Origin: a virus
Length of the DNA stretch: 64,000 bases
Reading direction: 5' to 3' (one strand)
IMG/VR virus record: IMGVR_UViG_3300045988_159115
In this document: positions 1 through 64,000 of the stretch, piece after piece
Numbering within the stretch: position 1 is the first letter of the stretch
Layout: every line of letters starts with the position of its first letter
Position numbers and translations under genes: made by a program
The notes under the pieces: generated by a model
What the model was told of the DNA's origin: nothing
What the model saw: the letters and a program-made list of their open reading frames with translations, nothing else
The model's database searches: none

Positions 1-357
1 GCTACAGTCATTGATATGAAAGGGAATAGTTCAACGACTGCAAGTTCTAATGCAAAAACAGTGGAATCTGCAAATAAGTCGACTCTATATAATTATTCCT
101 CGAATCCATACAAGGCAACCGTCTATCAATCACTTCAGACTGGTGATAATATGACGATTTATATTGGCATGCGAAATGTCAATATTCTCGGTCTCGCACC
201 AAATAAAGACTTTACTGTCGTCTTTGAGAATCAGCTTCTCAATGGTAAGTATAAAGGCACCTACAGATTAGCAAGTTCCATTTTCCTGTTTAATGGAAAT
301 AATGCAGAGCTTGACTTAGACGCTGTGGTTGAACTCAAGAAAACAGTTACACCTTAA
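1..357 (+). CDS. C-terminal part of a hypothetical protein whose start lies upstream of the window
   Basis: The frame of listed ORF 16..357 stays open back to nt 1, so the ATG at 16 is probably internal. The stop at 355-357 is followed directly by a strong hairpin (356-410). No recognisable domain. Confidence 0.6.
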   Translation, partial: ATVIDMKGNSSTTASSNAKTVESANKSTLYNYSSNPYKATVYQSLQTGDNMTIYIGMRNVNILGLAPNKDFTVVFENQLLNGKYKGTYRLASSIFLFNGNNAELDLDAVVELKKTVTP

Positions 358-410
358 AAATACAGGTAAGAATCAAGATACTTTAATATCAAGATTCTTA
401 CCTGTATTTT
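356..410. terminator. bidirectional intrinsic terminator between convergent genes
   Basis: Stem atacaggtaagaatc / gattcttacctgtat (15 bp), flanked by an A-run on the left and a T-run on the right. Confidence 0.8.
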
Positions 411-412
411 AT

Positions 413-3157
413 TTAGCCCTTATTCTCGTCGTTCTTAGGCTCATTATTGGACTCTTCGTTCTTGCCATTTTTGCCATTATCGGCATTCTCTTCTTCTTTA
501 GGCTTCTTTACGTCAGGAGCAAGCTTCTGGAGCTTATCCATGAAATCATAATACTTTGCCTCAGTGATAGTAAGAGTTGCACGAACGAATTCCTCAACTA
601 CCTTGGTGATTACCGTAGTAGTGGTCTGCTTTTCAGCATCATTCGTCTGTTGAGCAGTCTGCTGCTCAGGCTTCTGACCAGAATTATTGATCTCTTCCTG
701 CTTTTTAGCAGCTGCATCATTCAGCTCATCAAGATCTGCCTGAAGATCCTTGGAGAACTGCTCATAGCCTTCGCAATAATTTACCATCTCACGAATCTTA
801 CGAGAAGCAGCGCCACCAGAATAGGTAGGAAGCTTTACATCCGAAGCATTCGTGTTGTTGTAAATCATCCAATGGCGAACCTTCTCCTGGAAACCACCTT
901 TTCCAACACCAGTAACATTCGGAATATCTTTGAAGATAAACCGAGCTGTATTACTCTTTGTAGAAGTGAGCTGAGAAGGAAGAGCCTTTGCGTTAATACC
1001 ATTGATGACTGATGCTGCATGACCAATAATCTGAGAAAGATTATTCTGGTTCACGACTGTATACGGAGCCACAGTGATACTAACCTTAGAGCAGTCCATA
1101 TCAATAAGCTTAGGCTTAGCCTCTTCAAGCCATGCCTTATGCTTACCTGTGATACGGCGAGCCTTCTCAAGGAAGCCGTTAATCAGCTTCTTAATCATCT
1201 CAATAAATCTTTGGATGGCACCCTTGATACCATCGTCTTTATTGTCGCCATTCTTATTGGCGTTATTGTCATTGGCAGTCTTTGCGTTGGCACTAACAGA
1301 GACTTCGCCAGTGACACCGCCCTTATTGGCCTTCTCAGCTTCCTTATCCGGAGTATTACCACCATTAGCATCATCTGCCTCAAAGACAACGTTGACGCCA
1401 CGGTACTTCTTCTCCTTAGCAGAAGTATATTCCTTCATCAGACCGGTGAAGATATTCTTTTCTGCTTCCACAAGCTGAGCATACTCGATAATGAATGCGC
1501 CATAATCGTAGTCATACCATGCTTCAGGAATGATACTAGGATGAATATCATTTCCGTCGCCATAACCACGATCAGAGTCACACATAATGTGAGACAGGGA
1601 GTCAAGACGATCCATCAGTACACGAGCAACTGACAGGCAATAATCCTTATAAGCTCCACTGAGATTTTCCATAATCTCAATAGCTTCCTTATAGGTAGGA
1701 TCAGGCATCTTGCCAGAATTAAACTCGTAAGTCTTCTGAAGAGTTTCGATGTACTTCATGCAAGTACGAGCTGCAGTGCAGATCATTGCACAATTGTCTT
1801 CGAAACTGGAGATCTCGGCATAGAGTTCCTTAGTGGCTTCATCCGCCATATGGTTCGTCACAAGAGAATCATATGCGGAGATATCTCTTGCCTTATTGAG
1901 AACCTCAGCATAGCGTGTGACAAAAGATTGGTTAAGGCCAAGCTCATTCATCACATCATCCATGACGATATCACCGCTACGAATCTTCAGCTCAAACTGA
2001 TGAAGCTGATCTGCAATCATCAGAATCGAATTCTTCAGATTGAGATACGGAGACTTATCATAGTTCTGGCTATTGTTATCAATCGGATCAATCGCATTCG
2101 TCTTGATGTTGTAAATCTTTGCAGCAGCATTGGAAAGCTCGATTTTCTTCCAATTGATAATCTCTCGAATCTTAGGAAGAATGATAGAAAGATTATCATT
2201 CAGCATAGAATTCAGGAGATCAGCAGATTCGATGTCGTTGATATTCCCATCCATGACAGACTCATGGAGAACTGCCTGCGGATCCGGGAAGAATTCATTG
2301 ATCGCGTTGTAAAGATTCTGAATGGTACGCATATTATAGCTGTAATAGCCCATCTTACGAATAAGCATTGCAGACAGATATGCGCACAGGCTCATGTAAG
2401 TACGCTGGAAATTGAATGCAAAATACTTCACGGTATTTTCTGTCTTATAGTCAAGACTACCGGAAGAAATGACCTCATTCAGCGCTTCAATGGAAGCCTG
2501 CATATCATTCCTGGTTTGACCGAGTACAGCAATGGTACGAGTTGCAAGTCGATTCAGGAAATCAACATCAGACGGGAAAGACCGAATAAACGGAATTACA
2601 TTATTCATGAGGAATTCCGTATTGACCTTCACCATAGTAGGAGAATCGAGCTTCATCAGATCACGAGTATCATTGATGACAAGCGTGGTCTTAACCAGCT
2701 GCTTCTTTACTTTCTCCTTGTAAACAGAGGAGACAACCTCTTTATCAATGTCAGATTTCTTCTTCTTACCTGCAATAATATCACGACTATATGCATCAAA
2801 GAACTGAGGAACGAGAGCAAGATATTCGGGACGAATCTTCTCGATCTCATTAACATCCTGAAGAGCAATCGTGATATTCTTATCAGCAAGAGACTCTGAA
2901 GCATAGATGGTTGAGAAAAACGTATTAAGATACGAATAATCCATCGCACGCATTGCATTCAGATTTTCCGTACCTTTTGCAATATACTGGGAATAGATGG
3001 AGCCGTCTGCATAAGCAGAAGCTACCTTAAGATCCCACGTAGATCCTTCCGTAAGAACTGAGTTCATATTGGAAACGAAACTGCGTGATTCAAAATCCGT
3101 AAGTGCTTTCTTGTAGTCAAGCACGAACGAATTTAATACACGGAGACCGCTATCCAT
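413..3157 (-). CDS. large hypothetical (probably virion) protein carrying a C-terminal module of the helical paralog family
   Basis: 914-aa ORF with SD AAGGAGGG just upstream of the ATG at 3157. Residues ~640-670 (GAIQRFIEMIKKLINGFLEKARRITGK) match the amphipathic-helix signature of the paralog family. Has an N/K/D/G-rich low-complexity insert and tail. Confidence 0.8.
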   Translation of the reverse strand: MDSGLRVLNSFVLDYKKALTDFESRSFVSNMNSVLTEGSTWDLKVASAYADGSIYSQYIAKGTENLNAMRAMDYSYLNTFFSTIYASESLADKNITIALQDVNEIEKIRPEYLALVPQFFDAYSRDIIAGKKKKSDIDKEVVSSVYKEKVKKQLVKTTLVINDTRDLMKLDSPTMVKVNTEFLMNNVIPFIRSFPSDVDFLNRLATRTIAVLGQTRNDMQASIEALNEVISSGSLDYKTENTVKYFAFNFQRTYMSLCAYLSAMLIRKMGYYSYNMRTIQNLYNAINEFFPDPQAVLHESVMDGNINDIESADLLNSMLNDNLSIILPKIREIINWKKIELSNAAAKIYNIKTNAIDPIDNNSQNYDKSPYLNLKNSILMIADQLHQFELKIRSGDIVMDDVMNELGLNQSFVTRYAEVLNKARDISAYDSLVTNHMADEATKELYAEISSFEDNCAMICTAARTCMKYIETLQKTYEFNSGKMPDPTYKEAIEIMENLSGAYKDYCLSVARVLMDRLDSLSHIMCDSDRGYGDGNDIHPSIIPEAWYDYDYGAFIIEYAQLVEAEKNIFTGLMKEYTSAKEKKYRGVNVVFEADDANGGNTPDKEAEKANKGGVTGEVSVSANAKTANDNNANKNGDNKDDGIKGAIQRFIEMIKKLINGFLEKARRITGKHKAWLEEAKPKLIDMDCSKVSITVAPYTVVNQNNLSQIIGHAASVINGINAKALPSQLTSTKSNTARFIFKDIPNVTGVGKGGFQEKVRHWMIYNNTNASDVKLPTYSGGAASRKIREMVNYCEGYEQFSKDLQADLDELNDAAAKKQEEINNSGQKPEQQTAQQTNDAEKQTTTTVITKVVEEFVRATLTITEAKYYDFMDKLQKLAPDVKKPKEEENADNGKNGKNEESNNEPKNDENKG

Positions 3158-3171
3158 TGGATATCCCTCCT

Positions 3172-4389
3172 TTACGATCTTTTAATCTCAACAAATGCAG
3201 ACGGGGTTTTCACCTTGATAACTGTAGCAAGACGAAGGGCCGCTCTCTGATATGCAGGATCACTGTCAAGGCCGTCTTTACTTGTATGAAAATCGTCACA
3301 CTGACTCAGGAAATTTGAATAGTTTGCCTTCATGTCATCAAGACCATCTACGTAACTATAGAGATTATCCGAGATCGTTCGATATTTTGTAATATAATCC
3401 GCTCTAGCAGCGCTGTACTCTTTATCATCAGCATGCTTAATTGCGGCGTCAAGTAATGCAGATGCAGCACTATTATACGCTTTAACTGCATCAGCAGCAT
3501 CCTGCCTTGCCTTAGTATCAGCTTCAGAATTGACTTCATTCACAGCCGCATCTGTCTTCTTAGCTTGCTTCTTCAACTCAGCAGCTTTATTTTTCAACTC
3601 ATCTGCGGCTGCATCTTGCTCCTGATCAATACCTACGATAACTTTGAGAGCGTTCGTGAGAATTTTCACTTGCGTACTGATACTCTTTGGGTTTTTGCCG
3701 GCTTTGGTAGTAGCGTCCTTGATCTCTTCCGCGCTTTTACGAAGATCATCTGCCAGTTTTTTATTTTCGGTTCGAAAATTATTGATATTACTAGCAAGCT
3801 TCATAGCACCGCTAATGGTAAGTGATGCAATAGCAGCATTTTTAGCGCCGTTAACAAATTTCTTTGTTGCGTCGTTAAACTTTTCTATTGCACTTTCATT
3901 ATCAATCTTGCCCTGATCGAGCATATTGATCAGACCAACGATGTCGTTCTTATAAGCAGCAACGTCGTGCTTTGTGAACCATTCCTTCTTAATACCCTTC
4001 ACGATGGTATTCTTCAGTTCAGGATTCTCTGCAATGATCTTATTGACAGCCTTTGTATCGGCGTCAATATCTCGCTGCTTACCAGTAATGGCTGCACCGA
4101 TATCCTTAATGAAATCAGTGATCTTCTTGATAAGATCAGAGATTGCCTTACCGATCTTTGCAAAGAAATTATCTTCTGCAGTATCAGCTTTCTTCACAAT
4201 AGGATCCTTCTTCTTACCAAAAAGACTTGCTTCGAAGAAAGAATTAAGGTATGCATCCCGCTGACTCTTTCGGAGAAGGTAATCAGCTTCAATGCAAGCA
4301 CGTTCACATTCGTCGCATGCTTCGAAAACCAGGTCATACGTCAGATACTGATTAATGTACGACTGATCAGTTTTCACCATATTAAACAC
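3172..4389 (-). CDS. helical paralog family member A (function unknown)
   Basis: 405 aa, SD AAAGGAAGGTG. N-terminal acidic helix YDLVFEACDECERACIEADYLL, signature FFAKIGKAISDLIKKITDFIKDIGAAITGK, small-residue hydrophobic segment AKNAAIASLTISGAMKLA. Confidence 0.85.
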   Translation of the reverse strand: MFNMVKTDQSYINQYLTYDLVFEACDECERACIEADYLLRKSQRDAYLNSFFEASLFGKKKDPIVKKADTAEDNFFAKIGKAISDLIKKITDFIKDIGAAITGKQRDIDADTKAVNKIIAENPELKNTIVKGIKKEWFTKHDVAAYKNDIVGLINMLDQGKIDNESAIEKFNDATKKFVNGAKNAAIASLTISGAMKLASNINNFRTENKKLADDLRKSAEEIKDATTKAGKNPKSISTQVKILTNALKVIVGIDQEQDAAADELKNKAAELKKQAKKTDAAVNEVNSEADTKARQDAADAVKAYNSAASALLDAAIKHADDKEYSAARADYITKYRTISDNLYSYVDGLDDMKANYSNFLSQCDDFHTSKDGLDSDPAYQRAALRLATVIKVKTPSAFVEIKRS

Positions 4390-4445
4390 CTTCCTTTGTA
4401 TTAGATTTTGTTAGGAGTATTAAAGATGTGTTTTCACGCCATATC

Positions 4446-4628
4446 TTACGAGGCAATATCATTCCAAATAATCATCAGAGATATTCCTCGTTCTGAGTCA
4501 CTTACTTCTTCTTCACTGATATATGAGCATTTCATGCATCCATACCAGATGTCTATATATCCAGTTTTATTATTCAACTTACTACATTTATAAACTCTAT
4601 TGGATTTACACATGGGGCACTCTCTCAT
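4446..4628 (-). CDS. small Cys4 zinc-ribbon protein
   Basis: 60 aa with CPMC...(22)...CMKC. SD AAGGAG about 10 nt upstream of the ATG. Sits inside the paralog cluster. Confidence 0.6.
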   Translation of the reverse strand: MRECPMCKSNRVYKCSKLNNKTGYIDIWYGCMKCSYISEEEVSDSERGISLMIIWNDIAS

Positions 4629-4662
4629 AACACAGCCACTCCTTATTTTTTCGATGTGTGTA

Positions 4663-4711
4663 TTGATACATGAAGCACAAACGGCTTATACGAATGTGCT
4701 TCATGTATCAA
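4663..4711 (-). other. strong stem-loop without a U-run (processing, stability or attenuator element?)
   Basis: 16-bp perfect stem ttgatacatgaagcac / gtgcttcatgtatcaa in the spacer between 4789..5694 and 4446..4628. No T-run on either strand. Confidence 0.5.
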
Positions 4712-4788
4712 TGTAAGATTAGAATAGATTCTTAGCGTCTTTAGCAAAATCGTTTGCTTTACGCGCAGTATTTGCTCCTTGAATAGCT

Positions 4789-5694
4789 CTATGCATAAAA
4801 TCTGTCACTGACGATTTTTTTACCATCAGGATTTGCGCCATTCATAGCAGCATTGATCACGCCAGCATTCTTATAGACACCTTTCATAAAACTACCTTTT
4901 GTCACAGAAACATTACCAGCAGCATCTACTTTGAAGAACGAAGTGATATTATTGATAAGCCCCTGCCCAACAGCAACCAAATCTTTCTGCTTTCTGCAAA
5001 GAAGATTTACTTTCATTCGATGGAAGACGCCATCACGAGCGTAACTGTCGACCTTCTTCTTAAACTTTGCAGCTTCCTTATCACCAACAGAATCTGCAAT
5101 CGACTGAAGTAAGCCATTTTCAGATTCCAGAGCTTTCTGAATGGCTTTTGCTGCAACCATATTACGATCAGCAAGTTCAAGAGCAGCTTGAAGCGTCATC
5201 GTAGTAACTCCAGCAGATGCTCCACCCTTTGCCGCTTTCTTCAGATTTCGGAGGGTGCCATTCAATTCAGCCATTACAGCTTCTGCTTCATCAGCACTAC
5301 CACCGCTACGATAGATCTTATCAATGCGAGAGATAGCATTGTCGTACTGCTTTTCGTATTCCCTAAAGTCGGAAACACGAATCTTTTTTCCAGCATATCT
5401 CTTATCTTTTGCTGCCTTCTGCTTAAAAGCATTGAACTTGGCACGCTGATCTCTTGACATAAATGCTTCTTGAATGAAGTTCACTACAGCACCAATTGAA
5501 TTCTTTACCAGATTGATAAGAGACTGGATAGCGTTCTTAATCGCATTTAAAGCGCCACCACCAGCTTTTTCATTATTGGCATTTGCTTCTTTGGCTTTAT
5601 CCGTAGCTTCCATGATAGCATCGAGATCAGAGATTTCTACGTATTGATCAAGATAATCATATGCTTCTGCTAAGAAGAATAAAGATTCATCCAT
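4789..5694 (-). CDS. helical paralog family member B
   Basis: 301 aa, SD GAAAGGAAGG. N-terminus DESLFFLAEAYDYLDQYVEISDLDAIMEA, signature ALNAIKNAIQSLINLVKNSIGAVVNFIQEAF, hydrophobic segment GGASAGVTTMTLQAALELA. Confidence 0.85.
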   Translation of the reverse strand: MDESLFFLAEAYDYLDQYVEISDLDAIMEATDKAKEANANNEKAGGGALNAIKNAIQSLINLVKNSIGAVVNFIQEAFMSRDQRAKFNAFKQKAAKDKRYAGKKIRVSDFREYEKQYDNAISRIDKIYRSGGSADEAEAVMAELNGTLRNLKKAAKGGASAGVTTMTLQAALELADRNMVAAKAIQKALESENGLLQSIADSVGDKEAAKFKKKVDSYARDGVFHRMKVNLLCRKQKDLVAVGQGLINNITSFFKVDAAGNVSVTKGSFMKGVYKNAGVINAAMNGANPDGKKIVSDRFYA

Positions 5695-5722
5695 TTCAGA
5701 TGCCTTCCTTTCTTATAAAATA

Positions 5723-5766
5723 AACGTGAGTGAGTGACTAGAATATTTCTTTCACTCACTCACGTT
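5723..5766 (-). terminator. intrinsic terminator after 5776..6936
   Basis: 15-bp stem aacgtgagtgagtga / tcactcactcacgtt, followed on the minus strand by TATTTTAT. Confidence 0.75.
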
Positions 5767-5775
5767 ATGAGAGTT

Positions 5776-6936
5776 TTACAGAGTACGAATCTTGGACATC
5801 AGGCGATTCACTACAACATTATCGCTGTAGTCGTTGGTGGACTCGAAAGTCTCCACACCGGCCAGTGCAGCCAGATAATGATCAGACTCACACTGACTAC
5901 CACACTCCTCAGCGTCGCCGCCGAAATTTGTGTCGTCCAGAGTAGAATCATCGTCAGCATCCAGATCATCGTCATCATAGCCCAGACCAGAGGTCAGAGC
6001 ATCGTTACCGACAATACTGAATGCATCGTCAATATCAACATCCTCATTGGAAGAATCGTCAGAATCAAAGTTCTGCTTCTGCTTCATCAGCTCTTCCATC
6101 TTCTTATCGGACTCATCGGTTGACTCCTTGGTAACCTTATCAGGATTTTCCTTCTTAAAGCCACCAATAGCAGCAGAGATGCTGGTGATCATACCAGCAA
6201 CGCAGCGATGATAGTCGTTCTGTGCAGTCTTGCAGAAATGAACGATGGCGTTTGCAATCTGGTTTGCAACATTGGCGTTACCCTTAGTTGCATCCTTCTT
6301 AGCATCATCACATGCGGTAAGAGCAGTCTTCTCGTGATCCTTCAGAGTAGAATTGGCAACGCTGAGCAGCTTCTTTGCCTGAGAGATTGCGTCAGAGACA
6401 GTCATCTTGATCGCATTGGACGCACCGATGGTGTCCTCATGCTTATCATCATACTTCTTCACGACAGCTGCAACGTCATCCGCAGTAACTTCCTGATTAC
6501 CACGGAACTTTGCCAGAAGCTTATTGATAGACTTCATGGCATCGTCATACAGCTCGGTCTCGCTCTTATAGTTCTCGACCATGATCTTCTTATGAGAAAC
6601 CAGAGGCATCAGCTTAACCTTCTTCTCAAGAGCGTCAAGCTTACCATCCTGATTCACACGGTTCAGAAGATCCATCAGGCGATCACGGCAGTCGGAATAA
6701 AACTTCACGACAGCCTCACGGAGCTTATCCAGAGCCTTCTGAATATTCTCAACGAAATCACTCTCAGCTGCTTCGTACAGCATGGAGAGCTCATCATCAG
6801 TACCATGTTCCTTCATAACCTTCAGCTCAGCTTCACGAAGGTTAATGTTGTACTGACGATTGGCCGCTTCGGTAATAGCGTTCAGCTTCATCGAAGCGAT
6901 ATCAAAAGCACTATTGGCTTCAGTTAAGATACCCAT
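5776..6936 (-). CDS. helical paralog family member C (acidic C-terminus)
   Basis: 386 aa, SD AAGGAG. Signature SDFVENIQKALDKLREAVVKFYSDCRDRL, hydrophobic segment CVAGMITSISAAIGGF, D/E-rich tail. Confidence 0.85.
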   Translation of the reverse strand: MGILTEANSAFDIASMKLNAITEAANRQYNINLREAELKVMKEHGTDDELSMLYEAAESDFVENIQKALDKLREAVVKFYSDCRDRLMDLLNRVNQDGKLDALEKKVKLMPLVSHKKIMVENYKSETELYDDAMKSINKLLAKFRGNQEVTADDVAAVVKKYDDKHEDTIGASNAIKMTVSDAISQAKKLLSVANSTLKDHEKTALTACDDAKKDATKGNANVANQIANAIVHFCKTAQNDYHRCVAGMITSISAAIGGFKKENPDKVTKESTDESDKKMEELMKQKQNFDSDDSSNEDVDIDDAFSIVGNDALTSGLGYDDDDLDADDDSTLDDTNFGGDAEECGSQCESDHYLAALAGVETFESTNDYSDNVVVNRLMSKIRTL

Positions 6937-6971
6937 AGTATTACAACTCCTTTATCTTAGATTTAGTAGCT

Positions 6972-6995
6972 AAAACTTAGCTAATTGTTTTTTGG
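6972..6995 (-). promoter_or_regulatory. candidate phage promoter, class I (AACA-N6-TA core)
   Basis: Minus-sense CCAAAAAACAATTAGCTAAGTTTT. The TA lies ~42 nt upstream of the ATG at 6936. Confidence 0.55.
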
Positions 6996-7000
6996 CGGCA

Positions 7001-7975
7001 TTAATATGCGCCGTGATGATCAACGTTATACTTTCCAGCCTTCTGTCCAGAAGTCGCAAGCATTCCTTCGTACTTTTTGATCTGCGCATCAAGCTTAGCA
7101 ATCTTATGCTTAACCTGAGCTCGTCCAGCAGCATTATAAGCTTTAGAATAATTGCTATTATTCCCAAGGTTAGAAACACTGCGAATTGCAGACCTAACAA
7201 CTCCGTTTTGACTACGAAGACTGTTGCGCTGCTGCTTAAGGTTATTAAGTGTCTCAACAATTTGCTCGCGGGTCATACCGCCGACGTCGGCGGCATGCTT
7301 ATCGAGAGCATCCTGGTATTTCGGATCTGTGTTTGTACCAAGGATGCAAGAAACAACAGTACCAAGACGAGACATGATACCACTGTATTCCTTTACATAC
7401 TTCTTGGCGTCATCCATATTCTTACCAGCTTTTTCGCCTTCTTCGATCTGCTCCTTAAAACGGTTCAGATCATCATCGACAGTACCCATGTACTCTCGAA
7501 TAGCACGAATCGTATCACCAGCTGTGGACGCTTTCAGAATGAAATTACCAGCAGCTGTAGCTACGGCTGCACCAGCAGCAACTCCAGCAACAACACCTTT
7601 ATGACCAGTAAGGCACTGAGTAATCTGCTTAGCCAGATCCTTACCACGCTGCATCAAAGCTTTCGGATTGTGCTCAAGCTTGATGTCTTCCTTCGGAGCT
7701 TCTTCCAAAGGCTTACCGGTAATCTTAGAAATAAGATTTCGGACGAACTTCTGAATTGCTTCAATCATTCGAACGAAAATATTCTTCTTCTTACCGGTTG
7801 TCTCTTCTGCTTCAGCAAGATACAGCTCAGTGGCTTCTTCCATGATGGCATTTTCCAAAACCATCTTGTTATGAATTCGACGGAGATTCAGATCATGCTC
7901 AATGCAAGCCTGCTCATAAGCAACATCGAAATGCATCATCCGATTCTCAAATTCCAGAATAGTCATATCCGTCAT
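7001..7975 (-). CDS. helical paralog family member D
   Basis: 324 aa, SD AGGAGG. N-terminus ILEFENRMMHFDVAYEQACIEHDL, signature NIFVRMIEAIQKFVRNLISKITGK, Gly/Ala zipper-like segment GVVAGVAAGAAVATAAGNFIL. Confidence 0.85.
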   Translation of the reverse strand: MTDMTILEFENRMMHFDVAYEQACIEHDLNLRRIHNKMVLENAIMEEATELYLAEAEETTGKKKNIFVRMIEAIQKFVRNLISKITGKPLEEAPKEDIKLEHNPKALMQRGKDLAKQITQCLTGHKGVVAGVAAGAAVATAAGNFILKASTAGDTIRAIREYMGTVDDDLNRFKEQIEEGEKAGKNMDDAKKYVKEYSGIMSRLGTVVSCILGTNTDPKYQDALDKHAADVGGMTREQIVETLNNLKQQRNSLRSQNGVVRSAIRSVSNLGNNSNYSKAYNAAGRAQVKHKIAKLDAQIKKYEGMLATSGQKAGKYNVDHHGAY

Positions 7976-7990
7976 TGGGATTACCTCCTA

Positions 7991-9328
7991 TTACATAGAA
8001 TCAAGAATCTTCAGCATATCGTCGATACGCTCATCGTCCGACTTCAGGAAATAGCTTGTGTCAGACTTCGGCATCATATCGGTGCTCTCAAAGAACTGAG
8101 AGTATACCGTATCGTCATCAAGGTCTGAAGATGCTGACTCGGTCTTATGCCCAACACCAAGTCGATTTGCAACCTGGCTAAAAAGACCTTCTTTTGGAGC
8201 ATGTGAATCGTGAGGGATCTTATTCAGTGCGTCCCTAAGCTTTGCGATAATGGGAGAAGCTTCCTTAGGAGTTGCCTTGGAAATTGCTTCGTCGCAATCG
8301 CTAATAAAGCTTGTGCAATTGAATCCCTCAACATTGACGGTGCTAGAAATATCCTGAAGAGCAGTTTTCGCTGTTTCATACGGAGTTTTGAGACGAGTCT
8401 TAATTGCGTCAGTCTTAGCACCACAAAGCTGAGTGGTCTTACTGAGAAGAGTGTTTGCCTTAGCGTAAACATCGCTTGCAGACGCATTAGCCTTTTTCTC
8501 AGCGTCCTTAGCAGCTTTTGCCTCTTCATGCTTTTTCGCAGCAGCTTCGATATTCTTTCCAATACCAGGAATATGCTTACCAATTGATGTTGCGAAGCCA
8601 CTTACTTTTGTAGTCATAGATTGGAGGGTGCCCAGGATGCCGCCGAGATCGACACCGGTATTCTCAGCAATTGCCTCAGAAAAACGCTGAACGACCTTGG
8701 TAAAGTCGAATGCCTTGCGAATGCCATTTGCCACAGTACCAACAGTCACAACAGTTGCTGTAGGAATTGCAAACACCATCATGAGACTTGTGCACGCATC
8801 CAGAAAGCGATCAATGAGCGGAGTATGGTTCGTGTTATGAACACGCTGCTTGCCATAGTCAACCTTCAGATTAACCTTGATACCTTTCTTAGAAAGATTA
8901 TCAACGTCCTTCATCAGGCGCTTTGCGTAAGCAGGAGTCATAAGATTGGAACACTTATCCATTTCCTTAACTGCTTTATCGACATCAATAGGAGCCTTGA
9001 CACCCTGAGGGTTTGCTTCCTCAGCAGCCTTTACATCAGCTTCCTTCGGCTGAAGATTAAAGATTGCAGAGATGATGCCCTGAAGCCACTTGTAGAACTT
9101 ATCCCAAACCTGCTTGATCTTTGCTGTGAAATCGTTTGCTTCCTCAGTATACATCTGAGTCATAGCATCCATATCATAGTCTTCTGATTCGAACTTGAAA
9201 TCCAGATCAGCCAGATTCAGCTTATGAGTGGCATTTGCACTTTCGATCATGTAGTCGATATCAGCCATGACATTGTCTGCCTTGGCTTCCTCGATCTCCA
9301 TGACACGTGAATACTCACTAAAAGTCAT
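7991..9328 (-). CDS. helical paralog family member E
   Basis: 445 aa, SD AAGGAGG. N-terminus SRVMEIEEAKADNVMADIDYMIESA, signature DFTAKIKQVWDKFYKWLQGIISAIFNL, hydrophobic segment LMMVFAIPTATVVTVGTVANG. Confidence 0.85.
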   Translation of the reverse strand: MTFSEYSRVMEIEEAKADNVMADIDYMIESANATHKLNLADLDFKFESEDYDMDAMTQMYTEEANDFTAKIKQVWDKFYKWLQGIISAIFNLQPKEADVKAAEEANPQGVKAPIDVDKAVKEMDKCSNLMTPAYAKRLMKDVDNLSKKGIKVNLKVDYGKQRVHNTNHTPLIDRFLDACTSLMMVFAIPTATVVTVGTVANGIRKAFDFTKVVQRFSEAIAENTGVDLGGILGTLQSMTTKVSGFATSIGKHIPGIGKNIEAAAKKHEEAKAAKDAEKKANASASDVYAKANTLLSKTTQLCGAKTDAIKTRLKTPYETAKTALQDISSTVNVEGFNCTSFISDCDEAISKATPKEASPIIAKLRDALNKIPHDSHAPKEGLFSQVANRLGVGHKTESASSDLDDDTVYSQFFESTDMMPKSDTSYFLKSDDERIDDMLKILDSM

Positions 9329-9416
9329 AGGATTTACCTCCTTAGTTATTTAAATTAGTTTCTTTAGTAATGAAAAGCTTGAGCCTTCATTAGCTAAAGA
9401 ATAACTATCATAGCTC

Positions 9417-9444
9417 AAACTTTAACTCATTGTTTTCAAGGCTA
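9417..9444 (-). promoter_or_regulatory. candidate phage promoter, class I
   Basis: Minus-sense AGCCTTGAAAACAATGAGTTAAAGTTTG, immediately downstream (minus sense) of terminator 9463-9506 and ~90 nt upstream of the ATG at 9328. Confidence 0.55.
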
Positions 9445-9462
9445 TCTCTATACTACAAAGGA

Positions 9463-9506
9463 AAAGGCTATACCCATAGGTATAAAATCTATGAGTATAG
9501 CCCTTT
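9463..9506 (-). terminator. intrinsic terminator after 9514..10224
   Basis: Stem ggctatac / gtatagcc extended by A/T pairs. Minus strand continues TTTTCCTTTG. Confidence 0.65.
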
Positions 9507-9513
9507 ATTTGTA

Positions 9514-10224
9514 TTAGAAGATTTGATATTCCGGAGTTTCTTTCTTCGGAATGAAGTCAGAACCAGTACGATCCTTCATGCTGACAACGATCTGATGATA
9601 GGTATAAACGATCTTCATGATCATATCCATCAGGAAAGATGCAACGGATTGCATGTACATCGAAACACCAGATTCTTTCACATCGTTATACTTTGCAGAG
9701 AAAGAATCAAACGATGCTTTCATAGCGTCGATGTCAGTCTTCAGCTTCTCTTCGAATGCAACGAGATCGGAGATCATCTCCACGTTCTTCATGGCATCGT
9801 TCAGATTCATAGAATCATAAGACTCCATAAAAAAGATAGAATCGACGAACTTCTTGTCTCGCCCAATAACAGTATCCACTGTGGACACTGCGGATTCAAC
9901 GACAATGTCATCACTGTCAGTAAGAGATACAGTAGCCTCGCAAAACTCAAGCATACCAGGATAATAATCCATATACTTGGAATAAGCGATAGGAAGATCA
10001 ATTACTTCCACACGATTGAACGGATACGCATTCTCCTTGATCGCAGTATAGATTCTATGAATCTGATCTGCCTTATCAGAGAAAAATCCATCCAGAATAT
10101 TGATGGACTCCGTAATGAACCGATGCCCTGCATCGAACGAAGAACCATCCTTCTTACCATCCCAAATTTCGCATGACTCATCATACAGTGATTTCAGAGA
10201 GTCTTTCACATCTGTCCATTCCAT
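9514..10224 (-). CDS. hypothetical acidic protein
   Basis: 236 aa, SD AAAGGTGGGG. Follows 10239.. with a 14-nt spacer. No domain recognised. Confidence 0.75.
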   Translation of the reverse strand: MEWTDVKDSLKSLYDESCEIWDGKKDGSSFDAGHRFITESINILDGFFSDKADQIHRIYTAIKENAYPFNRVEVIDLPIAYSKYMDYYPGMLEFCEATVSLTDSDDIVVESAVSTVDTVIGRDKKFVDSIFFMESYDSMNLNDAMKNVEMISDLVAFEEKLKTDIDAMKASFDSFSAKYNDVKESGVSMYMQSVASFLMDMIMKIVYTYHQIVVSMKDRTGSDFIPKKETPEYQIF

Positions 10225-10238
10225 ACTTCACCCCACCT

Positions 10239-11258
10239 TTACAAAAGCTGGAGTGAAGAAGTGGAACCATTGTCTCCATGCTTCATGTTATCCAGCGTCA
10301 TGTACTTCGAATCATTTCGGATAGCAGCTTCACCAGCACTCATTGCCTTAGCATGAGTTACACGAAGCTTATCAGAGACGCGCAGGCAAAGATTCTTCAC
10401 CTTCTCCTGCTTCATCAGAATATCGGCTTTCTTTTCCTTTGAGAAATCAGAGTTTGCCTCAACAACGCTCTTATTCAGTTCAAGGAAATAAGCCTGCTGA
10501 GCAAGAGCATCGCTAATATTCGACTTGATATTATAGTACTGATAGACCAGTTCACGCATGACAGGAATAATTGCAAGTGCAACAGCAACCACAGCAGTAA
10601 CGCCAATTGCTGTATATGCACCAATGAAATTATCCTCACCGTCTTTCAGCATACCGTCGAGGAACTTTGCATACTGCATCTTCTTATTGACAGCGTTGTA
10701 CTTTGCAAGCTGATCAATGTAGAATGTGTTAGCGCGGTACTTCGTATTCTTCAGAGTGATCTTAATGGTAGCAGCATCAGGGCGCTTCACATAATCGACG
10801 AACTCATACAGAATCGTAGAAGTTGCCTGAACACATGCGTACACAAACGTATTGTACTCAAGCATCACGTACTCATTCTTCATCATAAAGCCCTTCTTAT
10901 ACAGAGGAGCCAGTTTCCGAATGTTGTTGATTGCTTCCTTCACTGTCATTACGTACTGCTGAACCTGCTTATTATTCAGATTCGACGCAAGTGCATTGAC
11001 ATTGTCAAGAACATCAATCATATTCTTGTAGCCTACGTATTTCTCAATATCACCAGCAGACACAGGGATATTGTCGAAATCAATATGAGCCTTTGAAATA
11101 ACGCTCATATACAGGCGCTCAAGATACTTACTCGTAACAGAAGAATTTGCATCTTCAAAATATGTGAGAACTTCACGTTCCTGACGCATTGTTGGGTGAT
11201 CAGTTCCACACAGAATACGCACAGACTCTTTTACGAGTCGCGGCTCAATCATCGCCAT
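10239..11258 (-). CDS. hypothetical protein with one central transmembrane-like helix
   Basis: The listed ORF starts at a TTG inside the SD (AAGGAGG). The ATG at 11258 (MAMIEPRL) has proper spacing. Hydrophobic segment IGAYTAIGVTAVVAVALAIIPVM. Confidence 0.75.
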   Translation of the reverse strand: MAMIEPRLVKESVRILCGTDHPTMRQEREVLTYFEDANSSVTSKYLERLYMSVISKAHIDFDNIPVSAGDIEKYVGYKNMIDVLDNVNALASNLNNKQVQQYVMTVKEAINNIRKLAPLYKKGFMMKNEYVMLEYNTFVYACVQATSTILYEFVDYVKRPDAATIKITLKNTKYRANTFYIDQLAKYNAVNKKMQYAKFLDGMLKDGEDNFIGAYTAIGVTAVVAVALAIIPVMRELVYQYYNIKSNISDALAQQAYFLELNKSVVEANSDFSKEKKADILMKQEKVKNLCLRVSDKLRVTHAKAMSAGEAAIRNDSKYMTLDNMKHGDNGSTSSLQLL

Positions 11259-11291
11259 TGTTATAACCTCCTTATTCAAAATTTTTATATA

Positions 11292-12647
11292 TTAGTGACT
11301 GATCATGCGGGTGAGCTCTCTGCCGATCTTATTGGAATTCATCGTAACTTCACGTTCCAGTGATTCGAGGGCATACGTCTCAAATGTATTATTCCCATCA
11401 TAGAGAATATCAACAGTACGATTGCCGTCATCGACAATGATGAATGTCATAAGGAAGAGAGACCGCATCATCGGAACTGCAAACTTCGGATTCCGAAGAT
11501 CATAGCCGGTCTTATTCTTGATCAGGTCTGCTTCATAACCGTTAATGACAACGGTTGCCTGAGGAACCAGCTGAGTACGACTCATCGTAGCCATCTGAGC
11601 CTTTGCAGTAGAACGCATACGCTTCAGAGTATTCCACCAAGGAGATGCACCCATTGAACGGTTTGCAACATCCAGTTTCACATCGTTGATATGGAGCAGA
11701 AGATCCTTAACCAGAGACTTCTCGCCGGTCGTCCAACGAATAAAGTTAAAGAGAACGCCACGATTCTGCATGGTATTCGTAAGATTCACAATCATTTCAT
11801 CCGAATGGACAGAATGGAGAATCACCTTAATACCAACGACGAAATCGACGAACTGGACAAACTCCTCCTCGTCATTGATTGCAGAAAGACGAACCTGCAT
11901 CATGTAAGGCTGCATGTCGTTCTGCTTCTTCACGTCGTTATCCTTCAGAAGCTGAGGCACGGTCTTATTGAAACTCTGCTTATACTTTTCCTTATCCAGA
12001 TCATTTGCAGCACGATAGCGATCGAACTGCATGTCTGTGATCTTCTTATTCATATAATCAGAATCGACTTCTGCCTCACGAGCATAGAACGGATTATTAC
12101 CGACATTCGGGATCGGAGAATAATCCAGATCCTTCAGAGCAGAACTCATCTGAGCCTTATGGGATTCAAAAATAGCCTTCGGGAACTTTTCAGAGAAATT
12201 GAAAGCAAGAATCTGACCGGTTGACTCATTGATATATGCCTTAGTAGAGCCATCATAGATACGAGCAAAAAGAGCATCGTAGTCCGGATCCGGTTCCACG
12301 CAGTTTTCAAGATAGGTATCAATTGCGGTAGACTCGAGCTTCACGTTCTTATGAAAACGCTGAATATACTGATTCACATCCTTATAGTCAGCGATATTCA
12401 TGATATTTTGGGTAGAAAGATAGGTCTGCACAAAAGACGCATACACTCGTTCCATAGTCTTTGCAAGTGTGCTGGCCATATCAATGGGAATAGAATCACT
12501 AATCAGGCAAGGAAACTGCATTGTCGTGTCCATCGCGCCACGAGCAAAACTCTTACGAACCATCTGATTACTCACATGGGTAACATCTGCCCCGACACGG
12601 CCGGCATCACGAACAGCAGCAATGATATCACTAATCGGTGATGACAT
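11292..12647 (-). CDS. hypothetical protein (first gene of a class-I-promoter-driven, presumably structural, operon)
   Basis: The listed start is a GTG. The ATG at 12647 (MSSPISD) follows AGGTGG. 451 aa, no domain recognised. Confidence 0.75.
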   Translation of the reverse strand: MSSPISDIIAAVRDAGRVGADVTHVSNQMVRKSFARGAMDTTMQFPCLISDSIPIDMASTLAKTMERVYASFVQTYLSTQNIMNIADYKDVNQYIQRFHKNVKLESTAIDTYLENCVEPDPDYDALFARIYDGSTKAYINESTGQILAFNFSEKFPKAIFESHKAQMSSALKDLDYSPIPNVGNNPFYAREAEVDSDYMNKKITDMQFDRYRAANDLDKEKYKQSFNKTVPQLLKDNDVKKQNDMQPYMMQVRLSAINDEEEFVQFVDFVVGIKVILHSVHSDEMIVNLTNTMQNRGVLFNFIRWTTGEKSLVKDLLLHINDVKLDVANRSMGASPWWNTLKRMRSTAKAQMATMSRTQLVPQATVVINGYEADLIKNKTGYDLRNPKFAVPMMRSLFLMTFIIVDDGNRTVDILYDGNNTFETYALESLEREVTMNSNKIGRELTRMISH

Positions 12648-12701
12648 ACATACCACCTGTCCTTTCTCTCATGAATTTAGTTTTAGCCTTAGATTCCTAT
12701 T

Positions 12702-12730
12702 GGAAAACTTACCTAATTGTTTTTAGGTGC
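12702..12730 (-). promoter_or_regulatory. candidate phage promoter, class I
   Basis: Minus-sense GCACCTAAAAACAATTAGGTAAGTTTTCC, just downstream (minus sense) of terminator 12761-12807 and ~60 nt upstream of the ATG at 12647. Confidence 0.6.
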
Positions 12731-12760
12731 TTTTTGGCATGGGATTCCAATAAAAAATAA

Positions 12761-12807
12761 AAAAATACAGATGATAATCCATGCATCCGACCACCATCTG
12801 TATTTTT
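12761..12807. terminator. intrinsic terminator (A/T runs on both sides)
   Basis: Stem aaaaatacagatg / catctgtattttt. On the minus strand it is followed by TTTTTTTATTTTTT. Confidence 0.6.
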
Positions 12808-12818
12808 CTTACTGAAGA

Positions 12819-13052
12819 TCAGTCATCATAATTCCAGATGCTTTTCTTCTTTTTCTTGTGCTTCTTTTTCTTCTTCTTTCCTTTCAGATATTTCTCTCTG
12901 TCCTTCCCAGAAAGAAACTCTCCGCTGAGTGCATCAACGACGTTCCTGGTGGTGCCATCCGTATATGTACCGAGGACAACTTTTTGTACCTTCTTATCCC
13001 CGGCAATATCCATGACTGCACTTCCAAGAGCTTTCAGAACTTTGGGATCCAT
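12819..13052 (-). CDS. small protein with a poly-lysine C-terminal tail
   Basis: 77 aa, SD AAAGAGGTG. Tail KGKKKKKKHKKKKKSIWNYDD is encoded by a ~45-nt polypurine tract. Confidence 0.7.
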   Translation of the reverse strand: MDPKVLKALGSAVMDIAGDKKVQKVVLGTYTDGTTRNVVDALSGEFLSGKDREKYLKGKKKKKKHKKKKKSIWNYDD

Positions 13053-13102
13053 TATTTTTCACCTCTTTAAAATTGATAGAAAGATATATCTCAATCTTCC
13101 CT

Positions 13103-13125
13103 CATTAATATAATATATAAATAAA
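13103..13125 (-). promoter_or_regulatory. AT-rich TATATTATAT box (candidate second promoter type)
   Basis: Minus-sense TTATTTATATATTATATTAATGAG, ~55 nt upstream of the ATG at 13052 and just after terminator 13131-13180. Confidence 0.3.
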
Positions 13126-13130
13126 AATAT

Positions 13131-13180
13131 TGAAACCCTCATATCTCAGGTGTAAACTTCACCAAGATATGAGGGTTTCA
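13131..13180 (-). terminator. intrinsic terminator after 13228..13485
   Basis: Stem tgaaaccctcatatct / agatatgagggtttca (16 bp). Minus strand continues AATATTTTTATTT. Confidence 0.75.
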
Positions 13181-13227
13181 ATTATAAAATAGAGAGGATC
13201 CTTACCAACGAAAGCAAATGAATCTTA

Positions 13228-13485
13228 TCAAGATGTTGCGACCAAAGCAGTCAGAGTTGCCGCTGCCAGAGTCAGACCAGCACCGTAAGTGATAGCGCAC
13301 AGAGGCGCGCCAACCTTCGTTTCGGAGTCCGTGACAGTGGGCAGATACTCAGTCAGAGTATTCATACTCTCGTCGCATACAACATCATCCGCAGTATTTG
13401 TGTAATACACCGGATGCACATTCTTCTGCTTGTCGATTTTGTTCATGAGGGCATGGATGCCATCAGTAGATTGTGTAAGGAGCAT
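13228..13485 (-). CDS. small protein with a C-terminal hydrophobic anchor
   Basis: 85 aa. C-terminal APLCAITYGAGLTLAAATLTALVATS. Weak SD GAAAGGATGG. Confidence 0.6.
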   Translation of the reverse strand: MLLTQSTDGIHALMNKIDKQKNVHPVYYTNTADDVVCDESMNTLTEYLPTVTDSETKVGAPLCAITYGAGLTLAAATLTALVATS

Positions 13486-13668
13486 ATGAGTAATACCATC
13501 CTTTCATTACGATATTGAGTAATCTAATGCCGAAGCATCTTTAAGATTTGTCCTGAGATATTACTCCTTAGTTACAAGAACTTCTCCATATTCCAATTAC
13601 CAGGCTTTCCATGCACACTGGGATTACCATTATCTGTCCATATAATGATAGCGCCAGTGCAATAAGAT

Positions 13669-13845
13669 TTAACTTTTTTGGTCCGCCTGTACCGATGATC
13701 CTTCAGGAATATCTTTAGTAGCTCCATTACTTTCAGAGCCAAAGATAAGGACGCCCTTGATATTATATGCTCTTTTCAGAGGATTTCCTTTTGAATCAAA
13801 TGCCGATTTAAGTAAGGATGAGCTCGATACATCATAGATAGCCAT
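13669..13845 (-). CDS. unlisted small ORF (58 aa), possibly continuing by frameshift to 13572
   Basis: ATG at 13845 is preceded by GGGAGGG 7 nt upstream, right after the stop of 13859... Translates MAIYDVSSSSLLKSAFDSKGNPLKRAYNIKGVLIFGSESNGATKDIPEGSSVQADQKS. Below the 60-aa cutoff of the ORF track. Confidence 0.5.
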   Translation of the reverse strand: MAIYDVSSSSLLKSAFDSKGNPLKRAYNIKGVLIFGSESNGATKDIPEGSSVQADQKS

Positions 13846-13858
13846 ATATTGCCCTCCC

Positions 13859-14842
13859 TTACTGCTTAGGTGTAGTATCTCCAGGAGTTACTGTTGTATT
13901 CAAGAATGCCTGAATCATATCATCGGGGCAAATACCAGAGTACACTTTAAAACGGTTAATTGTGCCGTTAAAATATCTATCTGTGTTGCCGCTAGTATCT
14001 CTGTAAGCTCCAAGAATAAGAGACTCGTCGACTGTAGTTGTCATACCCTTTATATCAACCCAGCCTGTATCTGGTTTAGCTTCAGTAGCAACAGCGTCCT
14101 GCTCTAAAGTACCTGAATAAACTATACTTGCTGCTGTCGGGCACACAACACGCATCTGTGAGCCTTTAAAACAAATTACGGCTTTTGTATTACGACCAGC
14201 AAATGCAGTAGATGCTGTGGTTTTCGTCAAAATTTGCTGATTATTATAGGTTGCCATAATTGTATTACCGGTATTAGGTAAAACGGTAATGGCTGTTCCA
14301 GGCCACGGTTGAATTTCCCTCATGCAATGCATGACAGTTCTCATGGCCGTACCAACAGACGCATTCTCACCATTCGAGAAATCAATCATGATGGTAAATT
14401 GCTCATCAGTAATACTTTCGAACAGCTTAATGCCGGTGTCAATGAATTGCTTTTTACTCGGATCAAAGGTAACCGGATTTTCGAGATTATACAGAATATT
14501 GAGAGTATTATTCAAAACCTCATCGGACGGAGTAAGACCCCATTCAGTGCAAAGAGCGTTAAACACCGGAGTCATCTTGTTATTCCCATATGCTGCTCCA
14601 GCAAAAAGATTGATTAACATCTGCTTCACATTATCAGGAAGCTCAGGAGTTTTATTTTCAACAGAAGTGATTTTCTTTGTATTGGCGTCAATTGTATTGC
14701 ACATGGTGACGAGCATGTCAGAAAGAGCATGGTCGTCATCAATCTGAATTTGATTTACAGAAGTTTTCGGATATAAAGGAAGTGCTACATCATCCACAAG
14801 CGTTTTGAAGATAATATTTTTTGAAGTGCTAGGATTACTCAT
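13859..14842 (-). CDS. fibre/receptor-binding-like protein with a C-terminal LamG (concanavalin-like) type motif
   Basis: The listed N-terminal extension (to 14917) contains the upstream terminator hairpin. The ATG at 14842 (MSNPSTS) sits 8 nt after GGAGG. C-terminus FNGTINRFKVYSGICPDDMIQAFL resembles the terminal strand and helix of LamG domains. Confidence 0.7.
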   Translation of the reverse strand: MSNPSTSKNIIFKTLVDDVALPLYPKTSVNQIQIDDDHALSDMLVTMCNTIDANTKKITSVENKTPELPDNVKQMLINLFAGAAYGNNKMTPVFNALCTEWGLTPSDEVLNNTLNILYNLENPVTFDPSKKQFIDTGIKLFESITDEQFTIMIDFSNGENASVGTAMRTVMHCMREIQPWPGTAITVLPNTGNTIMATYNNQQILTKTTASTAFAGRNTKAVICFKGSQMRVVCPTAASIVYSGTLEQDAVATEAKPDTGWVDIKGMTTTVDESLILGAYRDTSGNTDRYFNGTINRFKVYSGICPDDMIQAFLNTTVTPGDTTPKQ

Positions 14843-14871
14843 AATCATATCCTCCAAAACGCGTTTATTAT

Positions 14872-14911
14872 AAAAAAGGATACTGTCAGTTACGTGTAAC
14901 TGACAGTATCC
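14872..14911 (-). terminator. intrinsic terminator after 14995..16068
   Basis: 14-16-bp stem ggatactgtcagttac / gtaactgacagtatcc, followed on the minus strand by TTTTTT. Confidence 0.85.
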
Positions 14912-14994
14912 ATTCATTACTTTGATCTATTACACGCAATCAAAGTTTTTAAGTAACTCTATTGATCAGAATGTATGCTTACACTCTATAGAAA

Positions 14995-16068
14995 TTACTC
15001 AATGATCTGTGCCCAGATATCGGTATCAGCCAGATCAGCAGGCTGCTCAGCCTGGCAGAAGAAGCGAGCACGAGCATTGACGGCAGCTGTCAGAGTACCC
15101 TCGACGCCCTTTGCACGAGCAGCCTCAGCGTCGGCAGCCTTCTGTGCGTTGTCAGCAGCAGTCTTTGCGGTAGCAGCAGAAGCACTTGCAGCATCTGCAA
15201 CAGCCTTAGCGTATGCAACAACAGAAGTAGCGTTAGCACCGGTACCAGCGGTGGGGATTGTACCAACCTTGGTAGTCAGGGCATTGATCTTATCGGTGTT
15301 TGCCTTCTCTGCAGCCTTTGCACGAGTTGCCTCATCGTTAGCTGCCTTCTGAGCTGCTGCAGCTGCGGTGTTAGCGTTTGTACCAGCAGCCTTTGCATCG
15401 GCTGCCAGAGCTGCTGCGTATGCAACGACAGTAGCGGAATTAGCGCCGGTGCCGGTTGTAGGGATCGCACCAACCTTAGTGGTCAGGTCGGTGATCTTCT
15501 TGTTCATCGCAGATGCGTCATCGGGGTGGCTCTGAATCCAAGCAGCGATCTCGCCCAGAGTATCCAGAGACTCCTTAGCACCATCGGGGATCAGCTGTGC
15601 AGCCAGCTCCTCGTTAGCGATGGTACGGACAGACTTGTTTGCATCCTTGCCAACCAGAGTGGTGATCTTACCCTCGGCAGCAGTCATGCGCTCGCCAAGC
15701 TTGGTGATGTTGCCAGCATTAGCAGTCTCAGCAGCCTTTGCTCGAGCAATCTCACCAGCCAGATCGGTAGTAACCTTTGCGATCTTACCAGCCAGAGAAG
15801 TAGCGTCCTTCTCATTAGTCAGCTCAGCCTTCAGAGCAGCGACCTTGTCGTCGATCTGCTTAGAAATAGAGGTTGCATCGTCAGTGCCAAGCAGCTTATC
15901 CAGCTTAGCCTTTGCAGCAGCAACGTCAGCATCGACAACAGCCAGCTTCTGAGTCAGAGTCTGACTGTCAGTGACCATGACCAGCTCTGCAGAAGTCTTA
16001 ACATACAGATCGTAAACGACCTTGTTAAGCTGCTTCTTCAGAAGGACCTTCTTAATATTAGATGCCAT
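14995..16068 (-). CDS. Ala-rich coiled-coil fibre-like protein with two 69-aa tandem repeats
   Basis: The listed start is a GTG. The ATG at 16068 (MASNIKK) follows AAGGAG. Repeat units begin LTTKVG(A/T)IPT(T/A)GTGAN. C-terminal tag QAEQPADLADTDIWAQIIE. Confidence 0.85.
   Translation of the reverse strand: MASNIKKVLLKKQLNKVVYDLYVKTSAELVMVTDSQTLTQKLAVVDADVAAAKAKLDKLLGTDDATSISKQIDDKVAALKAELTNEKDATSLAGKIAKVTTDLAGEIARAKAAETANAGNITKLGERMTAAEGKITTLVGKDANKSVRTIANEELAAQLIPDGAKESLDTLGEIAAWIQSHPDDASAMNKKITDLTTKVGAIPTTGTGANSATVVAYAAALAADAKAAGTNANTAAAAAQKAANDEATRAKAAEKANTDKINALTTKVGTIPTAGTGANATSVVAYAKAVADAASASAATAKTAADNAQKAADAEAARAKGVEGTLTAAVNARARFFCQAEQPADLADTDIWAQIIE
15075..15495 (-). repeat. intragenic tandem duplication (2 x 207 nt)
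   Basis: accaacctt at 15262-15270 and 15469-15477 marks equivalent points. The flanking sequence is colinear and encodes TTKVG.IPT.GTGAN...VVAYA. Confidence 0.7.
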
Positions 16069-16148
16069 ATTAAAAATCACTCCTTAAAAAGTTATTTCTA
16101 TAGATATAAACTGGGATAGCCGAGTCGCTATCCCTTGTTTGTATCATA

Positions 16149-16176
16149 GCATTTAATAAGATGTTTATGGTTAATC
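16149..16176 (-). promoter_or_regulatory. candidate phage promoter, class I (more divergent copy)
   Basis: Minus-sense GATTAACCATAAACATCTTATTAAATGC (AACA-N6-TA kept), between terminator 16188-16224 and the ATG at 16068. Confidence 0.4.
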
Positions 16177-16187
16177 TGGAGGCTGGC

Positions 16188-16224
16188 AAAATGACCCATA
16201 TCCAACACAAGATATGGGTCATTT
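16188..16224 (-). terminator. intrinsic terminator after 16230..17135
   Basis: Stem aaaatgacccatatc / gatatgggtcatttt. Minus strand continues TTTTGCC. Confidence 0.7.
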
Positions 16225-16229
16225 AAAAT

Positions 16230-17135
16230 TTACTCTTTCTGCTCGATAATCTTTCCCCAGATGCATTCCGTATTCGGATTTTCTTTCTGGATAACGATTT
16301 CGTATTTACCAATACCACCAACAGAAGCAACTGCTGCATTCTGAGCAGTATAAGTAGTGGATGCAGTCTTGCTGTTTGTGACAGTCTTGATCAGCACACC
16401 ATCAGTGTTCTCGTCAGCAAGAAATCTGATATCATTTGCATAACCGATCACATCAATCGTGTTGATCTCAAACGTTTCGTTACCGTTATTGATATCCTGC
16501 AAAGTAGTTTTATCAACCGGTCTTGCAGCTGTATATGCTGCCTTGAACAGCGGGAATGAAACGGACACAATCTTCACAATGTAATTTGTGGGATTTGTGA
16601 AACCAGTGAACTTGATAAAATTGACCTTATCAAGAATTGTGTTGACCGTGTAAGTCTGCTCACTTGCTCCATTATTTGAAACAGCAATCTTCACCGTAAC
16701 TTCCGGATCAGTACCATTTGCAACACGACTTGCGTAAATGGACTTCAAGATTGCAGCAGCAGAAGATACTTCCTTGTTACCACGAATTCTAAAGAAGAAT
16801 CCGGGAATGTTAGGAGACATTGTGAATCGACGTTCAATAGCGACGTCAGAACTTGACACAAGATCCAGCTTACCAGTTGTATCAATCGTACGGTAGACGA
16901 TATATTCTTTTTCCGGAAGAACCAAACCGTCGATGCCCATAAGGACACCCATGGTATTGGAAATGACCTCATCTTCGCTAAGGTCTTTATCAGCATATGC
17001 TACGATTACGCCGTCTGTACGTTTATAGTACATACGGCCATCATCGCCACGTACCATAAGCTCGTCGTCTTGCGCATACTCTTTATGGCCAAGATCAAGA
17101 GCAGAGATACCATAGCGTGCCTGAATACCAGCCAT
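16230..17135 (-). CDS. hypothetical structural (fibre-associated?) protein
   Basis: 301 aa, SD GAAAGGTGG. C-terminal tag QKENPNTECIWGKIIEQKE is shared with the downstream fibre protein. Confidence 0.8.
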   Translation of the reverse strand: MAGIQARYGISALDLGHKEYAQDDELMVRGDDGRMYYKRTDGVIVAYADKDLSEDEVISNTMGVLMGIDGLVLPEKEYIVYRTIDTTGKLDLVSSSDVAIERRFTMSPNIPGFFFRIRGNKEVSSAAAILKSIYASRVANGTDPEVTVKIAVSNNGASEQTYTVNTILDKVNFIKFTGFTNPTNYIVKIVSVSFPLFKAAYTAARPVDKTTLQDINNGNETFEINTIDVIGYANDIRFLADENTDGVLIKTVTNSKTASTTYTAQNAAVASVGGIGKYEIVIQKENPNTECIWGKIIEQKE

Positions 17136-17215
17136 TTATTTAGCCACCTTTCTCTTTGATTGTCTCTCTAGGAATCTTAATGATAAGTTTCTTGTATAAG
17201 GTGACAATCATCGTA

Positions 17216-20185
17216 TTAAACCTCAGTATATCTACTGAGCATCATCACCATCAAGCCATTATAATTGAAGTTCGGACGGATAACGATCTTATTATTCTTC
17301 TGGTAGTTTGTCCAGACAGCAGGATAGTTGTTTTGGACATTCGTACCATCAAGAATCCAAGACTGAGGCTTCGTAACTCCACGCGGAATGATGATATCCG
17401 TATAGAATCGCTTCATATCCGTAGTATCTGCATCCGGAGTAACTGCATCATTGACATTAGGCTCAAGATTCTCACCCGGTTTACCACCAAGCTCGCCATA
17501 TTTATCTTTGATAAGCCAGTCAAGAAAATCATCCTTCGTCTTATTATCAATACCCGGATTATTGAGAAACTCATCCATCGGAGTGTTTTCTTTATTCGGC
17601 TTATTGGTAGAGAAAATGGAAGGATCCATATCCTTTTTATAAATGGCAAGATTCAAACGAGATGCGACATTATAAAGCTTGATAAATCTACCAGTGATGC
17701 ATTCAATGTTATAATGGAACAGTCGACGACCATTCAGATAGACTTCGTAATAGTCGAGACTAAACGGAGTATCCAAATAATCTGCTGTATCAATCATATA
17801 GTTTTCCGGAATTTCCGGAATGAATGCAACACGCTTGTACGAATACGGTGTAACATCAGTTGATTGCACGTACTCTGTTGTAGTCGGGAAATAGTCCGTT
17901 CGTGCTACAAGCTTGTACGGGCCATCGCTTTCAATCTTGATATTACAAACGATTCGACGTCTATCCACAAATGTACGAAGATAAGAAGCTTCCTCGATCC
18001 AAGGGATAGCATTCTTCAGAATACCATATCGCTGGACATTCATCATCGGAGGAGTGACATCATGACGAATGAAAGAATCCTTATTCACGATGAAGGTATA
18101 AGTCACATTGACTTTACTAGCATCATTCAGTTTCACTTTCATTCGAGTGAGATGCATATATTTCGGAAGATCTTTCTCCACATTCGGAGTGATCTTCATA
18201 TACATTTCACCCTTTTCACCATCAATAACTTCGACATTTGCGGGAATACCGCATTTTTCTTTTCTCTCAGCAAGACTGAGCTTCTTATTATAGTCGCTCA
18301 TATTCACTAAGGTATAGAAGGAGAAAAGATCTTTATCAATCTTCTCAACTTCATCCTTGCGAACGAACAGGTCATGCCAAGTAGGAATCATGGACGATGC
18401 ATCCGTGAAATCCATATCCCACACTTCATCTGTGGATTTGAAAGCATGCTTCTTATAATAAGAATAGTAGTCAAACCGTTCGATTACGATGTGAGAGATC
18501 GGTGTGATAAACTCCTTAGGAATATAAATATAATCAAACTCGCCGACGTGAATCTGAAGATATTTTGTACACAGGAGTCCATCAATAAAGTATCGAAGTT
18601 GCAGACTATTCGGACCGTCATTTCGGAAGACAAGCAGATATCTAGTTTCCTCGAATTGGATCGGATTCTTCGGATCTTCTTTTGCAGTGCTAGTACGCTC
18701 ACGCTTCGGAAGGTCAACGTTACCAGCATACATGTAATAGAGATCGGAAGTAGGATTCGTAGTACCGATGTATTTTTCCTGCGGCTTCGGCTCAAGAAGA
18801 CCCCATTGTTTTGCCTTATCAATCTTGTAGTCATACGAATCCGGATACTGATTCGACTTGATGAAATCACCATGATTATAAATATAATCGGGGTCTTCAT
18901 ACTCGAACGTAGTCTCAAAATACTTCTTAGTAGGATCAAGAGACGGATCTACCTTATCATACAGAAGCTTATTGAGAGCACCTTCCAGATTAGTTTCACC
19001 ATACTTATCACTCATTTGCTTTTTGAAGAACTTGTGAATGTAGTCAAACTGATTGGTATATCTCAGATACCTCTCCATCGGACGATACAGATAAAAGAGT
19101 TTTACATCATATTTATCTGCAACATCTTTTGTCGTAACGATTTCATAGATATTCGGGTAATGCAGTCTGGTCAGATCACTGTAGTTAAAGTAGGTTACCT
19201 CACCAGTTGCCTTATCCTTAAAGAAAATAATGATATTCTCTTCAGGAATCGGCATATTGTAAGGAATACCTTCTTCTTCCTGAATGACAGCAATACATGA
19301 GTAATTCTCATTACTCGTACGCTTTCTCAGTGTCCGAAGTCCTTCCACCTCGTACATGTAGTTCGGATGGAAGAAAGTGATCTCAAACGTATTACCGCCA
19401 TGATGAGCAAAATAGTTTTTCAGCCAATCTGTTGCAGGAATAACCAGATTACCCTCGTCATCGACTCTACCATAGTTCAGGCTGTTACCCATGATCTCAT
19501 AACAGTTTTTCGTTGTCTTATTCACGCAACGGACTGTGTAGAAAATCGGGGTTCCTTTCATCAGGACACCAGTCAGAGTCTTACTGAAGATATAATTCTC
19601 AGCCTTTGCATCAAGAATATTCTTCAGTACGATTGTATTTGTCAGGAAGCTATGCGTCCAAGTATTTCGAAGCATAAATACTTCGATATTATGCTTTTCC
19701 TTGAAATAAGATGGCTTTGCAGGAAGATCGTGGAACACAATCTCGGTACGGCCATCCAGAGTACACTTAAAGCACACATTCAATGCAACCCGATTATCTA
19801 CGATTGCACACGGTGTAAATTCAAACACCGTTTCCGGAGAATACTCGGGTTTAAATTGCTTCTCTGATAAGTCTTCGGCAATGTCAGCATAAGTGATATA
19901 CTTACCGAAATACTTACTGTATTTATATACCTTACGCTTAGTCGCGTCAATAAAGTCTTTCGGAACAGAGATGCAAAGTTCCGTAGGGTAATTCTTATCC
20001 ACAAAGAAATTGGCTTGTGTGAAGTGGAATCGTTCCATACAACTGTAACTCTTTTGAACTCGCTTCAGAAACTGAAAAGAGTTCTCAACGGTTGTATGGA
20101 GCAATTTATTCAGCTCTTCTTCGTCATACGTACTATTCAGAATATTATCGTAATTCGGAGTGAGCTCACCGGTTAATTTACCCAT
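17216..20185 (-). CDS. large hypothetical virion protein
   Basis: 989 aa, SD GGGGAG. Preceded by a class I promoter motif. No catalytic motif recognised. Confidence 0.85.
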   Translation of the reverse strand: MGKLTGELTPNYDNILNSTYDEEELNKLLHTTVENSFQFLKRVQKSYSCMERFHFTQANFFVDKNYPTELCISVPKDFIDATKRKVYKYSKYFGKYITYADIAEDLSEKQFKPEYSPETVFEFTPCAIVDNRVALNVCFKCTLDGRTEIVFHDLPAKPSYFKEKHNIEVFMLRNTWTHSFLTNTIVLKNILDAKAENYIFSKTLTGVLMKGTPIFYTVRCVNKTTKNCYEIMGNSLNYGRVDDEGNLVIPATDWLKNYFAHHGGNTFEITFFHPNYMYEVEGLRTLRKRTSNENYSCIAVIQEEEGIPYNMPIPEENIIIFFKDKATGEVTYFNYSDLTRLHYPNIYEIVTTKDVADKYDVKLFYLYRPMERYLRYTNQFDYIHKFFKKQMSDKYGETNLEGALNKLLYDKVDPSLDPTKKYFETTFEYEDPDYIYNHGDFIKSNQYPDSYDYKIDKAKQWGLLEPKPQEKYIGTTNPTSDLYYMYAGNVDLPKRERTSTAKEDPKNPIQFEETRYLLVFRNDGPNSLQLRYFIDGLLCTKYLQIHVGEFDYIYIPKEFITPISHIVIERFDYYSYYKKHAFKSTDEVWDMDFTDASSMIPTWHDLFVRKDEVEKIDKDLFSFYTLVNMSDYNKKLSLAERKEKCGIPANVEVIDGEKGEMYMKITPNVEKDLPKYMHLTRMKVKLNDASKVNVTYTFIVNKDSFIRHDVTPPMMNVQRYGILKNAIPWIEEASYLRTFVDRRRIVCNIKIESDGPYKLVARTDYFPTTTEYVQSTDVTPYSYKRVAFIPEIPENYMIDTADYLDTPFSLDYYEVYLNGRRLFHYNIECITGRFIKLYNVASRLNLAIYKKDMDPSIFSTNKPNKENTPMDEFLNNPGIDNKTKDDFLDWLIKDKYGELGGKPGENLEPNVNDAVTPDADTTDMKRFYTDIIIPRGVTKPQSWILDGTNVQNNYPAVWTNYQKNNKIVIRPNFNYNGLMVMMLSRYTEV

Positions 20186-20240
20186 AACTTCTATTATCTC
20201 CCCTTTCTTTTAGTATTTATCAATACAAGTGAAAGTCTAA

Positions 20241-20270
20241 CTGATTAGAATACTGTTTTCAGGTGGTATG
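20241..20270 (-). promoter_or_regulatory. candidate phage promoter, class I
   Basis: Minus-sense CATACCACCTGAAAACAGTATTCTAATCAG, directly after hairpin 20274-20314 and ~60 nt upstream of the ATG at 20185. Confidence 0.55.
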
Positions 20271-20273
20271 TAA

Positions 20274-20314
20274 GATAGACACTGATACCCAATGAAGAAA
20301 TATCAGTGTCTATC
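20274..20314 (-). terminator. stem-loop (terminator or 3' end of the upstream non-coding transcript)
   Basis: 14-bp perfect stem gatagacactgata / tatcagtgtctatc. Only a weak U-run on the minus strand. Confidence 0.45.
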
Positions 20315-21226
20315 TTTGTCGGAAGTGCCAAAATGTGAAAGGAACATAGTGGTCCCCCACCGGGGTATCGGGCCCCATCTCACACCTATCTAGTGTCAAT
20401 GGAGGGGTATAGAGCCTCCTGCTTTCCTTAAGCTAATGGGGGATATCTATCTAATTGTATCTATAATAAAAATGCAGAGTAAGTTCACTGTTACGAAACT
20501 TACTCTGCATAGTAATGCCAAAATCGAGTTACTCCAAACTTCGTGGCTCCATGCATTCGCGATCGTTATAACGTCGCCGATCGTTGGACAACTCTATCGT
20601 TGCTTTCTAAAAACCTTACCGGAATCAAACCGATAAGTTGAGAAGCACTTACACGAGCGCCTACGGCGGCGATATAATCTTTATGGGAATACACTTTAAC
20701 CGGGAGCATGAGAAATTTTACTCAACCCTATGGGACGGCCAAATATAGCCGTGAATCCATAATCGAACTCCTTTTCATACATGCCATGGCATACAGGCCC
20801 GACATTTCTACAGAAGCGTTGGCCAATGGCCTCTGTACCTCGAGCACTGTAAACGTTAATCAGTATTTTGAAGTCCACAACCGAAAGCAAATAACGATGC
20901 AAAGTCAAAAACTCAAATGACAATTGGAGGCAACCAAAAGCAACAAGAAAAAGACTGAAGTTACATGCCATATGATACTTCATACTGATTCCCCAGAATC
21001 TTACTGGGCCCGATATAGTTATGTGGAAGCTATATCATCGAACTTCGGGCGCTCGAGCGCGTCCTAACATAGAACGGAGGTCTATGTCTATCCAGTAGCC
21101 ACTACTCAAATGACCGGCGTCACTGACGGCGTCAGCCAACATGGGGCTACCAAGACCGAATGAGAAAAACTCATAGACACTGTCTACGATAAAAAACTCA
21201 TTCATACCATATAGTTGAGAAGATTT
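20315..21226. ncRNA. ORF-poor, hairpin-rich segment downstream of the beta-helix gene (candidate structured RNA or long 3' UTR)
   Basis: No ORF with an SD or protein-like composition. 14-bp hairpin at 20472-20510. Palindromes atgccatggcat, gcgctcgagcgc, ctgacggcgtcag. Hairpin ATGAG-AAAAA-CTCAT at 21160-21174. Confidence 0.3.
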
Positions 21227-21922
21227 TTATTTATTTATATCATAATCCGGAGGGAGCTCTCCGTTCAGCTTAGCTGCTTTCAATTCAGCTTTCGCTTCAC
21301 GATTCCTCTTTATGAACATTGTGGTTCCGTGCTTTTCACGATACGGAAGCTTTATTTGGCCAAGATCAGTTACGCTATTTAACTCAGCCTTATTATACGT
21401 CTTTATTTTATCGCTATTATGCAGAGCAACGTCGACGAAGCGGCCTTCATTGATGATGTAGTTACCAGAGATCGAAGCATTCTCAAGATATGCACCAATC
21501 ATACAAGATTTCTCATAAAGATTGATGCAATTCCCTTTCTTCAAAACACAGTTCATCACTTTAGAGCTACAACCAACTACGCTATCATATATGGTAGAGT
21601 CTTCAATTGTAGCATCTTCCATAATAGCACTTTTCTTATCAATGATCGAATTTTTAACTTTTGCATTACCGGATACAAAACCAAACCGAACGACCGAGTT
21701 CACGATCTTTGCATTGGCACAAACGAAACCATTTGCCGCAAACACCCAACTCTTATCAGAATGAGTATTCGGAATTGCATCTTTGCTTGATACAAATCCT
21801 CCTTGTGTTCCACAAGGAATAAATGTCCCATCCATAGCAACAAAATCTTCCTGTGCAACGATCGTATACAACTCTTTGGAAAATGACGTTGCCGCAGCGG
21901 GAAGAAGCTTATACTTCGGCAT
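21227..21922 (-). CDS. beta-helix (hexapeptide-like) repeat protein
   Basis: The ATG at 21922 (MPKYKLL) follows GAAGGGTG. Periodic repeats NAKIVNSVV / GNAKVKNSII / DATIEDSTIYDSVVG / SKVMNCVL / NASISGNYII. Confidence 0.7.
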   Translation of the reverse strand: MPKYKLLPAAATSFSKELYTIVAQEDFVAMDGTFIPCGTQGGFVSSKDAIPNTHSDKSWVFAANGFVCANAKIVNSVVRFGFVSGNAKVKNSIIDKKSAIMEDATIEDSTIYDSVVGCSSKVMNCVLKKGNCINLYEKSCMIGAYLENASISGNYIINEGRFVDVALHNSDKIKTYNKAELNSVTDLGQIKLPYREKHGTTMFIKRNREAKAELKAAKLNGELPPDYDINK

Positions 21923-21964
21923 TTTCAACACCCTTCTTTCATGATTCAATAGAATACCAAGCCT

Positions 21965-21985
21965 AAATTAAGTACCTGTCTTTGC
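21965..21985 (-). promoter_or_regulatory. candidate promoter, class II variant (GACA-N6-TAA)
   Basis: Minus-sense GCAAAGACAGGTACTTAATTT, ~45 nt upstream of the ATG at 21922. Confidence 0.25.
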
Positions 21986-21989
21986 TATG

Positions 21990-22600
21990 GTAGATAATCA
22001 CTACTACACACGGAAATTGAAAGAACCGTATGTAGTAGTGATTACCCATGTAGGATGTGGATGTGTTACCTGCGTTCTGATCGCTCAAAACAGAAAGGTT
22101 ACTATGATGAGAGAAACTCATTGTATCTGTGTGCCCTTCATCCACTTAGGGCGGAAATAACTAAGAGAGGGAGGTTTAACCTTTCGTCTAATCCCATATG
22201 CGCCCTCAAAAACAGTACGAGGAACGCCACAGTAATTAGCCTTATGCAGCCAGGTCTGTGTCAACCTGGCACTCCAGCCTACCAAAGGATGCGTATACAT
22301 CTGTCTCTCCGAAGAGTCCGCATTTACTCCTCTGGCTGTTTTCGGAACCACAATGGCACATGCGAGAAAACCAGCCAACTCGGGCTATATGCACCAAGCC
22401 CACGCGTCCCTGTTATGAGCCATTATTGTTCACAATCCCCGTTTCCGGTAACTAAAGCCAGCTAAGCTATAGCGGATCATGGTCGGCTACACCTATCATA
22501 AAAGGGCAATAAGCGTTACATCTGTCGTCACGACAGTTGCTTCGGGATTTCACCGAATAAAAACCTTGCTTAGAATGAATTCTTTAATCCATTCTATCTC
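21990..22600 (-). ncRNA. candidate large structured RNA (class unknown)
   Basis: ORF-free and visibly G+C-richer than its flanks. 19-bp hairpin 21995-22044 whose single mismatch becomes a G.U pair only on the minus strand. C(UUCG)G tetraloop on the minus strand at 22307-22316. Hairpins at 22249-22270, 22382-22401 and 22522-22536. Long-range helices 22148-53/22201-06 and 22334-42/22367-76. Confidence 0.4.
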
Positions 22601-22699
22601 AATGTTAGAAGGTTGATTATTTATAAAAAAGATTCCATTCTAATTCCTGAGATTACGTTAGTGTAAGAAACTCAGTAGAAAAGAAAGGATTGGAATGAT

Positions 22700-23188
22700 A
22701 TGAGCAACTATTTTCGTACGACATATTTTCCACATCATGATGATACATGGACGGGTGATTTTCATCCCAAGTTCTATAAAGGGATTCCTGGTGCTACCAT
22801 GGATGACTTTCTTACGCATATTGATTCACGATATGATGATGTATATTCATATTTCTTTGAAGTGGTTGATGCAGACGGAGTCGTTGACTGGACAGATAAG
22901 AATCTGGTTGAAGACTATCTCGACTACGTCCGGTATTACTACTTCAAAGAACATGACTGCGTGAGAGCACACCACAGAAGTAAATGCTGCTATTTGTGCA
23001 AGCATTTCATTTCCAATGGAAAAAATAGAAAATTCCTTGGGAGCTGTCTCTATGGACTTGAGAAACCTGATCAATTCCCTCGTCGTCATGTTGGAAATTA
23101 TCATGCAAAGCATGGATTTGAAACATGCAAAAACTTCGAGATGAAGCAATATTATCTCGATAAAAGAGAAGTCAAATTAAAGAGATAA
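22700..23188 (+). CDS. hypothetical Cys/His-rich protein
   Basis: 162 aa, SD AAAGGA. C-terminal half carries CVRAHHRSKCCYLCKHF...C...H...H..H....C. This is the only plus-strand gene in the neighbourhood. Confidence 0.7.
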   Translation: MSNYFRTTYFPHHDDTWTGDFHPKFYKGIPGATMDDFLTHIDSRYDDVYSYFFEVVDADGVVDWTDKNLVEDYLDYVRYYYFKEHDCVRAHHRSKCCYLCKHFISNGKNRKFLGSCLYGLEKPDQFPRRHVGNYHAKHGFETCKNFEMKQYYLDKREVKLKR

Positions 23189-23192
23189 AAAA

Positions 23193-23233
23193 ATAACCGC
23201 TGTGGAAGATTTTATTCTATCCACAGCGGTTAT
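23193..23233. terminator. bidirectional terminator between convergent genes
   Basis: Stem ataaccgctgtgg / ccacagcggttat, preceded by AAAAAA. Confidence 0.75.
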
Positions 23234-23235
23234 TA

Positions 23236-24015
23236 TCACCAGAAGAATCTTCTAGCGAAATAAATCAGGGTGCCGATGCCAGCGGCAATGATATCCATAT
23301 AGTTCTCACGAACCCATTCACAGATGATATCCCATTGCGTCATAGATGCATCAAAGATGAGTCTACGATACGGGTCAATCTGATAAATGCAATCAGAGTG
23401 AGAATCATAGTGGACGTCATAAGACTGGAAGTTATATCCAAATCCATCCGAAGTAGCTACCTTTGTTTTTCCTTTGAGCTTAGCAAGCATGACATACTTG
23501 AACTGCGAGATATAGGTGTTACCTCTTTTCGGAAGAAGGATATAAACTTGTCCATCCTCAGGATCATAGAAAAGGTTATGCGAACGACCTGCGCCATCCC
23601 ATTGGATTTGACTAGAAATATCCTTCGTTTTACCACGTGCTGCAACATCCAAATGGTAGTAATGCTTTACAGTATTTCCACTATTCTGCTCAAGGCAAAC
23701 TTCGCCGTCATCATCATAGACCCAGTAGAACTCACCAATCGTTTCTCCAAAAACATTCGTGTTATTGGAGATGCCATACATATTATGGACTTTCCAACGT
23801 TTGATTTTCTCCGCTTTCCGTTGGTCTTCATGAAATTCATGAGCCATTCGAGCCGCTTCTTTCCGCTGACCTTCATGAAGCTCACGGGTCATTCGAGCTA
23901 CTTCGTCTTCCTGATCCTTCGTAAGACCGGAATCGTAAACCTTCTTCGTAATATACCCATCTTCATGAGCCTGATTTATAAGGCCTTCTGCAATACGAAG
24001 GTTCCAATCACTCAT
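23236..24015 (-). CDS. hypothetical protein with a C-terminal membrane anchor
   Basis: The ATG at 24015 (MSDWNL) overlaps the upstream stop as ATGAGTGA. Internal repeat ARMTRELHEGQRKEA / ARMAHEFHEDQRKAE. C-terminus IIAAGIGTLIYFARRFFW. Confidence 0.7.
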   Translation of the reverse strand: MSDWNLRIAEGLINQAHEDGYITKKVYDSGLTKDQEDEVARMTRELHEGQRKEAARMAHEFHEDQRKAEKIKRWKVHNMYGISNNTNVFGETIGEFYWVYDDDGEVCLEQNSGNTVKHYYHLDVAARGKTKDISSQIQWDGAGRSHNLFYDPEDGQVYILLPKRGNTYISQFKYVMLAKLKGKTKVATSDGFGYNFQSYDVHYDSHSDCIYQIDPYRRLIFDASMTQWDIICEWVRENYMDIIAAGIGTLIYFARRFFW

Positions 24016-24277
24016 TGCGATTCCACCATCGGATGTTTTTTTCAAATAAATCAGTCTTAGATGCAAGCTCATCTTCAGACATATCTTTTTCAGGCTCATC
24101 TTTGGATCCGTCGTTCACAGTAATGCCAACTACAGTATTGCCATCGCCGCTAATCGTCTGTGTAATATTGATACTTTGAGCTTGAACGATATTATCGCCA
24201 CCGGTTTGCGTCTGGTTGATATTGATTACGTTACGGGTAGCACCCACAAGACGATGAAACATGCTATTATCTGCCAT
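24008..24277 (-). CDS. small repeat protein
   Basis: The ATG at 24277 (MADNSMF) sits 8 nt after AGGAGG; the listed start is a GTG. Repeats ININQTQTGGDNIV / INITQTISGDGNTV. Confidence 0.7.
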   Translation of the reverse strand: MADNSMFHRLVGATRNVININQTQTGGDNIVQAQSINITQTISGDGNTVVGITVNDGSKDEPEKDMSEDELASKTDLFEKNIRWWNRNE

Positions 24278-24300
24278 TCTATACACCTCCTAAAAGAAAA

Positions 24301-24338
24301 ATAAGCCTGACTACGATTTACTCTATAGTCAGGCTTAT
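24301..24338 (-). terminator. intrinsic terminator after the RNAP subunit gene
   Basis: Stem ataagcctgacta / tagtcaggcttat. Minus strand continues TTTTTCTTTT. Confidence 0.8.
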
Positions 24339-24343
24339 ATTAT

Positions 24344-26449
24344 TTATTCCTCATCGTTGACTTCATCAATCACCGAATCAGAATCGGTGGACATTGCATG
24401 GTCCTCGATGAACCGTTCCGTAGAAGTGGTCTTCTTGAAGTATGCGTCAATGTAAGAAGGAGCGTTCTTGATCGTAACCAAGTTATCGCTCATCAACTGA
24501 CGCTTGATGTCCTGACCAGCAAAGCCGAGCAGAGGAGACTTATTGTGCTCGATTGCACGAGAGACGGTAAGAATCTTGTACTTACCAACCTCATCCTTCG
24601 TAAAATCAGGACGCTCAAAATCAACATCTGGATCCTTACGAATCAGACGACTGATGATCAGCTCACCAGACAGTGCAGTTGCACCAATCTTTGCATCAAG
24701 CAGAAGGTCGGTAAACTTCTGTGCCATCTCATGATAGTTGGACGTGACGTTCTGATCTGCTTTCGCCTTACTATTCAGAAGACTCATCAGAGAGTACAGC
24801 GGCTTCGTCAGCTCGTTGTTCATGATGACGATACTGAACAGAGTAGTCAGTTCATTCATCTCAGAGAAACGAGCATAACCACGACCCTTACGAACGAGAT
24901 CAATCAGGTCATCCGTCAAGAACAGCTCACGGTCTTCATCCGTAGAAATCCAGATAGACTCATGAGTTTTCATGTTCTGCACATAGAAGCCGCCGAGCAC
25001 GTAGCTGTTGAACGAAGAATCTTCGTCCAGTTCATCTGCTTTCTGAATGGAAGTAGGATCAATCCAAACTGCCCAGTCTTCAATATCGGGAATTGCGTCA
25101 TCCCCAATCTTCGGACTCACCTCGCCACAGTACAGCTTGAAGAAACGATTGAACTCTTCAGAGAAGTTGATCTTCTCAGATACCGTGGTAAGCAGATGCT
25201 TTGCAGACAGAATCATCTGGTTCACAACCTTAGTGAACTCCTCAACTTCAAAGCCAACGACGCCAGCAGAAATATCGAAGTTCATCGTAGACGTACGGCC
25301 AAAACAAACATGACACACTTCATCATGACACGAACAAGTAATCGGACTACGGAAATTAACCCAAGTACCAATCAACTGCGTATCCTTTCTTGCATTCACA
25401 AGACGGATTTCGCCATTTGCATCAACGTAGTACCGGTTGTTATACTTCTGAAGCATCTGAGGAGTTTTGATATAAATCTTCAGATAATGCTTCGTTCCAC
25501 AATCCGACACGGTCTTGGACAGAGACAAAGTACGTGCCAACAGAAGGACAAGCTTACCGAAATAGCCAGCATTGCCCATGACCTTCTTATTCATAATCAG
25601 AGATTTGCGAGCGCCCAATGCATCAATGTAATGAGAACTCGGTTTATCCAGACCACGAATCAGAGTAGAAGAGTTGATAGGAAGCGGGATGGTAATACCA
25701 GCAAGGTCAGGTTTCAAGCCCATATGAGCAGTGAACTCAACGAGCTGCTTGTGCTTAATGCCCGTATCCGCACGAAGAATCGTACCAACGGGATCATCCT
25801 TCCGAGATTTGATCTCAGCGATCAATCTCTTCTGAATATCAGCCAGAGAATCTTCAATCTCACTCGGCTGCATATCAAGCGGGAATCTGGTTTCCATCAG
25901 CTCACGAAGGGTAGGATCATCACGATACCAATGCAGGAACGTTTCACTGGACATCGTCAGACCCATAATCAGAGAGAAGTTGATCGAAATGCTTCGCAGA
26001 TCATGAAGCACATTCGAAATAGAGTTGTTGACTGTGGTATTTCGCACACTGTAATCTCTCAGTGCAGTGACGATTTTCTGATCAATGTAGTCCTTCAGAT
26101 GAGGAACTTCATTCCAGCAGTCAAAGATATAGTTTTCATCCATCTCGAAGTCCGTATCATACAGATTCACGAGAGGATGCCACATGAAAAGATTGATGAG
26201 AAAGTGACGCAGTTGAAGCGTATGAATCTTCTCATCACGGTTCTCTTTATAAAACTTGAAAGGCACCATATACTCACGGCAATCTTTCTTTTCAAAGCAC
26301 CCTTTTACGATCATGTAGATTTGATCAACCAGCGCACTATAATCTTCGTCGCACCTCATATAGTCGTTGATGAAATAAATTGGGCGTAAAAACGTCTTCA
26401 GTTCTTCAACGTCATGAATCTCAGGGACAATGTTGCTGTTGCTACTCAT
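24344..26449 (-). CDS. multisubunit RNA polymerase beta-prime subunit, C-terminal half (stand-alone gene)
   Basis: GLDKPSSHYIDALGARKSLIMNKKVMGNAGYFGKLVLLLARTLSLSKTVSDCGT aligns with the bacterial beta-prime bridge-helix region (G.....YFIS.HGARKGLADTALKTA.SGYLTRRLVDVAQD......DCGT). No NADFDGD motif is present, so the N-terminal half must be encoded elsewhere. Confidence 0.8.
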   Translation of the reverse strand: MSSNSNIVPEIHDVEELKTFLRPIYFINDYMRCDEDYSALVDQIYMIVKGCFEKKDCREYMVPFKFYKENRDEKIHTLQLRHFLINLFMWHPLVNLYDTDFEMDENYIFDCWNEVPHLKDYIDQKIVTALRDYSVRNTTVNNSISNVLHDLRSISINFSLIMGLTMSSETFLHWYRDDPTLRELMETRFPLDMQPSEIEDSLADIQKRLIAEIKSRKDDPVGTILRADTGIKHKQLVEFTAHMGLKPDLAGITIPLPINSSTLIRGLDKPSSHYIDALGARKSLIMNKKVMGNAGYFGKLVLLLARTLSLSKTVSDCGTKHYLKIYIKTPQMLQKYNNRYYVDANGEIRLVNARKDTQLIGTWVNFRSPITCSCHDEVCHVCFGRTSTMNFDISAGVVGFEVEEFTKVVNQMILSAKHLLTTVSEKINFSEEFNRFFKLYCGEVSPKIGDDAIPDIEDWAVWIDPTSIQKADELDEDSSFNSYVLGGFYVQNMKTHESIWISTDEDRELFLTDDLIDLVRKGRGYARFSEMNELTTLFSIVIMNNELTKPLYSLMSLLNSKAKADQNVTSNYHEMAQKFTDLLLDAKIGATALSGELIISRLIRKDPDVDFERPDFTKDEVGKYKILTVSRAIEHNKSPLLGFAGQDIKRQLMSDNLVTIKNAPSYIDAYFKKTTSTERFIEDHAMSTDSDSVIDEVNDEE

Positions 26450-26648
26450 AAATTCACTTCAGTCCTTTCAATGATTTCTCATGGGTTATGTGTCTGTAAC
26501 CTAACCCATTCTTTTCTAATGAATACGTACTACATATTATAATCCTCCTTTAATAAGCATCGAATATATAATATATAATCATAAAGAATTATAAGATAGA
26601 ACAAATAGGTATCGCTTAGATAGGCGATAAGATAAGTATATAATATGC

Positions 26649-26736
26649 GTCACCGTGGTGGAATTTTGGCAGACACGTAGCTCTGAGGCGGCTATCCGTT
26701 TAATTATGGGTCCCGGTTCAAGCCCGGGCGGTGACA
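26649..26736 (+). tRNA. tRNA-Leu: tRNA-Leu (anticodon GAG), class II
   Basis: Acceptor gtcaccg/cggtgac, anticodon stem tagct/ggcta with loop cTGAGgc, 17-nt variable arm, T arm cccgg-ttcaagc-ccggg, discriminator A. No encoded CCA. Confidence 0.8.
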
Positions 26737-26741
26737 CTCAC

Positions 26742-26819
26742 GCTAGATTAGCTCAGTTGGCAGAGCGATTGATTTGTAATCAATAGGTTCCTAGGGTTCG
26801 AGCCCCTAATCTAGCTCCA
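26742..26819 (+). tRNA. tRNA-Thr: tRNA-Thr (anticodon UGU), CCA encoded
   Basis: Acceptor gctagat/atctagc, D arm gctc-agttggca-gagc, anticodon arm attga-ttTGTaa-tcaat, T arm taggg-ttcgagc-cccta. By my fold the variable region is unusually long (7 nt). Confidence 0.7.
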
Positions 26820-26820
26820 A

Positions 26821-26860
26821 AAAATACCAGGTGGATAGATAATATTCTACCTGGTATTTT
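26821..26860 (+). terminator. intrinsic terminator after the tRNA-Leu/Thr pair
   Basis: Stem aaaataccaggt / acctggtatttt, followed by TTATT. Confidence 0.75.
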
Positions 26861-26910
26861 TATTCATTTAAATGCAATAGACGATTTATAATAAATTATA
26901 AATCTATAAC

Positions 26911-26920
26911 TATATTATAT
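26911..26920 (+). promoter_or_regulatory. TATATTATAT box immediately upstream of tRNA-Ser
   Basis: Exact 10-mer also present upstream of 42800 (+) and 13052 (-). Lies 8 nt before the mature tRNA 5' end. Confidence 0.3.
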
Positions 26921-26927
26921 CATATAT

Positions 26928-27019
26928 GCCAGTGTGGTGGAGTTGGTCGAACACACCGGTCCTGAAAACCGGCATACGCTAATAACGTATCCTCGGATCG
27001 TACCCGAGCGCTGGCGCCA
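26928..27019 (+). tRNA. tRNA-Ser: class II tRNA, best read as tRNA-Ser (anticodon UGA) with C at position 33; CCA encoded
   Basis: Acceptor gccagtg/cgctggc, anticodon arm ccggt-ccTGAaa-accgg, variable arm with 5-bp stem atacg/cgtat, T arm ctcgg-atcgtac-ccgag, discriminator G. Confidence 0.6.
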
Positions 27020-27020
27020 T

Positions 27021-27047
27021 AGAGGATGACAACATCCTCTCATTTTT
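27021..27047 (+). terminator. intrinsic terminator after tRNA-Ser
   Basis: Stem agaggatg / catcctct, followed by CATTTTTG. Confidence 0.7.
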
Positions 27048-27144
27048 GATATCACCGTGACAGTAATCTTCATTGTTGTGTCATGGATTGGACATATATT
27101 TGACCTCCTAAAAATCAGATACTTTCACCTACCATATCTTCTGC

Positions 27145-27172
27145 TTGACCTGGATGTGGTAGGTGTTAGTAT
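27145..27172 (+). promoter_or_regulatory. sigma-70-like promoter candidate for tRNA-Gln
   Basis: TTGACC (27145-50), 16-nt spacer, TAGTAT (27167-72), then 8 nt to the tRNA 5' end. Confidence 0.35.
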
Positions 27173-27180
27173 CCCAATAA

Positions 27181-27254
27181 TGAGGCGTAGGCCAATGGTA
27201 AGCCAGTGTTCTTTGAAAGCACTGAATCCGGATCGTAACCGGGCGCCTCAGCCA
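27181..27254 (+). tRNA. tRNA-Gln: tRNA-Gln (anticodon UUG), CCA encoded
   Basis: Acceptor tgaggcg/cgcctca (U1-A72, discriminator G), D arm ggc-caatggtaa-gcc, anticodon arm gtgtt-ctTTGaa-agcac, T arm tccgg-atcgtaa-ccggg. Confidence 0.8.
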
Positions 27255-27262
27255 ATAAACGT

Positions 27263-27307
27263 AATATACCCTATACTGGATGAAATACTCTCAGTATAGG
27301 GTATATT
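27263..27307 (+). terminator. stem-loop/terminator after tRNA-Gln
   Basis: 16-bp stem aatataccctatactg / cagtatagggtatatt, followed by ATTCT. Confidence 0.6.
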
Positions 27308-27381
27308 ATTCTGCTAAGTGGTTCACAAACACTTAACGACGTTTCACTATTATTCTTACCAAAGAAAGGAAATGTAAACTT

Positions 27382-27903
27382 ATGATGTACGTTGCTAACT
27401 TCCAAAGAATCAGTGATCATGCATGGGATGAAATTCGTCGTAATACGGAAGACGGCTATGAGCGTCTTTGCCGTTACGACGAGATCAAACTTCCTACTCG
27501 TGCAACGAAGGACAGTGCAGGATTTGACTTCTATCTGACCGAAGATATCTCCCTGAAGAGCGGTAAATCTATTGTCATCAACACTGGCGTTCGTTGCAAG
27601 ATTGATCCGGGTTGGATGTTGATGCTGTGCCCTAAGAGTGGGCTCGGCTTTAAGTTCCACATGAGTCTTGCAAATACCGTAGGAATCGTGGATGGCGATT
27701 ATTACAACACTCATTGTGAAGGTCCTTCTGACGAGGGTCATATCATGGTGAAGATCTATAATGGCGGAGAATACGGAAAAGAAATCAACCTGAAGAAAGG
27801 TGATAAGTTCTGCCAAGGCATCTTCCTCCAGTATGGTCTTGCATATACTACAGATACTGAGTATGTAACTCGGAATGGTGGTTTTGGCTCTACTGGTCGA
27901 TAA
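27382..27903 (+). CDS. dut: dUTP diphosphatase (trimeric dUTPase)
   Basis: All five dUTPase motifs are present: AGFDFY, PKSGLG, GIVDGDYY, KFCQGIF, RNGGFGSTGR. Confidence 0.95.
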   Translation: MMYVANFQRISDHAWDEIRRNTEDGYERLCRYDEIKLPTRATKDSAGFDFYLTEDISLKSGKSIVINTGVRCKIDPGWMLMLCPKSGLGFKFHMSLANTVGIVDGDYYNTHCEGPSDEGHIMVKIYNGGEYGKEINLKKGDKFCQGIFLQYGLAYTTDTEYVTRNGGFGSTGR

Positions 27904-27915
27904 GGAGGAATTCCC

Positions 27916-28365
27916 ATGCAAAAAGAAAAAGGGTATGAAGACAAGAAGCCTTGTTATTGCGGGTTTTCGGAGTGCATGTTTCATGATCAGGGAACCATAG
28001 ATGATGATGGTATGGTTGGCATTGAAATGTGCCGCCTCGGAATGTATGAGATTCCCGAAAATGAAATCAAGAATGCTTGCCTTCATGGATACATTTACGG
28101 GAAATGTCCCTTCTACGTTGATTGGGTGAATTCTCTTACTAAGAATAAACTCACAATGGCTGGTATGAGAAATGCATGTCAGATCCTCCTGAAGCGAATC
28201 AAAGAACACCCTGAGGATTTCATCACACAGTTCCTTGGTGTTAAGGCGAACTTCGCTGAGAAGCTTGTATTAAAGCATCTTGCCAATAAAGCGTTGGATA
28301 AGAAATATAACGACTTTATTGCAAATAGTAGAAAAGAGGGAAACGACAATGACAAATCAAAATAA
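27916..28365 (+). CDS. Cys-rich protein, tandem paralog 1
   Basis: 149 aa, SD AGGAGG. CYCGFSECMFH...C...C..GKCPFYV, then LLKRIKEHPEDFITQFLG. Confidence 0.8.
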   Translation: MQKEKGYEDKKPCYCGFSECMFHDQGTIDDDGMVGIEMCRLGMYEIPENEIKNACLHGYIYGKCPFYVDWVNSLTKNKLTMAGMRNACQILLKRIKEHPEDFITQFLGVKANFAEKLVLKHLANKALDKKYNDFIANSRKEGNDNDKSK

Positions 28366-28750
28366 TCAGCCGGAACTCATTCCTACCACTTGTCTGTGTG
28401 ATGAATGCCTTTTTCATATCAAGCGAAAAAACGACGATCATCAATATTGCAAGTATAATCTCTATCCGTATCGAACGGATAATATCGAAGCTACTCTGTC
28501 CTATCATCGTTGTGCAGAATGCCCTCTTTACATCAACCGAAATAAAGAAGCTCACGATGATCGTAGCTCTCGTCGTCTCCGTTCTTACACCACAAAGCTT
28601 CTGGAACGTATCAAGAAGCATCCCGATGACTTTGCTATCCAGTTCCTCGGATTTGAGGATTTCCCGAAGGAACCTCCTAAGTCTCTGAACCGTCTCGAGC
28701 TCTATTTCTACAAAAGAATTCAAAAGAAGAATCCCCATCCGAAAAAGTAA
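28349..28750 (+). CDS. Cys-rich protein, tandem paralog 2
   Basis: The ATG at 28349 (MTNQNNQ) follows AAGAGGGA and overlaps the end of paralog 1 by 17 nt. CLCDECLFH...C...HRCAECPLYI, then LLERIKKHPDDFAIQFLG. Confidence 0.75.
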   Translation: MTNQNNQPELIPTTCLCDECLFHIKRKNDDHQYCKYNLYPYRTDNIEATLSYHRCAECPLYINRNKEAHDDRSSRRLRSYTTKLLERIKKHPDDFAIQFLGFEDFPKEPPKSLNRLELYFYKRIQKKNPHPKK

Positions 28751-28751
28751 A

Positions 28752-28796
28752 AGAAAGCACCAATGAAGAAAAAATAAATCTTCATTGGTGCTTTCT
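28752..28796. terminator. bidirectional terminator between convergent genes
   Basis: 17-bp stem agaaagcaccaatgaag / cttcattggtgctttct. Confidence 0.8.
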
Positions 28797-28797
28797 A

Positions 28798-29628
28798 TCA
28801 CAGTGCAATTGCAACGACAATAAGAGCAAGTGTTGCAAACGGATGTTTTGCCATAGTACGAAGAATTGCTTTGATAACTGATGAAAGTTGATTGCAGAAT
28901 CCAATAATTGCAGAATTCTTCATGGAGAAAAGACTTGCATCCTTATCACTCAGGTCAACATAGGAAGTTCCCATATCTCGCTTATGATATTCGCTCTTCA
29001 TATCAGAGATCATTTTGTCTCCATATGCATGAGCGAGCTTCAAGTTCTTCTTATAGTTCTGGGCCTCATCTTCTGTCATATGAATTGCAGAATTCACAGA
29101 GACAGAGAGTTTCCACTGCTCTTCGTCTGTCAGCTTATAGTTGAAATCAGCAAGATCGTTCTGCATCTTATCTCGCCACTCTTCATACTCTTCAAATGAC
29201 TTAAATTCCCGAGCACTCATCTTCTTGATCTCAGCAGTATATCGGTCAATAAAGTCAGTATAAAACTTCTTATACTTGGCCATATCGAAAATGCTGATAT
29301 TATGATTAAGAAGCTCGGAACGATCTTTTGCCATGACAGACTTAATTTCGGCAAGACGCTCATTCAGCTTCTTTGCTTCGATCCGAGCACTCATCTCGGT
29401 AATCAAGTTGGTTGTAAAATCTGACAGAGCATCCAGAATCTTCTGAATCGCCGAAATAAATGCTTCGCGAAGATCTTCAGCATCTTCAGTATATACTGAC
29501 ATGTAGTCAAAGTCATCACAGTGCTCATAATATGAAATCAGGAACTGTGAGTTCGCAGCTTCAAATTCTGCAACAGCTTTTTCGCAATCCAGATCAAATT
29601 TCTTTGAACTGATCAAATATGCATTCAT
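28798..29628 (-). CDS. helical paralog family member F (isolated copy)
   Basis: The ATG at 29628 (MNAYLIS) has better spacing from AAAGGAG than the ATG at 29637. N-terminus FDLDCEKAVAEFEAANSQFLISYYEH, signature AFISAIQKILDALSDFTTNLITEM, C-terminal AKHPFATLALIVVAIAL. Confidence 0.85.
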   Translation of the reverse strand: MNAYLISSKKFDLDCEKAVAEFEAANSQFLISYYEHCDDFDYMSVYTEDAEDLREAFISAIQKILDALSDFTTNLITEMSARIEAKKLNERLAEIKSVMAKDRSELLNHNISIFDMAKYKKFYTDFIDRYTAEIKKMSAREFKSFEEYEEWRDKMQNDLADFNYKLTDEEQWKLSVSVNSAIHMTEDEAQNYKKNLKLAHAYGDKMISDMKSEYHKRDMGTSYVDLSDKDASLFSMKNSAIIGFCNQLSSVIKAILRTMAKHPFATLALIVVAIAL

Positions 29629-29659
29629 CTTGATCATCTCCTTTACTATAGAGTTACTA

Positions 29660-29687
29660 GAGGCTTAATGGTTTGTTTTCTGACCAT
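29660..29687 (-). promoter_or_regulatory. candidate phage promoter, class I
   Basis: Minus-sense ATGGTCAGAAAACAAACCATTAAGCCTC, directly after terminator 29701-29738 and ~40 nt upstream of the start codon. Confidence 0.55.
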
Positions 29688-29700
29688 ATGCTTACAAAAA

Positions 29701-29738
29701 ATAACCAGCACACGTTTTTGAATTCGTGTGCTGGTTAT
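29701..29738 (-). terminator. intrinsic terminator after 29751..30122
   Basis: Stem ataaccagcacacg / cgtgtgctggttat. Minus strand continues TTTTTTG. Confidence 0.85.
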
Positions 29739-29750
29739 TATTACCACTGA

Positions 29751-30122
29751 TTACCAGTTGTTGCTGTTGTGGTCAGCCAACTGACGGTTGACCTTTTCCA
29801 TGAAGCTGACGGTGAGCGAGAACAGATATCCCGCCTCATTGTTACGCATGTCCTTGATGCTCATGGAGATGTTGCTGTCAAGATCAATCTGATAGGCGAT
29901 ATCAGATGCAGGGTCGGTGAAGATCACCAGCTTATCCGACAGCGTCTTGTTCTGAGAACGCAGAGTGACCTTCTTGCCTCTCACATTACGTTCCTTGTTG
30001 GAAGAACGGAGCTTCGAGATGGGGTCAATGCCGAGGATAAGCATTGCAGTGCCATCCTTCATCATCCACACCTGGCTCATGGCGTAACGCTCAACGTCGT
30101 TGTACTTTTCGGTTAATAACAT
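29751..30122 (-). CDS. hypothetical protein
   Basis: 123 aa, SD AAAGGAG. G/C-ending codon preference. Confidence 0.75.
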   Translation of the reverse strand: MLLTEKYNDVERYAMSQVWMMKDGTAMLILGIDPISKLRSSNKERNVRGKKVTLRSQNKTLSDKLVIFTDPASDIAYQIDLDSNISMSIKDMRNNEAGYLFSLTVSFMEKVNRQLADHNSNNW

Positions 30123-30150
30123 AATACTTTCTCCTTTGTGTTTTTATGGG

Positions 30151-30846
30151 TTAAAAGAATCCGTTCAGGCTTTTCTTCCATTCCGGATGCTCATCGAAAC
30201 ACCTGCGTGCAGTCAAATCATGCAGCGCTAAGATATCGTTTGTATAGAAATAGGTAAAGAGAGCGTAATACTTATCTTCATCATTTCTAAGGATTGGATA
30301 TTTCTTCCTCTTGTAAAACTTCTGTTTCCAATGGCCACAAGTATATTGAGTCTCGGTATCCATCGTCTCAATCTCGCTACCAGATACGATAAAGATACGC
30401 TTCTTTGGAATAGACAGAACCAATACACAGGCATCGTCGTCAGTCAGTTCCGTATCATGGTACCAGTCACACGTGAACTGGTTGTCAACAGGTCTACCGA
30501 CGATTCCAACGAATGGGAACGGATATACTACTGCAGGATCAACAGGTCTCCGAATTGGGTGACTGAGATTGTGAAGGAGCTGCCTTATATCCACGTAGCA
30601 ATAATGTGGCAGTCGCTTAGGTCCTTCCGGCTTCACAGGATTATAGTAACGATGAAAGAATTCTCTAGAATTACCAGTGCTGAACTTCTGTAGAGCATTT
30701 GGATCACCTAGAGAAGACATTACTGCGCCTTGTATCTTCTTAGAAACCGGGAGATACACAATCACTCGGTTTGCGCGCTTCCACCACATACCGAGATAAA
30801 ATCCAAGATAAATTGCAAGGATAATCCATATTACATGGAGAATCAT
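30151..30846 (-). CDS. membrane-anchored hypothetical protein
   Basis: The ATG at 30846 (MILHVIWIILAIYLGFYLGMWW) follows GAAAGGAAG; the listed start is a GTG. Confidence 0.75.
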   Translation of the reverse strand: MILHVIWIILAIYLGFYLGMWWKRANRVIVYLPVSKKIQGAVMSSLGDPNALQKFSTGNSREFFHRYYNPVKPEGPKRLPHYCYVDIRQLLHNLSHPIRRPVDPAVVYPFPFVGIVGRPVDNQFTCDWYHDTELTDDDACVLVLSIPKKRIFIVSGSEIETMDTETQYTCGHWKQKFYKRKKYPILRNDEDKYYALFTYFYTNDILALHDLTARRCFDEHPEWKKSLNGFF

Positions 30847-30894
30847 TGGGGTCACTTCCTTTCTTCGTATTAGAAATACGTTGAAAGGTCACTC

Positions 30895-31164
30895 TCAATC
30901 AAAAATCTCAGACCAATCCGGATTATCGCTGGAAGCAATCGCACGGATCGTCTCGTACGTATAGGTCTTAGTTCCTTTCACAAAATAAGTCCCGCCATAC
31001 TTATCGCAATGAACTTCATAGCCAGCGGAACGCATCTCATCTGTCAGATGCTCCTTCGCAAGCGTAGCCAAATCATGGCCATACTTCCAATTCTTATACA
31101 GAGCAACTCCAGCCGATCCAAGAATTACCGCAGTTCCAATAGAATAAGCATTCAATTCAATCAT
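30895..31164 (-). CDS. small single-pass membrane protein
   Basis: The ATG at 31164 (MIELNAYSIGTAVILGSAGVALY) sits 9 nt after AAAGAGG; the listed start is a TTG. Confidence 0.65.
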   Translation of the reverse strand: MIELNAYSIGTAVILGSAGVALYKNWKYGHDLATLAKEHLTDEMRSAGYEVHCDKYGGTYFVKGTKTYTYETIRAIASSDNPDWSEIFD

Positions 31165-31178
31165 AGCATTATACCTCT

Positions 31179-31610
31179 TTATGCATTCCAAGATTTAAAT
31201 TCGTATTCCCAGTAGTAGTCACTCTTCATATTCCGATTATTCAGAACGACTTGATACGCGTTGTGAAAAGTGATCTTAAAATGACGCTTACTGATCCACA
31301 TCCAATTAGAGTTCTCATATCTGAGTTTCCAACCGTAGAATCTCAGGTACTTATAGAGATAATAGTACGCATAGTATCTGTGGTAGTTTCGTCCTCCAAT
31401 CTCTTTATCTTTACCGGATTCAACATCCAACCAGAGATAATACCAATCTCCGTCAGATAAATCTTTATAGTTGTCACCTTCATCTCTGCGGAATGAATAC
31501 TTGATCCAAATATCAAAAATCGGATCAATGAGAAGAAGTGCTAGGCTGCAGAGGAACAGGAGAGCTGCTGAAATGAATATAAGGAGTCTTCCAAAATCGT
31601 ATGATGTCAT
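31179..31610 (-). CDS. small single-pass membrane protein
   Basis: 143 aa, SD GAGGAG. The ATG overlaps the upstream stop (ATGA). N-terminus LLIFISAALLFLCSLALLLI. Confidence 0.7.
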   Translation of the reverse strand: MTSYDFGRLLIFISAALLFLCSLALLLIDPIFDIWIKYSFRRDEGDNYKDLSDGDWYYLWLDVESGKDKEIGGRNYHRYYAYYYLYKYLRFYGWKLRYENSNWMWISKRHFKITFHNAYQVVLNNRNMKSDYYWEYEFKSWNA

Positions 31611-31912
31611 TTTTCAAACTCCTCAAGCATTTTATTTAACTCAGAAAAGGAAAGGCCATGATCAAGATCCAGAATCCACTTACGCAAATACCTGTAACTC
31701 ATGCATTTCCCAGTCGGACTAATCCATCTGAGGGTGAAAAACGAACCTTTCTGGGTCCATCCTTCACGACTCCTAAGATATAGCCCGACGTATTTCATGA
31801 CGTCTTTGTCCTTCGATGTATAGCCCATGCATTCAAGAACTGTCGGAGCAATGAATTTACCAATGATCGCGCCGACTATAAAACCGATGAGCATCGAGTA
31901 TAAGCCTGTCAT
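31607..31912 (-). CDS. small single-pass membrane protein
   Basis: 101 aa, SD GAAAGGAAG. ATGA overlap with the upstream gene. N-terminus LYSMLIGFIVGAIIGKFI. Confidence 0.7.
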   Translation of the reverse strand: MTGLYSMLIGFIVGAIIGKFIAPTVLECMGYTSKDKDVMKYVGLYLRSREGWTQKGSFFTLRWISPTGKCMSYRYLRKWILDLDHGLSFSELNKMLEEFEK

Positions 31913-32268
31913 TTGTCTTCGCTTCCTTTCTTCTTTATTTCTTCTTCGATGAAGTTATTCATCTCCTGAAAGGCAAGTCTTTCTGGGATAATCTCATCGC
32001 CTTTCTTATAGTAGACATTGCCACGCCTTATGAAATATTCGTATCCCTTTTTCTCCATAAACTCGCAGAAAGACAGTCTCGCTGTGACCATCAAGAGATA
32101 CTTTTTCACTCCCATCTTACGGACATTGATGATGACTGCAATAAGAATGAGGATACCTTTCAAAACCTTACTCAAAATCCAAATAGCGGCCCAGGCACAT
32201 GCTACAACAAACATGAGCCTGAGCCATGATGGTGCTGTACGATAGCCATTCATGACCAGGTTAATCAT
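31909..32268 (-). CDS. small membrane protein (start uncertain)
   Basis: ORF is open to 32325. The ATGs at 32280, 32268 and 32253 are all possible; 32268 has the best spacing from GAAAGG. Hydrophobic LMFVVACAWAAIWILSKVLKGILILIAVII. Confidence 0.6.
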   Translation of the reverse strand: MINLVMNGYRTAPSWLRLMFVVACAWAAIWILSKVLKGILILIAVIINVRKMGVKKYLLMVTARLSFCEFMEKKGYEYFIRRGNVYYKKGDEIIPERLAFQEMNNFIEEEIKKKGSEDK

Positions 32269-32345
32269 AATTTTAATCATCCTTTCTCGTTTTTTACACG
32301 TGTTAGTCCACATCCTACTGAGCAACGTTAGTAGTGAACTGACTA

Positions 32346-32385
32346 AAGCTCACCAAGTGCGAGGTTGTAAACACTTGGTGAGCTT
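32346..32385 (-). terminator. stem-loop/terminator after 32391..34097
   Basis: 14-bp stem aagctcaccaagtg / cacttggtgagctt. Weak U-run. Confidence 0.55.
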
Positions 32386-32390
32386 ATCAT

Positions 32391-34097
32391 TTAAATTCTG
32401 CTAAGGAAGAACAGAAGTTCATCCGAGATCGTATCCTCATCGTAAGAGATAGGAGTGCCAAGGAGTTCTTCCTCTTCCCACACAACGTAGGTAAACGAAG
32501 TGTTGATAAACTTAGACAGAATCTCCATGATGTAATCGGGTTTAATCGAGATCAACTGAGAGTATTTTCCCTCGCACATCTTCTGGTACAACGCAGTATT
32601 CCGAACTTTCTCCACGAACTTATTCTTGCGAATCTGTCGGGTATTCACAGTGCCGGAAACATTGCCAGAAAGAATATAGGGAAGTGCGCAAGTCTCAATA
32701 GATCCAGATCCATCGTAACCTGCCGTGTCGAACAACCGCTTCTTCAGAATCAGCATGAGAATGATATACTGGCGACGATTGATAAGCTCCATGTTCATGT
32801 AACCACCGAAGTACTTTGCCCAGTAAGCACATACAAGCTGAACCTGCAACTGATGCATATTGTGGTTCTTGATGTAATACTGGATTTCGTTCTCGGAGAT
32901 TTCGAAATCATTGTCTCTCATGATACGCGCCATAGTCGTCTTGATGTTCATCTCTGCCAAGAAGACGCGGCCCTCGTCGATTTTGCTAAGATTCATTTCC
33001 ATCTTATCATTACCGGAAAGGCCATCCGTATTCTTTGCAGAGGTGACTTCGGTCAGATTCTTCGCATACTGCTCTTTCAGGAAATAGACCAGCTGATACT
33101 TGATGATCGTCTTGTTGAAGCCAATGATGTTCTCCCGATATTTCTTGGTCTTCGGGTTATAGTGCTCATTGAACTGGTACTTGACGATGTTCTCGCTGAT
33201 CAGAACCTTACGCAGGAAGGAGTTCATCACGGTATACTCATCATAGCCAAGGATATCTCTTTGATCAAAAATTACGGAGTTATGAGATTTATTCTCAAGC
33301 ACCTTCGCCTTGACATAGACAAAGAGCTTGTTGTAAATATTCATGTCTCCTTCATTAAAGATGTCGAAGAGCTTGGCATAGAAATTGTAGATCGTGTCGG
33401 AGTCTCTTTCCGGCTTCATCCGGTTGACAGAGAAAAAGTGGAACATCACAGGGGCAATCAACTTCATACCAAAACTGATACGAAGAAGAACCTTCACGTG
33501 GATGTTTCGGAATTCAAGACTCTCCAGATGCTTCTTTGCATCCTTCAAGTACTTCGAATTATCCGTCGCTTCGATGTCGTCCAGATAGTTGTCCTCCACA
33601 AGCTGCTTAATCTTTTCAATGACCGTCGGAGTAAAGAGGATCTCGTAGATCAGACTAATCAGCTGAGGCATGTTGTCTTGTGTAAAGCGCTTGATTTCTT
33701 TACCATTCTCGTTCTCACCACAGGTTTCTTTATCAATTGCGTACTTCAACTTCAGTAAGGCTAATGGAACCTCATGCTCAGTATCGTACTTTTCAATGAA
33801 GTAATTAAGGTAAGTAGCGATGGTGGGAAGCTGGCTTCCGTAGGAGACTTTATCGACAAAGAATCTGTCATAGACAGACATCTTCTCTTCTGGCTTATAG
33901 AGCTTCTCGAAGTGGAAGATGAAAATTTTTCCATCTGCTTCCGCATACAGATTCGATTTGTCGCGCTTGGGTTTCCATTGGGTAATCTCCGCTTTGGGAG
34001 CCGTAGCTTCCGTCCACTCAGACTTCGGTCTTGTCGCACCACGAGACCGAGTAGGAGTGGAAACTGCTTGGGTAGTTTTGCTGTTGTCGGTTTCCAT
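32391..34097 (-). CDS. hypothetical protein with a basic disordered N-terminus
   Basis: The ATG at 34097 (METDNSK) follows GAGAGGAG; the listed start is a TTG inside the SD. 568 aa, no domain recognised. Confidence 0.8.
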   Translation of the reverse strand: METDNSKTTQAVSTPTRSRGATRPKSEWTEATAPKAEITQWKPKRDKSNLYAEADGKIFIFHFEKLYKPEEKMSVYDRFFVDKVSYGSQLPTIATYLNYFIEKYDTEHEVPLALLKLKYAIDKETCGENENGKEIKRFTQDNMPQLISLIYEILFTPTVIEKIKQLVEDNYLDDIEATDNSKYLKDAKKHLESLEFRNIHVKVLLRISFGMKLIAPVMFHFFSVNRMKPERDSDTIYNFYAKLFDIFNEGDMNIYNKLFVYVKAKVLENKSHNSVIFDQRDILGYDEYTVMNSFLRKVLISENIVKYQFNEHYNPKTKKYRENIIGFNKTIIKYQLVYFLKEQYAKNLTEVTSAKNTDGLSGNDKMEMNLSKIDEGRVFLAEMNIKTTMARIMRDNDFEISENEIQYYIKNHNMHQLQVQLVCAYWAKYFGGYMNMELINRRQYIILMLILKKRLFDTAGYDGSGSIETCALPYILSGNVSGTVNTRQIRKNKFVEKVRNTALYQKMCEGKYSQLISIKPDYIMEILSKFINTSFTYVVWEEEELLGTPISYDEDTISDELLFFLSRI

Positions 34098-34180
34098 CAG
34101 ATAACTAACTCCTCTCAAAAATCAGTTATACTAACGTGCTCAGAGATATAACATATCATTCAAAAGCACGATGTATATTT

Positions 34181-35050
34181 TTACTTTTTCTTTGCAGTGG
34201 ATTTCGTTGCATGCTTCTTCGGGTTAGGCTTGACTCTAACCGTACGAGAAACTTCAGAAGTGGAATTTTTTGCTCGAATGATTTTCGGCTCATCTGATTC
34301 AGATGTTGTCATTCGAGCAACTTTCTTCTCAAGAGAGTCTTTCTTCTGAAGCTGTTTCTGATAAAGAGCGTTTCTAGACTCAAGTTTATGACGCTCTGTG
34401 ATACTAAGCTTTCGATCTTTTCGCATCTCCTGCTTGATAGATCCTTCAAGATTCGTAACCTGACGAGAAATCTCAGAATCTTCAAAACTGGAAATAGCAG
34501 ATACGAACTGATCAAACTTTGGACGCTTCCAATGGATCAAACCAAGCTTGGTCATATAATCAAGTTTGTGGTCCTGAAGATATCGACAAGCATAGTAGAT
34601 ACTAGAATCATAATAAAGATCATAATTCTTATTTGCTTTATCCGGAAGTGTATCCAAAACACCAGAAGTAAATTTATACTGCAAGGTTTCGATTAAGTAT
34701 CCCTGCAACTTATAAAGTGCAGCATACTTATAAACGAAGCCTGGACTATTTGAGAAAAACTGAACCCAATACTCATTCAGTGACGTAGCTTTTGCCTTAT
34801 GATCATCCGGAGGAGTAAACTGGATAACTACGTCATATGAAAAATTTCCCTTATTGCTTTCAGAAGGGACTTTCACAAGAATGAAGTAATCTTTTTCAAC
34901 TTCGCATACAGCTGCGATTTTGATTCGATTCATCTTCTTGTATGCTTGATAACGGTCTTCATATCGAAGTTGCCGCTGATTATTTTGCTGATAAAACGGA
35001 GCAACCAAGAACTGCTCCAGGGTTTGTGTTGATACAGTTAACGATTCCAT
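34181..35050 (-). CDS. hypothetical protein with a basic disordered C-terminus
   Basis: 289 aa, SD GAAAGGTG. C-terminal ~90 aa are K/R/S-rich (..RVKPNPKKHATKSTAKKK). Confidence 0.8.
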   Translation of the reverse strand: MESLTVSTQTLEQFLVAPFYQQNNQRQLRYEDRYQAYKKMNRIKIAAVCEVEKDYFILVKVPSESNKGNFSYDVVIQFTPPDDHKAKATSLNEYWVQFFSNSPGFVYKYAALYKLQGYLIETLQYKFTSGVLDTLPDKANKNYDLYYDSSIYYACRYLQDHKLDYMTKLGLIHWKRPKFDQFVSAISSFEDSEISRQVTNLEGSIKQEMRKDRKLSITERHKLESRNALYQKQLQKKDSLEKKVARMTTSESDEPKIIRAKNSTSEVSRTVRVKPNPKKHATKSTAKKK

Positions 35051-35097
35051 ATTATCATCACCTTTCTAATAAAAATATAGACGAGATAACAATAAAT

Positions 35098-35118
35098 AGT
35101 TTAATCGGTTGTCATTGG
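35098..35118 (-). promoter_or_regulatory. candidate promoter, class II (ATGACA-N6-TAA)
   Basis: Minus-sense CCAATGACAACCGATTAAACT, between terminator 35133-35173 and the ATG at 35050. Confidence 0.3.
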
Positions 35119-35132
35119 ATCCATGAAAAAAT

Positions 35133-35173
35133 AAAGAGTGAGTATTCATACTGTTCATGAATACTCACTCTTT
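35133..35173 (-). terminator. intrinsic terminator after the chaperonin gene
   Basis: 17-bp stem aaagagtgagtattcat / atgaatactcactcttt. Minus strand continues ATTTTTTC. Confidence 0.85.
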
Positions 35174-35182
35174 AAAAAGTTC

Positions 35183-37246
35183 TTAGCAGAGAACCATCTG
35201 GTTACCAGTAATCAGCAGAGACAGCAGATCAACGGTAGCATTCAGAACCTCGCGATCGGTTTCTGTAGAATTGATAACGTCACTGGTGAAATGACCAGTG
35301 GTAACATCAAGGACAACGCCATTCTGCCGAGAATAACGGTCCACAAATGCAACGACTGAATAGTGGACATCACCAGTTAATGAAGCATCATCGACGAGAG
35401 TAGAGAAAACCTTATTTGCCTTATCACGATCGGCATAAATCTTACGATGTGTTTTCTCATCGCAATAGATGACACAGTTTTCATCTGTGCCTCTCCAGAA
35501 CTCCGATACGTTAATAGTAGCATCGGAAGGATAGATGCTGTTAACGATCGTATCATAGGCAGTGAGATATCCAGATGCCAGGATGTTCAGGATATCATAG
35601 TAGAGTTCCTCATCATCACTGCAATTCTTCGTCAGCGGACGCTCCTTCATCAGAGTATCAATGGCATCGAGCAAGCTGACATTACAGCCAAGGACAACAC
35701 CATTATTGAATGCTGATGCGGCTGCCTTCACAGCGTCGTCCACAGAATCCTTCAGATAGCCCTGAGACATCTGAGAAGCTGCACCAACCTCGATCACACC
35801 AGTCTTAAGACCAAGTGCATTCAAACGCTGCTGCTTTTCCACGATAGACAGACTGAAAGAGCCAATCATCTCAAGCTTATGCTGTGCTTCAGCAAGCTCA
35901 GACTTAGCCACTCTCACAGTCGTCTCATACACATTCGGATCATAGTAAAATCCTGCAAAAATAGACTCCTTCATACCGAGGGTAGCCTTTTCGCAGTATC
36001 CAACACGAATCAGATTCGTAGCATCGTTCATGAAAATGGTATTCTTATCAATCGTCTCGTCATATGCAGCAAGACGGAGTGCAATACCATTCGGATCTGC
36101 CGGAGTTGGATTCGGGACCATCACGGCGATATTAGATCCGGGGATATTTCGATTATCCAGATCAAACTGCTTATAGATATCCGGATCCTTTTCCAGTGCT
36201 TCCAAAATCTGATCCTTCACCACACGGGTAATAACCGGAGTATTCAGAAGCATAGCCAGATCGTTCAGCAGGGTACGTGCATGTGCATTTGTCTTATTGC
36301 AGACAAGCAGAACCAGAGAGATAGAGCCATGCTGCTTCAGATCCTCAAGCAGGTCACGACGAATCGGACCGCCAAGTGCAACATCATCGTACCAAGGAGC
36401 AATACATGCAAGCTTACGACCACGCTGCTTGGATGCCTCACACAGAGGCTTCAAAATCTTATCATAGATATTCTGATCGACCTTATTGTCGAACACGATG
36501 TAATCCATGGGGCCTGCACTCATGGTATTATCATCATTATTGATATAAGACTGATCAGTCAGGGAAGTATCAATCTTATAGCCATTAATGGTGTATGCAT
36601 GAGTAGAGCCATCCTTGGAATTTGCAACGGAGATTGCAGGGAACTGAAGCTCCCTGTAAAGATCGGAAATCATATTGGTAATCTCTTCATTACCATTGGA
36701 AGAGACGTAGACGACCTTCTTGATATTCTCAGCCAGAACATCGGGATCATCAGACTGAATTGAAATTGCTCGCTTATTCAGCTCTTCGATCACATCATCC
36801 TTTACCCGATTCATCATCTTCATGATTTCACGGGGAAGAGCTCGATTGAGAGAGCAGTCACTCAGCTTCTTACGCATCCGATAAGACTCGTAAACACCAC
36901 GAGTTGCAACAACCGCAGTCGTAGTACCATCACCAACGGTAAAGTTCAGACGATCACAGATGGTAGACATCATATTCTTGATAGTGTGATCAATCTTCGT
37001 GTTGAACTCCAGGTACTTCATGATGGAATAACCATCTTTTGTATTGAAGAAGGTAGACTGGGTAGAAGAAGGAACGACGATGAACGTACCAGCACCAGCA
37101 GGGCCAAAAGACATGACCAGCTTTTCCCAGATGGTATTAAACACCTGGCCGACACGCTTATCGAATTCATCTTTGGAATAGACGTTGATCAGAGGCTCAC
37201 GATCGAGATCACTCCGACCAAAATCCATATCATCGGTAGTTTTCAT
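35183..37246 (-). CDS. GroEL/thermosome-like chaperonin (long, divergent)
   Basis: SFGPAGAGT (compare GroEL LGPKGRN), VGDGTTTAVV (ATP-site GDGTT motif), AFNNGVVLGCNVSLLDA (compare AVEEGIVPGGGVALI), C-terminal VINSTETDREVLNATVDLLSLLITGNQMV (compare [29 protein letters not shown]). 687 aa. Confidence 0.7.
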   Translation of the reverse strand: MKTTDDMDFGRSDLDREPLINVYSKDEFDKRVGQVFNTIWEKLVMSFGPAGAGTFIVVPSSTQSTFFNTKDGYSIMKYLEFNTKIDHTIKNMMSTICDRLNFTVGDGTTTAVVATRGVYESYRMRKKLSDCSLNRALPREIMKMMNRVKDDVIEELNKRAISIQSDDPDVLAENIKKVVYVSSNGNEEITNMISDLYRELQFPAISVANSKDGSTHAYTINGYKIDTSLTDQSYINNDDNTMSAGPMDYIVFDNKVDQNIYDKILKPLCEASKQRGRKLACIAPWYDDVALGGPIRRDLLEDLKQHGSISLVLLVCNKTNAHARTLLNDLAMLLNTPVITRVVKDQILEALEKDPDIYKQFDLDNRNIPGSNIAVMVPNPTPADPNGIALRLAAYDETIDKNTIFMNDATNLIRVGYCEKATLGMKESIFAGFYYDPNVYETTVRVAKSELAEAQHKLEMIGSFSLSIVEKQQRLNALGLKTGVIEVGAASQMSQGYLKDSVDDAVKAAASAFNNGVVLGCNVSLLDAIDTLMKERPLTKNCSDDEELYYDILNILASGYLTAYDTIVNSIYPSDATINVSEFWRGTDENCVIYCDEKTHRKIYADRDKANKVFSTLVDDASLTGDVHYSVVAFVDRYSRQNGVVLDVTTGHFTSDVINSTETDREVLNATVDLLSLLITGNQMVLC

Positions 37247-37265
37247 ATTACTTACCTCCTGTTTT

Positions 37266-37288
37266 ATAAGTTAATTTTGTGTCATCAC
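37266..37288 (-). promoter_or_regulatory. candidate promoter, class II (ATGACA-N6-TAA)
   Basis: Minus-sense GTGATGACACAAAATTAACTTAT, ~25 nt upstream of the ATG at 37246. Confidence 0.3.
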
Positions 37289-37297
37289 GTTGATTAA

Positions 37298-38044
37298 TTA
37301 CTCTACTGGATCTCTGTATGTGTTTCGGTTAATGGTATCAATAGACCCATTATCATGTTCGTCTGTACTACATGCTCTAGCATAGGCAAGCTTAAATGCA
37401 TACTTTTTCCATAGCTCAGTAAAATCAATCTTGTAGTCTTTCATATTCTTTTTATTATACCGATACTCAATCGGAAGAACGATAGAAGACAGATGAAGGA
37501 CTTTATTTTCTTCCATCCTATGAATGAGATCAATATTGGATAAGAAGTATGTAGAATTTGCTCCAGCCTTTTTACATACTTCATCGAAATCATCCATGAA
37601 AGTGAATTCAATCCCAAGTTCCCGTTTCAAATCTTCTTTCGGCCATGGAGTTTTGAAAGGACAGTAAACGAGAACATCTTTCACCGGATGCTTCTTACTC
37701 TTCAAAAATCTCAGCATATACTGAGTGCAAAGCACGTTACAGTTTGAATAGAATTTTTCCGAGATAAGCATTTGATCCATAATCAATCCATCTAAGAATT
37801 CTTCTGATACTCTTTCTGGATCTCGATTTAGATCAATAAGAAAATTCTGATGCTTCCGATTCACATACCACTCATACAGGGAAGCAAGATCGAACGATTC
37901 AATTTCTTCTAGACGAAGAATTGGACGAAGTTTTTCATTCTTCTGGATATACTGAAGAAGAACGAAATAAGGTGATTTAATAAAATCAAGATATTCAATC
38001 ACCAAATAATCTGCATTGTAGAAAATCGTCTCTGATTGTGCCAT
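37298..38044 (-). CDS. hypothetical protein
   Basis: 248 aa, SD GAAAGGAATG. AT-rich codon usage. No motif recognised. Confidence 0.75.
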   Translation of the reverse strand: MAQSETIFYNADYLVIEYLDFIKSPYFVLLQYIQKNEKLRPILRLEEIESFDLASLYEWYVNRKHQNFLIDLNRDPERVSEEFLDGLIMDQMLISEKFYSNCNVLCTQYMLRFLKSKKHPVKDVLVYCPFKTPWPKEDLKRELGIEFTFMDDFDEVCKKAGANSTYFLSNIDLIHRMEENKVLHLSSIVLPIEYRYNKKNMKDYKIDFTELWKKYAFKLAYARACSTDEHDNGSIDTINRNTYRDPVE

Positions 38045-38071
38045 AAACTCATTCCTTTCTATGAAATAAAA

Positions 38072-38114
38072 TAGGCCACCACAGCACTACTTATATAGAG
38101 TGTGTGGTGGCCTA
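38072..38114 (-). terminator. intrinsic terminator after the SSB-like gene
   Basis: Stem taggccaccaca / tgtggtggccta. Minus strand continues TTTTATTTC. Confidence 0.8.
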
Positions 38115-38132
38115 ATTAGTTATCGTAATGAA

Positions 38133-38831
38133 TTAGAAAGGCAGATCCTCTGCACTGAATGCAGAATTAGCAGAAGGGGAAGTGGAAGGGACATCGGAAG
38201 ACTGAGCATTATTACCAGTCTGGAGACCATTGCCCCAGCTGTTAAAGAATGCATTGGACTGAGTAGAGACACCAAAGATGTCGTTGATATTCTTCAGAGC
38301 ATTGTAGAAGAACATGAACTCAGCCTCAGTAGACTTCACGGTACCATTGCCGGTATTGGGATCGTAATCCAGGACAACCTTGGTCTTATTGAACTTGTAG
38401 ATGTACCGGTTCGAAGGATCACAAGTGTTATCCTGATTTGCGCTGACATAGCCGATGAAATAGAGAGTAGGAACACCCTTGTCATCCTTTGCATACTGGA
38501 TGACAATGATAGCATTCTTATTGCCCATCTTCATAGCAACGTTGACAGGCTTCTCCAGATCCTCGCCAGCTTCCACCTTCTTGATAACGGGAACGATATG
38601 CTCATCAATAAGCTGAGTCAGACCCAGAGCCTTCTGTGCAGTAATTGCAGTAGAGAAGCTACGGTTCCGATCATACTGACGGATACCATCCTCGTTGGTA
38701 CCACTGCAAGGATTCAGACGAATGGAAATCATATCATTCCAATAGGTCATGCCCATCGAAGCAGTGTCGCCATAAAAGGTTTTGATGTTAGTAGAAACGT
38801 TTTTGCGATTAGTGTTAGAATTGTAAGGCAT
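38133..38831 (-). CDS. single-stranded-DNA-binding-like protein with an SSB-type C-terminal tip
   Basis: 232 aa, SD AAAGGAG. Has a G/N/S/Q-rich flexible tail ending in EDLPF, the same tip as bacterial SSBs (DDDIPF / DDDLPF). The N-terminal body is not a textbook SSB OB sequence. Confidence 0.55.
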   Translation of the reverse strand: MPYNSNTNRKNVSTNIKTFYGDTASMGMTYWNDMISIRLNPCSGTNEDGIRQYDRNRSFSTAITAQKALGLTQLIDEHIVPVIKKVEAGEDLEKPVNVAMKMGNKNAIIVIQYAKDDKGVPTLYFIGYVSANQDNTCDPSNRYIYKFNKTKVVLDYDPNTGNGTVKSTEAEFMFFYNALKNINDIFGVSTQSNAFFNSWGNGLQTGNNAQSSDVPSTSPSANSAFSAEDLPF

Positions 38832-38892
38832 AATAAAATTCTCCTTTGTGTTTCAAAATTACGTATGTGTAAGTCGGACGATATGAAATCAT

Positions 38893-39651
38893 TTAGTCCT
38901 TTTTCTTAGAGTACTTCTTCAGAATCTTTCTTCTGACCTTAGCTTCAACCTCATAAAGGAAGGCTGAATAATCCGTAAGGTCAAAATAACAAGGTACAAA
39001 ATTACCTGTAAGAACCAACTTATCAAACTTCTCTTTCACAAACTCAGTCTCAAGGCAGGGAGACTCTCTGTCATCACACAGATCAAAGAATGTGTCAATG
39101 TCCATATCGAAGTCCATCGTGTCATGGATAACATCTCCCATGTGACCAAGGACATAAAGATCAGCAGGATCATCCACATATTTCTTCATAGAATTTGTGG
39201 TGACATCCTCATCCGGATCATCTGCCTGTGCATAAGAATCATGATGATCTTCGATGAAATTCATCACAGCAGAAGTGATATTTTTCTTGCAGTTTGTCAA
39301 GAAGAATCGGTATACGTAATGGATGATATCGTCTTGGTCAGACTCACTCATATCCCAGAAATCTACGATTCCGATACCGAGCTTCTTCTCAAACATTTTG
39401 AGCATGAAAGTATAGAATCCATCCCGAAGCTTTATAAGATTATCCATCTCTTCATCTTCATACACATTCACATTCTCTTTCGAGAATTTGTACTTATTGA
39501 TGAAGGTATCGACATAATCCTTCTTTGTATAGTCAATAGGATTCTTAAACTGCTTCTTGATACTCTCTTGAATCAGATTGATTGGAGCTTCTGAGAGAAA
39601 CTCCTCAGAACTAATATCATTGGGAGTATATACATAACCAGTTTCAAACAT
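38893..39651 (-). CDS. hypothetical acidic protein
   Basis: 252 aa, SD GAAAGGAAG. D/E-rich. Confidence 0.75.
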   Translation of the reverse strand: MFETGYVYTPNDISSEEFLSEAPINLIQESIKKQFKNPIDYTKKDYVDTFINKYKFSKENVNVYEDEEMDNLIKLRDGFYTFMLKMFEKKLGIGIVDFWDMSESDQDDIIHYVYRFFLTNCKKNITSAVMNFIEDHHDSYAQADDPDEDVTTNSMKKYVDDPADLYVLGHMGDVIHDTMDFDMDIDTFFDLCDDRESPCLETEFVKEKFDKLVLTGNFVPCYFDLTDYSAFLYEVEAKVRRKILKKYSKKKD

Positions 39652-39696
39652 GGGAATCTTCCTTTCTATTTTATTTTTAATAGCTAATAGTTAGAA

Positions 39697-41790
39697 TCAG
39701 AATCTAACTATATTCGAGAACTTACCAGTCTTTCGATTGGCTGTCTTGTAGTTTTTACCAACCGTAGGAATATCGACACCGAAGATATCCAGAACGCCCT
39801 TAAAGGGAGCAAGGGTATTACCGATCACCGTCCGTACGTCAATATACGGCTGACACCAATCCGGAATCTTATGACCAGAAGGAATTGCAATAATCTGAAG
39901 ACCCTTATCCGAAATCTGCTTATCGGGAGAATGGAATACGTTTCTCATCAAAGCATCATAAACTTCAGGATAAGTATTCTGCAAATCCTTAATATCATTT
40001 TCCGTAAAAGTGGTAAGCTTTAAGATACTGACTTTCGACGGATACTGAATCTCATCATCCGGATATACAGCGTTCCAAGCAATTGCTCCACGGAAAGCCT
40101 GCTGAGAATACGGATTTGCATATGCTTCTTTTTCTTTTGCAGACGCAAGGGTGAGGTAAGTAATCTCACCATGACGAAGGGAATTCAAAATATCCTCTTC
40201 AAACTTTTTCAGTTCATACAGAATGCCAGACACATCCGGGACAACAGACTCAAGAATATACTGGCGAACGATATTGTCGAATCGCTTATTCGCAGTCTCT
40301 GCTGTACCAGCTTTCATATAATCAAAACCTTTTGTGTCCTGCTTATACGGATGGAACATGTTACCTTCACGAAGTTTCATCGCAGAGATATAGCGCTTTT
40401 TCTTCTTACCAACAACCAGCTTCTGGAAATAGAACTCATTCTTCATATTAAAAATCGGACGATAATCATCCGGGATATAAGAATGGAGTCCATACTCATT
40501 CAGAGTGTGCTGGACGGCAGCAGTGATATAATAAGTCAGTGTGTTAACACAGATAAACTTATTATTTTCAGCGCTTCTACCATAAGAAGAATTCCTGAGA
40601 ATGGTACGATTGCAAAAATTTACCCATTCGTCAATATTCAGAATATTCGAATCCGTATCGACGATGCAAACCGTTCTTCTCATGAAATACTTCAGACGAT
40701 GAATTCGATCAATCGACATGAAGGGAATATAAACGTACTTCATGTAAAGGTCTTTCAGCTTATCCAGAATCTCTTTGATAGAATCCGGAGGAGAATTCGG
40801 ATTCAGGAAGTACTGGATATTCACATACTCATTGTACGTTTTGACCTTATCATGCTCCTGGCCTTTTGTGAACTTTGAACGAAGCTCTTCAGGAATATCC
40901 TCATATTTTTTTGCATACGGAAGATTCTTAACTCCAGCGAAAAGATCATCATAAAGATCAAGAACTTTCTCATGTGCTTCTGTAAACTCGAGGAAGTTAT
41001 TCTTATAATAAATCTTCGTCACATCATCGTCACTGAGATTTGATACCATCTCAATAACGCCATCCTGCCAAGACGCTTCATAAGTATCCTCGTAAAACAT
41101 TCCAAGCAGTCGACTAATAAGCTGAGAATGAGTAACTCGTTTCATCCACTTCGGAATATTATAATCCTGCTTCAGAATTTCGTTGACGTAATGATAGCAT
41201 TCATTATCATCAATGAATTTATAGTTATTCACCAGATATCCCTCAAAGAGAGTCTCTGTGGTAGAAATAACAGACTGTGCTGTTCCAGTAGTCGCAGGGC
41301 CAGACCACTTGGAATAGAATGCAGACTGTGGCATACCAGAGCCACCATAATAGGAGTTTGCCAAGCGCTTCACATTACCCTGAAGACGGTCAAGATCTTT
41401 ATATTCATCAGACTGATCATCTTCAATCTGGAACATTTTCTTCTTAACTGCTTTACGCTCAACGAGGAAGCTGTTAACCATGTCTGCGATCGGGTTAATA
41501 GCTTCCAATTGATTCTTATAAAAAGTAGCATTGCCCGCAACGATGGGGTTCCGTTTCAGCACCCAATCGAGTACCGAGATTGCGCTTGCTTGCTTATGCT
41601 CATGTGTGTAGTTATTATCCAATTCAACATCTGGATTATACATTTGCTCCAGAAGCATTTTATCGAGTACTTCGTCAATTTCGCTCTTTTTCCAATTCGG
41701 ATTAAGACGCTTCATATTGACAATCATTTCTTCTTTCCATCGCTTGATGAAAATACTTTTGGAAAGAGTTTCTTTATTTAATCTTGGCAT
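39697..41790 (-). CDS. family-B DNA polymerase, C-terminal portion (fingers/palm/thumb) as a separate gene
   Basis: Motif B KRLANSYYGGSG (K...NS.YG) near residue 145, motif C IVDTDSN (DTDS), KKKKRY (KKRY primer-contact motif). No exonuclease motifs and no motif A (D..SLYPS). The ATG at 41790 (MPRLNKE) follows AGGAAAGGA. Confidence 0.8.
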   Translation of the reverse strand: MPRLNKETLSKSIFIKRWKEEMIVNMKRLNPNWKKSEIDEVLDKMLLEQMYNPDVELDNNYTHEHKQASAISVLDWVLKRNPIVAGNATFYKNQLEAINPIADMVNSFLVERKAVKKKMFQIEDDQSDEYKDLDRLQGNVKRLANSYYGGSGMPQSAFYSKWSGPATTGTAQSVISTTETLFEGYLVNNYKFIDDNECYHYVNEILKQDYNIPKWMKRVTHSQLISRLLGMFYEDTYEASWQDGVIEMVSNLSDDDVTKIYYKNNFLEFTEAHEKVLDLYDDLFAGVKNLPYAKKYEDIPEELRSKFTKGQEHDKVKTYNEYVNIQYFLNPNSPPDSIKEILDKLKDLYMKYVYIPFMSIDRIHRLKYFMRRTVCIVDTDSNILNIDEWVNFCNRTILRNSSYGRSAENNKFICVNTLTYYITAAVQHTLNEYGLHSYIPDDYRPIFNMKNEFYFQKLVVGKKKKRYISAMKLREGNMFHPYKQDTKGFDYMKAGTAETANKRFDNIVRQYILESVVPDVSGILYELKKFEEDILNSLRHGEITYLTLASAKEKEAYANPYSQQAFRGAIAWNAVYPDDEIQYPSKVSILKLTTFTENDIKDLQNTYPEVYDALMRNVFHSPDKQISDKGLQIIAIPSGHKIPDWCQPYIDVRTVIGNTLAPFKGVLDIFGVDIPTVGKNYKTANRKTGKFSNIVRF

Positions 41791-41877
41791 CTGTATCAGT
41801 CCTTTCCTAAGTATAGATACCATTTTCTTAAACTAAAGTAAACGACAATCTGAATAATCAGTGGCCCTAGAAAGACT

Positions 41878-41901
41878 ACTATAAAAACAGTAGTGTAATG
41901 A
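41878..41901 (+). promoter_or_regulatory. candidate phage promoter, class I
   Basis: Plus-sense CTATAAAAACAGTAGTGTAATGAC, ~45 nt upstream of the ATG at 41941. Confidence 0.45.
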
Positions 41902-41940
41902 CTTAACCGTCTTTACACTAATAAAGAAAGGATGAATCTC

Positions 41941-42603
41941 ATGTCAAAGTTTACTGAACTGATGAGCAAGCCTCTGCAGTCAGCTCTTGGCTCTGATGAC
42001 GCATTTACTCTCGAAGGCTTTGGCTGCGAAGAGGGTGGCGATATCTGTGATCCCAGCGAGCCGTTTGGCACTGACCCCACAACTCCCGTCACTGCTCCCG
42101 ATGCTTCCACTCCTGTTGATCAGGTGAAGGCAAACGTCGCAAAGGCAATGACTTCTTCTGATACAGAGATGCAGGATCCCCCTCCGCTTACTCCCGAGCA
42201 GGATCAGCATGTCGATGATGTCATGACTGCTGTCCTGACTCCTATGCTGCTGAAGGAGAGCATGACTGATGCCGAGTTCACTGAGTTTGTGAACTCCGAT
42301 GAGTTTGATACTCTGCGTGATGAGGGCTTCATGACTGAGCGTACTATCGTGAAGTTCGATAAGCACGCTCGTAAGGCTCAGCTGTATGAGGTCGCTATCC
42401 GTGCATGCGCTATGGAGCATCATGATCCGCTGTGGCGTAAGCTGGAGACTGTCTACAAGATGGAGCGTATCTTGAAGGCTAAACTTCGTATCAAGTATCA
42501 TTCTCAGGCCAACCGCAAGGTCAAGGAGTATCTGCGTAAGGCTCAGAAGTCTAAGTCTGGTATCCTCTCACGGATCGCCAGCAAGTTCTTCCACAAGAAG
42601 TAA
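41941..42603 (+). CDS. hypothetical protein (acidic, Pro/Thr-rich N-terminal half, basic helical C-terminus)
   Basis: The ATG at 41941 (MSKFTELM) has proper spacing from AAAGGA; the ATG at 41932 lies inside the SD. Strong G/C-ending codon preference. Confidence 0.8.
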   Translation: MSKFTELMSKPLQSALGSDDAFTLEGFGCEEGGDICDPSEPFGTDPTTPVTAPDASTPVDQVKANVAKAMTSSDTEMQDPPPLTPEQDQHVDDVMTAVLTPMLLKESMTDAEFTEFVNSDEFDTLRDEGFMTERTIVKFDKHARKAQLYEVAIRACAMEHHDPLWRKLETVYKMERILKAKLRIKYHSQANRKVKEYLRKAQKSKSGILSRIASKFFHKK

Positions 42604-42619
42604 CTTCTATGGAATAATT

Positions 42620-42668
42620 GGAATGAACCGATGTCCGGGTTTAAATTACTCAGACATCGGTTCATTCC
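42620..42668 (+). terminator. intrinsic terminator
   Basis: 16-bp stem ggaatgaaccgatgtc / gacatcggttcattcc, followed by ATGTTTTG. Confidence 0.8.
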
Positions 42669-42725
42669 ATGTTTTGAAAAAAGTAAGGAGAGCACAAAGT
42701 TAAGAGAAAATTTAAGACTAATTAT

Positions 42726-42745
42726 GTTTATATATTATATATTTG
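42726..42745 (+). promoter_or_regulatory. TATATTATAT box (candidate second promoter type)
   Basis: GTTTATATATTATATATTTG lies ~55 nt upstream of the ATG at 42800 and is followed by a 7-bp hairpin at 42752-42780. Confidence 0.3.
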
Positions 42746-42799
42746 TATTAACCAGGCGACATAAAATTTAATGCGCCTGGGTTTAGGAGGTGATTCATT

Positions 42800-43021
42800 A
42801 TGAAGTATGACCAGGCAGTTCTTGATCGAATGGCTGATAGTTATGAAAAGTATCTCTATTTTCTAAAGAGGTACATCGTGCTCGAAGGGCTCGAAGAAAA
42901 GACATACAAAAAGCATGTAAAAAAGATCAAGAAGATGATTAAGCATCTACGTAAGGGAGAGGGAGACAAAGTTCTCATTCCCGAGCGTTATCTTGCTTAT
43001 GTCGAGAAGTACGGAAAGTAA
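42800..43021 (+). CDS. small basic helical protein
   Basis: 73 aa, SD AGGAGGTG. Confidence 0.75.
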   Translation: MKYDQAVLDRMADSYEKYLYFLKRYIVLEGLEEKTYKKHVKKIKKMIKHLRKGEGDKVLIPERYLAYVEKYGK

Positions 43022-43045
43022 AGAAACGCTGATGGAGGACAAATA

Positions 43046-43741
43046 ATGGAAAGGAAAAAGTCGTATAATTTTCCGATTCAACTTGCGTTCCAGGATAAGA
43101 TCTACTCTATTAAGGGTTACATCGCTGATGATACGCAGTATATCGACGGAAAAGGATACATCGACGAAGACGATGGGCAGATTTATATCTGCTCCACGAA
43201 AAAGGACAGTGTCCGTCCTATCATTCCAACAGTCTATGTCATAGACGGGCATATGACGAAGGTTCTCACTCCGAATGAGAAGACAAATGAGATTTTCTCT
43301 GTCGGGCACACCTTCGAAATCACGTTGCCGAAGATTGAGGCAACTACCACAAAGAACGAAGTCTTGTATTCGGAAGAAGCATTGATGGATATGAATGCTG
43401 CAACTTCCGTTTTTCGTCCCATCATCAATGATACGGATGATGGATGGAAAAAATGCATCAAGAAATCAATCCTTGCAAAAGGCCGTGACATCAATTCTTT
43501 GAAGTATATGACCGGAGATAAGTATACGCTCACAAACATGAAGACCGCTTTGAATAACGGTACCCGTATGAGCGTCACCAACTTCTCTAAGTGGTGTGAA
43601 CTTCTCGGTCTTGACTTTGAGATCCGTGTCATGGATAATGGTGCAGACCCTGACTTCCCGCTTAAGAACGATATTGTCTTCAGCAGTGTGACCGGAAAGG
43701 TCTATCTGGAAGGCACTGCTGAAGATCCGAATAAAAAGTGA
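43046..43741 (+). CDS. hypothetical protein, possible C-terminal helix-turn-helix
   Basis: 231 aa, SD GGAGGA. The segment YTLTNMKTALNNGTRMSVTNFSKWCELLGL looks HTH-like (weak). Confidence 0.7.
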   Translation: MERKKSYNFPIQLAFQDKIYSIKGYIADDTQYIDGKGYIDEDDGQIYICSTKKDSVRPIIPTVYVIDGHMTKVLTPNEKTNEIFSVGHTFEITLPKIEATTTKNEVLYSEEALMDMNAATSVFRPIINDTDDGWKKCIKKSILAKGRDINSLKYMTGDKYTLTNMKTALNNGTRMSVTNFSKWCELLGLDFEIRVMDNGADPDFPLKNDIVFSSVTGKVYLEGTAEDPNKK

Positions 43742-43762
43742 AAATATTGGAGGAAATGAAAA

Positions 43763-44590
43763 ATGCTGAAGGTTTATAATGATGGTAAGATGGCTACCGC
43801 TGTTCTCACTGAATGTGAGTATGACGCTATCCTCTACTATTCCAAGCGTCTGACCGATACCCTGAATTCTCAGATTCCTGGTTGCGACAGTTTCAACATC
43901 ATCTTCAACAGCTTCAATTTTGGAAAGCATAGCATCAATCAGGACCTCAGACTCCCTTGCAAGTTCCAGGCAACTGTTATGATCAACGGTGATACCCAGG
44001 AGGATATCATTGCCGCTGAGAATGCAGCAAAGAAGCGTGTGCTCGATGGGTACCATAATGAGATGCGGAAGGCTAAGCTGGTGCTCATCGCCGGCGCTGC
44101 AAAGTATACCGCCAAAGTCATGGGTCGCCTCATTGACATGTCTTATGAGATTGCACCTTGGGACGATGATGAGGAAGATTCTGCGCCACACCTCTTCAAC
44201 GGTATCCCTGCACCGAAGCACCACCACATGGACACGAGTGATAACGATAATGAGAGACGCCCTGTCATTCCTGCGTCGCTGTGTCTCAGCATGCTCTCTC
44301 CGAGCGACTACGATGGTGACACCGTTCCGAGCTTCAATGATCTGGTGAAAGCTGGAGAAGATGCCGTGGAAGACGAAGACGATGATCCCATTGAGGGCGA
44401 CCGTGTGAGTGCTAACAGCAACTTCAGCAGCCGTGAGCCTCTGACCGAGAAGGACGAAGACGATTACACGGATGACGTGGAGCTGACCGATCCCATCCCC
44501 TGCAAGAAGACCTATGAAACTCCGGTGATCATTCCTGTTGATGAAGATGGGAACGATATTCCCGAATCGGATAGTGACAGCATCCTCTAA
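43763..44590 (+). CDS. hypothetical protein with a long acidic disordered C-terminus
   Basis: 275 aa, SD GGAGGA. The last ~130 aa are D/E/P/S-rich. Confidence 0.8.
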   Translation: MLKVYNDGKMATAVLTECEYDAILYYSKRLTDTLNSQIPGCDSFNIIFNSFNFGKHSINQDLRLPCKFQATVMINGDTQEDIIAAENAAKKRVLDGYHNEMRKAKLVLIAGAAKYTAKVMGRLIDMSYEIAPWDDDEEDSAPHLFNGIPAPKHHHMDTSDNDNERRPVIPASLCLSMLSPSDYDGDTVPSFNDLVKAGEDAVEDEDDDPIEGDRVSANSNFSSREPLTEKDEDDYTDDVELTDPIPCKKTYETPVIIPVDEDGNDIPESDSDSIL

Positions 44591-44601
44591 TAAAGAATAA
44601 T

Positions 44602-44649
44602 AATCCTGGTGTAGCATGTGATTTAATGCTACACCAGGATTTCTTTTTT
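44602..44649 (+). terminator. intrinsic terminator
   Basis: 16-bp stem aatcctggtgtagcat / atgctacaccaggatt, followed by TCTTTTTT. Confidence 0.85.
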
Positions 44650-44660
44650 CCCATCCCGCT

Positions 44661-44678
44661 AATGACAGACTACTAAAT
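44661..44678 (+). promoter_or_regulatory. candidate promoter, class II (ATGACA-N6-TAA)
   Basis: AATGACAGACTACTAAAT, ~20 nt upstream of the primase ATG and just after terminator 44602-44649. Confidence 0.3.
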
Positions 44679-44691
44679 AGGAGGTGAAATT

Positions 44692-45720
44692 ATGACAAAT
44701 CGAGAATTTAAAATTGAATTAATTAAGCAGTTAATGGAACGACCCATATTCACACAAAAAGTAAGTGATATCAATATTCGTACTCGATGCCCGTATTGTG
44801 GTGACTCTGTAAAGAACCAGAATACGGGTCATTTTTATATCCGAATATCTCCTAATGATAATCTTCCAATTCTTTATAACTGCTTCCGTTGTCCAGCACA
44901 TGGGATCGTAGATAAAGATGTGCTGGAAGAGTTGGAAATCCAGGATAAAAATCTACTCAACGATGCCGGAAAGGTTGCTAAAACTTCTGATAAGAATGCT
45001 GCAATCAATCCAGATCGTCCAGCAATCATATTCAATTATGAGCTCCCAGAGAATTATGAAGAGAAAAAGATTCGATACATCGAAAATCGACTCGGAAGAA
45101 AATTCACTGAGCAGGACTTAAAAGACTGCAAAGTGATTACTTCTTTACGAGAGTTTCTCTTGAAAAACGATATCCACACGATAACCGTAAAACCTGAAGT
45201 TGCAAACTTCTTAGATAGAGATTTCGTTGGATTCGTTACTTCTACTGGAACTCAAATCCTATTCCGAAGCATTCGGCCCGATACGGAGATTCGCTGGTTT
45301 AAATATTCTCTTATTCTAAACGAAAGTTTAGTAAGGCCATATTATGCAATTTCATCAGCTGTCGATCTATTCACTCCAGATGATATTACGATCAATATTT
45401 CGGAAGGAGTATTTGATTGTATGGGAATCGCATATGGATTGGATGAGATAAAAGAGAATACTTTAAACTTAGCCACATGCGGAAAGTTCTATGGTAATAT
45501 GATGAAAACGATGATGCAAAAAGGATTCGTTGGAAATAACATCATTTACCATATCTATGCAGATAATGATGGAAGCGAAGGAACTGACATTGATTATCTG
45601 AGGAGAACTTTAACGCAATATCTTCCTCTCACAAAAACAATTTACGTCCACTATAATATTCTTGAAAAAGATTGTGGTGTACGACCCGATAGAATCAAAC
45701 TAAAAACATACGAACTATAA
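44692..45720 (+). CDS. DNA primase (Cys4 zinc finger plus Toprim; T4 gp61 / T7 gp4-primase type)
   Basis: CPYCGDS...(27)...CFRCPAHG zinc finger. Toprim glutamate in NISEGVFDCMG and acidic cluster YADNDGSEG. SD AGGAGGTG. Confidence 0.8.
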   Translation: MTNREFKIELIKQLMERPIFTQKVSDINIRTRCPYCGDSVKNQNTGHFYIRISPNDNLPILYNCFRCPAHGIVDKDVLEELEIQDKNLLNDAGKVAKTSDKNAAINPDRPAIIFNYELPENYEEKKIRYIENRLGRKFTEQDLKDCKVITSLREFLLKNDIHTITVKPEVANFLDRDFVGFVTSTGTQILFRSIRPDTEIRWFKYSLILNESLVRPYYAISSAVDLFTPDDITINISEGVFDCMGIAYGLDEIKENTLNLATCGKFYGNMMKTMMQKGFVGNNIIYHIYADNDGSEGTDIDYLRRTLTQYLPLTKTIYVHYNILEKDCGVRPDRIKLKTYEL

Positions 45721-45763
45721 AAGACAGAGATACTCTAATCATAGATGTATCTCTGTCTTTTTT
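45721..45763. terminator. bidirectional terminator between convergent genes
   Basis: Stem aagacagagatac / gtatctctgtctt, followed by TTTTG. Confidence 0.8.
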
Positions 45764-45770
45764 GTAGTCG

Positions 45771-47333
45771 TTAAGCTTTAGCTTGAGCAGCCTTCCAATC
45801 CGTTCTATAAGAACGAATAGTATCTTTGAACTTCGGAACGTCTTGAATCTTAATAACTTTTTCCAGATAAATATTCATGAACCTGCTGAAATAGTCTTCA
45901 GTGTCATCTGCCTTTGCTTTCGAAAGATCAGTAACAAACTTTTCTGGCCAAGAAACTTCCTTGTGCTTATTAATATATTTCAGCATGCATTGCACCATGT
46001 CCATTTTCTTTGGTGAGGTTGCTTTAATAACGGTATCACCGAAATCAATTGTGACAAGGTAAGGTAGCTCGTAGACATAAGTCAACTTATCCGAGTTCGC
46101 ATATGTCGCCTGGATAAGGTCTTTTACATCTTTAGATACTTTTGATTTTTGAGGGAATCCATATAAGGCCCACGCATAAACCTCTCCAACAACGCCATTA
46201 TGCATAGAAGTCCCTTCACTCTGCTTCGCAGATCTCGCGGTCTTAAATGCTGCAAGACCGGTCTTATTCAATACATTATCTCGAATGAGTGGAATACTCG
46301 TAACAGCTTTGTTGACAGATGGAGCGATTTTATTGTTATACGTATCAGAAACGGTATTCCTAACAGTACCAGCAATATCGACTTCACCTTGGGTCGCCTG
46401 CTTTATTAACTCACTTGCGCCAAGTGAGGTAAGTGTGATGCCTGTAATTTTTGCGATAGCTAAAAGAGCTGCTGTATTCTTCTGGTGATACCCACCACAA
46501 TCTCGCATATATTTACGAACATGTGTTTCGATAGAAGAAGTCATCCTCTGAAGAAGATTTGCCTGCTCTTTTACCTTAACTCCTTTTGCGTCTTCCTTAA
46601 ACTTAGCAAGAACTTTATCGGAGTCGGCCTTAACAGCATCCATGTCAAGCTCAATGTCTTTCAGCTCTTTGTCTGAAAAACGGATCGCATCTTCAAGCGC
46701 GAGATTGACGACCTCGGCGTTCTGCTCAATCAGCTTTTCATACTTAGCATTGCACTTATCTATGGATTCTTTGATGTCGTTATACTCGAGAATAATTGAA
46801 GACGTATTATCCCTGTCGGGAACAAATGCGCCAACGATAGGAAGCATTTGCAGTCCATAACTAGCATCGTTATTTGCTTCAACCTTAAGGCGCATTAAAC
46901 GACGTTCAAGCTGAGCCATCTCTTTGATGTAAGCATCAAGTGCCTTCTTGTTCTTTTTTGTACGATAGACCTTAATCTGTTTGCGAGCAGATTCAGGGAG
47001 CTTCTTTGCAGATTTAACAGCCGCCTTGATCTGAGCAAGCTTTTCTTTCTCTTCCTTACTACCAAAGATCTTAATCTTTAGATTACGGAAGAAAAGGCCG
47101 ACGTTATCAATAACTTTCTGAATAAATCCAGAAAGTTTGGAAATCAGATCACTACACGCATTCTCATAAAGAATTGAAGTTTCGTGGTCTGAAATAATAT
47201 GAGAAGCTGCTTCCGTATAGAGTTCAGTAGCTTCTACATGAAATGCGTCAATGTAGGATCGCATCATGTGATCATTTTCCATAGCGATGCATTCACTCTC
47301 TGTGAAGATGATATCCAATTCTGGATAACACAT
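45771..47333 (-). CDS. helical paralog family member G
   Basis: 520 aa, SD AAAGGAG. N-terminus ELDIIFTESECIAMENDHMMRSYIDAF, signature LISKLSGFIQKVIDNVGLFFRNLKIKIFG, hydrophobic segment AALLAIAKITGITLTSLGA. Confidence 0.85.
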   Translation of the reverse strand: MCYPELDIIFTESECIAMENDHMMRSYIDAFHVEATELYTEAASHIISDHETSILYENACSDLISKLSGFIQKVIDNVGLFFRNLKIKIFGSKEEKEKLAQIKAAVKSAKKLPESARKQIKVYRTKKNKKALDAYIKEMAQLERRLMRLKVEANNDASYGLQMLPIVGAFVPDRDNTSSIILEYNDIKESIDKCNAKYEKLIEQNAEVVNLALEDAIRFSDKELKDIELDMDAVKADSDKVLAKFKEDAKGVKVKEQANLLQRMTSSIETHVRKYMRDCGGYHQKNTAALLAIAKITGITLTSLGASELIKQATQGEVDIAGTVRNTVSDTYNNKIAPSVNKAVTSIPLIRDNVLNKTGLAAFKTARSAKQSEGTSMHNGVVGEVYAWALYGFPQKSKVSKDVKDLIQATYANSDKLTYVYELPYLVTIDFGDTVIKATSPKKMDMVQCMLKYINKHKEVSWPEKFVTDLSKAKADDTEDYFSRFMNIYLEKVIKIQDVPKFKDTIRSYRTDWKAAQAKA

Positions 47334-47366
47334 AATTTTTCACTCCTTTACAACGTAGTAACCCTT

Positions 47367-47394
47367 GTAAACTTAGGGAATTGTTTCAGGGTGG
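47367..47394 (-). promoter_or_regulatory. candidate phage promoter, class I
   Basis: Minus-sense CCACCCTGAAACAATTCCCTAAGTTTAC, ~40 nt upstream of the ATG at 47333. Confidence 0.55.
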
Positions 47395-47452
47395 GTACTT
47401 ACATTATATTAATTCTACGAATAATACATAGAGAAAGGAGGTTATCACATTG

Positions 47453-48490
47453 ATGGATAGTTACTTTCTCGAGTTTGACCTTGAATGTGAAAAGGCCGAT
47501 TACCTCTATGAATGTGCTTATGATAAGTTCATGATTGATGTAACGGAAGTTCACAATAAGGTCAAACTTGGGTATTTTAACGAATCATCAAACGATGCAT
47601 CCTTTATGCTTGAGGAAGCTGGAAAGTCGTTCGTTGACTCTATCAAGGCGTTCTTCGGTAAGATTCTTAACGGGATTAAGACTCTCGTTAAGAAAGTTAC
47701 CGGTGCGATCAAGACTAAGTTCAACCAGATCACTGCTTCCGGAAAGCTGAAGAATGTCGAACAGGCTCTTGTCACAAACAAAGAGCTTGCTGGTCAAAAA
47801 ATCAAAATCACCGATCGTGCGAAGTATATCGCCGCATACGATGATTATGTGAAAGCCGCTGTTGCTGGTGTACGCAAGCTTCAGACTACCCAGTATAAAA
47901 ACGCTGATGAATACAAGAAGGCTCAGGATGAACTTTCTGAGAAGCTTCAAGGTATCATCAAGAGTTGGAATCTGGATGGTTCTGACGTACGGCAGTTAAA
48001 CATCGGCATTGCTGATGCTGTAAAGCTCAGTAATAAAGAGATCAAGGATTTCGACAAGAATATGTCCGAAATCCAGGGGAAATGGACAGATACAATTGGC
48101 ATTCTCCAAAAATGTGCTCTCAATGAAGACGATCCTTCTAAGATCGGATTCATTAAGAGCATCACAAACCAATTCAATAGCGTGTCGTCCAAAGCGTACA
48201 ACTATTGTGCGAAGCATCCCGCTCAAATTGTCGCAGCAACCTTAACTGCATCTGCAGCTGCTGCAGGTGGCGTTGCTGTAAATAAAGCATACTGGAAGGG
48301 CGAAGGCCAACAAAGAATCCTTAAGAAAGATAATGAAGAGCGCGCAAAGAGAGGAGAAAAAACTCTCGAGACACCTGCAAAAAACACTTTTTGGGGAAAA
48401 GTAGTTGACGGCGCCCGGGGAATAACTGCAGGCATAAATCAAGCTACTGGCATAAAAGAAGACAATGATTTATGGAGAGATTTAATTTAA
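47453..48490 (+). CDS. helical paralog family member H
   Basis: ATG at 47453 (a TTG at 47450 is also possible) after AAGGAGG. N-terminus YFLEFDLECEKADYLYECAYDKFMIDV, signature SFVDSIKAFFGKILNGIKTLVKKVTGAIKTKF, then AKHPAQIVAATLTASAAAAGGVAV. Confidence 0.85.
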   Translation: MDSYFLEFDLECEKADYLYECAYDKFMIDVTEVHNKVKLGYFNESSNDASFMLEEAGKSFVDSIKAFFGKILNGIKTLVKKVTGAIKTKFNQITASGKLKNVEQALVTNKELAGQKIKITDRAKYIAAYDDYVKAAVAGVRKLQTTQYKNADEYKKAQDELSEKLQGIIKSWNLDGSDVRQLNIGIADAVKLSNKEIKDFDKNMSEIQGKWTDTIGILQKCALNEDDPSKIGFIKSITNQFNSVSSKAYNYCAKHPAQIVAATLTASAAAAGGVAVNKAYWKGEGQQRILKKDNEERAKRGEKTLETPAKNTFWGKVVDGARGITAGINQATGIKEDNDLWRDLI

Positions 48491-48523
48491 TAATCCAAAT
48501 CAATTAAAAAGGAGTAATGCATT

Positions 48524-49417
48524 ATGACTAATCTTGAATTTGCAATCTGCGAAGCAGAAAATTCTGGCGAGATTACCATGTCTGATCGAGACTTCCTTCT
48601 CGATTACATTTCTGAGAAGTTCTCCAATCCGATCGCATCAGTTAAGTCTAAGCTTAACGCCAAGAAAGAAATGAATTCAGCAAAGGCTGCCATGCGCAAG
48701 GGCATTGCTGCTGAAACCCCCAAGGATCAGATTAAGGGCCTTACCGCTGAGAAAAATGCGCGCCTCGACAATCTTTATTTCCGTGCAGCATACAATATCG
48801 CGCTGTATCACGAAGCACTCAAGAAGATCTACAGCATGTCCGTTAGTGACGCCGCTGACGACGAGGCTGCATCTGGTAGCAAGAATACTAAGGTTGTCTC
48901 ACAGATTCTGACCAACAACCTTACTAAGGCAAATGAGCGTATCAAAGCCCAGCTTGCTGCTCTGGAGACTGAAGAGCAGAATATCACGAAGGGTACAGCT
49001 GCTCTCATTAAGCATATTCGCGAGGCGGCTGCCGGCAAGCTTCAGACAACAATTTCAAACGTTGCCTCCGCCTTTAAGAACGCCATTAAGGCTGGATGGG
49101 CATGGGCAAAAACGCACTTTGGCAAACTCATTCCTCACATCCATAAGAAGAATCTTTCTAAGGATCAGCAGGAAAAGCTGGAGGATGCTGAGGAGAAGGT
49201 TGCTGAGACTCCGGAAGCCGCAAGTGATGCAAAGGGCGGCGATGCAAAGGCTGAAGTTACACCTGAGTCTGTTCGCATGGACATCTATGATGCTGAGCTG
49301 AATGGCCAGATCACTGTTGAGGAGCGCGTCGCTCTTATCAATGAGCTCGACGAGCGTCTCGCATCTTATCAGGAGTCTTATGAGGATCCCGAGGCCGCAT
49401 TTGCAGATCTTCTGTAA
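48524..49417 (+). CDS. helical protein, subfamily TNL(E/D)F..EA..SG (related to the paralog family)
   Basis: 297 aa, SD AAGGAG. N-terminus MTNLEFAICEAENSGEITMSD matches 49975..51261. Ala/Lys-rich helices, acidic C-terminus. Confidence 0.8.
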   Translation: MTNLEFAICEAENSGEITMSDRDFLLDYISEKFSNPIASVKSKLNAKKEMNSAKAAMRKGIAAETPKDQIKGLTAEKNARLDNLYFRAAYNIALYHEALKKIYSMSVSDAADDEAASGSKNTKVVSQILTNNLTKANERIKAQLAALETEEQNITKGTAALIKHIREAAAGKLQTTISNVASAFKNAIKAGWAWAKTHFGKLIPHIHKKNLSKDQQEKLEDAEEKVAETPEAASDAKGGDAKAEVTPESVRMDIYDAELNGQITVEERVALINELDERLASYQESYEDPEAAFADLL

Positions 49418-49447
49418 TGCGTCACTGATCTAATATTCTGAACACTT

Positions 49448-49486
49448 AGTTGGCCAGACTGTATTAATTTTGCAGTCTGGCCAACT
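49448..49486 (+). terminator. intrinsic terminator
   Basis: 14-bp stem agttggccagactg / cagtctggccaact, followed by ATTTATT. Confidence 0.75.
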
Positions 49487-49525
49487 ATTTATTATGGCAT
49501 TGCTTAGACATTTATTTTGAGTTCC

Positions 49526-49761
49526 GAGACCTAGATGGCCGTAGACGAACTGATAGTTTCTAAGCAAGAGTATTGATGAAACGATGGATGATTGTCCGAG
49601 ATCTATATGTTCGTAGACGATATGATTCTTGAAATTCACCAAAAGTAGACTTATATCGAATTGATACTGGAGATCTAAAATGTTCGTAGAAGGTATCTTG
49701 GAGATATAAGTTTACCAGCGAAGTGGGAGTACTGTCAGGAGATCTAGATGATCGTAGAATG
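49526..49761. repeat. four imperfect direct repeats (~22-30 bp) at 72, 72 and 69-bp spacing (iteron-like array)
   Basis: gagacctagatggccgtagacg (49526), gagatctatatgttcgtagacg (49598), gagatctaaaatgttcgtagaag (49670), gagatctagatgatcgtagaatg (49739). Consensus GAGATCTAnAtGnTCGTAGA. Confidence 0.8.
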
Positions 49762-49927
49762 ATTGCTGTCATTTCCCTGAATTTTAGAAGATACCGAGCT
49801 AAGATTCAGTGATTTCGGATTTATATTCTGCAAGTCGAATTAGTCTCCCTGGAATCACGGGAGTACCGGAATACAAAATAAAGTCCGAATATCAACCCAT
49901 CATCCTAACAAAGCGTTTAAAGTAAGT

Positions 49928-49967
49928 AAAATGCCCTATAGAGTTGAGATACTCTATAGGGCATTTT
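49928..49967 (-). terminator. intrinsic terminator after 49975..51261
   Basis: 16-bp stem aaaatgccctatagag / ctctatagggcatttt. Confidence 0.8.
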
Positions 49968-49974
49968 CTAATGC

Positions 49975-51261
49975 TTATACGTCAAAAATAGCTTTCATGT
50001 CATCAACAGCGGACTCAGCCATCTGAAGCTGCTCGTTCTCATCAGAGCGATACTTAAACTTCGACATAGACTTCTCGAAATTATTGTCAATCGTGTCATC
50101 ATGACGATTATACACAACGAACTTCTCACGGGAAGAAACCACGTTCTTCAAAGTATCGTAGAAGCCACGATTCGCGCGAACCTCTTCCTTACAAACAGAG
50201 CTCAGCTTAGAATAGTAAGCATAATTTGTTCCCTTCGAAACAACTGCGCGTGCAGCAGGCTTAATATCGTCACTGAACTTATTGATCTCCTTCTCATAGT
50301 CGTCAATTGCGCTCTTGTACTGTGCGACCAGGTCCTTCGCCTTATCAAAGGCGTCATCAGACGGAGTCAGATAGCGAATAACACCAGAAGTTTCCTGATA
50401 CGCATTCACCATCTTAAGACGAGCTCGAGTAAGCTCGGTAATAGAAGAATTCATCTGACGAAGAAAGCCTTCATCTGTAGTACCACCAGTAACTGCACTC
50501 TTTGCAGTCTTCAGTGCGTTCATAACGTTCTTCTTCGCTTTATCAACGTTCTCCTTCTTCGGAGCAAGCTTTGACAGGATCTCCTTAACACCTTCCGAGT
50601 AATACTCCTCGTCAGTCATATAAGACTGAGTAGAGTATTCATTGAAAAATGCTTCGGTCTCATTCAGATCAGAAAGAAGATCATCGACGTATTCCTTTGC
50701 GAACAGAGGCTTCTTCGCAGGAGCAGCTGCCATATTATTCTCATATCGAGCAAGCTCCTTCTTACGGAACTTGATCTTATTCTTCAGCTCATCGGAATAC
50801 TGGATCAGTCGATTGATGTAGAAGTTCTTATCACCGTAGTTAATCTGGCCACCATTGAGACCCTTGCCTACGCTGTTCAGTCGCATGGACTCCTTCGTCC
50901 GATCAATAGCAGCTTTTCCAGTGAACGGAATAAAGTCCTTCAGAATAGGAATGAAAAGACCTGTGATATAGCTGCCGAATGTAGAAGCTTCACGCCACTC
51001 CTTCAGTGACGTATCAAGATCTTCCATAATCGCAACTGCCTTATCAAGATCTGCAGCTGCTGCCTTGAAATTCTTTGCTTTCACATCTTTCTTGTACTGC
51101 TTCACAAGAGCTTTTGCAGCACGAGTGCGATCGTGATATTCTTTATGTGCTTCCCAGTTTGCACCTTCTGTGGTAACTGTGAACATTGAAACTGCTTCAT
51201 CGTTAGACAGAAGTCCAGACTGAGCAGCTTCCATGATCACAAAATCAAGATTTGTTGCCAT
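49975..51261 (-). CDS. helical protein, subfamily TNL(E/D)F..EA..SG
   Basis: 428 aa, SD AAAGGAG. N-terminus MATNLDFVIMEAAQSGLLSNDE. Confidence 0.8.
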   Translation of the reverse strand: MATNLDFVIMEAAQSGLLSNDEAVSMFTVTTEGANWEAHKEYHDRTRAAKALVKQYKKDVKAKNFKAAAADLDKAVAIMEDLDTSLKEWREASTFGSYITGLFIPILKDFIPFTGKAAIDRTKESMRLNSVGKGLNGGQINYGDKNFYINRLIQYSDELKNKIKFRKKELARYENNMAAAPAKKPLFAKEYVDDLLSDLNETEAFFNEYSTQSYMTDEEYYSEGVKEILSKLAPKKENVDKAKKNVMNALKTAKSAVTGGTTDEGFLRQMNSSITELTRARLKMVNAYQETSGVIRYLTPSDDAFDKAKDLVAQYKSAIDDYEKEINKFSDDIKPAARAVVSKGTNYAYYSKLSSVCKEEVRANRGFYDTLKNVVSSREKFVVYNRHDDTIDNNFEKSMSKFKYRSDENEQLQMAESAVDDMKAIFDV

Positions 51262-51275
51262 CTCTTTATACTCCT

Positions 51276-51569
51276 TTACTCATTATTATCAGAATCATCC
51301 ATAGGAGGAGGCTCTGTCTCATCACTGTTGGTACGTCCTTTCAGTGTCTTCGCCACAGTAATACCAGCACCAGTTGTGATAACCCACTTTGCAAAACCAA
51401 AAACTTCAGTTGTAAGCGTGCTATCAAGCTGAATCTGGCTACCAGTCTTCAGACCAACGAAGCCAAGAATGATGTCAATAATCGTATAGATGATGACCAA
51501 TGTGGAGCATAAGATCAGCATCATGTCACGAGTTTTAACCGTCTTCCTTTTCCCGTGTTTAGTGGTCAT
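51276..51569 (-). CDS. small two-pass membrane protein
   Basis: The ATG at 51569 (MTTKHGK) follows GAAAGGAG. Hydrophobic MLILCSTLVIIYTIIDIILGFVGL and FAKWVITTGAGITVA. Acidic tail. Confidence 0.65.
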   Translation of the reverse strand: MTTKHGKRKTVKTRDMMLILCSTLVIIYTIIDIILGFVGLKTGSQIQLDSTLTTEVFGFAKWVITTGAGITVAKTLKGRTNSDETEPPPMDDSDNNE

Positions 51570-51644
51570 GCCTATCACTCCTTTCCATTAAACACTAGAG
51601 TTGACATTAAATACTTGTACTTAAGAGAAACCCTAGTGAATATA

Positions 51645-51670
51645 GCACCTGAAAACAATAGGGTAAGCGA
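51645..51670 (+). promoter_or_regulatory. candidate phage promoter, class I
   Basis: Plus-sense GCACCTGAAAACAATAGGGTAAGCGA, ~55 nt upstream of the ATG at 51719. Confidence 0.6.
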
Positions 51671-51718
51671 TTACGAGGAAACCCTACATTGAAAAAGAAA
51701 GGAGTGACGACTTCATAT

Positions 51719-53500
51719 ATGGCTCTCAAAATTGGTGACAAGGTAAGTACCTCTGCATCTGTTGATGTAAATGGTACTCACCTTGCTTCTTTTGTCAGAA
51801 ATAACGTGTATGAAATCATACATATTGGTGGTCAAAATTATCCAGATTCTCGAGTCGTCATTGGTAAAGATGGAAAAGAGATTGCTGCGGTTGATATCAA
51901 CACGCTAGTGTCTTTCCCAGAAAAGAGTCTGAAATCGACATATCCAGTTCCAACACCAATGCAAGTGCCAGCAAATCCGGAAGATGAGATTGATGCGCAG
52001 AGTTTTCTTGGCGATATGGTAAATGGAGCCAAGAATACCATCAGCAATATCAAAAACGGTGTGGATAAACTTCAAGATCAGGCTGGAAACTGGGTCGGTT
52101 CAAAAATAGACTCCTATGTCGGAACCGGTGCCGGTAAAGCTCTTGTGAACGGAGTTATGAATCTTGGTAAAAACTTACTATCAAGTGCACTCAGCAACCT
52201 ATTTGGATCTTTGAAATCGTGGATTACAAATGCCATCTTAGGTGATAGTCGAGTCATGTATCTTACGAGAAGATATAAGACAACACAGAATTCTGACTAT
52301 AAGTACACCTACACAGAAAAGCAGTCGGCTGACTACTATGCTGTCATGAATATGCTGAAGTACGGAGATCTCAAATATCAGCAAAGTTCAGTTACAATCA
52401 ATGCCCTCGACCGAAATGCTCCCAGCATTGTTCAGAATAAATATGGCTTCCCAAATAAGACTGCTAACCCTGATAGTACTCATTCTCTTTATCGCTATGA
52501 TTATTTCATGGATTATGAGAAGGAAAAACTTCTCGTAAATATGAATACAATCCGTCAGTCAGTCAACATCGACTTGATGGATCCGACAACGCTGTATCGT
52601 CAGTATACGAAGTACTATAATAAGTACAAGCAGCCGAACGGGAATGATGCCCTTTCAAAAACATTTGCGCATGTATTTTTCGTTCGCCCTGATTGCAATA
52701 TCTATGCTGAAGGATCAAATGGCGGTCTGTCATCTCCTGCATTATCGGATGATTTGAAGAATCTTTCTGAGTATTATTATGCTCTGAAGCATTGCCCAGA
52801 GATGCTGAGAGAACTGACGCAATCCAAAGCAGGATACAATCATCAGTTTGCATTGTACCTATCTAACAAGGCAAAATCCTTCCAGACAGCCGATGAGTAT
52901 ATTGATACTGACGCATATGGTCAGGCATTGACAGGTCATAAGGTTGCGTACGGCAAGAGTAATATCAAGAGTAAGACAGAAGGCAGTTTCCAGATCAAAT
53001 ATGTGGATGACCGAGATCTTCACATCTATCATCTCCACAAACTCTGGTCTGATTATGTGTCTCATGTTTACCGTGGTAAAGTAATGCCGAATGTCAACTA
53101 CATCAAAAATCGAATTATTGATTATGCGACGTGTGTGTATTACATCCTGACAGCAGAGGATGGAGAAACGATTATCTTTTGGTCGAAATATTACGGTGTA
53201 TTCCCGGTTACGATGCCGTCGTCTTCGTTTGCATACGATTCAGAGACACGACTTGCAAATCCTGAATACTCCGTTGAATACCGATTCTCATGGAAAGAAG
53301 ATTTTAATCCTCTCTCTTTGATCGAGTTCAATACTCATAGCCCCACAATGGGACAATGGAGATACGTCAATAAATTCCAGCCTGCTGTTTGTGGTACTGG
53401 TTACACATGGTCTGGCATTCCGTTCATTGAAACTTTCAATGGTGATGGTAAGAGAAATCTCCCATACACATTTAAACTTAGATTCCGTCCCATGAGATAA
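51719..53500 (+). CDS. baseplate/tail-associated protein with an N-terminal ~60-aa SH3-like domain shared with 60149..61987
   Basis: ATG at 51719 (MALKIGDKV); the listed start is a TTG without an SD. N-terminus KIGDKVSTSASVDVNGTHLASFVRNNVYEI...RVVIGKDGKEIAAVDINTL. Directly upstream of the baseplate J-like gene. Confidence 0.75.
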   Translation: MALKIGDKVSTSASVDVNGTHLASFVRNNVYEIIHIGGQNYPDSRVVIGKDGKEIAAVDINTLVSFPEKSLKSTYPVPTPMQVPANPEDEIDAQSFLGDMVNGAKNTISNIKNGVDKLQDQAGNWVGSKIDSYVGTGAGKALVNGVMNLGKNLLSSALSNLFGSLKSWITNAILGDSRVMYLTRRYKTTQNSDYKYTYTEKQSADYYAVMNMLKYGDLKYQQSSVTINALDRNAPSIVQNKYGFPNKTANPDSTHSLYRYDYFMDYEKEKLLVNMNTIRQSVNIDLMDPTTLYRQYTKYYNKYKQPNGNDALSKTFAHVFFVRPDCNIYAEGSNGGLSSPALSDDLKNLSEYYYALKHCPEMLRELTQSKAGYNHQFALYLSNKAKSFQTADEYIDTDAYGQALTGHKVAYGKSNIKSKTEGSFQIKYVDDRDLHIYHLHKLWSDYVSHVYRGKVMPNVNYIKNRIIDYATCVYYILTAEDGETIIFWSKYYGVFPVTMPSSSFAYDSETRLANPEYSVEYRFSWKEDFNPLSLIEFNTHSPTMGQWRYVNKFQPAVCGTGYTWSGIPFIETFNGDGKRNLPYTFKLRFRPMR

Positions 53501-53532
53501 TCTCTAATCTATTAGGAAAGGAGAAATGCTAA

Positions 53533-56500
53533 ATGGCTAAAGTAACTACAACGGATAAAATCGTTGTTGACCGTGACTATACGGACAGTTACTCCATTAA
53601 AGATACAGCACTGACTACTCTTGGTCAGAAATATTTCGGTGATATTCCGCTGTCAGCTCTGAATGTTGGCGAGCAAGGCTTCGTCATGGAGCAGATTGCA
53701 AATATCACTGAAGACGCAATGAATACAGCTTCAGTTCTTATCAACGAAGCTTTTCCGAATAAGGCAATTATCCCGGAATCCATCTATTCCCATGCCGCTA
53801 TTTTCCAGCTGGACAATTCTTTCGGATCCGCAGCAACTTGCACATTCGTTTTATTATTACAGCAGGAAGATATCCTCCTCTATGGTAGTCAGGATTCTTC
53901 AAACGGAACTGTAGTATTTACGATTGATAAGGATATGATTATCAATGTGGAAGATATTTCTTTCACTCTTGATTATGATGTCATTATCGAAGCAAAGAAA
54001 AAGAATATTGCGGGTACCTATCAATCAGAATATGTCTACAGTGCAAAGTACGACATGGCTGTTCCGAACTCAGTATCGACTGTTACGAATCCTTACCTGA
54101 AAATGCGTAAGGTGAATAACGGTCTTCTGATGTTGGAACTGACTGCACGACAGGTAACTCGCACAGAACTTCACGAGCAGATCATCACAAACACGAAGAT
54201 CAATTATCCGGTTCTGGACTTCGAATTTGACGATACCCTCGCTGGATTTGATATCTTCTACAAGGCGCCTACTGCATCCGATTATACAAGATTGGATAAG
54301 CTGGTAAAATTCTCTCTCCCTCTTAAAACACCTTTCTGCTATTATAGACTGAAAGATGAAAATATTCTGGAGATTTCTTTCTCTCCGAAAGATGGATACT
54401 TCCAGCCTGAGTTTAACTCAGATATCAAGGTGATCACCTATACAACAACTGGAGAAGAAGCAAACTTTGAAGAGTATACTGGTAGAAGTATCACTTTCCA
54501 GCCGTATTCGGAGAATTATGCATATAATTCTAAAATGATCATTGCTGGTAAAGCTGTATCTCCGGCTGCTGGTGGTGCTTCAAAGCTTTCCATTGATGCA
54601 CTGCAAGCTCTTACTGTGGAAGGATTCTCAACAGCAAATGAGCTTTCTACCGAAAACGATATTTCTACGTATTTCTACAACTATAAGTATCGATACGGTA
54701 ACGAGATTTTCGTCATTAAGCGTCGTGATGATATCATGGAACGACTCTTCTCAGCATTCCTTCTGATCAAGCGTGATGACTATATCTACCCAACAAATAC
54801 ACTCGGTGCAAACATCAACAGCTTTGAGTTTGATCGCTCTGAGAACGGTAATGTCTACACTCTGAACCCCGGTCATCTTTTCGTATATGAAGGCGACAGC
54901 AGAACTAGAGTGAGACTTCTTCCTGGCTATATGTCATATGATAAGACGATCACAGATCATCTCTACAAAGATCGGTATGAAACACCGAGCATTTGGTTTA
55001 GTGATCAGATTATCGTATTCGATAATAGCAAAAAAGAAGATCCGACTACTTGGAACACGACGTTTTTCGTTAAAAACCGAGAAGGTTATTGGCAGCATTA
55101 TGATGCTGATGGTAACATCATTGAGTATAATGAATATACCGATGCTGATATGGCTGCAAAGACTGAGCTTCTTGGTCTTAAAAAGAAGACTGTCTGCTAC
55201 CGTGAAGAAACCATCACAACCAAGCATTATGTAGATAATGAATCTGGTACGTATTATCTGTCTGATGGCAAGCATTATGATGCTGATGGTAATAAGATTG
55301 ATGGAGATCTTTCCACCGATACTCTTACTACAATGATCGAAAACGGGATGCTCGCCCTGTCCGTAGAATCACATCAGGTCTATTATGAGTCTGATACAAC
55401 CGGTAATAAAACTGGTGATTATATCGGATATGAAAAGCTGATGAAAGATATCAATATCTACAAGCTTTCTAATCTCGGTGAGTATTACGTCCAGGATCTT
55501 AACGGCTATTCTCGATACAATTGGTCTGGTGAAAAGCTGGAAACCCGTATCGACATGGAAGATTTGAAGCCTCTGATTCTCAGTGGTGGAGTTGAATTCA
55601 AGCAGGGTTATCAGTTCATCTACACAAACCCGTTCTTAATTTCCATGTCAAAGAGCCCAAATCTTGTCGGTCTTTACAAGAACATCCAGAATGAGATTGT
55701 GAGTCTGGATTACGTATCATCCAACGATAATCTTCTCTGTCAGTTCATTACTTCAAAACTGAAGCTGAATCGTAGACTGGAAGAGAATAGTCGATACGAG
55801 ATTTCTCTCAGCATTATTCCCTCCACAGTCTTGGATGGAGATTATGTCCACGAGTTCGGAAACTACAAGTCTGCTACTGGTATTCTGAACGACGTCCGTA
55901 TCTTTGCATCTTTCCTGAATGGTGACGAAGAGGTTGGATACATCGAACTGTATCCGTCCGAAGTGGATGCTTCGGATAAATCCATGGTAACATTTAGTGC
56001 AAAGATTATCACGAACGACTATATTACGACAGACAAGATGTTTGCAATTCTCAATCTTGTAAGTGCAGAAAGTGTTGACTACCACTACGTACCGATTGAA
56101 AATTGCTCTGTCAATATATACATCTGCTACCGTGATAATATCGGTGCAGTACAGCCTGGATTCTTTGATCTTTTCCGTCCGAAAAATGATAAGGGAGAGT
56201 CAGTTCCTGGTGGTGACATTGACCTTTACTCTCTGGCCAATGTATACTCTGCAAAAACAGAAGGTTTGACTTTCGTTGAACCTCTGAATATGATGCGTAG
56301 TAATGTGACCTTCTATACAGGTTCTCTCGATACAGAAGGAAATGAAAAGTGTACGATTGCTGCTATGTCTCTGCTTCCTATGGTGAAGGCAGACATGGTG
56401 AATAGCACAGACACATTCAATACCTTCATCAGCAAGGTTACAGATAACTATCGTTATCTTGAAGAGTGCTCACCTAGACTTCGTAACAACACAAACCTGG

Positions 56501-56931
56501 ATATCAAGTTCTATAACACTTATGGTCGTAGTAATAACTACTATATCGGCGACGAGCAAGAGCTCATTGACCGTGTTAATATTAGTATCAGTTACGACGT
56601 AAAGCTTGTAGACGGTACAACTGCTACAAATGTTATGGCTGAACTCCAGGCATTCATCAAAGCGTTTGTCGAAAAAGTCAATTCTACCGGTTCGAATGAC
56701 CTCTATATCTCAAATATGATTAAGGCGATCGAGAATAACTTCCCTGCCGTCCATCATCTGAGATTTACAGGAATCAATGATTACGACCCAAAGTATCAGA
56801 CAGTGTGCATGAAAGTAACTGATCTGAATGATCTTACCAAAGAAGAACTCCGGGAATACGTTCCCGAGGTTCTCGTTGTTGCACAGGATGATATCAAGCT
56901 CAACGTAGAGGTCGTAAAAACAATCAGTTAA
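53533..56931 (+). CDS. large baseplate wedge protein (gp6 / baseplate-J-like; tentative)
   Basis: 1132 aa, SD AAAGGAG. The call rests on size, position next to tail and baseplate genes, and a general N- and C-terminal resemblance to baseplate-J family proteins. No diagnostic motif. Confidence 0.45.
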   Translation: MAKVTTTDKIVVDRDYTDSYSIKDTALTTLGQKYFGDIPLSALNVGEQGFVMEQIANITEDAMNTASVLINEAFPNKAIIPESIYSHAAIFQLDNSFGSAATCTFVLLLQQEDILLYGSQDSSNGTVVFTIDKDMIINVEDISFTLDYDVIIEAKKKNIAGTYQSEYVYSAKYDMAVPNSVSTVTNPYLKMRKVNNGLLMLELTARQVTRTELHEQIITNTKINYPVLDFEFDDTLAGFDIFYKAPTASDYTRLDKLVKFSLPLKTPFCYYRLKDENILEISFSPKDGYFQPEFNSDIKVITYTTTGEEANFEEYTGRSITFQPYSENYAYNSKMIIAGKAVSPAAGGASKLSIDALQALTVEGFSTANELSTENDISTYFYNYKYRYGNEIFVIKRRDDIMERLFSAFLLIKRDDYIYPTNTLGANINSFEFDRSENGNVYTLNPGHLFVYEGDSRTRVRLLPGYMSYDKTITDHLYKDRYETPSIWFSDQIIVFDNSKKEDPTTWNTTFFVKNREGYWQHYDADGNIIEYNEYTDADMAAKTELLGLKKKTVCYREETITTKHYVDNESGTYYLSDGKHYDADGNKIDGDLSTDTLTTMIENGMLALSVESHQVYYESDTTGNKTGDYIGYEKLMKDINIYKLSNLGEYYVQDLNGYSRYNWSGEKLETRIDMEDLKPLILSGGVEFKQGYQFIYTNPFLISMSKSPNLVGLYKNIQNEIVSLDYVSSNDNLLCQFITSKLKLNRRLEENSRYEISLSIIPSTVLDGDYVHEFGNYKSATGILNDVRIFASFLNGDEEVGYIELYPSEVDASDKSMVTFSAKIITNDYITTDKMFAILNLVSAESVDYHYVPIENCSVNIYICYRDNIGAVQPGFFDLFRPKNDKGESVPGGDIDLYSLANVYSAKTEGLTFVEPLNMMRSNVTFYTGSLDTEGNEKCTIAAMSLLPMVKADMVNSTDTFNTFISKVTDNYRYLEECSPRLRNNTNLDIKFYNTYGRSNNYYIGDEQELIDRVNISISYDVKLVDGTTATNVMAELQAFIKAFVEKVNSTGSNDLYISNMIKAIENNFPAVHHLRFTGINDYDPKYQTVCMKVTDLNDLTKEELREYVPEVLVVAQDDIKLNVEVVKTIS

Positions 56932-56973
56932 GTTTTGAACTCAATACTCTAATAAGAAAGGTGGCTATGAATT

Positions 56974-57885
56974 ATGAAATCCGCAATTCAGTTCAAGCTG
57001 GAAACTGCTGGATTAGATGAGCGTGAAGCAAAAGTTCTCGATTTCATTCATGCCAAGAATAAAGCAAAGGATCGTATGGATCAAATGAGTGCATTTGAAA
57101 ACGATCCCGAGCATATGCGTCGCATGACACTGAAAGCTGCAGAAGACGGCAAGTCCGTTTGCATTGATACAGTCCTTGGTCAAATCTATAAGAACGCACT
57201 TCCTTACAACGATCCCGACAAGAACCTTTCTCCGTCGGACGCTGGTGCAGAAGTTCGCGATTTTATTGCCAAGCGCTGTGATAATAAGCCTACAGAATAC
57301 TACGTCCGTGAAGCTCTGAAGAAGAATAATTCTTCTGTGCTTCGTACGATCGTAACTGAGGCTGAAAACGCTGCTAAGCATGCAGTCACCATCAAGAAGA
57401 ATAACATTGGTCGTATTGATCCTGAGTCGATTCATTACGATCCCACAGCAAACGATACTGCTATCAAGAACATCAATGCAAAGATGAGCCTTGATGAAAT
57501 CAGTGATATCATCAAGAATAACGTCCAGACTACCATTGATGCAGAGAAGCAGAAGGTTGCTGACGAGGATCAGTATCGTCATGATATTGAAGATACTCTC
57601 GCTCAGGATAATAAGATCATGGACAATCAGACCATGCAGGATGCCGTGAACGAAGCTACAAACTACCGTTTCTCAGGTCGTCCGAAGGTATACCAGCCCT
57701 CTCTCTTCGAGGCTATTATGATGAATAAGGCCAATAAGATGCAGGGCTCCGATCCTCAGGATATCTTTACAGAGGCCGTTCATGAGTATACAAAGCTCGC
57801 AATGCTGAAGGCTCTGAAGCTGGAGAATTTCGATCTTCGCAACACTCGTGATATGACCTATAAGTATATCACTAACAAGGCTTAA
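56974..57885 (+). CDS. hypothetical protein
   Basis: 303 aa, SD GAAAGGTGG. Helical and charged. Confidence 0.8.
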   Translation: MKSAIQFKLETAGLDEREAKVLDFIHAKNKAKDRMDQMSAFENDPEHMRRMTLKAAEDGKSVCIDTVLGQIYKNALPYNDPDKNLSPSDAGAEVRDFIAKRCDNKPTEYYVREALKKNNSSVLRTIVTEAENAAKHAVTIKKNNIGRIDPESIHYDPTANDTAIKNINAKMSLDEISDIIKNNVQTTIDAEKQKVADEDQYRHDIEDTLAQDNKIMDNQTMQDAVNEATNYRFSGRPKVYQPSLFEAIMMNKANKMQGSDPQDIFTEAVHEYTKLAMLKALKLENFDLRNTRDMTYKYITNKA

Positions 57886-57886
57886 A

Positions 57887-57932
57887 TGATAGGCTAGAAG
57901 GAATATGAAAACCTTCTAGCCTATCATTTTTT
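57887..57932. terminator. bidirectional terminator between convergent genes
   Basis: 15-bp stem tgataggctagaagg / ccttctagcctatca, followed by TTTTTT. Confidence 0.85.
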
Positions 57933-58209
57933 ATTTCAGTTGCTGTCTCACATATACCTTGTTATTGACATCCACCATATCAATCAAAGTATCAAAAGCG
58001 AGAATGGAACAACCTGCGGCTTCTGTAGCTAAAGCCCGAATTTCATCAGAGCTAATTGAATGCTCATCCGATTTATTTACAACGAGGTTCATGGAATCAA
58101 CCTCTGAGTACGAAATATCATTTTTGTTAAGAATCTCTTTAATGGTGCTTAGCATATTACCAGATATCTTCTTTACCTCAGATAATACGCTACTTGAATT
58201 ATTTGCCAT
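57931..58209 (-). CDS. small hypothetical protein
   Basis: 92 aa, SD GAAAGGGG. Confidence 0.65.
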   Translation of the reverse strand: MANNSSSVLSEVKKISGNMLSTIKEILNKNDISYSEVDSMNLVVNKSDEHSISSDEIRALATEAAGCSILAFDTLIDMVDVNNKVYVRQQLK

Positions 58210-58250
58210 ATAATTGCGAAACCCCTTTCTACTCTAGAGTATCCAGCCTT

Positions 58251-58313
58251 AAATTTATGGTGATGTTTGAATATGCATTAAAACTCAATGCAATCCAAGC
58301 ATCACCATAAATT
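58251..58313 (-). terminator. stem-loop/terminator after 58316..59536
   Basis: 14-bp stem aatttatggtgatg / catcaccataaatt with a large structured loop. Confidence 0.5.
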
Positions 58314-58315
58314 AT

Positions 58316-59536
58316 TTAGCCATTATCTTCAGAAGTATCTGTACTTCCTTCAGTGTTTTGATCCTTGTTGTCGCCAGGATTTTCAGTAGTACCCTGATCA
58401 CCATTCTGATCAGTATCAGTGGGAGGAGCTACAGGATCTTTCTTGTCCTCAGTAGGAGGAGTCTCCGGCTCTTTCTTATCGTCAGTGGGAGGAGTTACTG
58501 TGGAATCATCCTTCTTGGAACAACAGCCACAATTACCACCACAAGTACAATGATTACCGTTATTACCGGTATCAGTATCACCTGTGGAGTCATCCTTATC
58601 AGTGCCTGTCCCGTTCACGGTATCAAGCAGAGCCTTGATATCTGCAATATCGTAAACCGTATTGAAGTTATCCACGATTGCTTCCACATTCAGAACGATC
58701 TGATCAGCCTTACCATCAATCTTGACAGTATAGCTGTTGTCCTGTGTAGCACACGGAATATCCGCAACTACAACTTCAGTGTAATCTGCAGGTGCTTCCA
58801 GCACAGCAGGACCAACCATAGAATCAATGATGGATGTACCAATTTTTGCATTGGTAAGGAACTTGGACGCATAGTTATTATGAGTGATCTCATTCGGGCA
58901 ATCACACATATGATGATAGAGAGTATACTTTGCACTGTGATACTTTCCATCAACGTCCTTACCGCGAACAACCTGCTCATCCTTACCGATCATGTAAGTG
59001 TCATTGCCATATGTGGTAGTAACCTTAATCGAATTGATACGAATCGTATACGGATGCTGATTGTACTGGCACTTGATGCCATACCGAGAAATATTCGGTA
59101 CAGGGATCTCAATTCGACCATCAAAGACATACAGCTTACGGTACATCATATGATTGAACTGATCCACAGGAGCGAGAATAACACCATTGCAACTTTCAGC
59201 AAGAGTGGAAAGAACGCCATTAGACAGACACTTCCCGTCTTTATTAAAGAGCTCATAATCTGCAGAGATCAGGAACTCATTATTCACGTGAATAATCTGA
59301 GGCACCTTCTCATTGACAATGAACTCCTTCATGAAGGCAACACGCTCGCCATTCTCTTCTGTTGTCAGATCGGAATGATAGAGGTACATGTCGACATCAT
59401 ATACGTTATTGAGATTCTTAGATACCTGAATGCCACACTTCTTATAGTTTGCATCTTCAGGCACCACGATATTGGCTGATTCATCGACCATGTAATACTG
59501 ACCGTTGAAATAGCCGAACATCTGACTTGTAGCCAT
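58316..59536 (-). CDS. hypothetical structural protein with a Cys cluster and Pro/Thr/Asp/Lys repeats at the C-terminus
   Basis: The ATG at 59536 (MATSQMF) sits 7 nt after GAAGGG. C-terminus HCTCGGNCGCCSKK, then PPTDDKKEPETPPTEDKKDPVAPPTD. Confidence 0.8.
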   Translation of the reverse strand: MATSQMFGYFNGQYYMVDESANIVVPEDANYKKCGIQVSKNLNNVYDVDMYLYHSDLTTEENGERVAFMKEFIVNEKVPQIIHVNNEFLISADYELFNKDGKCLSNGVLSTLAESCNGVILAPVDQFNHMMYRKLYVFDGRIEIPVPNISRYGIKCQYNQHPYTIRINSIKVTTTYGNDTYMIGKDEQVVRGKDVDGKYHSAKYTLYHHMCDCPNEITHNNYASKFLTNAKIGTSIIDSMVGPAVLEAPADYTEVVVADIPCATQDNSYTVKIDGKADQIVLNVEAIVDNFNTVYDIADIKALLDTVNGTGTDKDDSTGDTDTGNNGNHCTCGGNCGCCSKKDDSTVTPPTDDKKEPETPPTEDKKDPVAPPTDTDQNGDQGTTENPGDNKDQNTEGSTDTSEDNG

Positions 59537-59538
59537 AG

Positions 59539-60201
59539 TCAACCCTTCTTTCCAAATTTATTATAATTATAGAGGCAATCTGGTTCATCCATCCATTCAA
59601 TATGAATTTCAATCCTAGGTTTTAGTGAATAATACTTCTTAGAGACTCCCTCTACGATAAGAGAGTCATCTGCTAAAATTTTAGATTGAATCATATCAGA
59701 GTATGCTTTTCCCAGATTATCCCAATCAGGTTTACTTATAGGTCTAACTAATCCAAGTTCTGCCAAAATAGTATCTGCTTTTGACATAGACTTTGGGATT
59801 GGTAAGTAAGACACGCATGTAAATTTGCAAGGAGTATTGATCATTGGAAGATCTCTCCCTTTTGCAAATTTATCAAAAAGATCTTTGTTGTCTTTTGCTC
59901 CACGTACATAAAAGCTATTCGTCATAGAAGAATACCGTGGACGCGGAGTTGCTTTTGGAATCATATAAATCGTAAAATCCATATGACTCCAATGAATATT
60001 AAGAATATGATGGATTTTATCAGAAATTAACTCCTTTTGCCTGCCAAGCTTAAGCTGATCAAGGAGATAAACAAAGCGTTGCTGTGGATCTCTAGGAATT
60101 TCTCCATAGAGTTTACGATACTCACGCTCAATCTTCTTCAATGCTTTTTTACACTCCCGTGATACTAGCAATAAGATTCTCAAGACCACCAAAAATTGCA
60201 T
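59539..60201 (-). CDS. rusA: RusA-family Holliday-junction resolvase with an N-terminal extension
   Basis: KATPRPRY ... KPDWDNLGKAYSDMIQSKILADDSLIVEGVSKKYYSLKPRIEIHIEW matches RusA (..RPR.., D.DNL.K...D.L....DD..V......K). Start uncertain: the ATG at 60201 overlaps the upstream gene by 53 nt, and an in-frame TTG at about 60140 is possible. Confidence 0.75.
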   Translation of the reverse strand: MQFLVVLRILLLVSRECKKALKKIEREYRKLYGEIPRDPQQRFVYLLDQLKLGRQKELISDKIHHILNIHWSHMDFTIYMIPKATPRPRYSSMTNSFYVRGAKDNKDLFDKFAKGRDLPMINTPCKFTCVSYLPIPKSMSKADTILAELGLVRPISKPDWDNLGKAYSDMIQSKILADDSLIVEGVSKKYYSLKPRIEIHIEWMDEPDCLYNYNKFGKKG

Positions 60202-61987
60202 TGCTCACATTATCACCAGCGCCAACAACAGCGGATTTCACAATAGTGGTAGCAAGAGCGATACGGTTTGAAAGCTGAGGAGTCACAAGACTAATACCAC
60301 ACTGAGATGCAATAAAGTCGATCAGACTAGAATTTGCAAGGAAAAGGGTAATATCACCAGACGGTGTGATACTCATATCGGAATAAAGATCGTCGATTGT
60401 AAAATCAACTCGGATATGAGTCGGATATCCATCAACAGACCACTCTCCGCCATCTGGGCACTTACTAATCGTCATATTAGAAATGATACCCAGATTACAA
60501 GAAAACACACCAGGATAGTATGCTTTCACAAGGAACGGAGAGCCATATGTATTCGCTGTTGTTTGCTTAGGAACAGCAAGCGCTACAAGATGCCAGAGTG
60601 GTACAAGGATATCCAAATAGAAGCCAAGCTTGTTACCATACGGTGTACGTAAGTCAACTGTCAAGTTATAGCTCTTTCCGTAGCTAGACTTCTTGTAAAT
60701 TTCAGGGAAGACCATCGTCTCACCACTGATGACATTAGAAGTCGTACTAAGAAGTCGGCTCATAACACCGGCGATACCAAACTTACTCTGAGACAGAACC
60801 GATGACATAGCATCAGCTGCACCTGTTGTAAGCTGCTTCAACTGAGTATCATCAACGCCGCCAGATTGGACAAGGAATGCAATTTCTTTGCCGAAATCAT
60901 CTGCTGAATCGTAGATACTTGAAAGTTTTGATGCCTCATGCTGGTTTGAGAATCCGTCAGACCCAGAAGTACTTGCATCGACATAAAATTCGACAAAGTT
61001 CATCTGAGTCAGAATATCAGAGATCGAACCAATTGCATCTTTCTCTTCACTCTTTCCAATTGCAGGAATCGACGATTCATTATTAAGTGCGATACCCATC
61101 ATTGATGCAAGACCTTTGATGGTTGAGCCAACCTTATTCTTCAAAGCATCTGCGATATTTTTCGATGCAGTAGAGTAAGCACCTTTCGTCCATCTGTAAT
61201 CTTTCCAATCGAACTTATCAAGCGTAGTTGATCCATCAATTGAAATCCCATTAAGATCAAGGAAAGCTGCAGACACCTGACAAAGAATATTGACATAGTT
61301 CATGTACTGCACGTATGTCTGCTGGAAGTCATAATAACGAAGTGCATTCTTTCTCTTCGCCTCATCCAGATTTGTCAGAAGAGCTGCCACATTACCGTTA
61401 GCAGCTTGCACCATCATATATGCAGTCTGTTTCTTTTTATCGCCTTCAACGGCCGGAAGATAAATAGGCTGTCCAGGAACGATTGTTACAACAGGTGCTT
61501 CCAGCATGATATTCTCGATAAAGGTTCGACCGATAAGCTGACTTTTCGGTTTATTGGCAATTGAATATGTCCGATAATCACAGTATTGAGTAAACTGGTG
61601 AGGAAGGCCAAATAATTTCATTGTATACTTGGTAATATCCTCACCATAATTATCAATCATATTCGTGAGAGTCTTATCAATGCCACTACTCAAAGAAGTT
61701 AGAAATCCGCCAACTCCACCACCGTTAGATGCCTTATCGGATGCTGTATTATCCGGGATAGGAACGTTTGGAGTATCTGCTTTCGTCTGCACAGATGGTG
61801 CACCAATTTGTGTCAACGTATTTGCATTGACAGCTGCTGTCACCTTTCCGTTTTGACCGATAACAACTCGATCACCATGGACTTCCAAAATATCATATGT
61901 ATTCTTACGAACGAACGGAGCAAGATGCGTTCCGTTCATGTCAGTCATTGCTGATGTGGTGACTTGCATACCTTCTGTAAAAGCCAT
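60149..61987 (-). CDS. tail/baseplate-associated protein with an N-terminal SH3-like domain (paralogous domain to 51719..53500)
   Basis: The ATG at 61987 (MAFTEGMQV) follows AGAGGTG. N-terminus EGMQVTTSAMTDMNGTHLAPFVRKNTYDILEVHGDRVVIGQNGKVTAAVNANTL. Confidence 0.8.
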   Translation of the reverse strand: MAFTEGMQVTTSAMTDMNGTHLAPFVRKNTYDILEVHGDRVVIGQNGKVTAAVNANTLTQIGAPSVQTKADTPNVPIPDNTASDKASNGGGVGGFLTSLSSGIDKTLTNMIDNYGEDITKYTMKLFGLPHQFTQYCDYRTYSIANKPKSQLIGRTFIENIMLEAPVVTIVPGQPIYLPAVEGDKKKQTAYMMVQAANGNVAALLTNLDEAKRKNALRYYDFQQTYVQYMNYVNILCQVSAAFLDLNGISIDGSTTLDKFDWKDYRWTKGAYSTASKNIADALKNKVGSTIKGLASMMGIALNNESSIPAIGKSEEKDAIGSISDILTQMNFVEFYVDASTSGSDGFSNQHEASKLSSIYDSADDFGKEIAFLVQSGGVDDTQLKQLTTGAADAMSSVLSQSKFGIAGVMSRLLSTTSNVISGETMVFPEIYKKSSYGKSYNLTVDLRTPYGNKLGFYLDILVPLWHLVALAVPKQTTANTYGSPFLVKAYYPGVFSCNLGIISNMTISKCPDGGEWSVDGYPTHIRVDFTIDDLYSDMSITPSGDITLFLANSSLIDFIASQCGISLVTPQLSNRIALATTIVKSAVVGAGDNVSNAIFGGLENLIASITGV

Positions 61988-62016
61988 GAAATAAATCACC
62001 TCTTTCTAACACAAAA

Positions 62017-62064
62017 TAAATGGTAAGGAAAACCCCAGTTAATTTAGGAGTTTTCCTTACCATT
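62017..62064 (-). terminator. intrinsic terminator after the tail hydrolase gene
   Basis: 16-bp stem aaatggtaaggaaaac / gttttccttaccattt. Minus strand continues ATTTTGTG. Confidence 0.75.
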
Positions 62065-62079
62065 TTGTTTCACTGAGGT

Positions 62080-64000
62080 TTAGACCCCAAATGCAATGCG
62101 ACGAGCAACCAACTCGGCATTTGTCATGGAAGAATCAGAGACACTTCCATTATTATATGACTTCTTGAATGCTCCGCGAGGAGTTGTTACGCTGGATTTG
62201 CTATCACCTTTTCCACCAGTCATCGGAGTATAATTCGAAGCTTTGATCTTCGAAATACCTTCTTTGATGTCGGACAGCTCATCCAGATTTTCAGTATTAC
62301 CAGAGATCGTACTAAGAAGAGCAACCATCTTATCCATAAGAATAAGAACCTGAGTGTTGTCAACACCACGGCCGCCATTCTTTTCCTTAGAAGTATAGCT
62401 AGAAGAATGAGGAGCTTGATAATAGCTACGGGTCTGATAAGAATCCACAGTAGAATTATGCTCATTCGTCCGATCAATGGATTTTGCCACAGGAGCAAAC
62501 CGCATATCCTTGACAGTAGCGCCTCTTCCACCCTTTCTATCAGCTCCGCTAATAGCATCAACGCCAGAATTCTGCTTAGCCTCATTGAACTTGTCATTGA
62601 TATAATCTTTGCCAGCTTTCAGTGCAACCGGCAGGACTACATCCTCCAAGACCACCTGACCAAGCGGACGCTTAGCAAGCTCTTCCTTGCGTTTCTTCTC
62701 TTCCTCAGCTTTCTTCTTAGCTTCAGCCTGTCTCTTACGCTCAGCACGAGAAACTTTCGGCTTTTGTCCAGTAAGTTTCTCAAACCATTCGTCAGAATGC
62801 TGATCAACCTCATACTCGAGATAAGCTCCAAGAAGTTGTCCACTAAGCGAGCCGATTCCGTCAGCGACCTTCTCAGCACCGCTCTGTTTCTTCTTCTTAG
62901 AATTCGTCTTCTTAGGACCATTGCCACCCTCTTCGCTCATGACATCTTTCCCATGGAAAGCCTGATAGTATTTCTCTGCCCACTGAGCACGAGGTGCAAA
63001 CTGACTAGACGTTCTAGCACGATTGTCGCCCCAACCAGGCATCTCATATCCGCCGAGAACAGCAGTAGCGGCATCAACAGGAGATGTGATGGTCTTAAGA
63101 CGATTAAATGTCTTGCGATATGCCGAACTACCGTTCTTAAACTCATCAAGCGCAAATGCGATCTGAGTATAAAGATTACCGATAGACGTCTTCTTCTGCT
63201 TCGCAAAATTAAGAAGTCTCTCTTTACGAGAAGTTTTATTAGGCTGATTTGCATAAGTCCATTGAGCAAGGCCATAGCCAGCAACGTCACTAGACTTATC
63301 AGGGAATCTACCATGCTGATCAGCATACGCAGTATATTGATCATCAGACATTCCGTACCGCTTATTGTACGAATCCTCCAGATTCTTAGGCTGTAATCTA
63401 GATTCGTTGTGCCAGCATCCAAGAACACCAGCAGCACCAGCATCAGACATACCAGCTTCACGAAGTTTACGGAAGATATTACGAGCGTTACCTTCAATCG
63501 TGCCAGTATCAGCATCAGCTCCACTAATACCGTCCACGTCTTCATCAGACGAACTAGACGAAGTATCTGTGTCGCCATTGATCTCATTCACCACTGCGTC
63601 CCAATCAACATCCATATTACCAGTAACAGCAGCTTCGAACATCTTGCTACCAATTGTGGACATTGCATTCGACATCAGTGAGAAGAACGACGCACTCTTA
63701 GATTCAGTATCACTATCGTAATAGCTATCACTTGCATCAGCACCATCAGCAGATGCTGCGGCAGAGTTATTGAACTGAATCGTACCCTTAGGAGCCTGAG
63801 TGTAATTAGCACCTGGCTTACCAGGAGTCCAAACGCAAGAATACGTTTTATAAGCACGACCTGTTGCAGATGCAGAGTTTGCAGAATTCGGAGATCCGAC
63901 GTTATAGACGAAAATGTTACCATTCAGTCTACCAGCGTAAATCTCAGTATGGCCAGACTTTGCAACGATATCACCAGGCTGGAGATTCCAGTTGGAGAAT
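62080..64000 (-). CDS. tail-associated peptidoglycan hydrolase: NlpC/P60-like endopeptidase plus phage tail lysozyme-like domain (5' end outside the window)
   Basis: My translation of 63676-63999 in the same frame has no stop (..FSNWNLQPGDIVAKSGHTEIYAGRLNGNIFVYNVGS..), so the listed ATG at 63675 is internal. GDIV..SGHTEIYAG is the NlpC/P60 His region. AGAAGVLGCWHNESRLQP...GYGLAQWT...RLLNFAKQK matches the phage tail-tip lysozyme domain. K/E-rich coiled segment. Confidence 0.75.
   Translation of the reverse strand, partial: FSNWNLQPGDIVAKSGHTEIYAGRLNGNIFVYNVGSPNSANSASATGRAYKTYSCVWTPGKPGANYTQAPKGTIQFNNSAAASADGADASDSYYDSDTESKSASFFSLMSNAMSTIGSKMFEAAVTGNMDVDWDAVVNEINGDTDTSSSSSDEDVDGISGADADTGTIEGNARNIFRKLREAGMSDAGAAGVLGCWHNESRLQPKNLEDSYNKRYGMSDDQYTAYADQHGRFPDKSSDVAGYGLAQWTYANQPNKTSRKERLLNFAKQKKTSIGNLYTQIAFALDEFKNGSSAYRKTFNRLKTITSPVDAATAVLGGYEMPGWGDNRARTSSQFAPRAQWAEKYYQAFHGKDVMSEEGGNGPKKTNSKKKKQSGAEKVADGIGSLSGQLLGAYLEYEVDQHSDEWFEKLTGQKPKVSRAERKRQAEAKKKAEEEKKRKEELAKRPLGQVVLEDVVLPVALKAGKDYINDKFNEAKQNSGVDAISGADRKGGRGATVKDMRFAPVAKSIDRTNEHNSTVDSYQTRSYYQAPHSSSYTSKEKNGGRGVDNTQVLILMDKMVALLSTISGNTENLDELSDIKEGISKIKASNYTPMTGGKGDSKSSVTTPRGAFKKSYNNGSVSDSSMTNAELVARRIAFGV

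Follow-up and report, generated by a model that had tools for sequence, protein, structure and literature searches.

The internal proteins IPI-III and Alt of phage T4 are targeted to the prohead core, cut after Glu by a gp21-type protease and ejected with the DNA (PMC5694885). The phiKZ-like jumbo phages have internal head or ejection proteins of Pfam family PF12699, namely gp92-95, 97, 162 and 163 in phiKZ and the paralog family A proteins gp53/gp54 in SPN3US. Those of phiKZ are packaged, undergo cleavage, are injected and associate with an early lipid compartment. The maturation site of SPN3US gp53 is AQE-125 (PMC5694885) and its first mature peptide is GWKETLKDLFER (PMC10052503). The third system is the Bacillus phage AR9, where 41 of the 43 genes for virion proteins are late and the two named exceptions exclude g216 and g096 (PMC5312081). 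Both g216 and g096 are called "virion protein" in the AR9 record (KU878088), a label which specifies neither head nor tail.

Here, a 64,000-nucleotide stretch of DNA from an uncultured jumbo phage (IMG/VR record IMGVR_UViG_3300045988_159115; the window) was analysed. Eight of its genes encode a real, fast-evolving protein family that none of the libraries searched names. With a probability of roughly 0.55, this family is a lineage-specific expansion of late, virion-packaged proteins of AR9/PBS1-like jumbo phages, which would be the counterpart of the PF12699 proteins and possibly their very remote kin.

A fast-evolving family in eight genes

The eight members share one common N-terminal fold of ~160-260 aa, and their combined length of ~9.0 kb makes up 14% of the window (Table 1). 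The five tandem genes of the initial annotation are all present as minus-strand ORFs, and the isolated copy that it proposed belongs to the family as well (28798-29637; blastp 1e-15 against 47450-48490). Its second cluster survives in part: two genes, which are divergently transcribed, are members, whereas the third, 48524-49417, was recruited by an iterative HMM within the window only, shows no N-terminal family domain with rep.hmm or hhalign, and is unproven.

Table 1. Coordinates of family genes, neighbouring genes and sequence features in the window
Feature	Coordinates	Strand	Description
914-aa neighbour	413..3157	-	914 aa, conserved neighbour at the end of cluster 1, non-member
Amphipathic helix	1142..1231	-	aa 643-672 of the 914-aa protein, resembling family helix 2
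Family member	3172..4389	-	405 aa; rep.hmm 62.0 bits, hhalign E 2e-7
Family member	4789..5694	-	301 aa, short helix 1; rep.hmm 62.3 bits, hhalign E 2e-10
Family member	5776..6936	-	386 aa, nearest to consensus; hhalign E 5e-40 over 260 columns
Family member	7001..7975	-	324 aa; rep.hmm 64.8 bits, hhalign E 5e-7
Hydrophobic segment	7538..7594	-	VVAGVAAGAAVATAAGNFI of 7001-7975; KD19 1.74
Family member	7991..9328	-	445 aa; rep.hmm 50.7 bits, hhalign E 4e-5
Hydrophobic segment	8729..8785	-	LMMVFAIPTATVVTVGTVA of 7991-9328; KD19 1.92
g215 homolog	10239..11279	-	homologous to AR9 virion protein g215; first syntenic anchor, immediately upstream of cluster 1
g214 homolog	11292..12656	-	homolog of AR9 minor virion structural protein g214, second syntenic anchor
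Family member	28798..29637	-	isolated, 279 aa, hydrophobic C-terminus; hhalign E 8e-18
Family member	45771..47333	-	cluster 2, 520 aa; rep.hmm 96 bits, hhalign E 9e-15
Family member	47450..48490	+	cluster 2, 346 aa; rep.hmm 122 bits, hhalign E 3e-24
Possible divergent relative	48524..49417	+	unconfirmed; rep.hmm 8.5 bits, hhalign P 0.025
Late promoter motif	4420..4434	-	upstream of 3172-4389
Late promoter motif	6977..6991	-	upstream of 5776-6936
Late promoter motif	9422..9436	-	upstream of 7991-9328
Late promoter motif	12709..12723		own motif of the g214 homolog 11292-12656
Late promoter motif	29665..29679	-	upstream of 28798-29637
Late promoter motif	47373..47387	-	upstream of 45771-47333

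Pairwise identity between members is just 15-25%, which could mean that the similarity is only a Lys/Ala/Glu coiled-coil bias and that there is no family. Leave-one-out HMM scores below ~17 bits can be produced by local composition alone, and the locally shuffled decoy of one member did get 17 bits. The chance that composition explains everything is nonetheless negligible. Searched against 1.84 billion representatives, a profile of the N-terminal regions of the 8 paralogs matches 866 clusters (50% identity) at E<=1e-3; the matches run end to end and in register, and are N-terminal in 150 of 150 relatives among the matches listed. With rep.hmm, the family scores 50-166 bits against at most 12 for decoys. 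An outside-only profile, which is built from relatives' sequences beyond the window and holds no window sequence, recovers the eight members at hhalign E 5e-40 to 4e-5, and the best non-member window proteins reach 0.014 and then 0.025, so that the family separates cleanly from everything else in the window. In the leave-one-out HMM comparison, where the decoys are reversed and locally shuffled sequences, 8 of 9 candidate members outscore every decoy. The exception is 3172-4389 (8.1 bits against decoys up to 10.5), which is the weakest member in within-window comparisons and clear with outside homologs. In addition, the profile conserves residues at specific positions (E25, I33, N34, K41, E45, G47, D51, A59, F81, P113, K119), and the fold is confidently predicted, as described below. 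The N-terminal matches, the rep.hmm scores, the hhalign separation and the AlphaFold model refute similarity by composition alone, and the common ancestry first claimed for the tandem genes is confirmed as homology.

The family domain has no model in Pfam, NCBIfam or PHROGs, and no cultured-phage protein is similar in sequence to any member. All 10 of the clusters with the domain that were looked up include members on metagenome contigs of 200-278 kb. Divergence is rapid: identity to a sister lineage is 33-56% for the family and 74-80% for adjacent genes. Between strains, 7991-9328 is the most variable member, with 45-96% identity versus 97-99% for its neighbours.

The 914-aa neighbour had been taken for a fused copy of the family. 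It is not, because only aa 643-672 resembles the helix-2 motif and the family HMMs give negative scores of -9 to -10 bits. The helix likeness spans 28 columns (hhalign 25.6, P 0.0026), with 20 local shuffles at or below 16.5. No PHROG, Pfam or NCBIfam model matches this protein and it has no match in cultured phages. In a distant lineage (L021), a 1220-aa homolog (E 2e-44) is found after a tandem array of the family.

Predicted fold and hydrophobic segment

The AlphaFold2 model of 5776-6936 has a pLDDT of 82 and a pTM of 0.71, with pLDDT above 90 over residues 1-260, and the model of 7991-9328 has the same topology. An acidic helix 1 of ~45 aa is followed by the conserved amphipathic helix 2, both within a ~260-aa helical bundle that is predicted to include a small two-strand sheet. 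This bears out two elements of the initial description: the first 60 residues have a pI of 4.0-4.7, and the amphipathic helix is the best-conserved stretch of the family profile. Beyond the domain and its hydrophobic element come a helical region that varies, a disordered acidic linker and, in ~40% of relatives, a conserved C-terminal peptide. In 5776-6936, the helical domain comprises aa 1-260 and the acidic disordered region aa 292-371, and the C-terminal helix carries the motif ...VNRLMSKIRTL (PSSM 8.4 versus a 99th-percentile null of 0.8); the corresponding motif in 7991-9328 is ...IDDMLKILDSM. The peptide, ES(T/A)FDxLMxxIDxL, occurs in 54 of 139 relatives versus 0.4% of shuffles.

This peptide is reminiscent of the C-terminal ends by which scaffolding proteins bind the capsid. 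The family could thus form a prohead scaffold or core, in which the peptide docks to the interior of the capsid or portal, and which organises a very large prohead and is mostly degraded or expelled at maturation. Long-helix bundles, acidic disordered linkers and a conserved amphipathic C-terminal peptide all suit such a role, as do the abundant Glu-P1 motifs and the late promoter motif described below, and the window has no separate recognised scaffold gene. We consider this unlikely, given that the AR9 homologs g216 and g096 are in mature virions, that the strong transmembrane-like segment of most relatives is atypical of scaffolds, and that at least eight fast-diversifying paralogs with allelic replacement between strains would be unusual for a scaffold.

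Hydropathy is given as KD19, the Kyte-Doolittle value averaged over 19 residues. The small-residue hydrophobic segment that had been ascribed to the family is found in five members (7001-7975, 7991-9328, 28798-29637, 45771-47333 and 47450-48490; KD19 1.5-1.9) and is weak in the other three. It is Gly/Ala-rich and lies at aa 128-146 in 7001-7975, and KD19 is 1.71 at aa 261 in 28798-29637. In 7991-9328, LMMVFAIPTATVVTVGTVA (aa 182-200) is modelled as a helix end and a strand paired with E110-112, and in this model as well as that of 5776-6936 the hydrophobic segment belongs to the folded bundle. Typical relatives have a 19-20-aa, Gly/Ala/Thr/Val-rich transmembrane-like segment in place of the second strand and its flanking helix. 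Here, KD19 is at least 1.5 past residue 160 in 94 of 139 relatives, and the segment typically spans residues 174-193 with HGK and KK flanks. The idea of membrane insertion is strengthened because in these typical relatives a segment with KD19 2.0-2.5 directly follows the domain; judged from sequence, the family proteins are perhaps membrane-active.

The ClyA-family alpha-pore-forming toxins (ClyA, XaxB/PaxB, AhlB, SmhB) are likewise elongated helical bundles, and they hold a hydrophobic beta-tongue or hairpin inside the soluble fold, as the models suggest for the hydrophobic element of the family. With both independent models, these toxins recur among the top matches in the PDB, none of them significant (E>=0.036, TM<=0.25, rmsd >20 A), and the likeness may serve as a lead to mechanism only, with no sign of kinship.

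Membrane activity could also be exerted outside the virion. The proteins would then be late membrane proteins for lysis timing, superinfection exclusion or membrane remodelling, and their AR9 virion relatives either contaminants or another functional branch. Most relatives do have a strong single transmembrane-like helix with basic flanks, rapid diversification suits a host interface, and AR9 g217 and g166 are annotated as hypothetical protein, not virion protein. Against this, two independent AR9 relatives are virion proteins, the family genes lie together with homologs of virion structural genes and carry the same promoter motif, and the conserved 260-aa soluble fold puts the hydrophobic element inside the bundle, which makes a non-virion role very unlikely.

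Relatives in AR9, gene position and late promoters

In a Foldseek search of BFVD with the 5776-6936 model, rank 1 is A0A141HSG3 (BpSp gp272; E 1e-6), which is the ortholog, in syntenic position, of AR9 virion protein g216. Rank 3 is A0A172JI05, which is AR9 virion protein g096 (E 9e-4, TM 0.52). The BpSp record calls gp272 a "hypothetical protein" and its neighbour gp269 a virion structural protein; the BpSp study counts 23 structural proteins. In sequence, the AR9 counterparts are at or below the detection limit: g096 scores 22.5 bits with the family HMM, in register (decoys <=12; hhalign P 1.2e-4), and g216 scores 7.7 bits (hhalign P 0.013-0.016).

The AR9 counterparts are likewise paralog pairs (g096 and g166 at 3e-8, g216 and g217 at 1e-7). 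As in the family, g216/g217 and g096/g166 (phrog_18338) have an N-terminal helix with (L/M)-x-E at its end, followed by an amphipathic Lys-rich helix and a short strand ("KKVxIxD"-like), and g216 has an acidic C-terminal tail. Read by eye, the AR9 sequences differ in having no obvious strong transmembrane segment and no ES(T/A)FDxLM C-terminal motif. The gene number differs as well, with four identified in AR9 versus eight in the window alone.

Cluster 1 lies directly downstream of the homologs of AR9 g214 (phrog_23804 at 1.5e-29; AR9 g214 at tblastn 5e-17 and blastp 3e-23) and g215 (phrog_23545 at 4e-21; AR9 g215 at blastp 5e-18), the latter with a strong transmembrane segment (KD19 2.41). 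This is the site of g216 and g217 in AR9, and the AR9/PBS1-group g216/g217 (phrog_26049, phrog_29947) thus share their genomic position with cluster 1. The late promoters of AR9 have the consensus AACA-N6-TA (PMC7598289). In the window, RAAACA-N6-TAA has 11 matches versus 1.7 expected, all upstream of genes, five of them before family genes and three before homologs of virion structural proteins.

Predicted structure, synteny and marginal profile scores link the family to the AR9 proteins. Because these distant relatives in a Bacillus phage are virion proteins, the family proteins are probably packaged and, by analogy, perhaps ejected. The virion association proposed initially gains from the structural matches to gp272 and g096 and from the g096 score; packaging itself is what we infer from them.

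In AR9, the tape measure gene g204 lies ~9 kb upstream of the g214-g217 block, and the proteins could be tail-associated, for example tail-lumen, tape-measure-like or baseplate-hub accessories that open a membrane channel at the tail tip with their hydrophobic segments. The transmembrane-like segments are compatible with this, there are weak matches to tail and tape-measure PHROGs (phrog_1204 at E 1e-4, phrog_788 at 1.5e-3), and P0114 matches tape-measure PHROGs at 5e-6. These PHROG tail matches, however, fall in Lys/Glu-rich helical regions and are far below the family's own signal, and internal head proteins (PF12699, phrog_6807) give the best profile link. At least eight paralogs of 280-520 aa are also ill-suited to the stoichiometry of a tail lumen, and a tail role appears quite unlikely.

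Internal head proteins and a candidate entry route

Profile-profile alignment of the PF12699 paralogs with the family gives an hhalign score of 34.2 (P 3.8e-4, probability 36%) over 97 colinear columns, with all 31 controls at or below 23.8. No family member matches the Pfam PF12699 model at E<=0.1, and none of the top 50 Foldseek matches, several of which are nameless, is labelled as a protein of a phiKZ-like phage. The analogy to phiKZ internal head proteins is therefore retained as a profile link above controls, without Pfam-level membership, and is suggestive only.

Both groups are tandem, copy-number-variable paralogs of jumbo phages with multisubunit RNA polymerases, and in both a Glu-P1 site separates an N-terminal region from a conserved amphipathic Lys-rich helix. 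An invariant S-x-E precedes the amphipathic helix of phiKZ gp92-95, and the site in the window family reads A-x-E↓G-F-V-E-K-I-K-K, the arrow marking the putative cut. Of the relatives, 71% have [LIMV]xE with P3, its first residue, at profile position 43, 55% have it with P3 at position 55, and 32% have [ASG]xE with P3 at position 59. These motifs cluster at the helix 1/helix 2 junction and are consistent with proteolytic processing, although motifs this short could have a structural role instead. If cleaved, the family would lose a propeptide of ~45-60 aa, as compared with ~125-155 aa in PF12699 proteins. The window family has a transmembrane-like segment and a C-terminal motif, neither of which, to our knowledge, has been described in PF12699 proteins.

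With the T4 internal proteins, the proposal for the family has the concept in common; the proteins themselves are similar neither in sequence nor in structure. The T4 capsid-targeting sequences are 10-19 aa, versus a 45-aa helix within the fold of the family, and the T4 proteins are without a transmembrane segment, unlike typical family relatives.

As late, packaged counterparts of the PF12699 proteins, the family would act as follows. The non-virion RNA polymerase of the phage would transcribe the family genes late in infection. To enter the prohead, which would place them in the head, the proteins could use the C-terminal peptide and/or helix 1 as their address. A T4-gp21-type prohead protease would trim them at the Glu-P1 sites of the helix 1/helix 2 junction, and the trimmed proteins would travel in the virion and leave with the DNA. 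The buried hydrophobic element would then insert into the host membrane, where it may help to form or line an entry conduit or an early membrane-associated compartment.

Eight related genes in an uncultured AR9-like jumbo phage

Eight genes of the window encode proteins with a common N-terminal domain: the five tandem genes of cluster 1 (3172-4389, 4789-5694, 5776-6936, 7001-7975 and 7991-9328), the isolated 28798-29637, and 45771-47333 and 47450-48490 in cluster 2. The five tandem open reading frames lie on the minus strand exactly where the initial annotation placed them, and the share of the window taken up by the family, originally described as large, is about 9.0 kb or 14%. All-against-all BLASTP produced a network of weak matches that are in register at the N-terminus (47450-48490 against 28798-29637, 1e-15, and against 5776-6936, 6e-9; 7001-7975 against 7991-9328, 1e-5). 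An iterative HMM built within the window converged on the genes originally named, leaving out the 914-aa protein of 413-3157. When scored by leave-one-out against reversed and locally shuffled decoys, eight of nine candidate members exceeded every decoy. As 3172-4389 was marginal in this test and one shuffled member reached 17 bits, outside evidence was sought.

The first 160 residues of eight paralogs were made into a profile for an exhaustive search of 1.84 billion cluster representatives, which returned 866 proteins at E<=1e-3, 248 of them at E<=1e-10 (clusters at 50% identity). Among the 150 matches listed, the match is at the N-terminus in all and the proteins are mostly 270-790 aa long. 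With a profile made of outside sequences, the eight window genes scored 50-166 bits, with any decoy at 12 or below. Further support came from hhalign, using a profile that excluded window sequences and their close orthologs: the eight members gave E-values from 5e-40 to 4e-5, the best other window protein tested 0.014. The profile contains many position-specific conserved residues. The shared architecture is that of one true family; the outside-profile scores and the N-terminal matches exclude a purely compositional artefact. Pfam, PHROG and NCBIfam hold no model for the members, giving sub-threshold coiled-coil noise only, and a sequence profile search of the PDB found only CesA-type coiled coils (E>=4e-4).

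Two further genes were considered. In cluster 2, where 45771-47333 and 47450-48490 are confirmed, the also proposed 48524-49417 is without the N-terminal domain (hhalign P 0.025) and its membership is unproven; for 49975-51261 the hhalign result was not significant (P 0.014).

The 914-aa protein had been described as a fused copy. Its scores against the family HMMs are negative, and only a 28-residue helix (aa 643-672) resembles helix 2, the conserved amphipathic helix of the family (P 0.0026). In a distant lineage (locus L021), five to six tandem family genes are followed by a 1220-aa homolog of the 914-aa protein (E 2e-44; L021 14371-18033). Because this homolog likewise follows the tandem array, the 914-aa protein is a conserved neighbour and not a fusion; on sequence grounds, 413-3157 is a conserved partner carrying one copy of the helix-2 motif. 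It has no match in any library searched or in cultured phages.

Megablast found no close relative of the window region among cultured phages. The multisubunit RNA polymerase beta' fragment at 24344-26449 is 27-29% identical to those of the Bacillus phages AR9 and PBS1, Staphylococcus jumbo phages and Yersinia phage phiR1-37, and the ENA, Logan and IMG/VR assemblies include contigs of 250-263 kb, some near-identical and others sister to it. An uncultured AR9-like jumbo phage is therefore the source of the window. With the homologs of AR9 g214 and g215 as queries, IMG/VR and a metagenome collection returned no lineages beyond those at 98-99% or about 74-81% identity. Against cultured phages, tblastn gave nothing usable for 47450-48490, 5776-6936 (E limit 10), the family consensus or the 914-aa protein.

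Protein architecture and relation to AR9 virion proteins

The product of 5776-6936 was modelled by AlphaFold2 from a 136-sequence family alignment (mean pLDDT 82, pTM 0.71, pLDDT >90 over residues 1-260; see table). The 7991-9328 model (pLDDT 74) has the same topology, and here the hydrophobic segment, residues 182-200, forms a helix end and the second sheet strand. The N-terminus is acidic as first described, the first 60 residues of the members having a pI of 4.0-4.7. The typical architecture is clearer in relatives outside the window than in window members. Immediately behind the domain, near residues 174-193, 94 of 139 relatives carry a segment whose 19-residue Kyte-Doolittle average is at least 1.5 (commonly 2.0-2.5); its pattern is xIGxGAAxTxTVxAAIAxI, with HGK and KK on its two sides. 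Of the 139, 54 finish in the C-terminal peptide ES(T/A)FDxLMxxIDxL(F), versus 0.4% of shuffled tails, and among window members only 5776-6936 and 7991-9328 retain it. By eye, the C-termini of 49975-51261 (..MAESAVDDMKAIFDV) and 48524-49417 (..YQESYEDPEAAFADLL), neither of which has the N-terminal domain, resemble ES(T/A)FDxLM; a PSSM gives these endings no support.

One relative, P0212 (793 aa, JGI/IMG; contig up to 278 kb), carries the source name 'Zn-dependent protease with chaperone function', which raised the question whether the N-terminal domain serves to deliver enzymes fused to it. This idea was rejected, the 10 longest relatives being free of Pfam domains, and P0212 has none at E<=0.01; its name is probably a weak automatic assignment.

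Positions of promoter-motif copies, genes preceding cluster 1 and elements of the 5776-6936 model
Feature	Position	Context
RAAACA-N6-TAA copy	4420-4434	
RAAACA-N6-TAA copy	6977-6991	
RAAACA-N6-TAA copy	9422-9436	
RAAACA-N6-TAA copy	12709-12723	
RAAACA-N6-TAA copy	20245-20259	
RAAACA-N6-TAA copy	29665-29679	
RAAACA-N6-TAA copy	41884-41898	
RAAACA-N6-TAA copy	47373-47387	
RAAACA-N6-TAA copy	51652-51666	
RAAACA-N6-TAA copy	56917-56931	
RAAACA-N6-TAA copy	62057-62071	
AR9 g214 homolog	11292-12656	before cluster 1
AR9 g215 homolog	10239-11279	before cluster 1
Two long helices	residues 2-42, 47-96	5776-6936 model
Shorter helices and two-strand sheet	strands 117-121, 175-179	5776-6936 model
Long return helices	up to residue 258	5776-6936 model
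Disordered acidic stretch	residues 292-371	5776-6936 model
Terminal helix	residues 374-385	5776-6936 model

Among predicted viral structures, the best Foldseek match of the 5776-6936 model is A0A141HSG3 (E 1e-6, probability 1.00; TM 0.41/0.42, normalised by query/target length), identified by length and position as BpSp gp272, ortholog of AR9 g216. In third place comes A0A172JI05, the AR9 'Virion protein' g096 (E 8.8e-4, probability 1.00, TM 0.39/0.52, query/target). Unnamed matches come next, perhaps from phiR1-37 to judge by their accessions, and uncultured myoviruses are also present; the phiR1-37 structural matches Q4VYA7 and G4KKD6 were not found in the first 61 kb of that genome. At the sequence level, g096 is matched in register by the family HMM (22.5 bits; hhalign P 1.2e-4), and g216, whose profile is thin with three homologs found, gave an hhalign P of 0.013. 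The PHROG matches of six of the eight confirmed members (all but 45771-47333 and 47450-48490) and six typical relatives do not include phrog_26049 or phrog_18338, the PHROGs of the AR9 g216 and g096 types; 45771-47333 has zero PHROG matches at E<=0.001.

The predicted structure of 5776-6936 thus has the same fold as AR9 g216/g096-type proteins by Foldseek, and position is conserved as well: AR9 g216 and g217 directly follow g214 and g215, and cluster 1 follows their homologs. The AR9 proteins form the paralog pairs g096/g166 and g216/g217, and all four keep (L/M)-x-E at the end of helix 1, the acidic N-terminal helix (sequences read by eye). Both g216 and g096 are annotated as virion proteins. 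In AR9, 41 of 43 virion proteins are encoded by late genes, the two named exceptions being g084 and g215 (PMC5312081).

One extra window gene, 9514-10224, separates the g215 homolog from cluster 1; AR9 lacks a gene at this place. Its 236-aa product is acidic (pI 4.4), has no match to the family, and is 97-99% conserved within the clade and about 46-52% in the sister lineage; to give it a role, such as that of chaperone to the hydrophobic paralogs, would be purely speculative. Elsewhere, 53533-56931 (1132 aa) is a homolog of AR9 g212 (E 3e-29). Since g212 adjoins g213 and g214 in AR9, the genes around the cluster stand in a different, rearranged order from those of AR9. A second paralog pair, 51689-53500 and 60149-61999 (PHROG 'virion structural protein'), has a common 118-aa N-terminal region (38% identity, E 3e-15). 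Only the first 350 residues of 35183-37246 (687 aa) match the phage 'chaperonin GroEL' PHROG, and AR9 has GroEL too; 62080-63675 (531 aa) has a PHROG match of the lytic-enzyme or tape-measure-like kind.

Candidate late promoters and strain variation

The upstream regions of family genes have in common the motif GAAAACAAT-N-TAAG, within which lies the consensus of AR9 late promoters, A(-11)ACA-N6-T-A/G(+1) (PMC7598289). RAAACA-N6-TAA, with the extended form CCTGAAAACAAT..TAAG, occurs 11 times in the window versus 1.7 expected (maximum 5 in 100 shuffles), and each copy is upstream of a gene and in its orientation. Five copies precede family genes, and three more stand in front of the g214 homolog and of two genes with the PHROG name 'virion structural protein', which points to late expression of the family together with structural genes. 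As the AR9 consensus lies within the motif, the phage's non-virion RNA polymerase probably has AR9 promoter specificity, and possibly shares the AR9 requirement for uracil-DNA. Sigma-70-like (host-type) promoters are not enriched in the window (26 found versus 29.5 expected).

Between 5776-6936 and 4789-5694, at 5695-5775, a perfect 12-bp inverted repeat (GTGAGTGAGTGA ... TCACTCACTCAC) with a 14-nt loop is followed by TTTATTTT. This looks like an intrinsic terminator inside the cluster, missed by the terminator scan because of its loop-length limit.

Family orthologs in the sister lineage are 33-56% identical, and the g214/g215 homologs there 74-80%. Strains were compared at loci L001, L003-L006, L008-L012 and L015 on related contigs, where flanking structural genes are 97-99% identical. 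Within this clade, 4789-5694 and 5776-6936 are steady at 92-99%. Three members show allele replacement between the contigs: 7991-9328 (45-96%, dropping to 45-53% in L005, L011 and L012), 7001-7975 (64-94%, with 64% in L005) and 3172-4389 (68-97%, with 68% in L012 and L015). Variation is also seen outside the family, in 13859-14917 and 14995-16080 (73-97%).

Internal head proteins, processing and a membrane role

In phiKZ and SPN3US, PF12699 paralogs (phiKZ gp92-95, 97, 162 and 163; SPN3US gp53 and gp54) are abundant head proteins that are cleaved after A/S/G-x-E, injected, and associated with an early lipid compartment (PMC5694885, PMC10052503). The PF12699 Pfam model was not matched at E<=0.1 by the eight members, 413-3157 or 49975-51261, nor at E<=0.01 by 10 long relatives. 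By hhalign, the family N-domain gave P 0.016-0.9 against single phiKZ proteins, and against eight PF12699 sequences (phiKZ gp92-95 and four homologs) a score of 34.2 (P 3.8e-4, probability 36%), versus 23.8 for the reversed control and at most 16.2 for 30 local shuffles. The alignment is colinear over 97 columns and pairs family positions 49-147 with gp93 residues 155-270. AR9 g096 matches phrog_6807 (E 0.006).

The aligned part of gp93 begins at an S-x-E present without exception in gp92-95, immediately ahead of their amphipathic helix. SPN3US gp53 has its maturation site at AQE-125 (PMC5694885) and a mature start of GWKETLKDLFER (PMC10052503); the family consensus at the same place is A-x-E-G-F-V-E-K-I-K-K. 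Among relatives, [LIMV]xE with its first residue (P3) at profile position 43 occurs in 71% and at 55 in 55%, [ASG]xE at 59 in 32%, and at least one of the three sites in 82%; positions 43-45 form the loop between helices 1 and 2 in the model. T4-type internal proteins have a short N-terminal targeting peptide that ends in L/I-x-E and is removed in the head, which the [LIMV]xE conserved at positions 43 and 55 may parallel. These motifs, with Glu before the putative cut, are no more than compatible with the initial guess that a gp21-type prohead protease takes off the acidic helix. That these are prohead scaffold or core proteins is unlikely.

The most likely reading, with a probability of about 0.55, is that these genes form a late-expressed, virion-packaged family which in the AR9 branch corresponds to the internal head proteins of phiKZ. 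The initial observation was largely correct and its interpretation supported in part; to judge from sequence, head location, processing, ejection and membrane insertion are each plausible.

Against the PDB, Foldseek gave nothing significant for either model. ClyA-family toxins (PaxB, XaxB, AhlB, SmhB, ClyA) recur near the top for both (E>=0.036, TM<=0.25), with no significant superposition (best PaxB/XaxB, E 0.05-0.12, TM 0.14-0.17). The ClyA-like theme of a soluble bundle hiding a hydrophobic element is, at the level of models, a mechanistic lead only. Tail-associated membrane-penetration proteins are a further alternative, which we judge a little less likely than a scaffold; late membrane proteins that stay outside the virion are the least likely of these three main rivals.

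A more far-reaching proposal, tentative and improbable as a whole, is that the family is an unrecognised class of virion-delivered, membrane-inserting proteins. Here, the soluble helical bundle would hide a glycine-zipper-like transmembrane element, as alpha-pore-forming toxins do, and the protein would be primed when the prohead protease cuts off helix 1. Once ejected, it would build the membrane conduit, or else an early compartment bounded by membrane, for AR9-like jumbo phages, in which a pseudo-nucleus is described as absent (PMC7598289). An arms race at the host envelope or with host defences would explain why paralogs multiplied and why alleles are replaced between strains, and the family would supply a missing link in evolution to the injected PF12699 proteins of phiKZ, which associate with the early-infection vesicle.

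Jumbo phages with their own RNA polymerases package many proteins, whose early-infection roles are largely unexplained; in phiKZ, the main injected proteins are PF12699 paralogs. Defined here is a large family, unnamed in the libraries searched, with 866 clusters at 50% identity and several copies in each genome. In the AR9/PBS1-like branch, abundant uncultured phages included, this family appears to be the equivalent set. The family offers testable features: a transmembrane-like element in a soluble fold, a C-terminal peptide that is a candidate packaging address, and clustered candidate protease sites. As AR9, a phage of Bacillus subtilis, has four recognisable relatives (g096, g166, g216 and g217), these hypotheses can be tested in a culturable phage for which proteomic and transcript data already exist. 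If the PF12699 link is true, a single ancestral module would lie at the origin of the internal or ejected proteins in the two jumbo-phage branches.

What the first reader, a model, noticed from the sequence alone, without database searches (positions are those of the whole stretch)
6972..51670. Conserved ~25-nt upstream motif at nine sites (CCTGAAAACAAT-N4-TAAG; invariant AACA-N6-TA): probable promoter of the phage multisubunit RNAP
Sense-strand copies:
- 6972-6995(-) CCAAAAAACAATTAGCTAAG
- 9417-9444(-) CCTTGAAAACAATGAGTTAAA
- 12702-12730(-) CACCTAAAAACAATTAGGTAAG
- 16149-16176(-) CCATAAACATCTTATTAAA
- 20241-20270(-) CACCTGAAAACAGTATTCTAAT
- 29660-29687(-) GTCAGAAAACAAACCATTAAG
- 41878-41901(+) CTATAAAAACAGTAGTGTAAT
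- 47367-47394(-) ACCCTGAAACAATTCCCTAAG
- 51645-51670(+) CACCTGAAAACAATAGGGTAAG
All nine lie in intergenic DNA in the same orientation as the downstream gene, 35-110 nt from its start codon. At least five follow an intrinsic terminator within ~30 nt, forming terminator-promoter cassettes. The downstream genes are the helical paralogs and structural genes. As I recall the literature, late promoters of the non-virion multisubunit RNAP of Bacillus jumbo phage AR9 have a core of AACA at -11 to -8 and TA at -1/+1, which is the same AACA-N6-TA geometry. This window also encodes a split beta-prime subunit. That would place the transcription start at the A of TAAG.
Basis: partly seen in the sequence, partly recalled or inferred. 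Interest (0 to 1): 0.75.

Follow-up and report, generated by a model that had tools for sequence, protein, structure and literature searches.

The report
AR9-type late promoters, uncultivated jumbo phage
The repeated AACA-N6-TA motif is real and is most likely the late-gene promoter read by this giant phage's own RNA polymerase, as in Bacillus phage AR9, so it is a new example of a known system rather than a new kind of element.

Summary
All nine sites exist as written. The core AACA-N6-TA occurs 24 times in the window. Sixteen hits lie in the 11% of DNA that is intergenic (p=2e-10), and 15 of those point at the downstream gene. Other spacings (N3-N5, N7-N10) show neither this enrichment nor the roughly two-fold depletion inside genes on both strands. 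I count 14 conserved sites rather than nine. Thirteen are kept at the same distance in two relatives at 45-75% protein identity. The fourteenth precedes a tRNA cluster.

The published AR9 late promoter is A(-11)ACA-N6-T-A/G(+1). The window encodes homologs of the AR9 non-virion RNAP beta'-C half (24344-26449) and of gp226, its promoter-specificity subunit (32391-34097; the family profile hits PDB 7S01_A at E=2.6e-25). Both genes sit behind AR9-type early promoters (ATATATTAT-N6-G). A virion-RNAP gene just outside the window sits behind the late motif.

AR9, phiR1-37 and 25 diverse metagenomic relatives show the same statistical signature. No 5' ends have been mapped, and whether recognition needs deoxyuridine DNA is unresolved.

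Verdict: interpretation supported. This is a new member of a known kind, of moderate interest.

The parts
4421..4432 (-). Late-promoter core AACAcatcttTA, with predicted TSS at the A at 4421. It lies 40 nt upstream of gene 3172-4380(-).
   Evidence: Conserved in relative L010 at 44 nt from the start codon.
6978..6989 (-). Late-promoter core AACAattagcTA, upstream of gene 5776-6936(-).
   Evidence: Conserved in L010.
9423..9434 (-). Late-promoter core AACAatgagtTA, upstream of 7991-9328(-). It sits about 22 nt downstream of an 18-bp terminator hairpin.
12710..12721 (-). Late-promoter core AACAattaggTA, upstream of 11292-12647(-), a homolog of AR9 virion protein gp213. A terminator lies about 40 nt upstream.
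   Evidence: AR9 gp213 also has AACA-N6-TA upstream.
16154..16165 (-). Late-promoter core AACAtcttatTA, upstream of 14995-16068(-). A terminator lies about 23 nt upstream. A GC-rich hairpin (16113-16134) lies in the predicted 5' UTR.
20246..20257 (-). Late-promoter core AACAgtattcTA, upstream of the 989-aa gene 17216-20185(-). It follows a 19-bp hairpin.
26600..26611 (+). Late-promoter-like core AACAaataggTA, 37 nt upstream of the tRNA cluster (Leu, Thr, Ser, Gln; 26649-27254). It lacks the A at +2.
   Evidence: The same motif lies 24-31 nt upstream of the same tRNA cluster in L017 and L018.
29666..29677 (-). Late-promoter core AACAaaccatTA, upstream of 28798-29628(-). A terminator lies about 20 nt upstream.
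   Evidence: Conserved in L017 and L018.
41886..41897 (+). Late-promoter core AACAgtagtgTA in a divergent intergenic region, upstream of 41941-42603(+) (virion structural protein by PHROG match).
47374..47385 (-). Late-promoter core AACAattcccTA in a divergent intergenic region, upstream of 45771-47333(-).
51654..51665 (+). Late-promoter core AACAatagggTA in a divergent intergenic region, upstream of 51689-53500(+), a homolog of AR9 virion protein gp212.
   Evidence: AR9 gp212 also has the motif 26 nt upstream.
56919..56930 (+). Late-promoter core AACAatcagtTA. Its TAA is the stop codon of 53533-56931, and it lies 43 nt upstream of 56974-57885(+).
58256..58267 (-). Late-promoter-like core AACAtcaccaTA, upstream of the small gene 57931-58092/58209(-). 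It is a weaker match to the flanking consensus.
   Evidence: conserved in L065 and L066.
62058..62069 (-). Late-promoter core AACAaaatggTA, upstream of 60149-61987(-), a homolog of AR9 virion protein gp204. It is embedded in the left arm of a 16-bp terminator-like hairpin that follows the giant tape-measure-like gene.
37272..37283 (-). Candidate degenerate site GACAcaaaatTA, 25 nt upstream of the GroEL-like gene 35183-37246(-). It has one mismatch at -11.
   Evidence: 17 of 24 relatives have a consensus AACA-N6-TA 19-56 nt upstream of this gene, mostly 25-37 nt. In AR9 a -11 substitution abolishes transcription in vitro, so function here is doubtful.
24344..26449 (-). Gene for the C-terminal half of the non-virion RNAP beta' subunit (701 aa).
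   Evidence: PHROG 'RNA polymerase beta subunit' at E=4.5e-48. The best tblastn hit is the AR9 gene annotated 'non-virion RNAP subunit, beta' C-terminus', at 29% identity over 564 aa.
32391..34097 (-). Gene for a homolog of AR9 gp226 (568 aa), the sigma-like promoter-specificity subunit that reads the AACA element on the template strand.
   Evidence: BLASTP to AR9 gp226 gives 23% identity over 445 aa at E=2e-16. hhalign probability is 99.3%. The family profile hits PDB 7S01_A at E=2.6e-25 over nearly the full length. The gene order GroEL, hypothetical, gp226 is conserved.
26561..26576 (-). AR9-type early (virion RNAP) promoter ATATATTAT-N6-G upstream of the nvRNAP beta'-C gene. Context for the cascade.
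   Evidence: AR9 early consensus is AAATATATATTAT-(6N)-G.
34141..34156 (-). Early-promoter-like ATATGTTAT-N6-G (one mismatch) upstream of the gp226-like gene.
   Evidence: About 13-15 of the 25 relatives carry an ATATATTAT-like early motif followed by N6-G here, and 0 of 25 carry the late motif (sequences read by eye).
13103..13118 (-). Early-promoter-like ATATATTAT-N6-G upstream of the small gene 12819-13052(-).
42730..42745 (+). Early-promoter-like ATATATTAT-N6-G upstream of the small gene 42800-43021(+).

Best explanation
The AACA-N6-TA(A) sites are late promoters of a roughly 255-kb uncultivated jumbo phage. They are used by the phage's own non-virion multisubunit RNA polymerase.

By homology with AR9, a gp226-like sigma-analogue bound to the split beta/beta' core recognises the complement of AACA (3'-TTGT/UUGU-5') on the template strand at -11 to -8. 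Transcription starts at the A of the TA, 11 nt downstream of the first A.

The regulatory logic is a two-polymerase cascade. The injected virion RNAP reads early promoters (ATATATTAT-N6-G). These drive the nvRNAP genes, including the beta'-C half and the gp226-like gene in this window. The nvRNAP then reads AACA-N6-TA in front of virion genes, a tRNA cluster, the GroEL-like gene (in relatives) and the virion-RNAP gene.

Shown here: the motif, its placement, spacing specificity, orientation, conservation and avoidance inside genes; the presence of the two polymerase genes; and which promoter class sits in front of which gene. Inferred by homology only: which enzyme binds the sites, template-strand read-out, and the exact start site.
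For: 1. Placement. 16 of 24 hits fall in the 11% of DNA that is intergenic, and 15 of 16 are co-oriented. Only the N6 spacing behaves this way.

2. Selection against the motif inside genes on both strands. The 25 relatives have 108 sense and 79 antisense hits at N6, against 196-253 and 136-246 at other spacings. This fits a DNA signal rather than an RNA signal.

3. Conservation. All 13 sites tested are conserved at the same distance in two genomes of 45-75% protein identity. They form a conserved island from -13 to +8, flanked by DNA at about 50% identity. The tRNA-cluster site is also kept in both. Across 25 non-redundant relatives with gp226 identity down to about 41%, 102 of 293 hits are intergenic (p=9e-27).

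4. Published AR9 consensus and mechanism. AR9 itself gives the same statistics with my pipeline, and so does phiR1-37.

5. The window encodes an nvRNAP beta'-C homolog and a gp226 homolog.

6. Orthologous genes in AR9 (gp212, gp213) carry the same motif.

7. Three sites (41886, 47374, 51654) lie in divergent intergenic regions, where a promoter must exist for each direction.

8. Reciprocal promoter logic. The nvRNAP genes have early-type motifs and never the late motif (0 of 25). The GroEL-like gene (17 of 24) and the vRNAP beta'-N gene have the late motif.

9. Sigma-70-like promoters are at chance level.
Against: - There is no transcript 5'-end or in vitro data for this phage.
- Only two of the five expected nvRNAP subunit genes lie in the window. 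The others were not looked for.
- The core has low information content, and its total count in the window equals chance, so any single site, especially 58256 and 26600, could be fortuitous.
- Sites 16154 and 62058 have terminator-like hairpins downstream of the predicted start. This is odd for a simple promoter.
- Most downstream genes have no annotation, so their 'late' class is inferred.
- AR9 nvRNAP strictly needs deoxyuridine at -11 and -10. It is unknown whether this phage's DNA contains dU.
Confidence: 0.85

Rival explanations
1. The sites are promoters, but another enzyme reads them: the host RNA polymerase with a host or phage sigma factor, or the virion RNAP acting on a middle class of genes.
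For: AR9-like phages do encode sigma-like proteins (AR9 annotation). No experiment assigns these sites to a polymerase.
Against: The motif has no -35/-10 architecture, and sigma-70-like sites are at chance level. The virion-RNAP class is represented by a separate motif, nearly identical to AR9's early promoter, in front of different genes. In AR9 the identical motif was assigned biochemically to the nvRNAP with gp226, and a gp226 homolog is present here.
Confidence: 0.06
2. The motif is an RNA-level element in 5' UTRs or between cistrons, such as an RNase processing site or a translational or stability signal, and not a DNA promoter.
For: The motif is strand-specific and lies 23-95 nt upstream of start codons at most sites. 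Some sites (56919, 13226) sit at gene ends inside operons.
Against: The motif is avoided about two-fold on the antisense strand of genes as well as the sense strand, which an RNA signal would not require. Five sites lie just downstream of strong terminators, and three lie in divergent regions where no upstream transcript would carry them. The geometry matches an experimentally mapped promoter.
Confidence: 0.05
3. The pattern is a chance or compositional artefact of AT-rich intergenic DNA.
For: The total count equals the shuffled expectation. AT-rich dyads dominate an unbiased dyad ranking, in which AACA-N6-TA is ninth of 36,844.
Against: The enrichment is specific to one spacing. 15 of 16 intergenic hits are co-oriented. 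All 13 sites tested are conserved at orthologous positions. The signal replicates in 25 relatives (p=9e-27), in AR9 and in phiR1-37.
Confidence: 0.01

Closest known systems
Late promoters of Bacillus phage AR9/PBS1, A(-11)ACA-N6-T-A/G(+1), read by the five-subunit non-virion RNAP through gp226 (Lavysh 2017, PMC5312081; Sokolova 2017, PMC5449584; Fraser 2022, PMC9209446)
   Same: - The core and spacing are identical.
- The position relative to start codons is the same: 17-60 nt in AR9 and 23-94 nt here for most sites.
- The spacing-specific intergenic enrichment and coding depletion are the same.
- Homologous beta'-C and gp226 genes are present, with conserved GroEL-hypothetical-gp226 gene order.
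- The orthologous virion genes gp212 and gp213 carry the motif in both phages.
- The accompanying early promoter ATATATTAT-N6-G is the same, and it drives the nvRNAP genes in both.
   Different: - Proteins are only 23-30% identical, and there is no DNA similarity.
- This genome is 42% G+C, against 28% for AR9.
- The consensus here is longer: A at -13 and -12, and A at +2 in 13 of 14 window sites and 46 of 57 sites in relatives. AR9 has A or G at +1 and nothing conserved at +2.
- The residue equivalent to AR9 V206, which enforces dU specificity, is Val here. Across the clade it varies (V, P, T, A, N, L), whereas in AR9's close relatives it is invariant.
- The dU content of the DNA is unknown.
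Yersinia phage phiR1-37 and Staphylococcus jumbo phages (MarsHill, S6 group): dU-containing relatives of AR9
   Same: They encode homologous two-RNAP systems. In a 50-kb stretch of phiR1-37, AACA-N6-TA shows the same N6-specific signature: 19 intergenic hits against 3-10 at other spacings, 18 of 19 co-oriented.
   Different: The literature reports that no late consensus could be derived for phiR1-37 or MarsHill. phiR1-37 prefers G after the TA (TAG), and this clade prefers A (TAA). The MarsHill signal is weak.
phiKZ late promoters (T(-3)ATG(+1)), read by the nvRNAP with gp68
   Same: A phage-encoded multisubunit nvRNAP with a distant gp226/gp68-type fifth subunit transcribes late genes independently of the host.
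   Different: The promoter sequence is entirely different, and phiKZ has a nucleus-forming lifestyle. This window's motif is the AR9 type and not TATG.
Bacterial sigma-70 -10 element
   Same: It is a short element centred near -10, read in single-stranded form by a sigma-like subunit.
   Different: In AR9 the element is read on the template strand, not the non-template strand. No -35/-10 pairs are enriched here.

Membership tests
AR9-type late (non-virion RNAP) promoter | Core sequence AACA, exactly six unspecified bases, then T followed by A or G | tested here: met
   All 14 sites have AACA-N6-TA. The N5 and N7 spacings, ACAA and the TGTT control show no signal.
AR9-type late (non-virion RNAP) promoter | Sites lie upstream of, and co-oriented with, late genes (virion proteins, the vRNAP, a tRNA gene), typically a few tens of nt from the start codon | tested here: met
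   15 of 16 intergenic hits are co-oriented, mostly 23-94 nt from start codons. Downstream genes include homologs of AR9 gp204, gp211, gp212, gp213 and gp214, a tRNA cluster and a vRNAP beta'-N gene just outside the window. The temporal class itself is not measurable here.
AR9-type late (non-virion RNAP) promoter | The genome encodes the nvRNAP, including the promoter-specificity subunit gp226 | tested here: met
   The beta'-C homolog is 24344-26449. The gp226 homolog is 32391-34097; its family profile hits 7S01_A at E=2.6e-25 and hhalign gives 99.3%. The beta-N, beta-C and beta'-N nvRNAP genes are not in the window and were not searched for.
AR9-type late (non-virion RNAP) promoter | Transcription starts at the A or G that follows the conserved T | not testable with these tools
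   No RNA data are available. The start site is predicted at the A of each TA.
AR9-type late (non-virion RNAP) promoter | The element is recognised on the template strand, with an obligatory deoxyuridine at -11 and -10 | tested here: inconclusive
   Three independent alignments place window V275/I276 opposite AR9 V206/I207, the residues that exclude thymine. The position varies in the clade, and AR9 Y210 aligns to an invariant Gln. DNA chemistry cannot be read from sequence. No ThyA or ThyX signature was found in the DNA held, but this was a regex scan only.
AR9-type late (non-virion RNAP) promoter | It coexists with a distinct AT-rich early promoter, AAATATATATTAT-N6-G, that drives the nvRNAP genes | tested here: met
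   Four ATAT[A/G]TTAT-N6-G sites were found, all intergenic and co-oriented. Two are in front of the beta'-C and gp226-like genes. The same holds in relatives.
Sigma-70-type bacterial promoter | TTGACA-like and TATAAT-like hexamers 16-18 nt apart, enriched upstream of genes | tested here: not met
   Counts were 46, 50 and 53 sites against 47.8, 50.2 and 50.4 expected from shuffles. The motif has no such architecture.
phiKZ-type late promoter | TATG overlapping the start site with no upstream element | not tested
   The element is too short to test statistically. The conserved element here is upstream, at -11 to -8, and is the AR9 type.

The most novel reading that the evidence does not exclude
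This clade's DNA contains ordinary thymine. Its gp226-like subunit would then read 3'-TTGT-5' on the template strand without the deoxyuridine requirement that defines AR9, making it a natural counterpart of the engineered V206G enzyme. Discrimination from host DNA would come from the longer consensus (AAAACA-N6-TAA).

Pointers in this direction:
- The phage and its relatives are assembled repeatedly, up to about 260 kb, from ordinary metagenomes, whereas dU DNA is reported to block standard PCR-based library preparation.
- The V206-equivalent position is variable in the clade.
- The motif carries more information than AR9's.

The opposite outcome would also be notable: a widespread, apparently human-associated jumbo-phage clade with dU genomes.
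Probability: 0.4. Interest if true: 0.6.

Novelty: new member of a known kind. Interest (0 to 1): 0.4.

Why it matters
It extends the AR9 two-polymerase transcription scheme to a large uncultivated clade of roughly 220-290-kb phages seen in many metagenomes. That scheme comprises an early ATATATTAT-N6-G promoter, a late AACA-N6-TA promoter, and a gp226-type specificity subunit. The gp226 family here has more than 448 members, with G+C from 25% to 41%.

It gives a ready promoter annotation for these genomes. [quoted passage not shown] A simple test does detect them here: enrichment between genes at one spacing only, together with avoidance inside genes. That test also picks up the motif in phiR1-37.

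It also sets up a clear question for experiment: does template-strand promoter reading in this clade still depend on deoxyuridine DNA?

Tried and rejected
1. Hairpin idea. Several sites look as if AACA sits in the loop of an inverted repeat (CCTAA..TTAGG at 12710, ACTACT..AGTAGT at 41886, ATGGT..ACCAT at 29666). A permutation test gave only marginal support (p=0.03 in the window, 0.04 in relatives) and none in AR9 (p=0.57). I dropped it.

2. Near-identical DNA in GenBank phages: none found. There is no cultured close relative.

3. A single-sequence search of the gp226-like protein against PDB sequences found nothing. The family profile was needed.

4. Unbiased dyad enumeration is dominated by AT-rich low-complexity dyads, and AACA-N6-TA ranks only ninth in the window. 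Spacing controls are the informative test.

5. Pfam and PHROG annotation of genes downstream of the sites gave mostly no hits.

6. The search for evidence on dU versus T was uninformative. No dU-metabolism genes turned up in the window genes scanned against Pfam or PHROGs, or in a tblastn of all 58 called genes against AR9. A regex scan for ThyA and ThyX signatures in all held loci found nothing credible.

7. Rfam found nothing in the 1-kb non-coding gap at 20.3-21.2 kb.

8. Source names for relatives in the protein collection: none available.

Full report
**1. The observation**

The nine sequences are present exactly as listed. The minimal core is not over-represented in total. AACA-N6-TAA occurs 14 times against 11.25 expected from dinucleotide shuffles. 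The signal lies in where the copies sit.

I called genes with an iterated codon-usage and ribosome-binding-site model. This gave 58 genes, with 11.3% of the window intergenic. Of 24 AACA-N6-TA hits, 16 are intergenic (binomial p=2e-10), and 15 of those 16 point towards the next gene. Controls were near background: AACA-N5-TA 6/18, AACA-N7-TA 5/32, ACAA-N6-TA 7/43, TGTT-N6-TA 3/25.

I then scanned all spacings from N3 to N10. N6 alone combines enrichment between genes with depletion inside genes on both strands: 17 hits against 2-6 between genes, 2 sense against 7-14, and 5 antisense against 2-14.

In an unbiased ranking of 36,844 4-mer/gap/2-mer dyads, AACA-N6-TA is ninth in the window. All higher ranks are AT-only dyads that reflect intergenic composition and the early promoter.

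**2. How many sites**

The last of these lies 37 nt upstream of a four-tRNA cluster.

The aligned 14 sites give a core of A(-13)A(-12)AACA(-11 to -8)-N6-T(-1)A(+1)A(+2).

Five sites (9423, 12710, 16154, 20246, 29666) follow a strong hairpin that ends 20-40 nt upstream. This confirms the terminator-promoter cassette remark.

**3. What the window is**

There is no near DNA match among 50,697 GenBank phage records. The 701-aa ORF 24344-26449(-) is an RNAP large-subunit fragment. Its best relatives are AR9, PBS1 and similar phages at 29% identity. The matched AR9 gene is annotated as the C-terminal half of the non-virion RNAP beta' subunit.

Near-identical contigs of up to 259 kb occur in several metagenome collections. 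Relatives at about 70% protein identity occur as well.

**4. Literature check**

The AR9 late promoter is AACA-(6N)-TA/G, with the last base as the start site. It was found at 94 of 118 non-early start sites. The AR9 early promoter is AAATATATATTAT-(6N)-G (PMC5312081).

The AACA bases are essential in vitro. Recognition is on the template strand, requires dU at -11 and -10, and depends on gp226 (PMC5449584; PMC7598289). The structure shows that gp226 V206 and I207, together with beta-N, form the -10U pocket. The V206G mutant accepts thymine (PMC9209446).

**5. The specificity subunit is in the window**

In AR9, gp226 lies two genes from a GroEL-like gene. The window has the same order: the GroEL-like gene 35183-37246, then 34181-35008 (34% identical to the AR9 neighbour), then 32391-34097.

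The 568-aa product of 32391-34097 aligns to AR9 gp226 over 445 residues (23% identity, pairwise E=2e-16). It has more than 448 metagenomic homologs, many on 200-290-kb contigs. A 15-sequence profile of the family matches AR9 gp226 with hhalign probability 99.3%. As its only hit at E<=1, the profile retrieves PDB 7S01_A at E=2.6e-25 over nearly the full length. The single sequence alone had found nothing.

All three alignments place window V275/I276 opposite AR9 V206/I207. Across the clade that position is V, P, T, A, N or L, and never G.

**6. Comparative evidence**

- Two genomes at 45-75% protein identity were compared (IMGVR_UViG_3300045988_137295 and _137032). All 13 sites tested have AACA-N6-TA at the orthologous place and the same distance from the start codon.
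- Identity is at least 0.65 from -13 to +8 and about 0.5 in the flanks.
- The tRNA-cluster site is also kept in both genomes.
- I fetched 45 loci around gp226 homologs and reduced them to 25 non-redundant ones, with gp226 identity 41-71% and G+C 25-40%. In these, AACA-N6-TA has 293 hits, 102 of them intergenic (35% against 11% expected, p=9e-27), and 73 co-oriented. N5 and N7 have 473 and 471 hits, with 13% and 11% intergenic. The motif is thus both enriched between genes and about two-fold avoided within them, on both strands.
- Upstream of the GroEL-like gene, 17 of 24 relatives carry the motif, mostly 25-37 nt from the start, with unrelated N6 and flanks. This window has a GACA variant there.

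**7. Positive controls**

The same scripts on 150 kb of AR9 give 43 of 154 hits intergenic, 41 of 43 co-oriented and 17-60 nt from start codons. Controls are at 4-12%.

AR9 gp212 and gp213 are the orthologs of window genes 51689-53500 and 11292-12647. Both carry the motif, as do their window counterparts.

A 50-kb piece of phiR1-37 shows the same N6-specific pattern, with 19 intergenic hits against 3-10. Staphylococcus phage MarsHill shows it weakly. Published analyses did not recover a late consensus for either phage.

**8. The cascade**

The AR9-type early motif ATAT[A/G]TTAT-N6-G occurs four times in the window. All four are intergenic and co-oriented: 13103-13118(-), 26561-26576(-) in front of the beta'-C gene, 34141-34156(-) in front of the gp226-like gene, and 42730-42745(+).

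In relatives, the gp226 homolog is preceded by this early motif in roughly half of the 25 loci and never by the late motif (0 of 25). Conversely, just beyond the left end of the window, a homolog of the AR9 virion-RNAP beta'-N gene (36% identity) has AACA-N6-TA about 40 nt upstream. This is the AR9 logic: early promoters make the nvRNAP, and late promoters make virion components, including the vRNAP.

**9. Rivals**

- Sigma-70-like promoters are at chance level.
- An RNA-processing signal is disfavoured for three reasons: the motif is avoided on the antisense strand too, five sites lie just after terminators, and three lie in divergent intergenic regions.
- Chance is excluded by the spacing controls and the conservation data.
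- A hairpin that presents AACA in its loop was tested and not supported.

**10. What remains open**

- No 5' ends have been mapped.
- Only two nvRNAP genes are in the window.
- Most downstream genes are unannotated.
- The deoxyuridine question is unresolved. The Val at the V206-equivalent position, and the fact that the cultured phages compared here (AR9/PBS1, phiR1-37, S6; MarsHill presumed) are reported to carry dU DNA, argue for dU. The variability of that position in the clade, the richer consensus, and the easy recovery of these genomes from ordinary metagenomes argue for thymine, because dU DNA is reported to block PCR-based library preparation. No ThyA or ThyX signature was seen in the DNA I hold, but that DNA covers only a fraction of the genome.

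**11. Verdict**

This is a new, uncultivated, distant member of the AR9-type late-promoter system, with a slightly longer consensus. Interest is moderate. The most interesting open reading is that the clade may use this template-strand promoter on thymine DNA.

Noticed in passing
window 13103-13118(-), 26561-26576(-), 34141-34156(-), 42730-42745(+): A second promoter-like motif, ATAT[A/G]TTAT-N6-G, is essentially identical to the AR9 early (virion RNAP) promoter. All four copies are intergenic and co-oriented. Two precede the nvRNAP beta'-C and gp226-like genes.
   Followed up: yes
window 26649-27254(+): A cluster of four tRNA genes (Leu-GAG, Thr-TGT, Ser-TGA, Gln-TTG). It is preceded by an AACA-N6-TA site at 26600 and by a TATATAATAT stretch at 26637. 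The same cluster and motif occur in two relatives.
   Followed up: partly
window 20290-21226: About 1 kb without a credible ORF, lying between two minus-strand genes. It contains G+C-rich, apparently structured segments such as GGTGTGAGATGGGGCCCGATACCCCGGTGGGGGACCAC. There is no Rfam or tRNA hit. Only the promoter-proximal 250 nt and one 90-nt piece are conserved in the 74% relative.
   Followed up: partly
window 62020-62069(-): The late-promoter core at 62058 lies inside the left arm of a perfect 16-bp hairpin (AAATGGTAAGGAAAAC / GTTTTCCTTACCATTT) followed by a T-run. The terminator of the giant upstream gene and the promoter of the next gene therefore overlap, and the predicted transcript would still begin with a 9-bp hairpin plus a U-tract. 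The arrangement is conserved in two relatives.
   Followed up: partly
window 62080-64000(-) and beyond (L001-L004): The ORF that runs off the right end of the window is a 3,906-3,939-aa protein with Peptidase_C39_2 and Phage_lysozyme2 domains. It occupies the position of the AR9 tape-measure gene.
   Followed up: no
L005:21338-21349(+) and L005:21391-22743(+) (about 9 kb beyond the left end of the window): A homolog of the AR9 virion-RNAP beta'-N subunit (36% identity) has an AACA-N6-TA site about 40 nt upstream.
   Followed up: partly
L067 (Yersinia phage phiR1-37, 40-90 kb): phiR1-37 shows the same N6-specific intergenic enrichment (19 against 3-10) and coding depletion of AACA-N6-TA, usually as AACA-N6-TAG. 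The literature says no late-promoter consensus could be derived for this phage.
   Followed up: partly
window 37272-37283(-): The GroEL-like gene has GACA-N6-TA here, where 17 of 24 relatives have a consensus AACA-N6-TA. It is either a weakened promoter or a site that has been lost.
   Followed up: partly
window 4789-5694, 5776-6936, 28798-29628, 45771-47333, 47453-48490: These genes form a weakly similar paralog family (19-24% identity, E from 7e-5 to 9e-15). Three of the five (5776-6936, 28798-29628, 45771-47333) sit directly behind late-promoter sites. 51689-53500 and 60149-61987 share a region that is 39% identical.
   Followed up: no
alignment A1, column of window residue 275: The residue equivalent to AR9 gp226 V206, which determines uracil rather than thymine specificity, varies across the uncultivated clade (V, P, T, A, N, L). 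The neighbouring N273, Q279 and R280 are invariant. AR9 Y210 aligns to the invariant Gln.
   Followed up: partly

What the first reader, a model, noticed from the sequence alone, without database searches (positions are those of the whole stretch)
21950..22690. ORF-free, G+C-richer, helix-dense ~0.65-kb segment: candidate large structured RNA of unknown class
Spacers elsewhere in this genome are mostly under 100 nt, yet this stretch has no ORF with an SD or protein-like composition. The listed ORFs 22055..22465 and 22118..22378 are Cys/Arg/Ser-rich and overlap each other. The sequence is visibly more G+C-rich than its flanks and contains many G-C helices:
- A 19-bp hairpin at 21995-22044 whose only mismatch is C.A on the plus strand but a G.U wobble on the minus strand.
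- A C(UUCG)G tetraloop on the minus strand at 22307-22316.
- Hairpins at 22249-22270 (GCCAGGT/ACCTGGC), 22382-22401 and 22522-22536.
- Nested long-range pairings 22148-53/22201-06 and 22334-42/22367-76.
Large ornate RNAs such as ROOL and GOLLD are known from phages and prophages of Firmicutes and often lie near tRNA genes. A tRNA cluster sits ~4 kb away here. I could not recognise group I, group II, RNase P or tmRNA signature sequences by eye.
Basis: partly seen in the sequence, partly recalled or inferred. Interest (0 to 1): 0.78.

Follow-up and report, generated by a model that had tools for sequence, protein, structure and literature searches.

The report
New large structured RNA in jumbo phage
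The gene-free stretch is a real gene for a roughly 665-base folded non-coding RNA on the minus strand; it matches no catalogued RNA family, I found it only in one group of uncultivated human-gut jumbo phages, and RNAs this large and ornate are rare and poorly understood.

Summary
Window 21923-22699 is the longest non-coding gap in the window, is G+C-richer than its flanks (0.47-0.52 against about 0.40), and folds far better than shuffled sequence (z = -7.1 for 21988-22654, minus strand).

I collected about 22 distinct homologues from five lineages (W, X, Y, Z, V) of a 250-264 kb phage clade distantly related to PBS1/AR9.
- **Conserved structure.** Invariant single-stranded blocks alternate with helices that keep pairing while their sequences change. 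That makes 18/34, 9/28 and 5/6 pairs with compensatory changes in three tests, against slid-register controls.
- **Strand.** G.U pairs outnumber A.C 54 to 8, so the RNA is on the minus strand.
- **Independent detection.** A covariance model built without lineage V still finds V (E = 3e-6).
- **Not coding.** The long plus-strand ORF is broken or frame-shifted in relatives.
- **No known family.** No Rfam family matches, even at E <= 10.
- **Own transcription unit (inferred).** A conserved AR9-type promoter-like motif (block A, also found upstream of the RNA polymerase beta' gene) predicts a start at about 22654. A 23-bp hairpin ends the RNA at about 21992. A separate promoter-like motif follows for the downstream gene.

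Verdict: a stand-alone structured ncRNA of a new family. Its function is unknown; I think it most likely acts in trans as a compact folded RNA.

The parts
22649..22666 (-). Block A, TTACACTAACGTAATCTC: promoter-like element (class 2, T-ACA-N6-T-A). By analogy with AR9, the predicted transcription start is the A at 22654.
   Evidence: Near-invariant in all five lineages. The motif TNACANNNACNTAA occurs 4 times against 0.53 expected. The other three copies lie 27-45 nt upstream of start codons, including RNA polymerase beta'. It fits the AR9 late-promoter layout A(-11)ACA-N6-U-A/G(+1) except at -11 (PMC5449584). Promoter function is inferred.
22596..22653 (-). P1: extended 5' hairpin (AUCUC...GAGAU base, covarying UUAG/CUAA versus GUAG/CUAC, variable apical stem).
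   Evidence: Shared helix in averaged pair probabilities. It is more stable in the minus sense than the plus sense in 16 of the 17 distinct sequences folded. V has a different, perfect 8-bp stem at the same place.
22572..22595 (-). Extra hairpin present only in lineage W (insertion).
   Evidence: Alignment A5 columns 126-152 are gapped in the other lineages; the fold is.
22562..22570 (-). Block B, AGCAAGGUU: invariant single-stranded segment.
22518..22557 (-). Hairpins C (UUCGG/CCGAA, invariant) and D (GCAaCUGUCG-UGA-CGACAGaUGU).
   Evidence: 100% paired in 21 sequences. D has two compensatory pairs (AU/GC; AU/CG/UA) and G.U pairs that fit only the minus strand.
22376..22519 (-). Multi-junction domain: block E GUAACGCU; long-range helix h2 (22497-22506 with 22408-22417); helix h3 (22474-22481 with 22431-22438); hairpin b with conserved loop UAGCUGG (22451-22473); hairpin e with GAAA loop (22439-22448); hairpin f (22382-22401); invariant GAGUUG (22376-22381).
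   Evidence: Covariance model R1 matches this exact span at 137 bits and finds lineage V, which was left out of the seed, at E = 3e-6. 83.9% of cells are paired against at most 55% when slid, 18/34 pairs have compensatory changes, and 0/500 shuffles reach the observed score.
22333..22377 (-). Helix c (UGGCUG/CAGCCA) enclosing a variable hairpin.
   Evidence: Four of six pairs have compensatory changes.
22311..22332 (-). Helix d (GAGGAGU/ACUCUUC) with invariant 8-nt loop AAAUGCGG (22318-22325).
   Evidence: Three of seven pairs have compensatory changes and up to four pair types.
22285..22310 (-). Invariant single-stranded blocks J (GGAGAG, 22305-22310) and K (AUACGCAUCCUU, 22285-22296). Candidate tertiary partners are J with CUCUCU, CGCAU of K with AUGCG of the d loop, and CCUU of K with AAGG of block B.
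   Evidence: Invariant in all sequences. The pairings are inferred only, because there is no variation to test them.
22164..22284 (-). 3' junction domain: long-range helix g (GGuAGG 22278-22283 with CCUCC 22170-22174) enclosing hairpin k1 (22249-22270), extended hairpin k2 (22186-22241) and conserved junction strands (UGGAG; AGGUUAAAC 22174-22182), followed by block M CUCUCU (22164-22169).
   Evidence: Helix g is 100% paired in lineages X, Y, Z and V, with 5/6 pairs compensatory. k1 stems differ within W and between lineages but always pair.
22133..22152 (-). Hairpin i (GCCCU...AGGGC).
   Evidence: A different stem sequence occupies the same position after CUCUCU in W, X, Y, Z and V.
22048..22132 (-). 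Variable region with one or two lineage-specific hairpins.
   Evidence: Poorly alignable between lineages; folds.
21992..22047 (-). Terminal 23-bp hairpin with conserved stem UAAUCACyAC/GUrGUGAUUA: probable 3' end or terminator.
   Evidence: I11. Compensatory UA/CG and several G.U pairs. There is no U-run after it, so terminator function is inferred.
21968..21979 (-). ACAGGTACTTAA: separate promoter-like motif for the downstream hexapeptide-repeat gene (ATG 21922). It is not part of the RNA but marks its boundary.
   Evidence: Conserved in all lineages (columns 826-840). It matches ACA-N6-TAA and lies 45 nt upstream of the ATG, the spacing seen at other genes.

Best explanation
Window ~22654 to ~21990, minus strand, is a gene for a ~665-nt non-coding RNA of a previously uncatalogued family, carried by a clade of ~250-264 kb uncultivated gut jumbo phages distantly related to PBS1/AR9.

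**Shown:**
- The sequence is not protein-coding.
- It is conserved as blocks of invariant single-stranded sequence separated by at least a dozen helices.
- Those helices keep pairing through compensatory and G.U changes across five lineages.
- The pairing is strand-specific (minus strand).
- The helices form a 5' hairpin, two hairpins, a multi-way junction domain closed by a long-range helix, a central pair of helices with an invariant AAAUGCGG loop, a second junction domain closed by another long-range helix, and a long terminal hairpin.

**Inferred:**
- The phage's own multisubunit RNA polymerase transcribes it from block A. This is a T-ACA-N6-T-A promoter of the class that also precedes the polymerase beta' gene, so expression is probably early or middle in infection.
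- The RNA starts at about 22654 and ends at the terminal hairpin.
- The next gene has its own promoter.
- The RNA itself is therefore the product.

**Proposed mechanism (inferred):** the invariant unpaired blocks dock on each other (GGAGAG with CUCUCU, AUGCG with CGCAU, AAGG with CCUU). This would lock the two junction domains into one compact particle. The particle would act in trans during infection as a binding platform for a protein or another RNA, possibly self-assembling or catalytic, much as other large ornate phage-associated RNAs are thought to act.
For: **Non-coding.** The long + strand ORF is split in L003 (95% identical), absent in X, X2 and Z, and in a different frame in Y. Gene callers' antisense ORFs differ between lineages.

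**Conserved structure.**
- RNAalifold gives 65 pairs, 21 of them compensatory.
- Junction domain: 83.9% paired against at most 55% when slid, 18/34 pairs compensatory, covariation 0.388 against 0.166, 0/500 shuffles.
- Helices C, D, c and d: 98.8% paired against at most 43%, 9 pairs compensatory.
- Helix g: 100% paired, 5/6 compensatory.
- Hairpins f, k1 and i have different stems in each lineage.

**Independent detection.** Model R1, built without lineage V, finds V at 37 bits, E = 3e-6. It gives no false hit in 274 kb.

**Strand.** 54 G.U cells against 8 A.C cells. P1 is more stable in the minus sense.

**Thermodynamics.** z = -7.1.

**No known family.**

**Own transcription unit.**
- The block A motif is enriched (4 observed against 0.53 expected), and the other copies sit upstream of start codons, including RNA polymerase beta'.
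- It has the AR9-type layout (PMC5449584).
- A second conserved promoter-like motif lies between the terminal hairpin and the next gene.
- A strong bidirectional terminator downstream of the 162-aa gene blocks read-in from upstream. It is seen in homologue L009; its presence in the window is assumed from homology.
Against: - There is no transcript evidence of any kind, so both ends are predictions.
- Block A has T rather than A at -11, a position essential in AR9, and I defined the class-2 motif post hoc from four sites.
- The terminal hairpin lacks a U-run.
- All homologues come from one narrow phage clade (five lineages). Independent substitution events are therefore few, and the shuffle control ignores phylogeny.
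- Part of the evidence rests on an alignment fitted to the structure (A9).
- The proposed tertiary pairings involve invariant bases and cannot be tested by covariation.
- Nothing here shows a trans function, assembly or catalysis.
Confidence: 0.62

Rival explanations
1. The RNA is the nucleic-acid half of a ribonucleoprotein with the divergently transcribed 162-aa Cys/His-rich, basic-tailed protein (22700-23188). The two would be co-expressed from the quasi-palindromic block A, and the protein would bind the conserved loops.
For: The two genes are adjacent and divergent in every lineage. Block A reads TTAC-N6-GTAA on both strands. On the plus strand it lies at a spacing from the 162-aa ATG similar to that of the other class-2 sites. 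The protein has 11 invariant Cys/His residues and a Lys/Arg tail.
Against: Synteny in one narrow clade proves little. The protein has no Pfam, PHROG or PDB match, and the AlphaFold model is unusable (pLDDT 40). On the plus strand the motif has ACG rather than ACA.
Confidence: 0.12
2. It is a very long cis-acting 5' leader that regulates the downstream hexapeptide-repeat (left-handed beta-helix) gene, for example a riboswitch-like or antitermination element.
For: It is on the same strand as, and immediately upstream of, that gene in all lineages. The terminal hairpin lacks a U-run, so read-through is possible.
Against: A conserved promoter-like motif with normal spacing lies between the hairpin and the gene. 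About 665 nt with two junction domains far exceeds known leaders. No Rfam cis-regulatory family matches.
Confidence: 0.1
3. It is a highly divergent member of a known RNA family (RNase P RNA, tmRNA, group I/II intron, ROOL, GOLLD, OLE, 6S) that Rfam models fail to recognise.
For: Short motifs such as AGCAAGG and CAGGUAAAC recall RNase P RNA sequences, from my own recollection. The RNA lies in a phage and near tRNA genes, as ROOL and GOLLD often do.
Against: cmscan with permissive filters at E <= 10 on the window locus, and at E <= 1 on four other lineages, returns only microRNA-type noise on the terminal hairpin. ARAGORN finds no tmRNA. The order of the recalled RNase P-like motifs is wrong. 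The locus is intergenic, so it is not an intron.
Confidence: 0.04
4. It is a DNA-level element rather than an RNA: a replication origin, a single-strand origin, or a dense array of protein-binding sites between divergent genes.
For: It is a long divergent intergenic region. The terminal hairpin stem is conserved in sequence like a palindromic operator. AR9-type polymerases can use single-stranded DNA templates.
Against: Compensatory changes preserve pairing between segments up to about 130 nt apart. The strong G.U over A.C asymmetry and GNRA-type loops point to a folded single strand of one polarity. There are no iterons or repeats of the conserved blocks elsewhere.
Confidence: 0.04
5. It is a protein-coding gene or a decayed pseudogene (plus-strand ORF 22055-22465 and the ORFs called in homologues).
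For: A 136-155-codon open frame exists in W, and gene callers annotated 160-188-aa ORFs in Y-lineage contigs.
Against: The frame is interrupted in a 95%-identical relative, absent in X and Z, and shifted in Y. It has no Pfam or PHROG hit. Conservation follows helices and loops, not codons.
Confidence: 0.02

Closest known systems
ROOL RNA (Rfam; rumen-originating, ornate, large)
   Same: Size class (about 0.6 kb), many helices and junctions with conserved unpaired blocks, no associated ORF, unknown biochemical function. From my own knowledge, ROOL occurs in phages and prophages and near tRNA genes. Here a tRNA cluster lies 4 kb away and a tRNA-like gene 1.5 kb away. ROOL forms RNA-only homo-oligomers (PMC12286853).
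   Different: No match to the ROOL model even at E <= 10. The conserved motifs and helix order are different. This RNA was found only in one jumbo-phage clade. Oligomerisation is untested.
[quoted passage not shown]
   Same: A large ornate RNA associated with phages and tRNA genes (my own knowledge) that forms homo-oligomeric cages (PMC12286853).
   Different: No model match. GOLLD is about 800 nt and unrelated in sequence and structure.
phi29 pRNA (packaging RNA)
   Same: A phage-encoded, stand-alone structured RNA made from a phage promoter that works as a folded, multimerising particle rather than as a message (my own knowledge).
   Different: pRNA is about 174 nt and there is no Rfam match here. 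Nothing links this RNA to the packaging motor.
HEARO/omega RNA of IscB and similar nuclease-guide RNAs
   Same: A large structured RNA encoded next to a small Cys/His-rich protein gene.
   Different: No Rfam match. The neighbour is only 162 aa, has no recognisable HNH or RuvC domain and is divergently oriented. There are no transposon ends.
AR9 nvRNAP late promoters (A(-11)ACA-N6-U-A/G(+1))
   Same: The window's class-1 motif AAAACA(A/G)TnAGnTAA fits the consensus exactly and precedes structural genes. Block A has the same spacing and the same T-A at -1/+1.
   Different: Block A and its three class-2 relatives have T at -11. The polymerase is only about 29% identical to AR9's. Uracil-containing DNA and start sites were not tested.

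Membership tests
ROOL / GOLLD / OLE / HEARO / raiA (large bacterial and phage ncRNA families in Rfam) | Match to the family covariance model at or near its gathering score | tested here: not met
   cmscan of the whole window at gathering thresholds finds only one tRNA. Permissive scans at E <= 10 on 21800-22800, and at E <= 1 on five homologous loci, give only microRNA-type noise.
ROOL / GOLLD | Large (0.5-0.8 kb) ornate RNA in a phage or prophage context near tRNA genes | tested here: met
   About 665 nt. The jumbo-phage context is shown by the RNAP beta' PHROG and virion proteins. tRNA cluster at 26649-27254; tRNA-like gene at 20350-20447. This is resemblance only, not homology.
ROOL / GOLLD | RNA-only homo-oligomeric assembly | not testable with these tools
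   Needs native gels or cryo-EM of the transcript.
Group I / group II introns | Rfam model match and insertion within a host gene with restorable exons | tested here: not met
   No hit. The element lies between two complete, divergently or tandemly oriented genes.
RNase P RNA / tmRNA / 6S RNA | Rfam or ARAGORN detection of the conserved core | tested here: not met
Protein-coding gene | An open reading frame conserved in position and frame among homologues | tested here: not met
   The ORF is split, absent or in another frame in relatives, and has no family hit.
Structured RNA (generic) | Base pairs maintained by compensatory substitutions beyond register-shift controls | tested here: met
   Caveat: five lineages only, and one of the alignments was fitted to the model.
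AR9-type nvRNAP promoter | AACA at -11 to -8 | tested here: inconclusive
   Block A has TACA, as do or nearly do three other intergenic sites in the window. Seven class-1 sites have AACA.
AR9-type nvRNAP promoter | Six-base spacer, then T(-1) and A/G(+1), upstream of a transcription unit | tested here: met
   TTACA-CTAACG-TA at 22666-22654, immediately before hairpin P1.
Intrinsic terminator | G+C-rich hairpin followed by a U-run | tested here: not met
   A 23-bp hairpin is present, but the tail is UCUACCAUAGC. Other hairpins in this genome do have A/T-run flanks.

The most novel reading that the evidence does not exclude
This would be a new class of large ornate RNA (over 600 nt) made by jumbo phages from an early/middle phage promoter. 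It would fold into a compact, pseudoknotted two-domain particle with an activity of its own. That activity could be self-assembly into a multimeric cage or scaffold like ROOL/GOLLD, catalysis, or service as the RNA core of a particle with the neighbouring zinc-type protein, used to take over or protect against the host.
Probability: 0.3. Interest if true: 0.85.

Novelty: new variant of a known kind. Interest (0 to 1): 0.72.

Why it matters
Bacterial and phage RNAs longer than about 500 nt with intricate conserved folds are very few: ribosomal RNAs, group II introns, OLE, GOLLD, ROOL, HEARO. Each has turned out to do something unusual, such as catalysis, guiding nucleases or building RNA-only cages. 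A further, unrelated family with strong covariation would add a new case. It sits in jumbo phages that bring their own RNA polymerases, and it appears to be wired to the same promoter class as a polymerase subunit gene.

It offers a tractable object of about 665 nt with defined candidate ends for probing, cryo-EM and ribozyme tests. It also shows that public gene calls at this locus (160-188-aa 'proteins') are artefacts. Its narrow distribution and unknown function limit the immediate impact.

Tried and rejected
- **blastn against GenBank phages:** the locus finds nothing.
- **Synteny with AR9:** none around the polymerase gene.
- **Collection scans:** the GTDB scan with TCGGAGAGN{6,10}ATACGCATCC returned over 120 loci, all chance hits, mostly one Streptomyces coding region. 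The IMG/VR hits L150-L152 from that pattern, and the 19 hits from GTAAATGCGGACNNNTCGG, lack helix d and all other blocks. A protein-profile scan for the hexapeptide gene found no new lineage. The family could therefore not be extended beyond five lineages.
- **MAFFT Q-INS-i:** unavailable.
- **Rejected pairings:** RNAalifold paired GGAGAG with CUUUCU, the complement of the neighbour's ribosome-binding site. I rejected that in favour of CUCUCU, which nests coaxially with helix g; both partners are invariant, so neither pairing can be tested. A possible pseudoknot between the UAGCUGG loop and GAGUUG overlaps helix c and fails in V. A small hairpin a' is not in a consistent register between lineages.
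- **Block A as a repeated motif:** the full 18-mer is unique in the window. Only the shorter class-2 core recurs.
- **GTAGTTAATTT motif:** not a general motif.
- **Terminal hairpin half-site:** not repeated elsewhere.
- **Neighbour proteins:** no Pfam, PHROG or PDB information for the 162-aa protein, and only a generic left-handed beta-helix for the 231-aa protein. The AlphaFold model of the 162-aa protein has pLDDT 40, so I made no fold search.
- **Literature:** searches found no prior description.
Full report
**1. The observation**

The window is a phage genome fragment.
- It encodes a jumbo-phage multisubunit RNA polymerase beta' subunit (24344-26449, PHROG 3015, E = 4.5e-48). Its nearest cultured relatives are PBS1/AR9, at about 29% identity.
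- It also carries virion proteins and a GroEL-like gene and a tRNA cluster.
- The region lies between a 231-aa hexapeptide-repeat gene on the minus strand and a 162-aa gene on the plus strand (22700-23188). The true start of the hexapeptide gene is ATG 21922.
- The gap 21923-22699 (777 nt) is the largest non-coding stretch in a window that is about 90% coding.
- G+C rises to 0.47-0.52 against about 0.34-0.42 in the flanks.
- Predicted folding energy is 4.6-4.9 standard deviations below dinucleotide shuffles on either strand. It is 7.1 below for the transcript proposed later. Each test used only 20 shuffles.

**2. Not a known RNA, and not coding**

Rfam 15 at gathering thresholds finds only a tRNA elsewhere in the window. 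Permissive scans (E <= 10 on 1 kb; E <= 1 on five homologous loci) return only microRNA-like noise on the long terminal hairpin. ARAGORN finds no tmRNA.

The plus-strand ORF 22055-22465 has no Pfam or PHROG match. In homologues it is split (L003, 95% identical), absent (lineages X, X2, Z) or read in another frame (Y). Public gene callers nevertheless annotated 160- and 188-aa ORFs antisense to the element.

**3. Homologues**

I fetched loci through the flanking proteins and through exact conserved DNA blocks. This gave about 22 distinct sequences in five lineages:
- W (the window's own lineage, with a W2 sub-lineage);
- X, with X2;
- Y, with Y2;
- Z;
- V.

Lineages are about 55-75% identical to one another across the region. 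All come from human-gut-type metagenome assemblies, on contigs up to 264 kb. Further scans of IMG/VR, of the GTDB genomes and of GenBank phages found nothing beyond this clade. Every extra hit was a chance match.

**4. Conserved structure**

Alignments show invariant blocks separated by segments that differ in sequence but keep pairing. In minus-strand sense, the invariant blocks are:
- UUACAnUAACGUAAUC
- AGCAAGGUU
- UUCGGUGnAAUCCCGAAGC
- GUAACGCU
- UAGCUGG
- GAGUUG
- GUAAAUGCGGAC
- UCGGAGAG
- AUACGCAUCCUU
- CAGGUwAAC
- CUCUCU

The tests gave these results.
- **Whole region.** RNAalifold on 17 sequences predicts 65 pairs, 21 with compensatory changes.
- **Junction domain 22376-22519.** I built a covariance model from W, X, Y and Z only. 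It recovers every locus and also finds lineage V, which was not in the seed, at 37 bits and E = 3e-6. It gave no other hit in 274 kb. On the resulting alignment, 83.9% of cells pair, against 34-55% when partners are slid by 1-3 columns. Eighteen of 34 pairs carry compensatory changes, against 5-9 when slid. The covariation score is 0.388, against 0.166 in shuffles (0/500).
- **Helices C, D, c and d.** On a plain MAFFT alignment of 22 sequences, 98.8% of cells pair, against at most 43% when slid, with nine compensatory pairs.
- **Long-range helix g.** It closes the 3' junction domain across about 130 nt. It is 100% paired in X, Y, Z and V, with 5/6 pairs compensatory: GGAGG/CCUCC, GACGAG/CUCGUC, GGCAAG/CUUGUC and AGGUGG/CUGCCU.
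- **Hairpins f, k1 and i.** Each has a different stem in each lineage at a fixed place next to an invariant block.
- **Terminal hairpin.** It covaries (UA to CG) and has G.U pairs.

Caveats: there are only five lineages, the shuffle control ignores phylogeny, and alignment A9 was fitted to the model. The slid-register controls keep relatedness, and they are far below the real register.

**5. Strand**

In the junction domain, 54 cells are G.U (pairs only on the minus strand) and 8 are A.C (pairs only on the plus strand). Hairpin D, helix d, h3 and the terminal hairpin likewise contain G.U pairs in the minus sense. The 5' hairpin P1 is more stable in the minus sense in 16 of the 17 distinct sequences folded. 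The RNA is therefore read on the minus strand, the same direction as most neighbouring genes.

**6. Ends and transcription (inferred)**

- **Class-1 motif.** The window contains the motif AAAACA(A/G)TnAGnTAA 40-70 nt upstream of at least seven genes, including virion-protein genes. This is exactly the AR9 non-virion polymerase late-promoter layout A(-11)ACA-N6-U-A/G(+1) (PMC5449584).
- **Block A.** Block A at the 5' edge of the element reads TTACA-CTAACG-TA. It belongs to a second group, T(T/C)ACAnnnACnTAA, with four copies against 0.53 expected. The other three copies lie 27-45 nt upstream of start codons. One precedes the polymerase beta' gene, where the ACAGnnnCnTAA core is conserved in two other lineages. 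I defined this motif after seeing the sites, so the statistic is indicative only.
- **Predicted start.** By the AR9 rule the start is A 22654, one base before hairpin P1.
- **No read-in from upstream.** A strong bidirectional terminator between the 162-aa gene and its convergent neighbour, seen in homologue L009, argues against read-in.
- **3' side.** The terminal hairpin (21992-22047) is followed by another conserved ACA-N6-TAA motif (21968-21979), 45 nt before the hexapeptide ATG. That gene therefore probably has its own promoter.

Together these make the RNA a separate unit of about 665 nt. It is probably co-regulated with an early/middle gene class.

Block A is quasi-palindromic (TTAC-N6-GTAA). 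It might also drive the divergent 162-aa gene.

**7. What it does**

Nothing here gives a function. The neighbours are uninformative. One is a generic left-handed beta-helix protein. The other is a 162-aa protein with 11 invariant Cys/His residues and a basic tail, but no detectable relatives of known function and an unusable AlphaFold model.

The anatomy has two junction domains closed by long-range helices and many invariant unpaired blocks. Several of those blocks are mutually complementary: GGAGAG/CUCUCU nests coaxially with helix g, AUGCG in the d loop matches CGCAU in block K, and AAGG in block B matches CCUU in block K. This is the anatomy of a compact, tertiary-structured RNA rather than of a message leader or an antisense regulator.

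My best reading is a trans-acting folded RNA particle made early or mid infection. The rivals, in order of weight, are:
- an RNP with the 162-aa protein;
- a cis-acting leader of the downstream gene;
- a very divergent member of a known family;
- a DNA-level element;
- a decayed gene.

**8. Comparison and novelty**

The RNA resembles ROOL and GOLLD in size, ornateness, phage context and proximity to tRNA genes. It fails the membership test for them and for every other Rfam family. Literature searches found no description of such an RNA in jumbo phages.

I file it as a new family within the known kind 'large ornate phage-associated ncRNA of unknown function'. Its distribution is narrow as far as the available collections show.

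Noticed in passing
window 20350-20447 (minus strand), within the ORF-poor gap 20186-20695; homologues L025:3981-4080, L026:4081-4174, L027:4101-4192, L022:298-389: A 98-nt tRNA-like gene that neither ARAGORN nor Rfam calls in the window. It has an acceptor stem ending in ACCA, D, T and long variable arms, but a 9-nt anticodon loop. In relatives the equivalent gene is called tRNA-Ile(UAU), a tRNA with a 4-base anticodon, or 'tRNA-Pyl' with anticodon CUA. This hints at unusual decoding or suppression in this phage clade.
   Followed up: partly
window 6977-6988(-), 9422-9433(-), 12709-12720(-), 20245-20256(-), 41887-41898(+), 51655-51666(+), 56920-56931(+): A recurrent motif AAAACA(A/G)TnAGnTAAg lies 40-70 nt upstream of start codons of structural and other genes. 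It matches the AR9 non-virion RNA polymerase late-promoter consensus AACA-N6-T-A/G, which suggests this uncultivated phage uses AR9-like transcription and perhaps dU-containing DNA.
   Followed up: partly
window 26486-26499(-), 27323-27336(+), 38859-38872(-): A second promoter-like class T(T/C)ACAnnnACnTAA is shared with block A of the RNA. The copies lie upstream of the RNA polymerase beta' gene, ORF 27382-27903 and ORF 38133-38831.
   Followed up: partly
window, e.g. 357-410, 4662-4712, 13129-13182, 24298-24341, 27262-27308, 49928-49967, 57884-57929: Many long (16-24 bp), near-perfect hairpins lie in intergenic regions, often flanked by A-runs and T-runs. They are probably bidirectional transcription terminators of this phage.
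   Followed up: no
L026:1970-2452, L161:864-1430, L162:864-1430 (public gene calls); window 22055-22465(+): Automatic gene callers annotated 160-188-aa 'proteins' antisense to the RNA in public assemblies. These ORFs are not conserved in frame between lineages and are almost certainly artefacts of the G+C-rich, stop-poor antisense strand.
   Followed up: yes
window 22700-23188(+): The 162-aa protein has 11 invariant Cys/His residues (C87, H91, H92, C96, C97, C100, C116, H130, H135, H138, C143) and a Lys/Arg-rich tail. It was found only in this phage clade and has no Pfam, PHROG or PDB relative.
   Followed up: partly
window 4390-4788, 13486-13858, 42604-42946, 49643-49974: Other gaps of 330-400 nt have no ORF of at least 70 codons by a crude gene call. 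No Rfam family hits them at gathering thresholds, and I did not examine them further.
   Followed up: no
window 35183-37246(-): A phage-encoded GroEL-like chaperonin (PHROG 5725, E = 4.7e-64).
   Followed up: no
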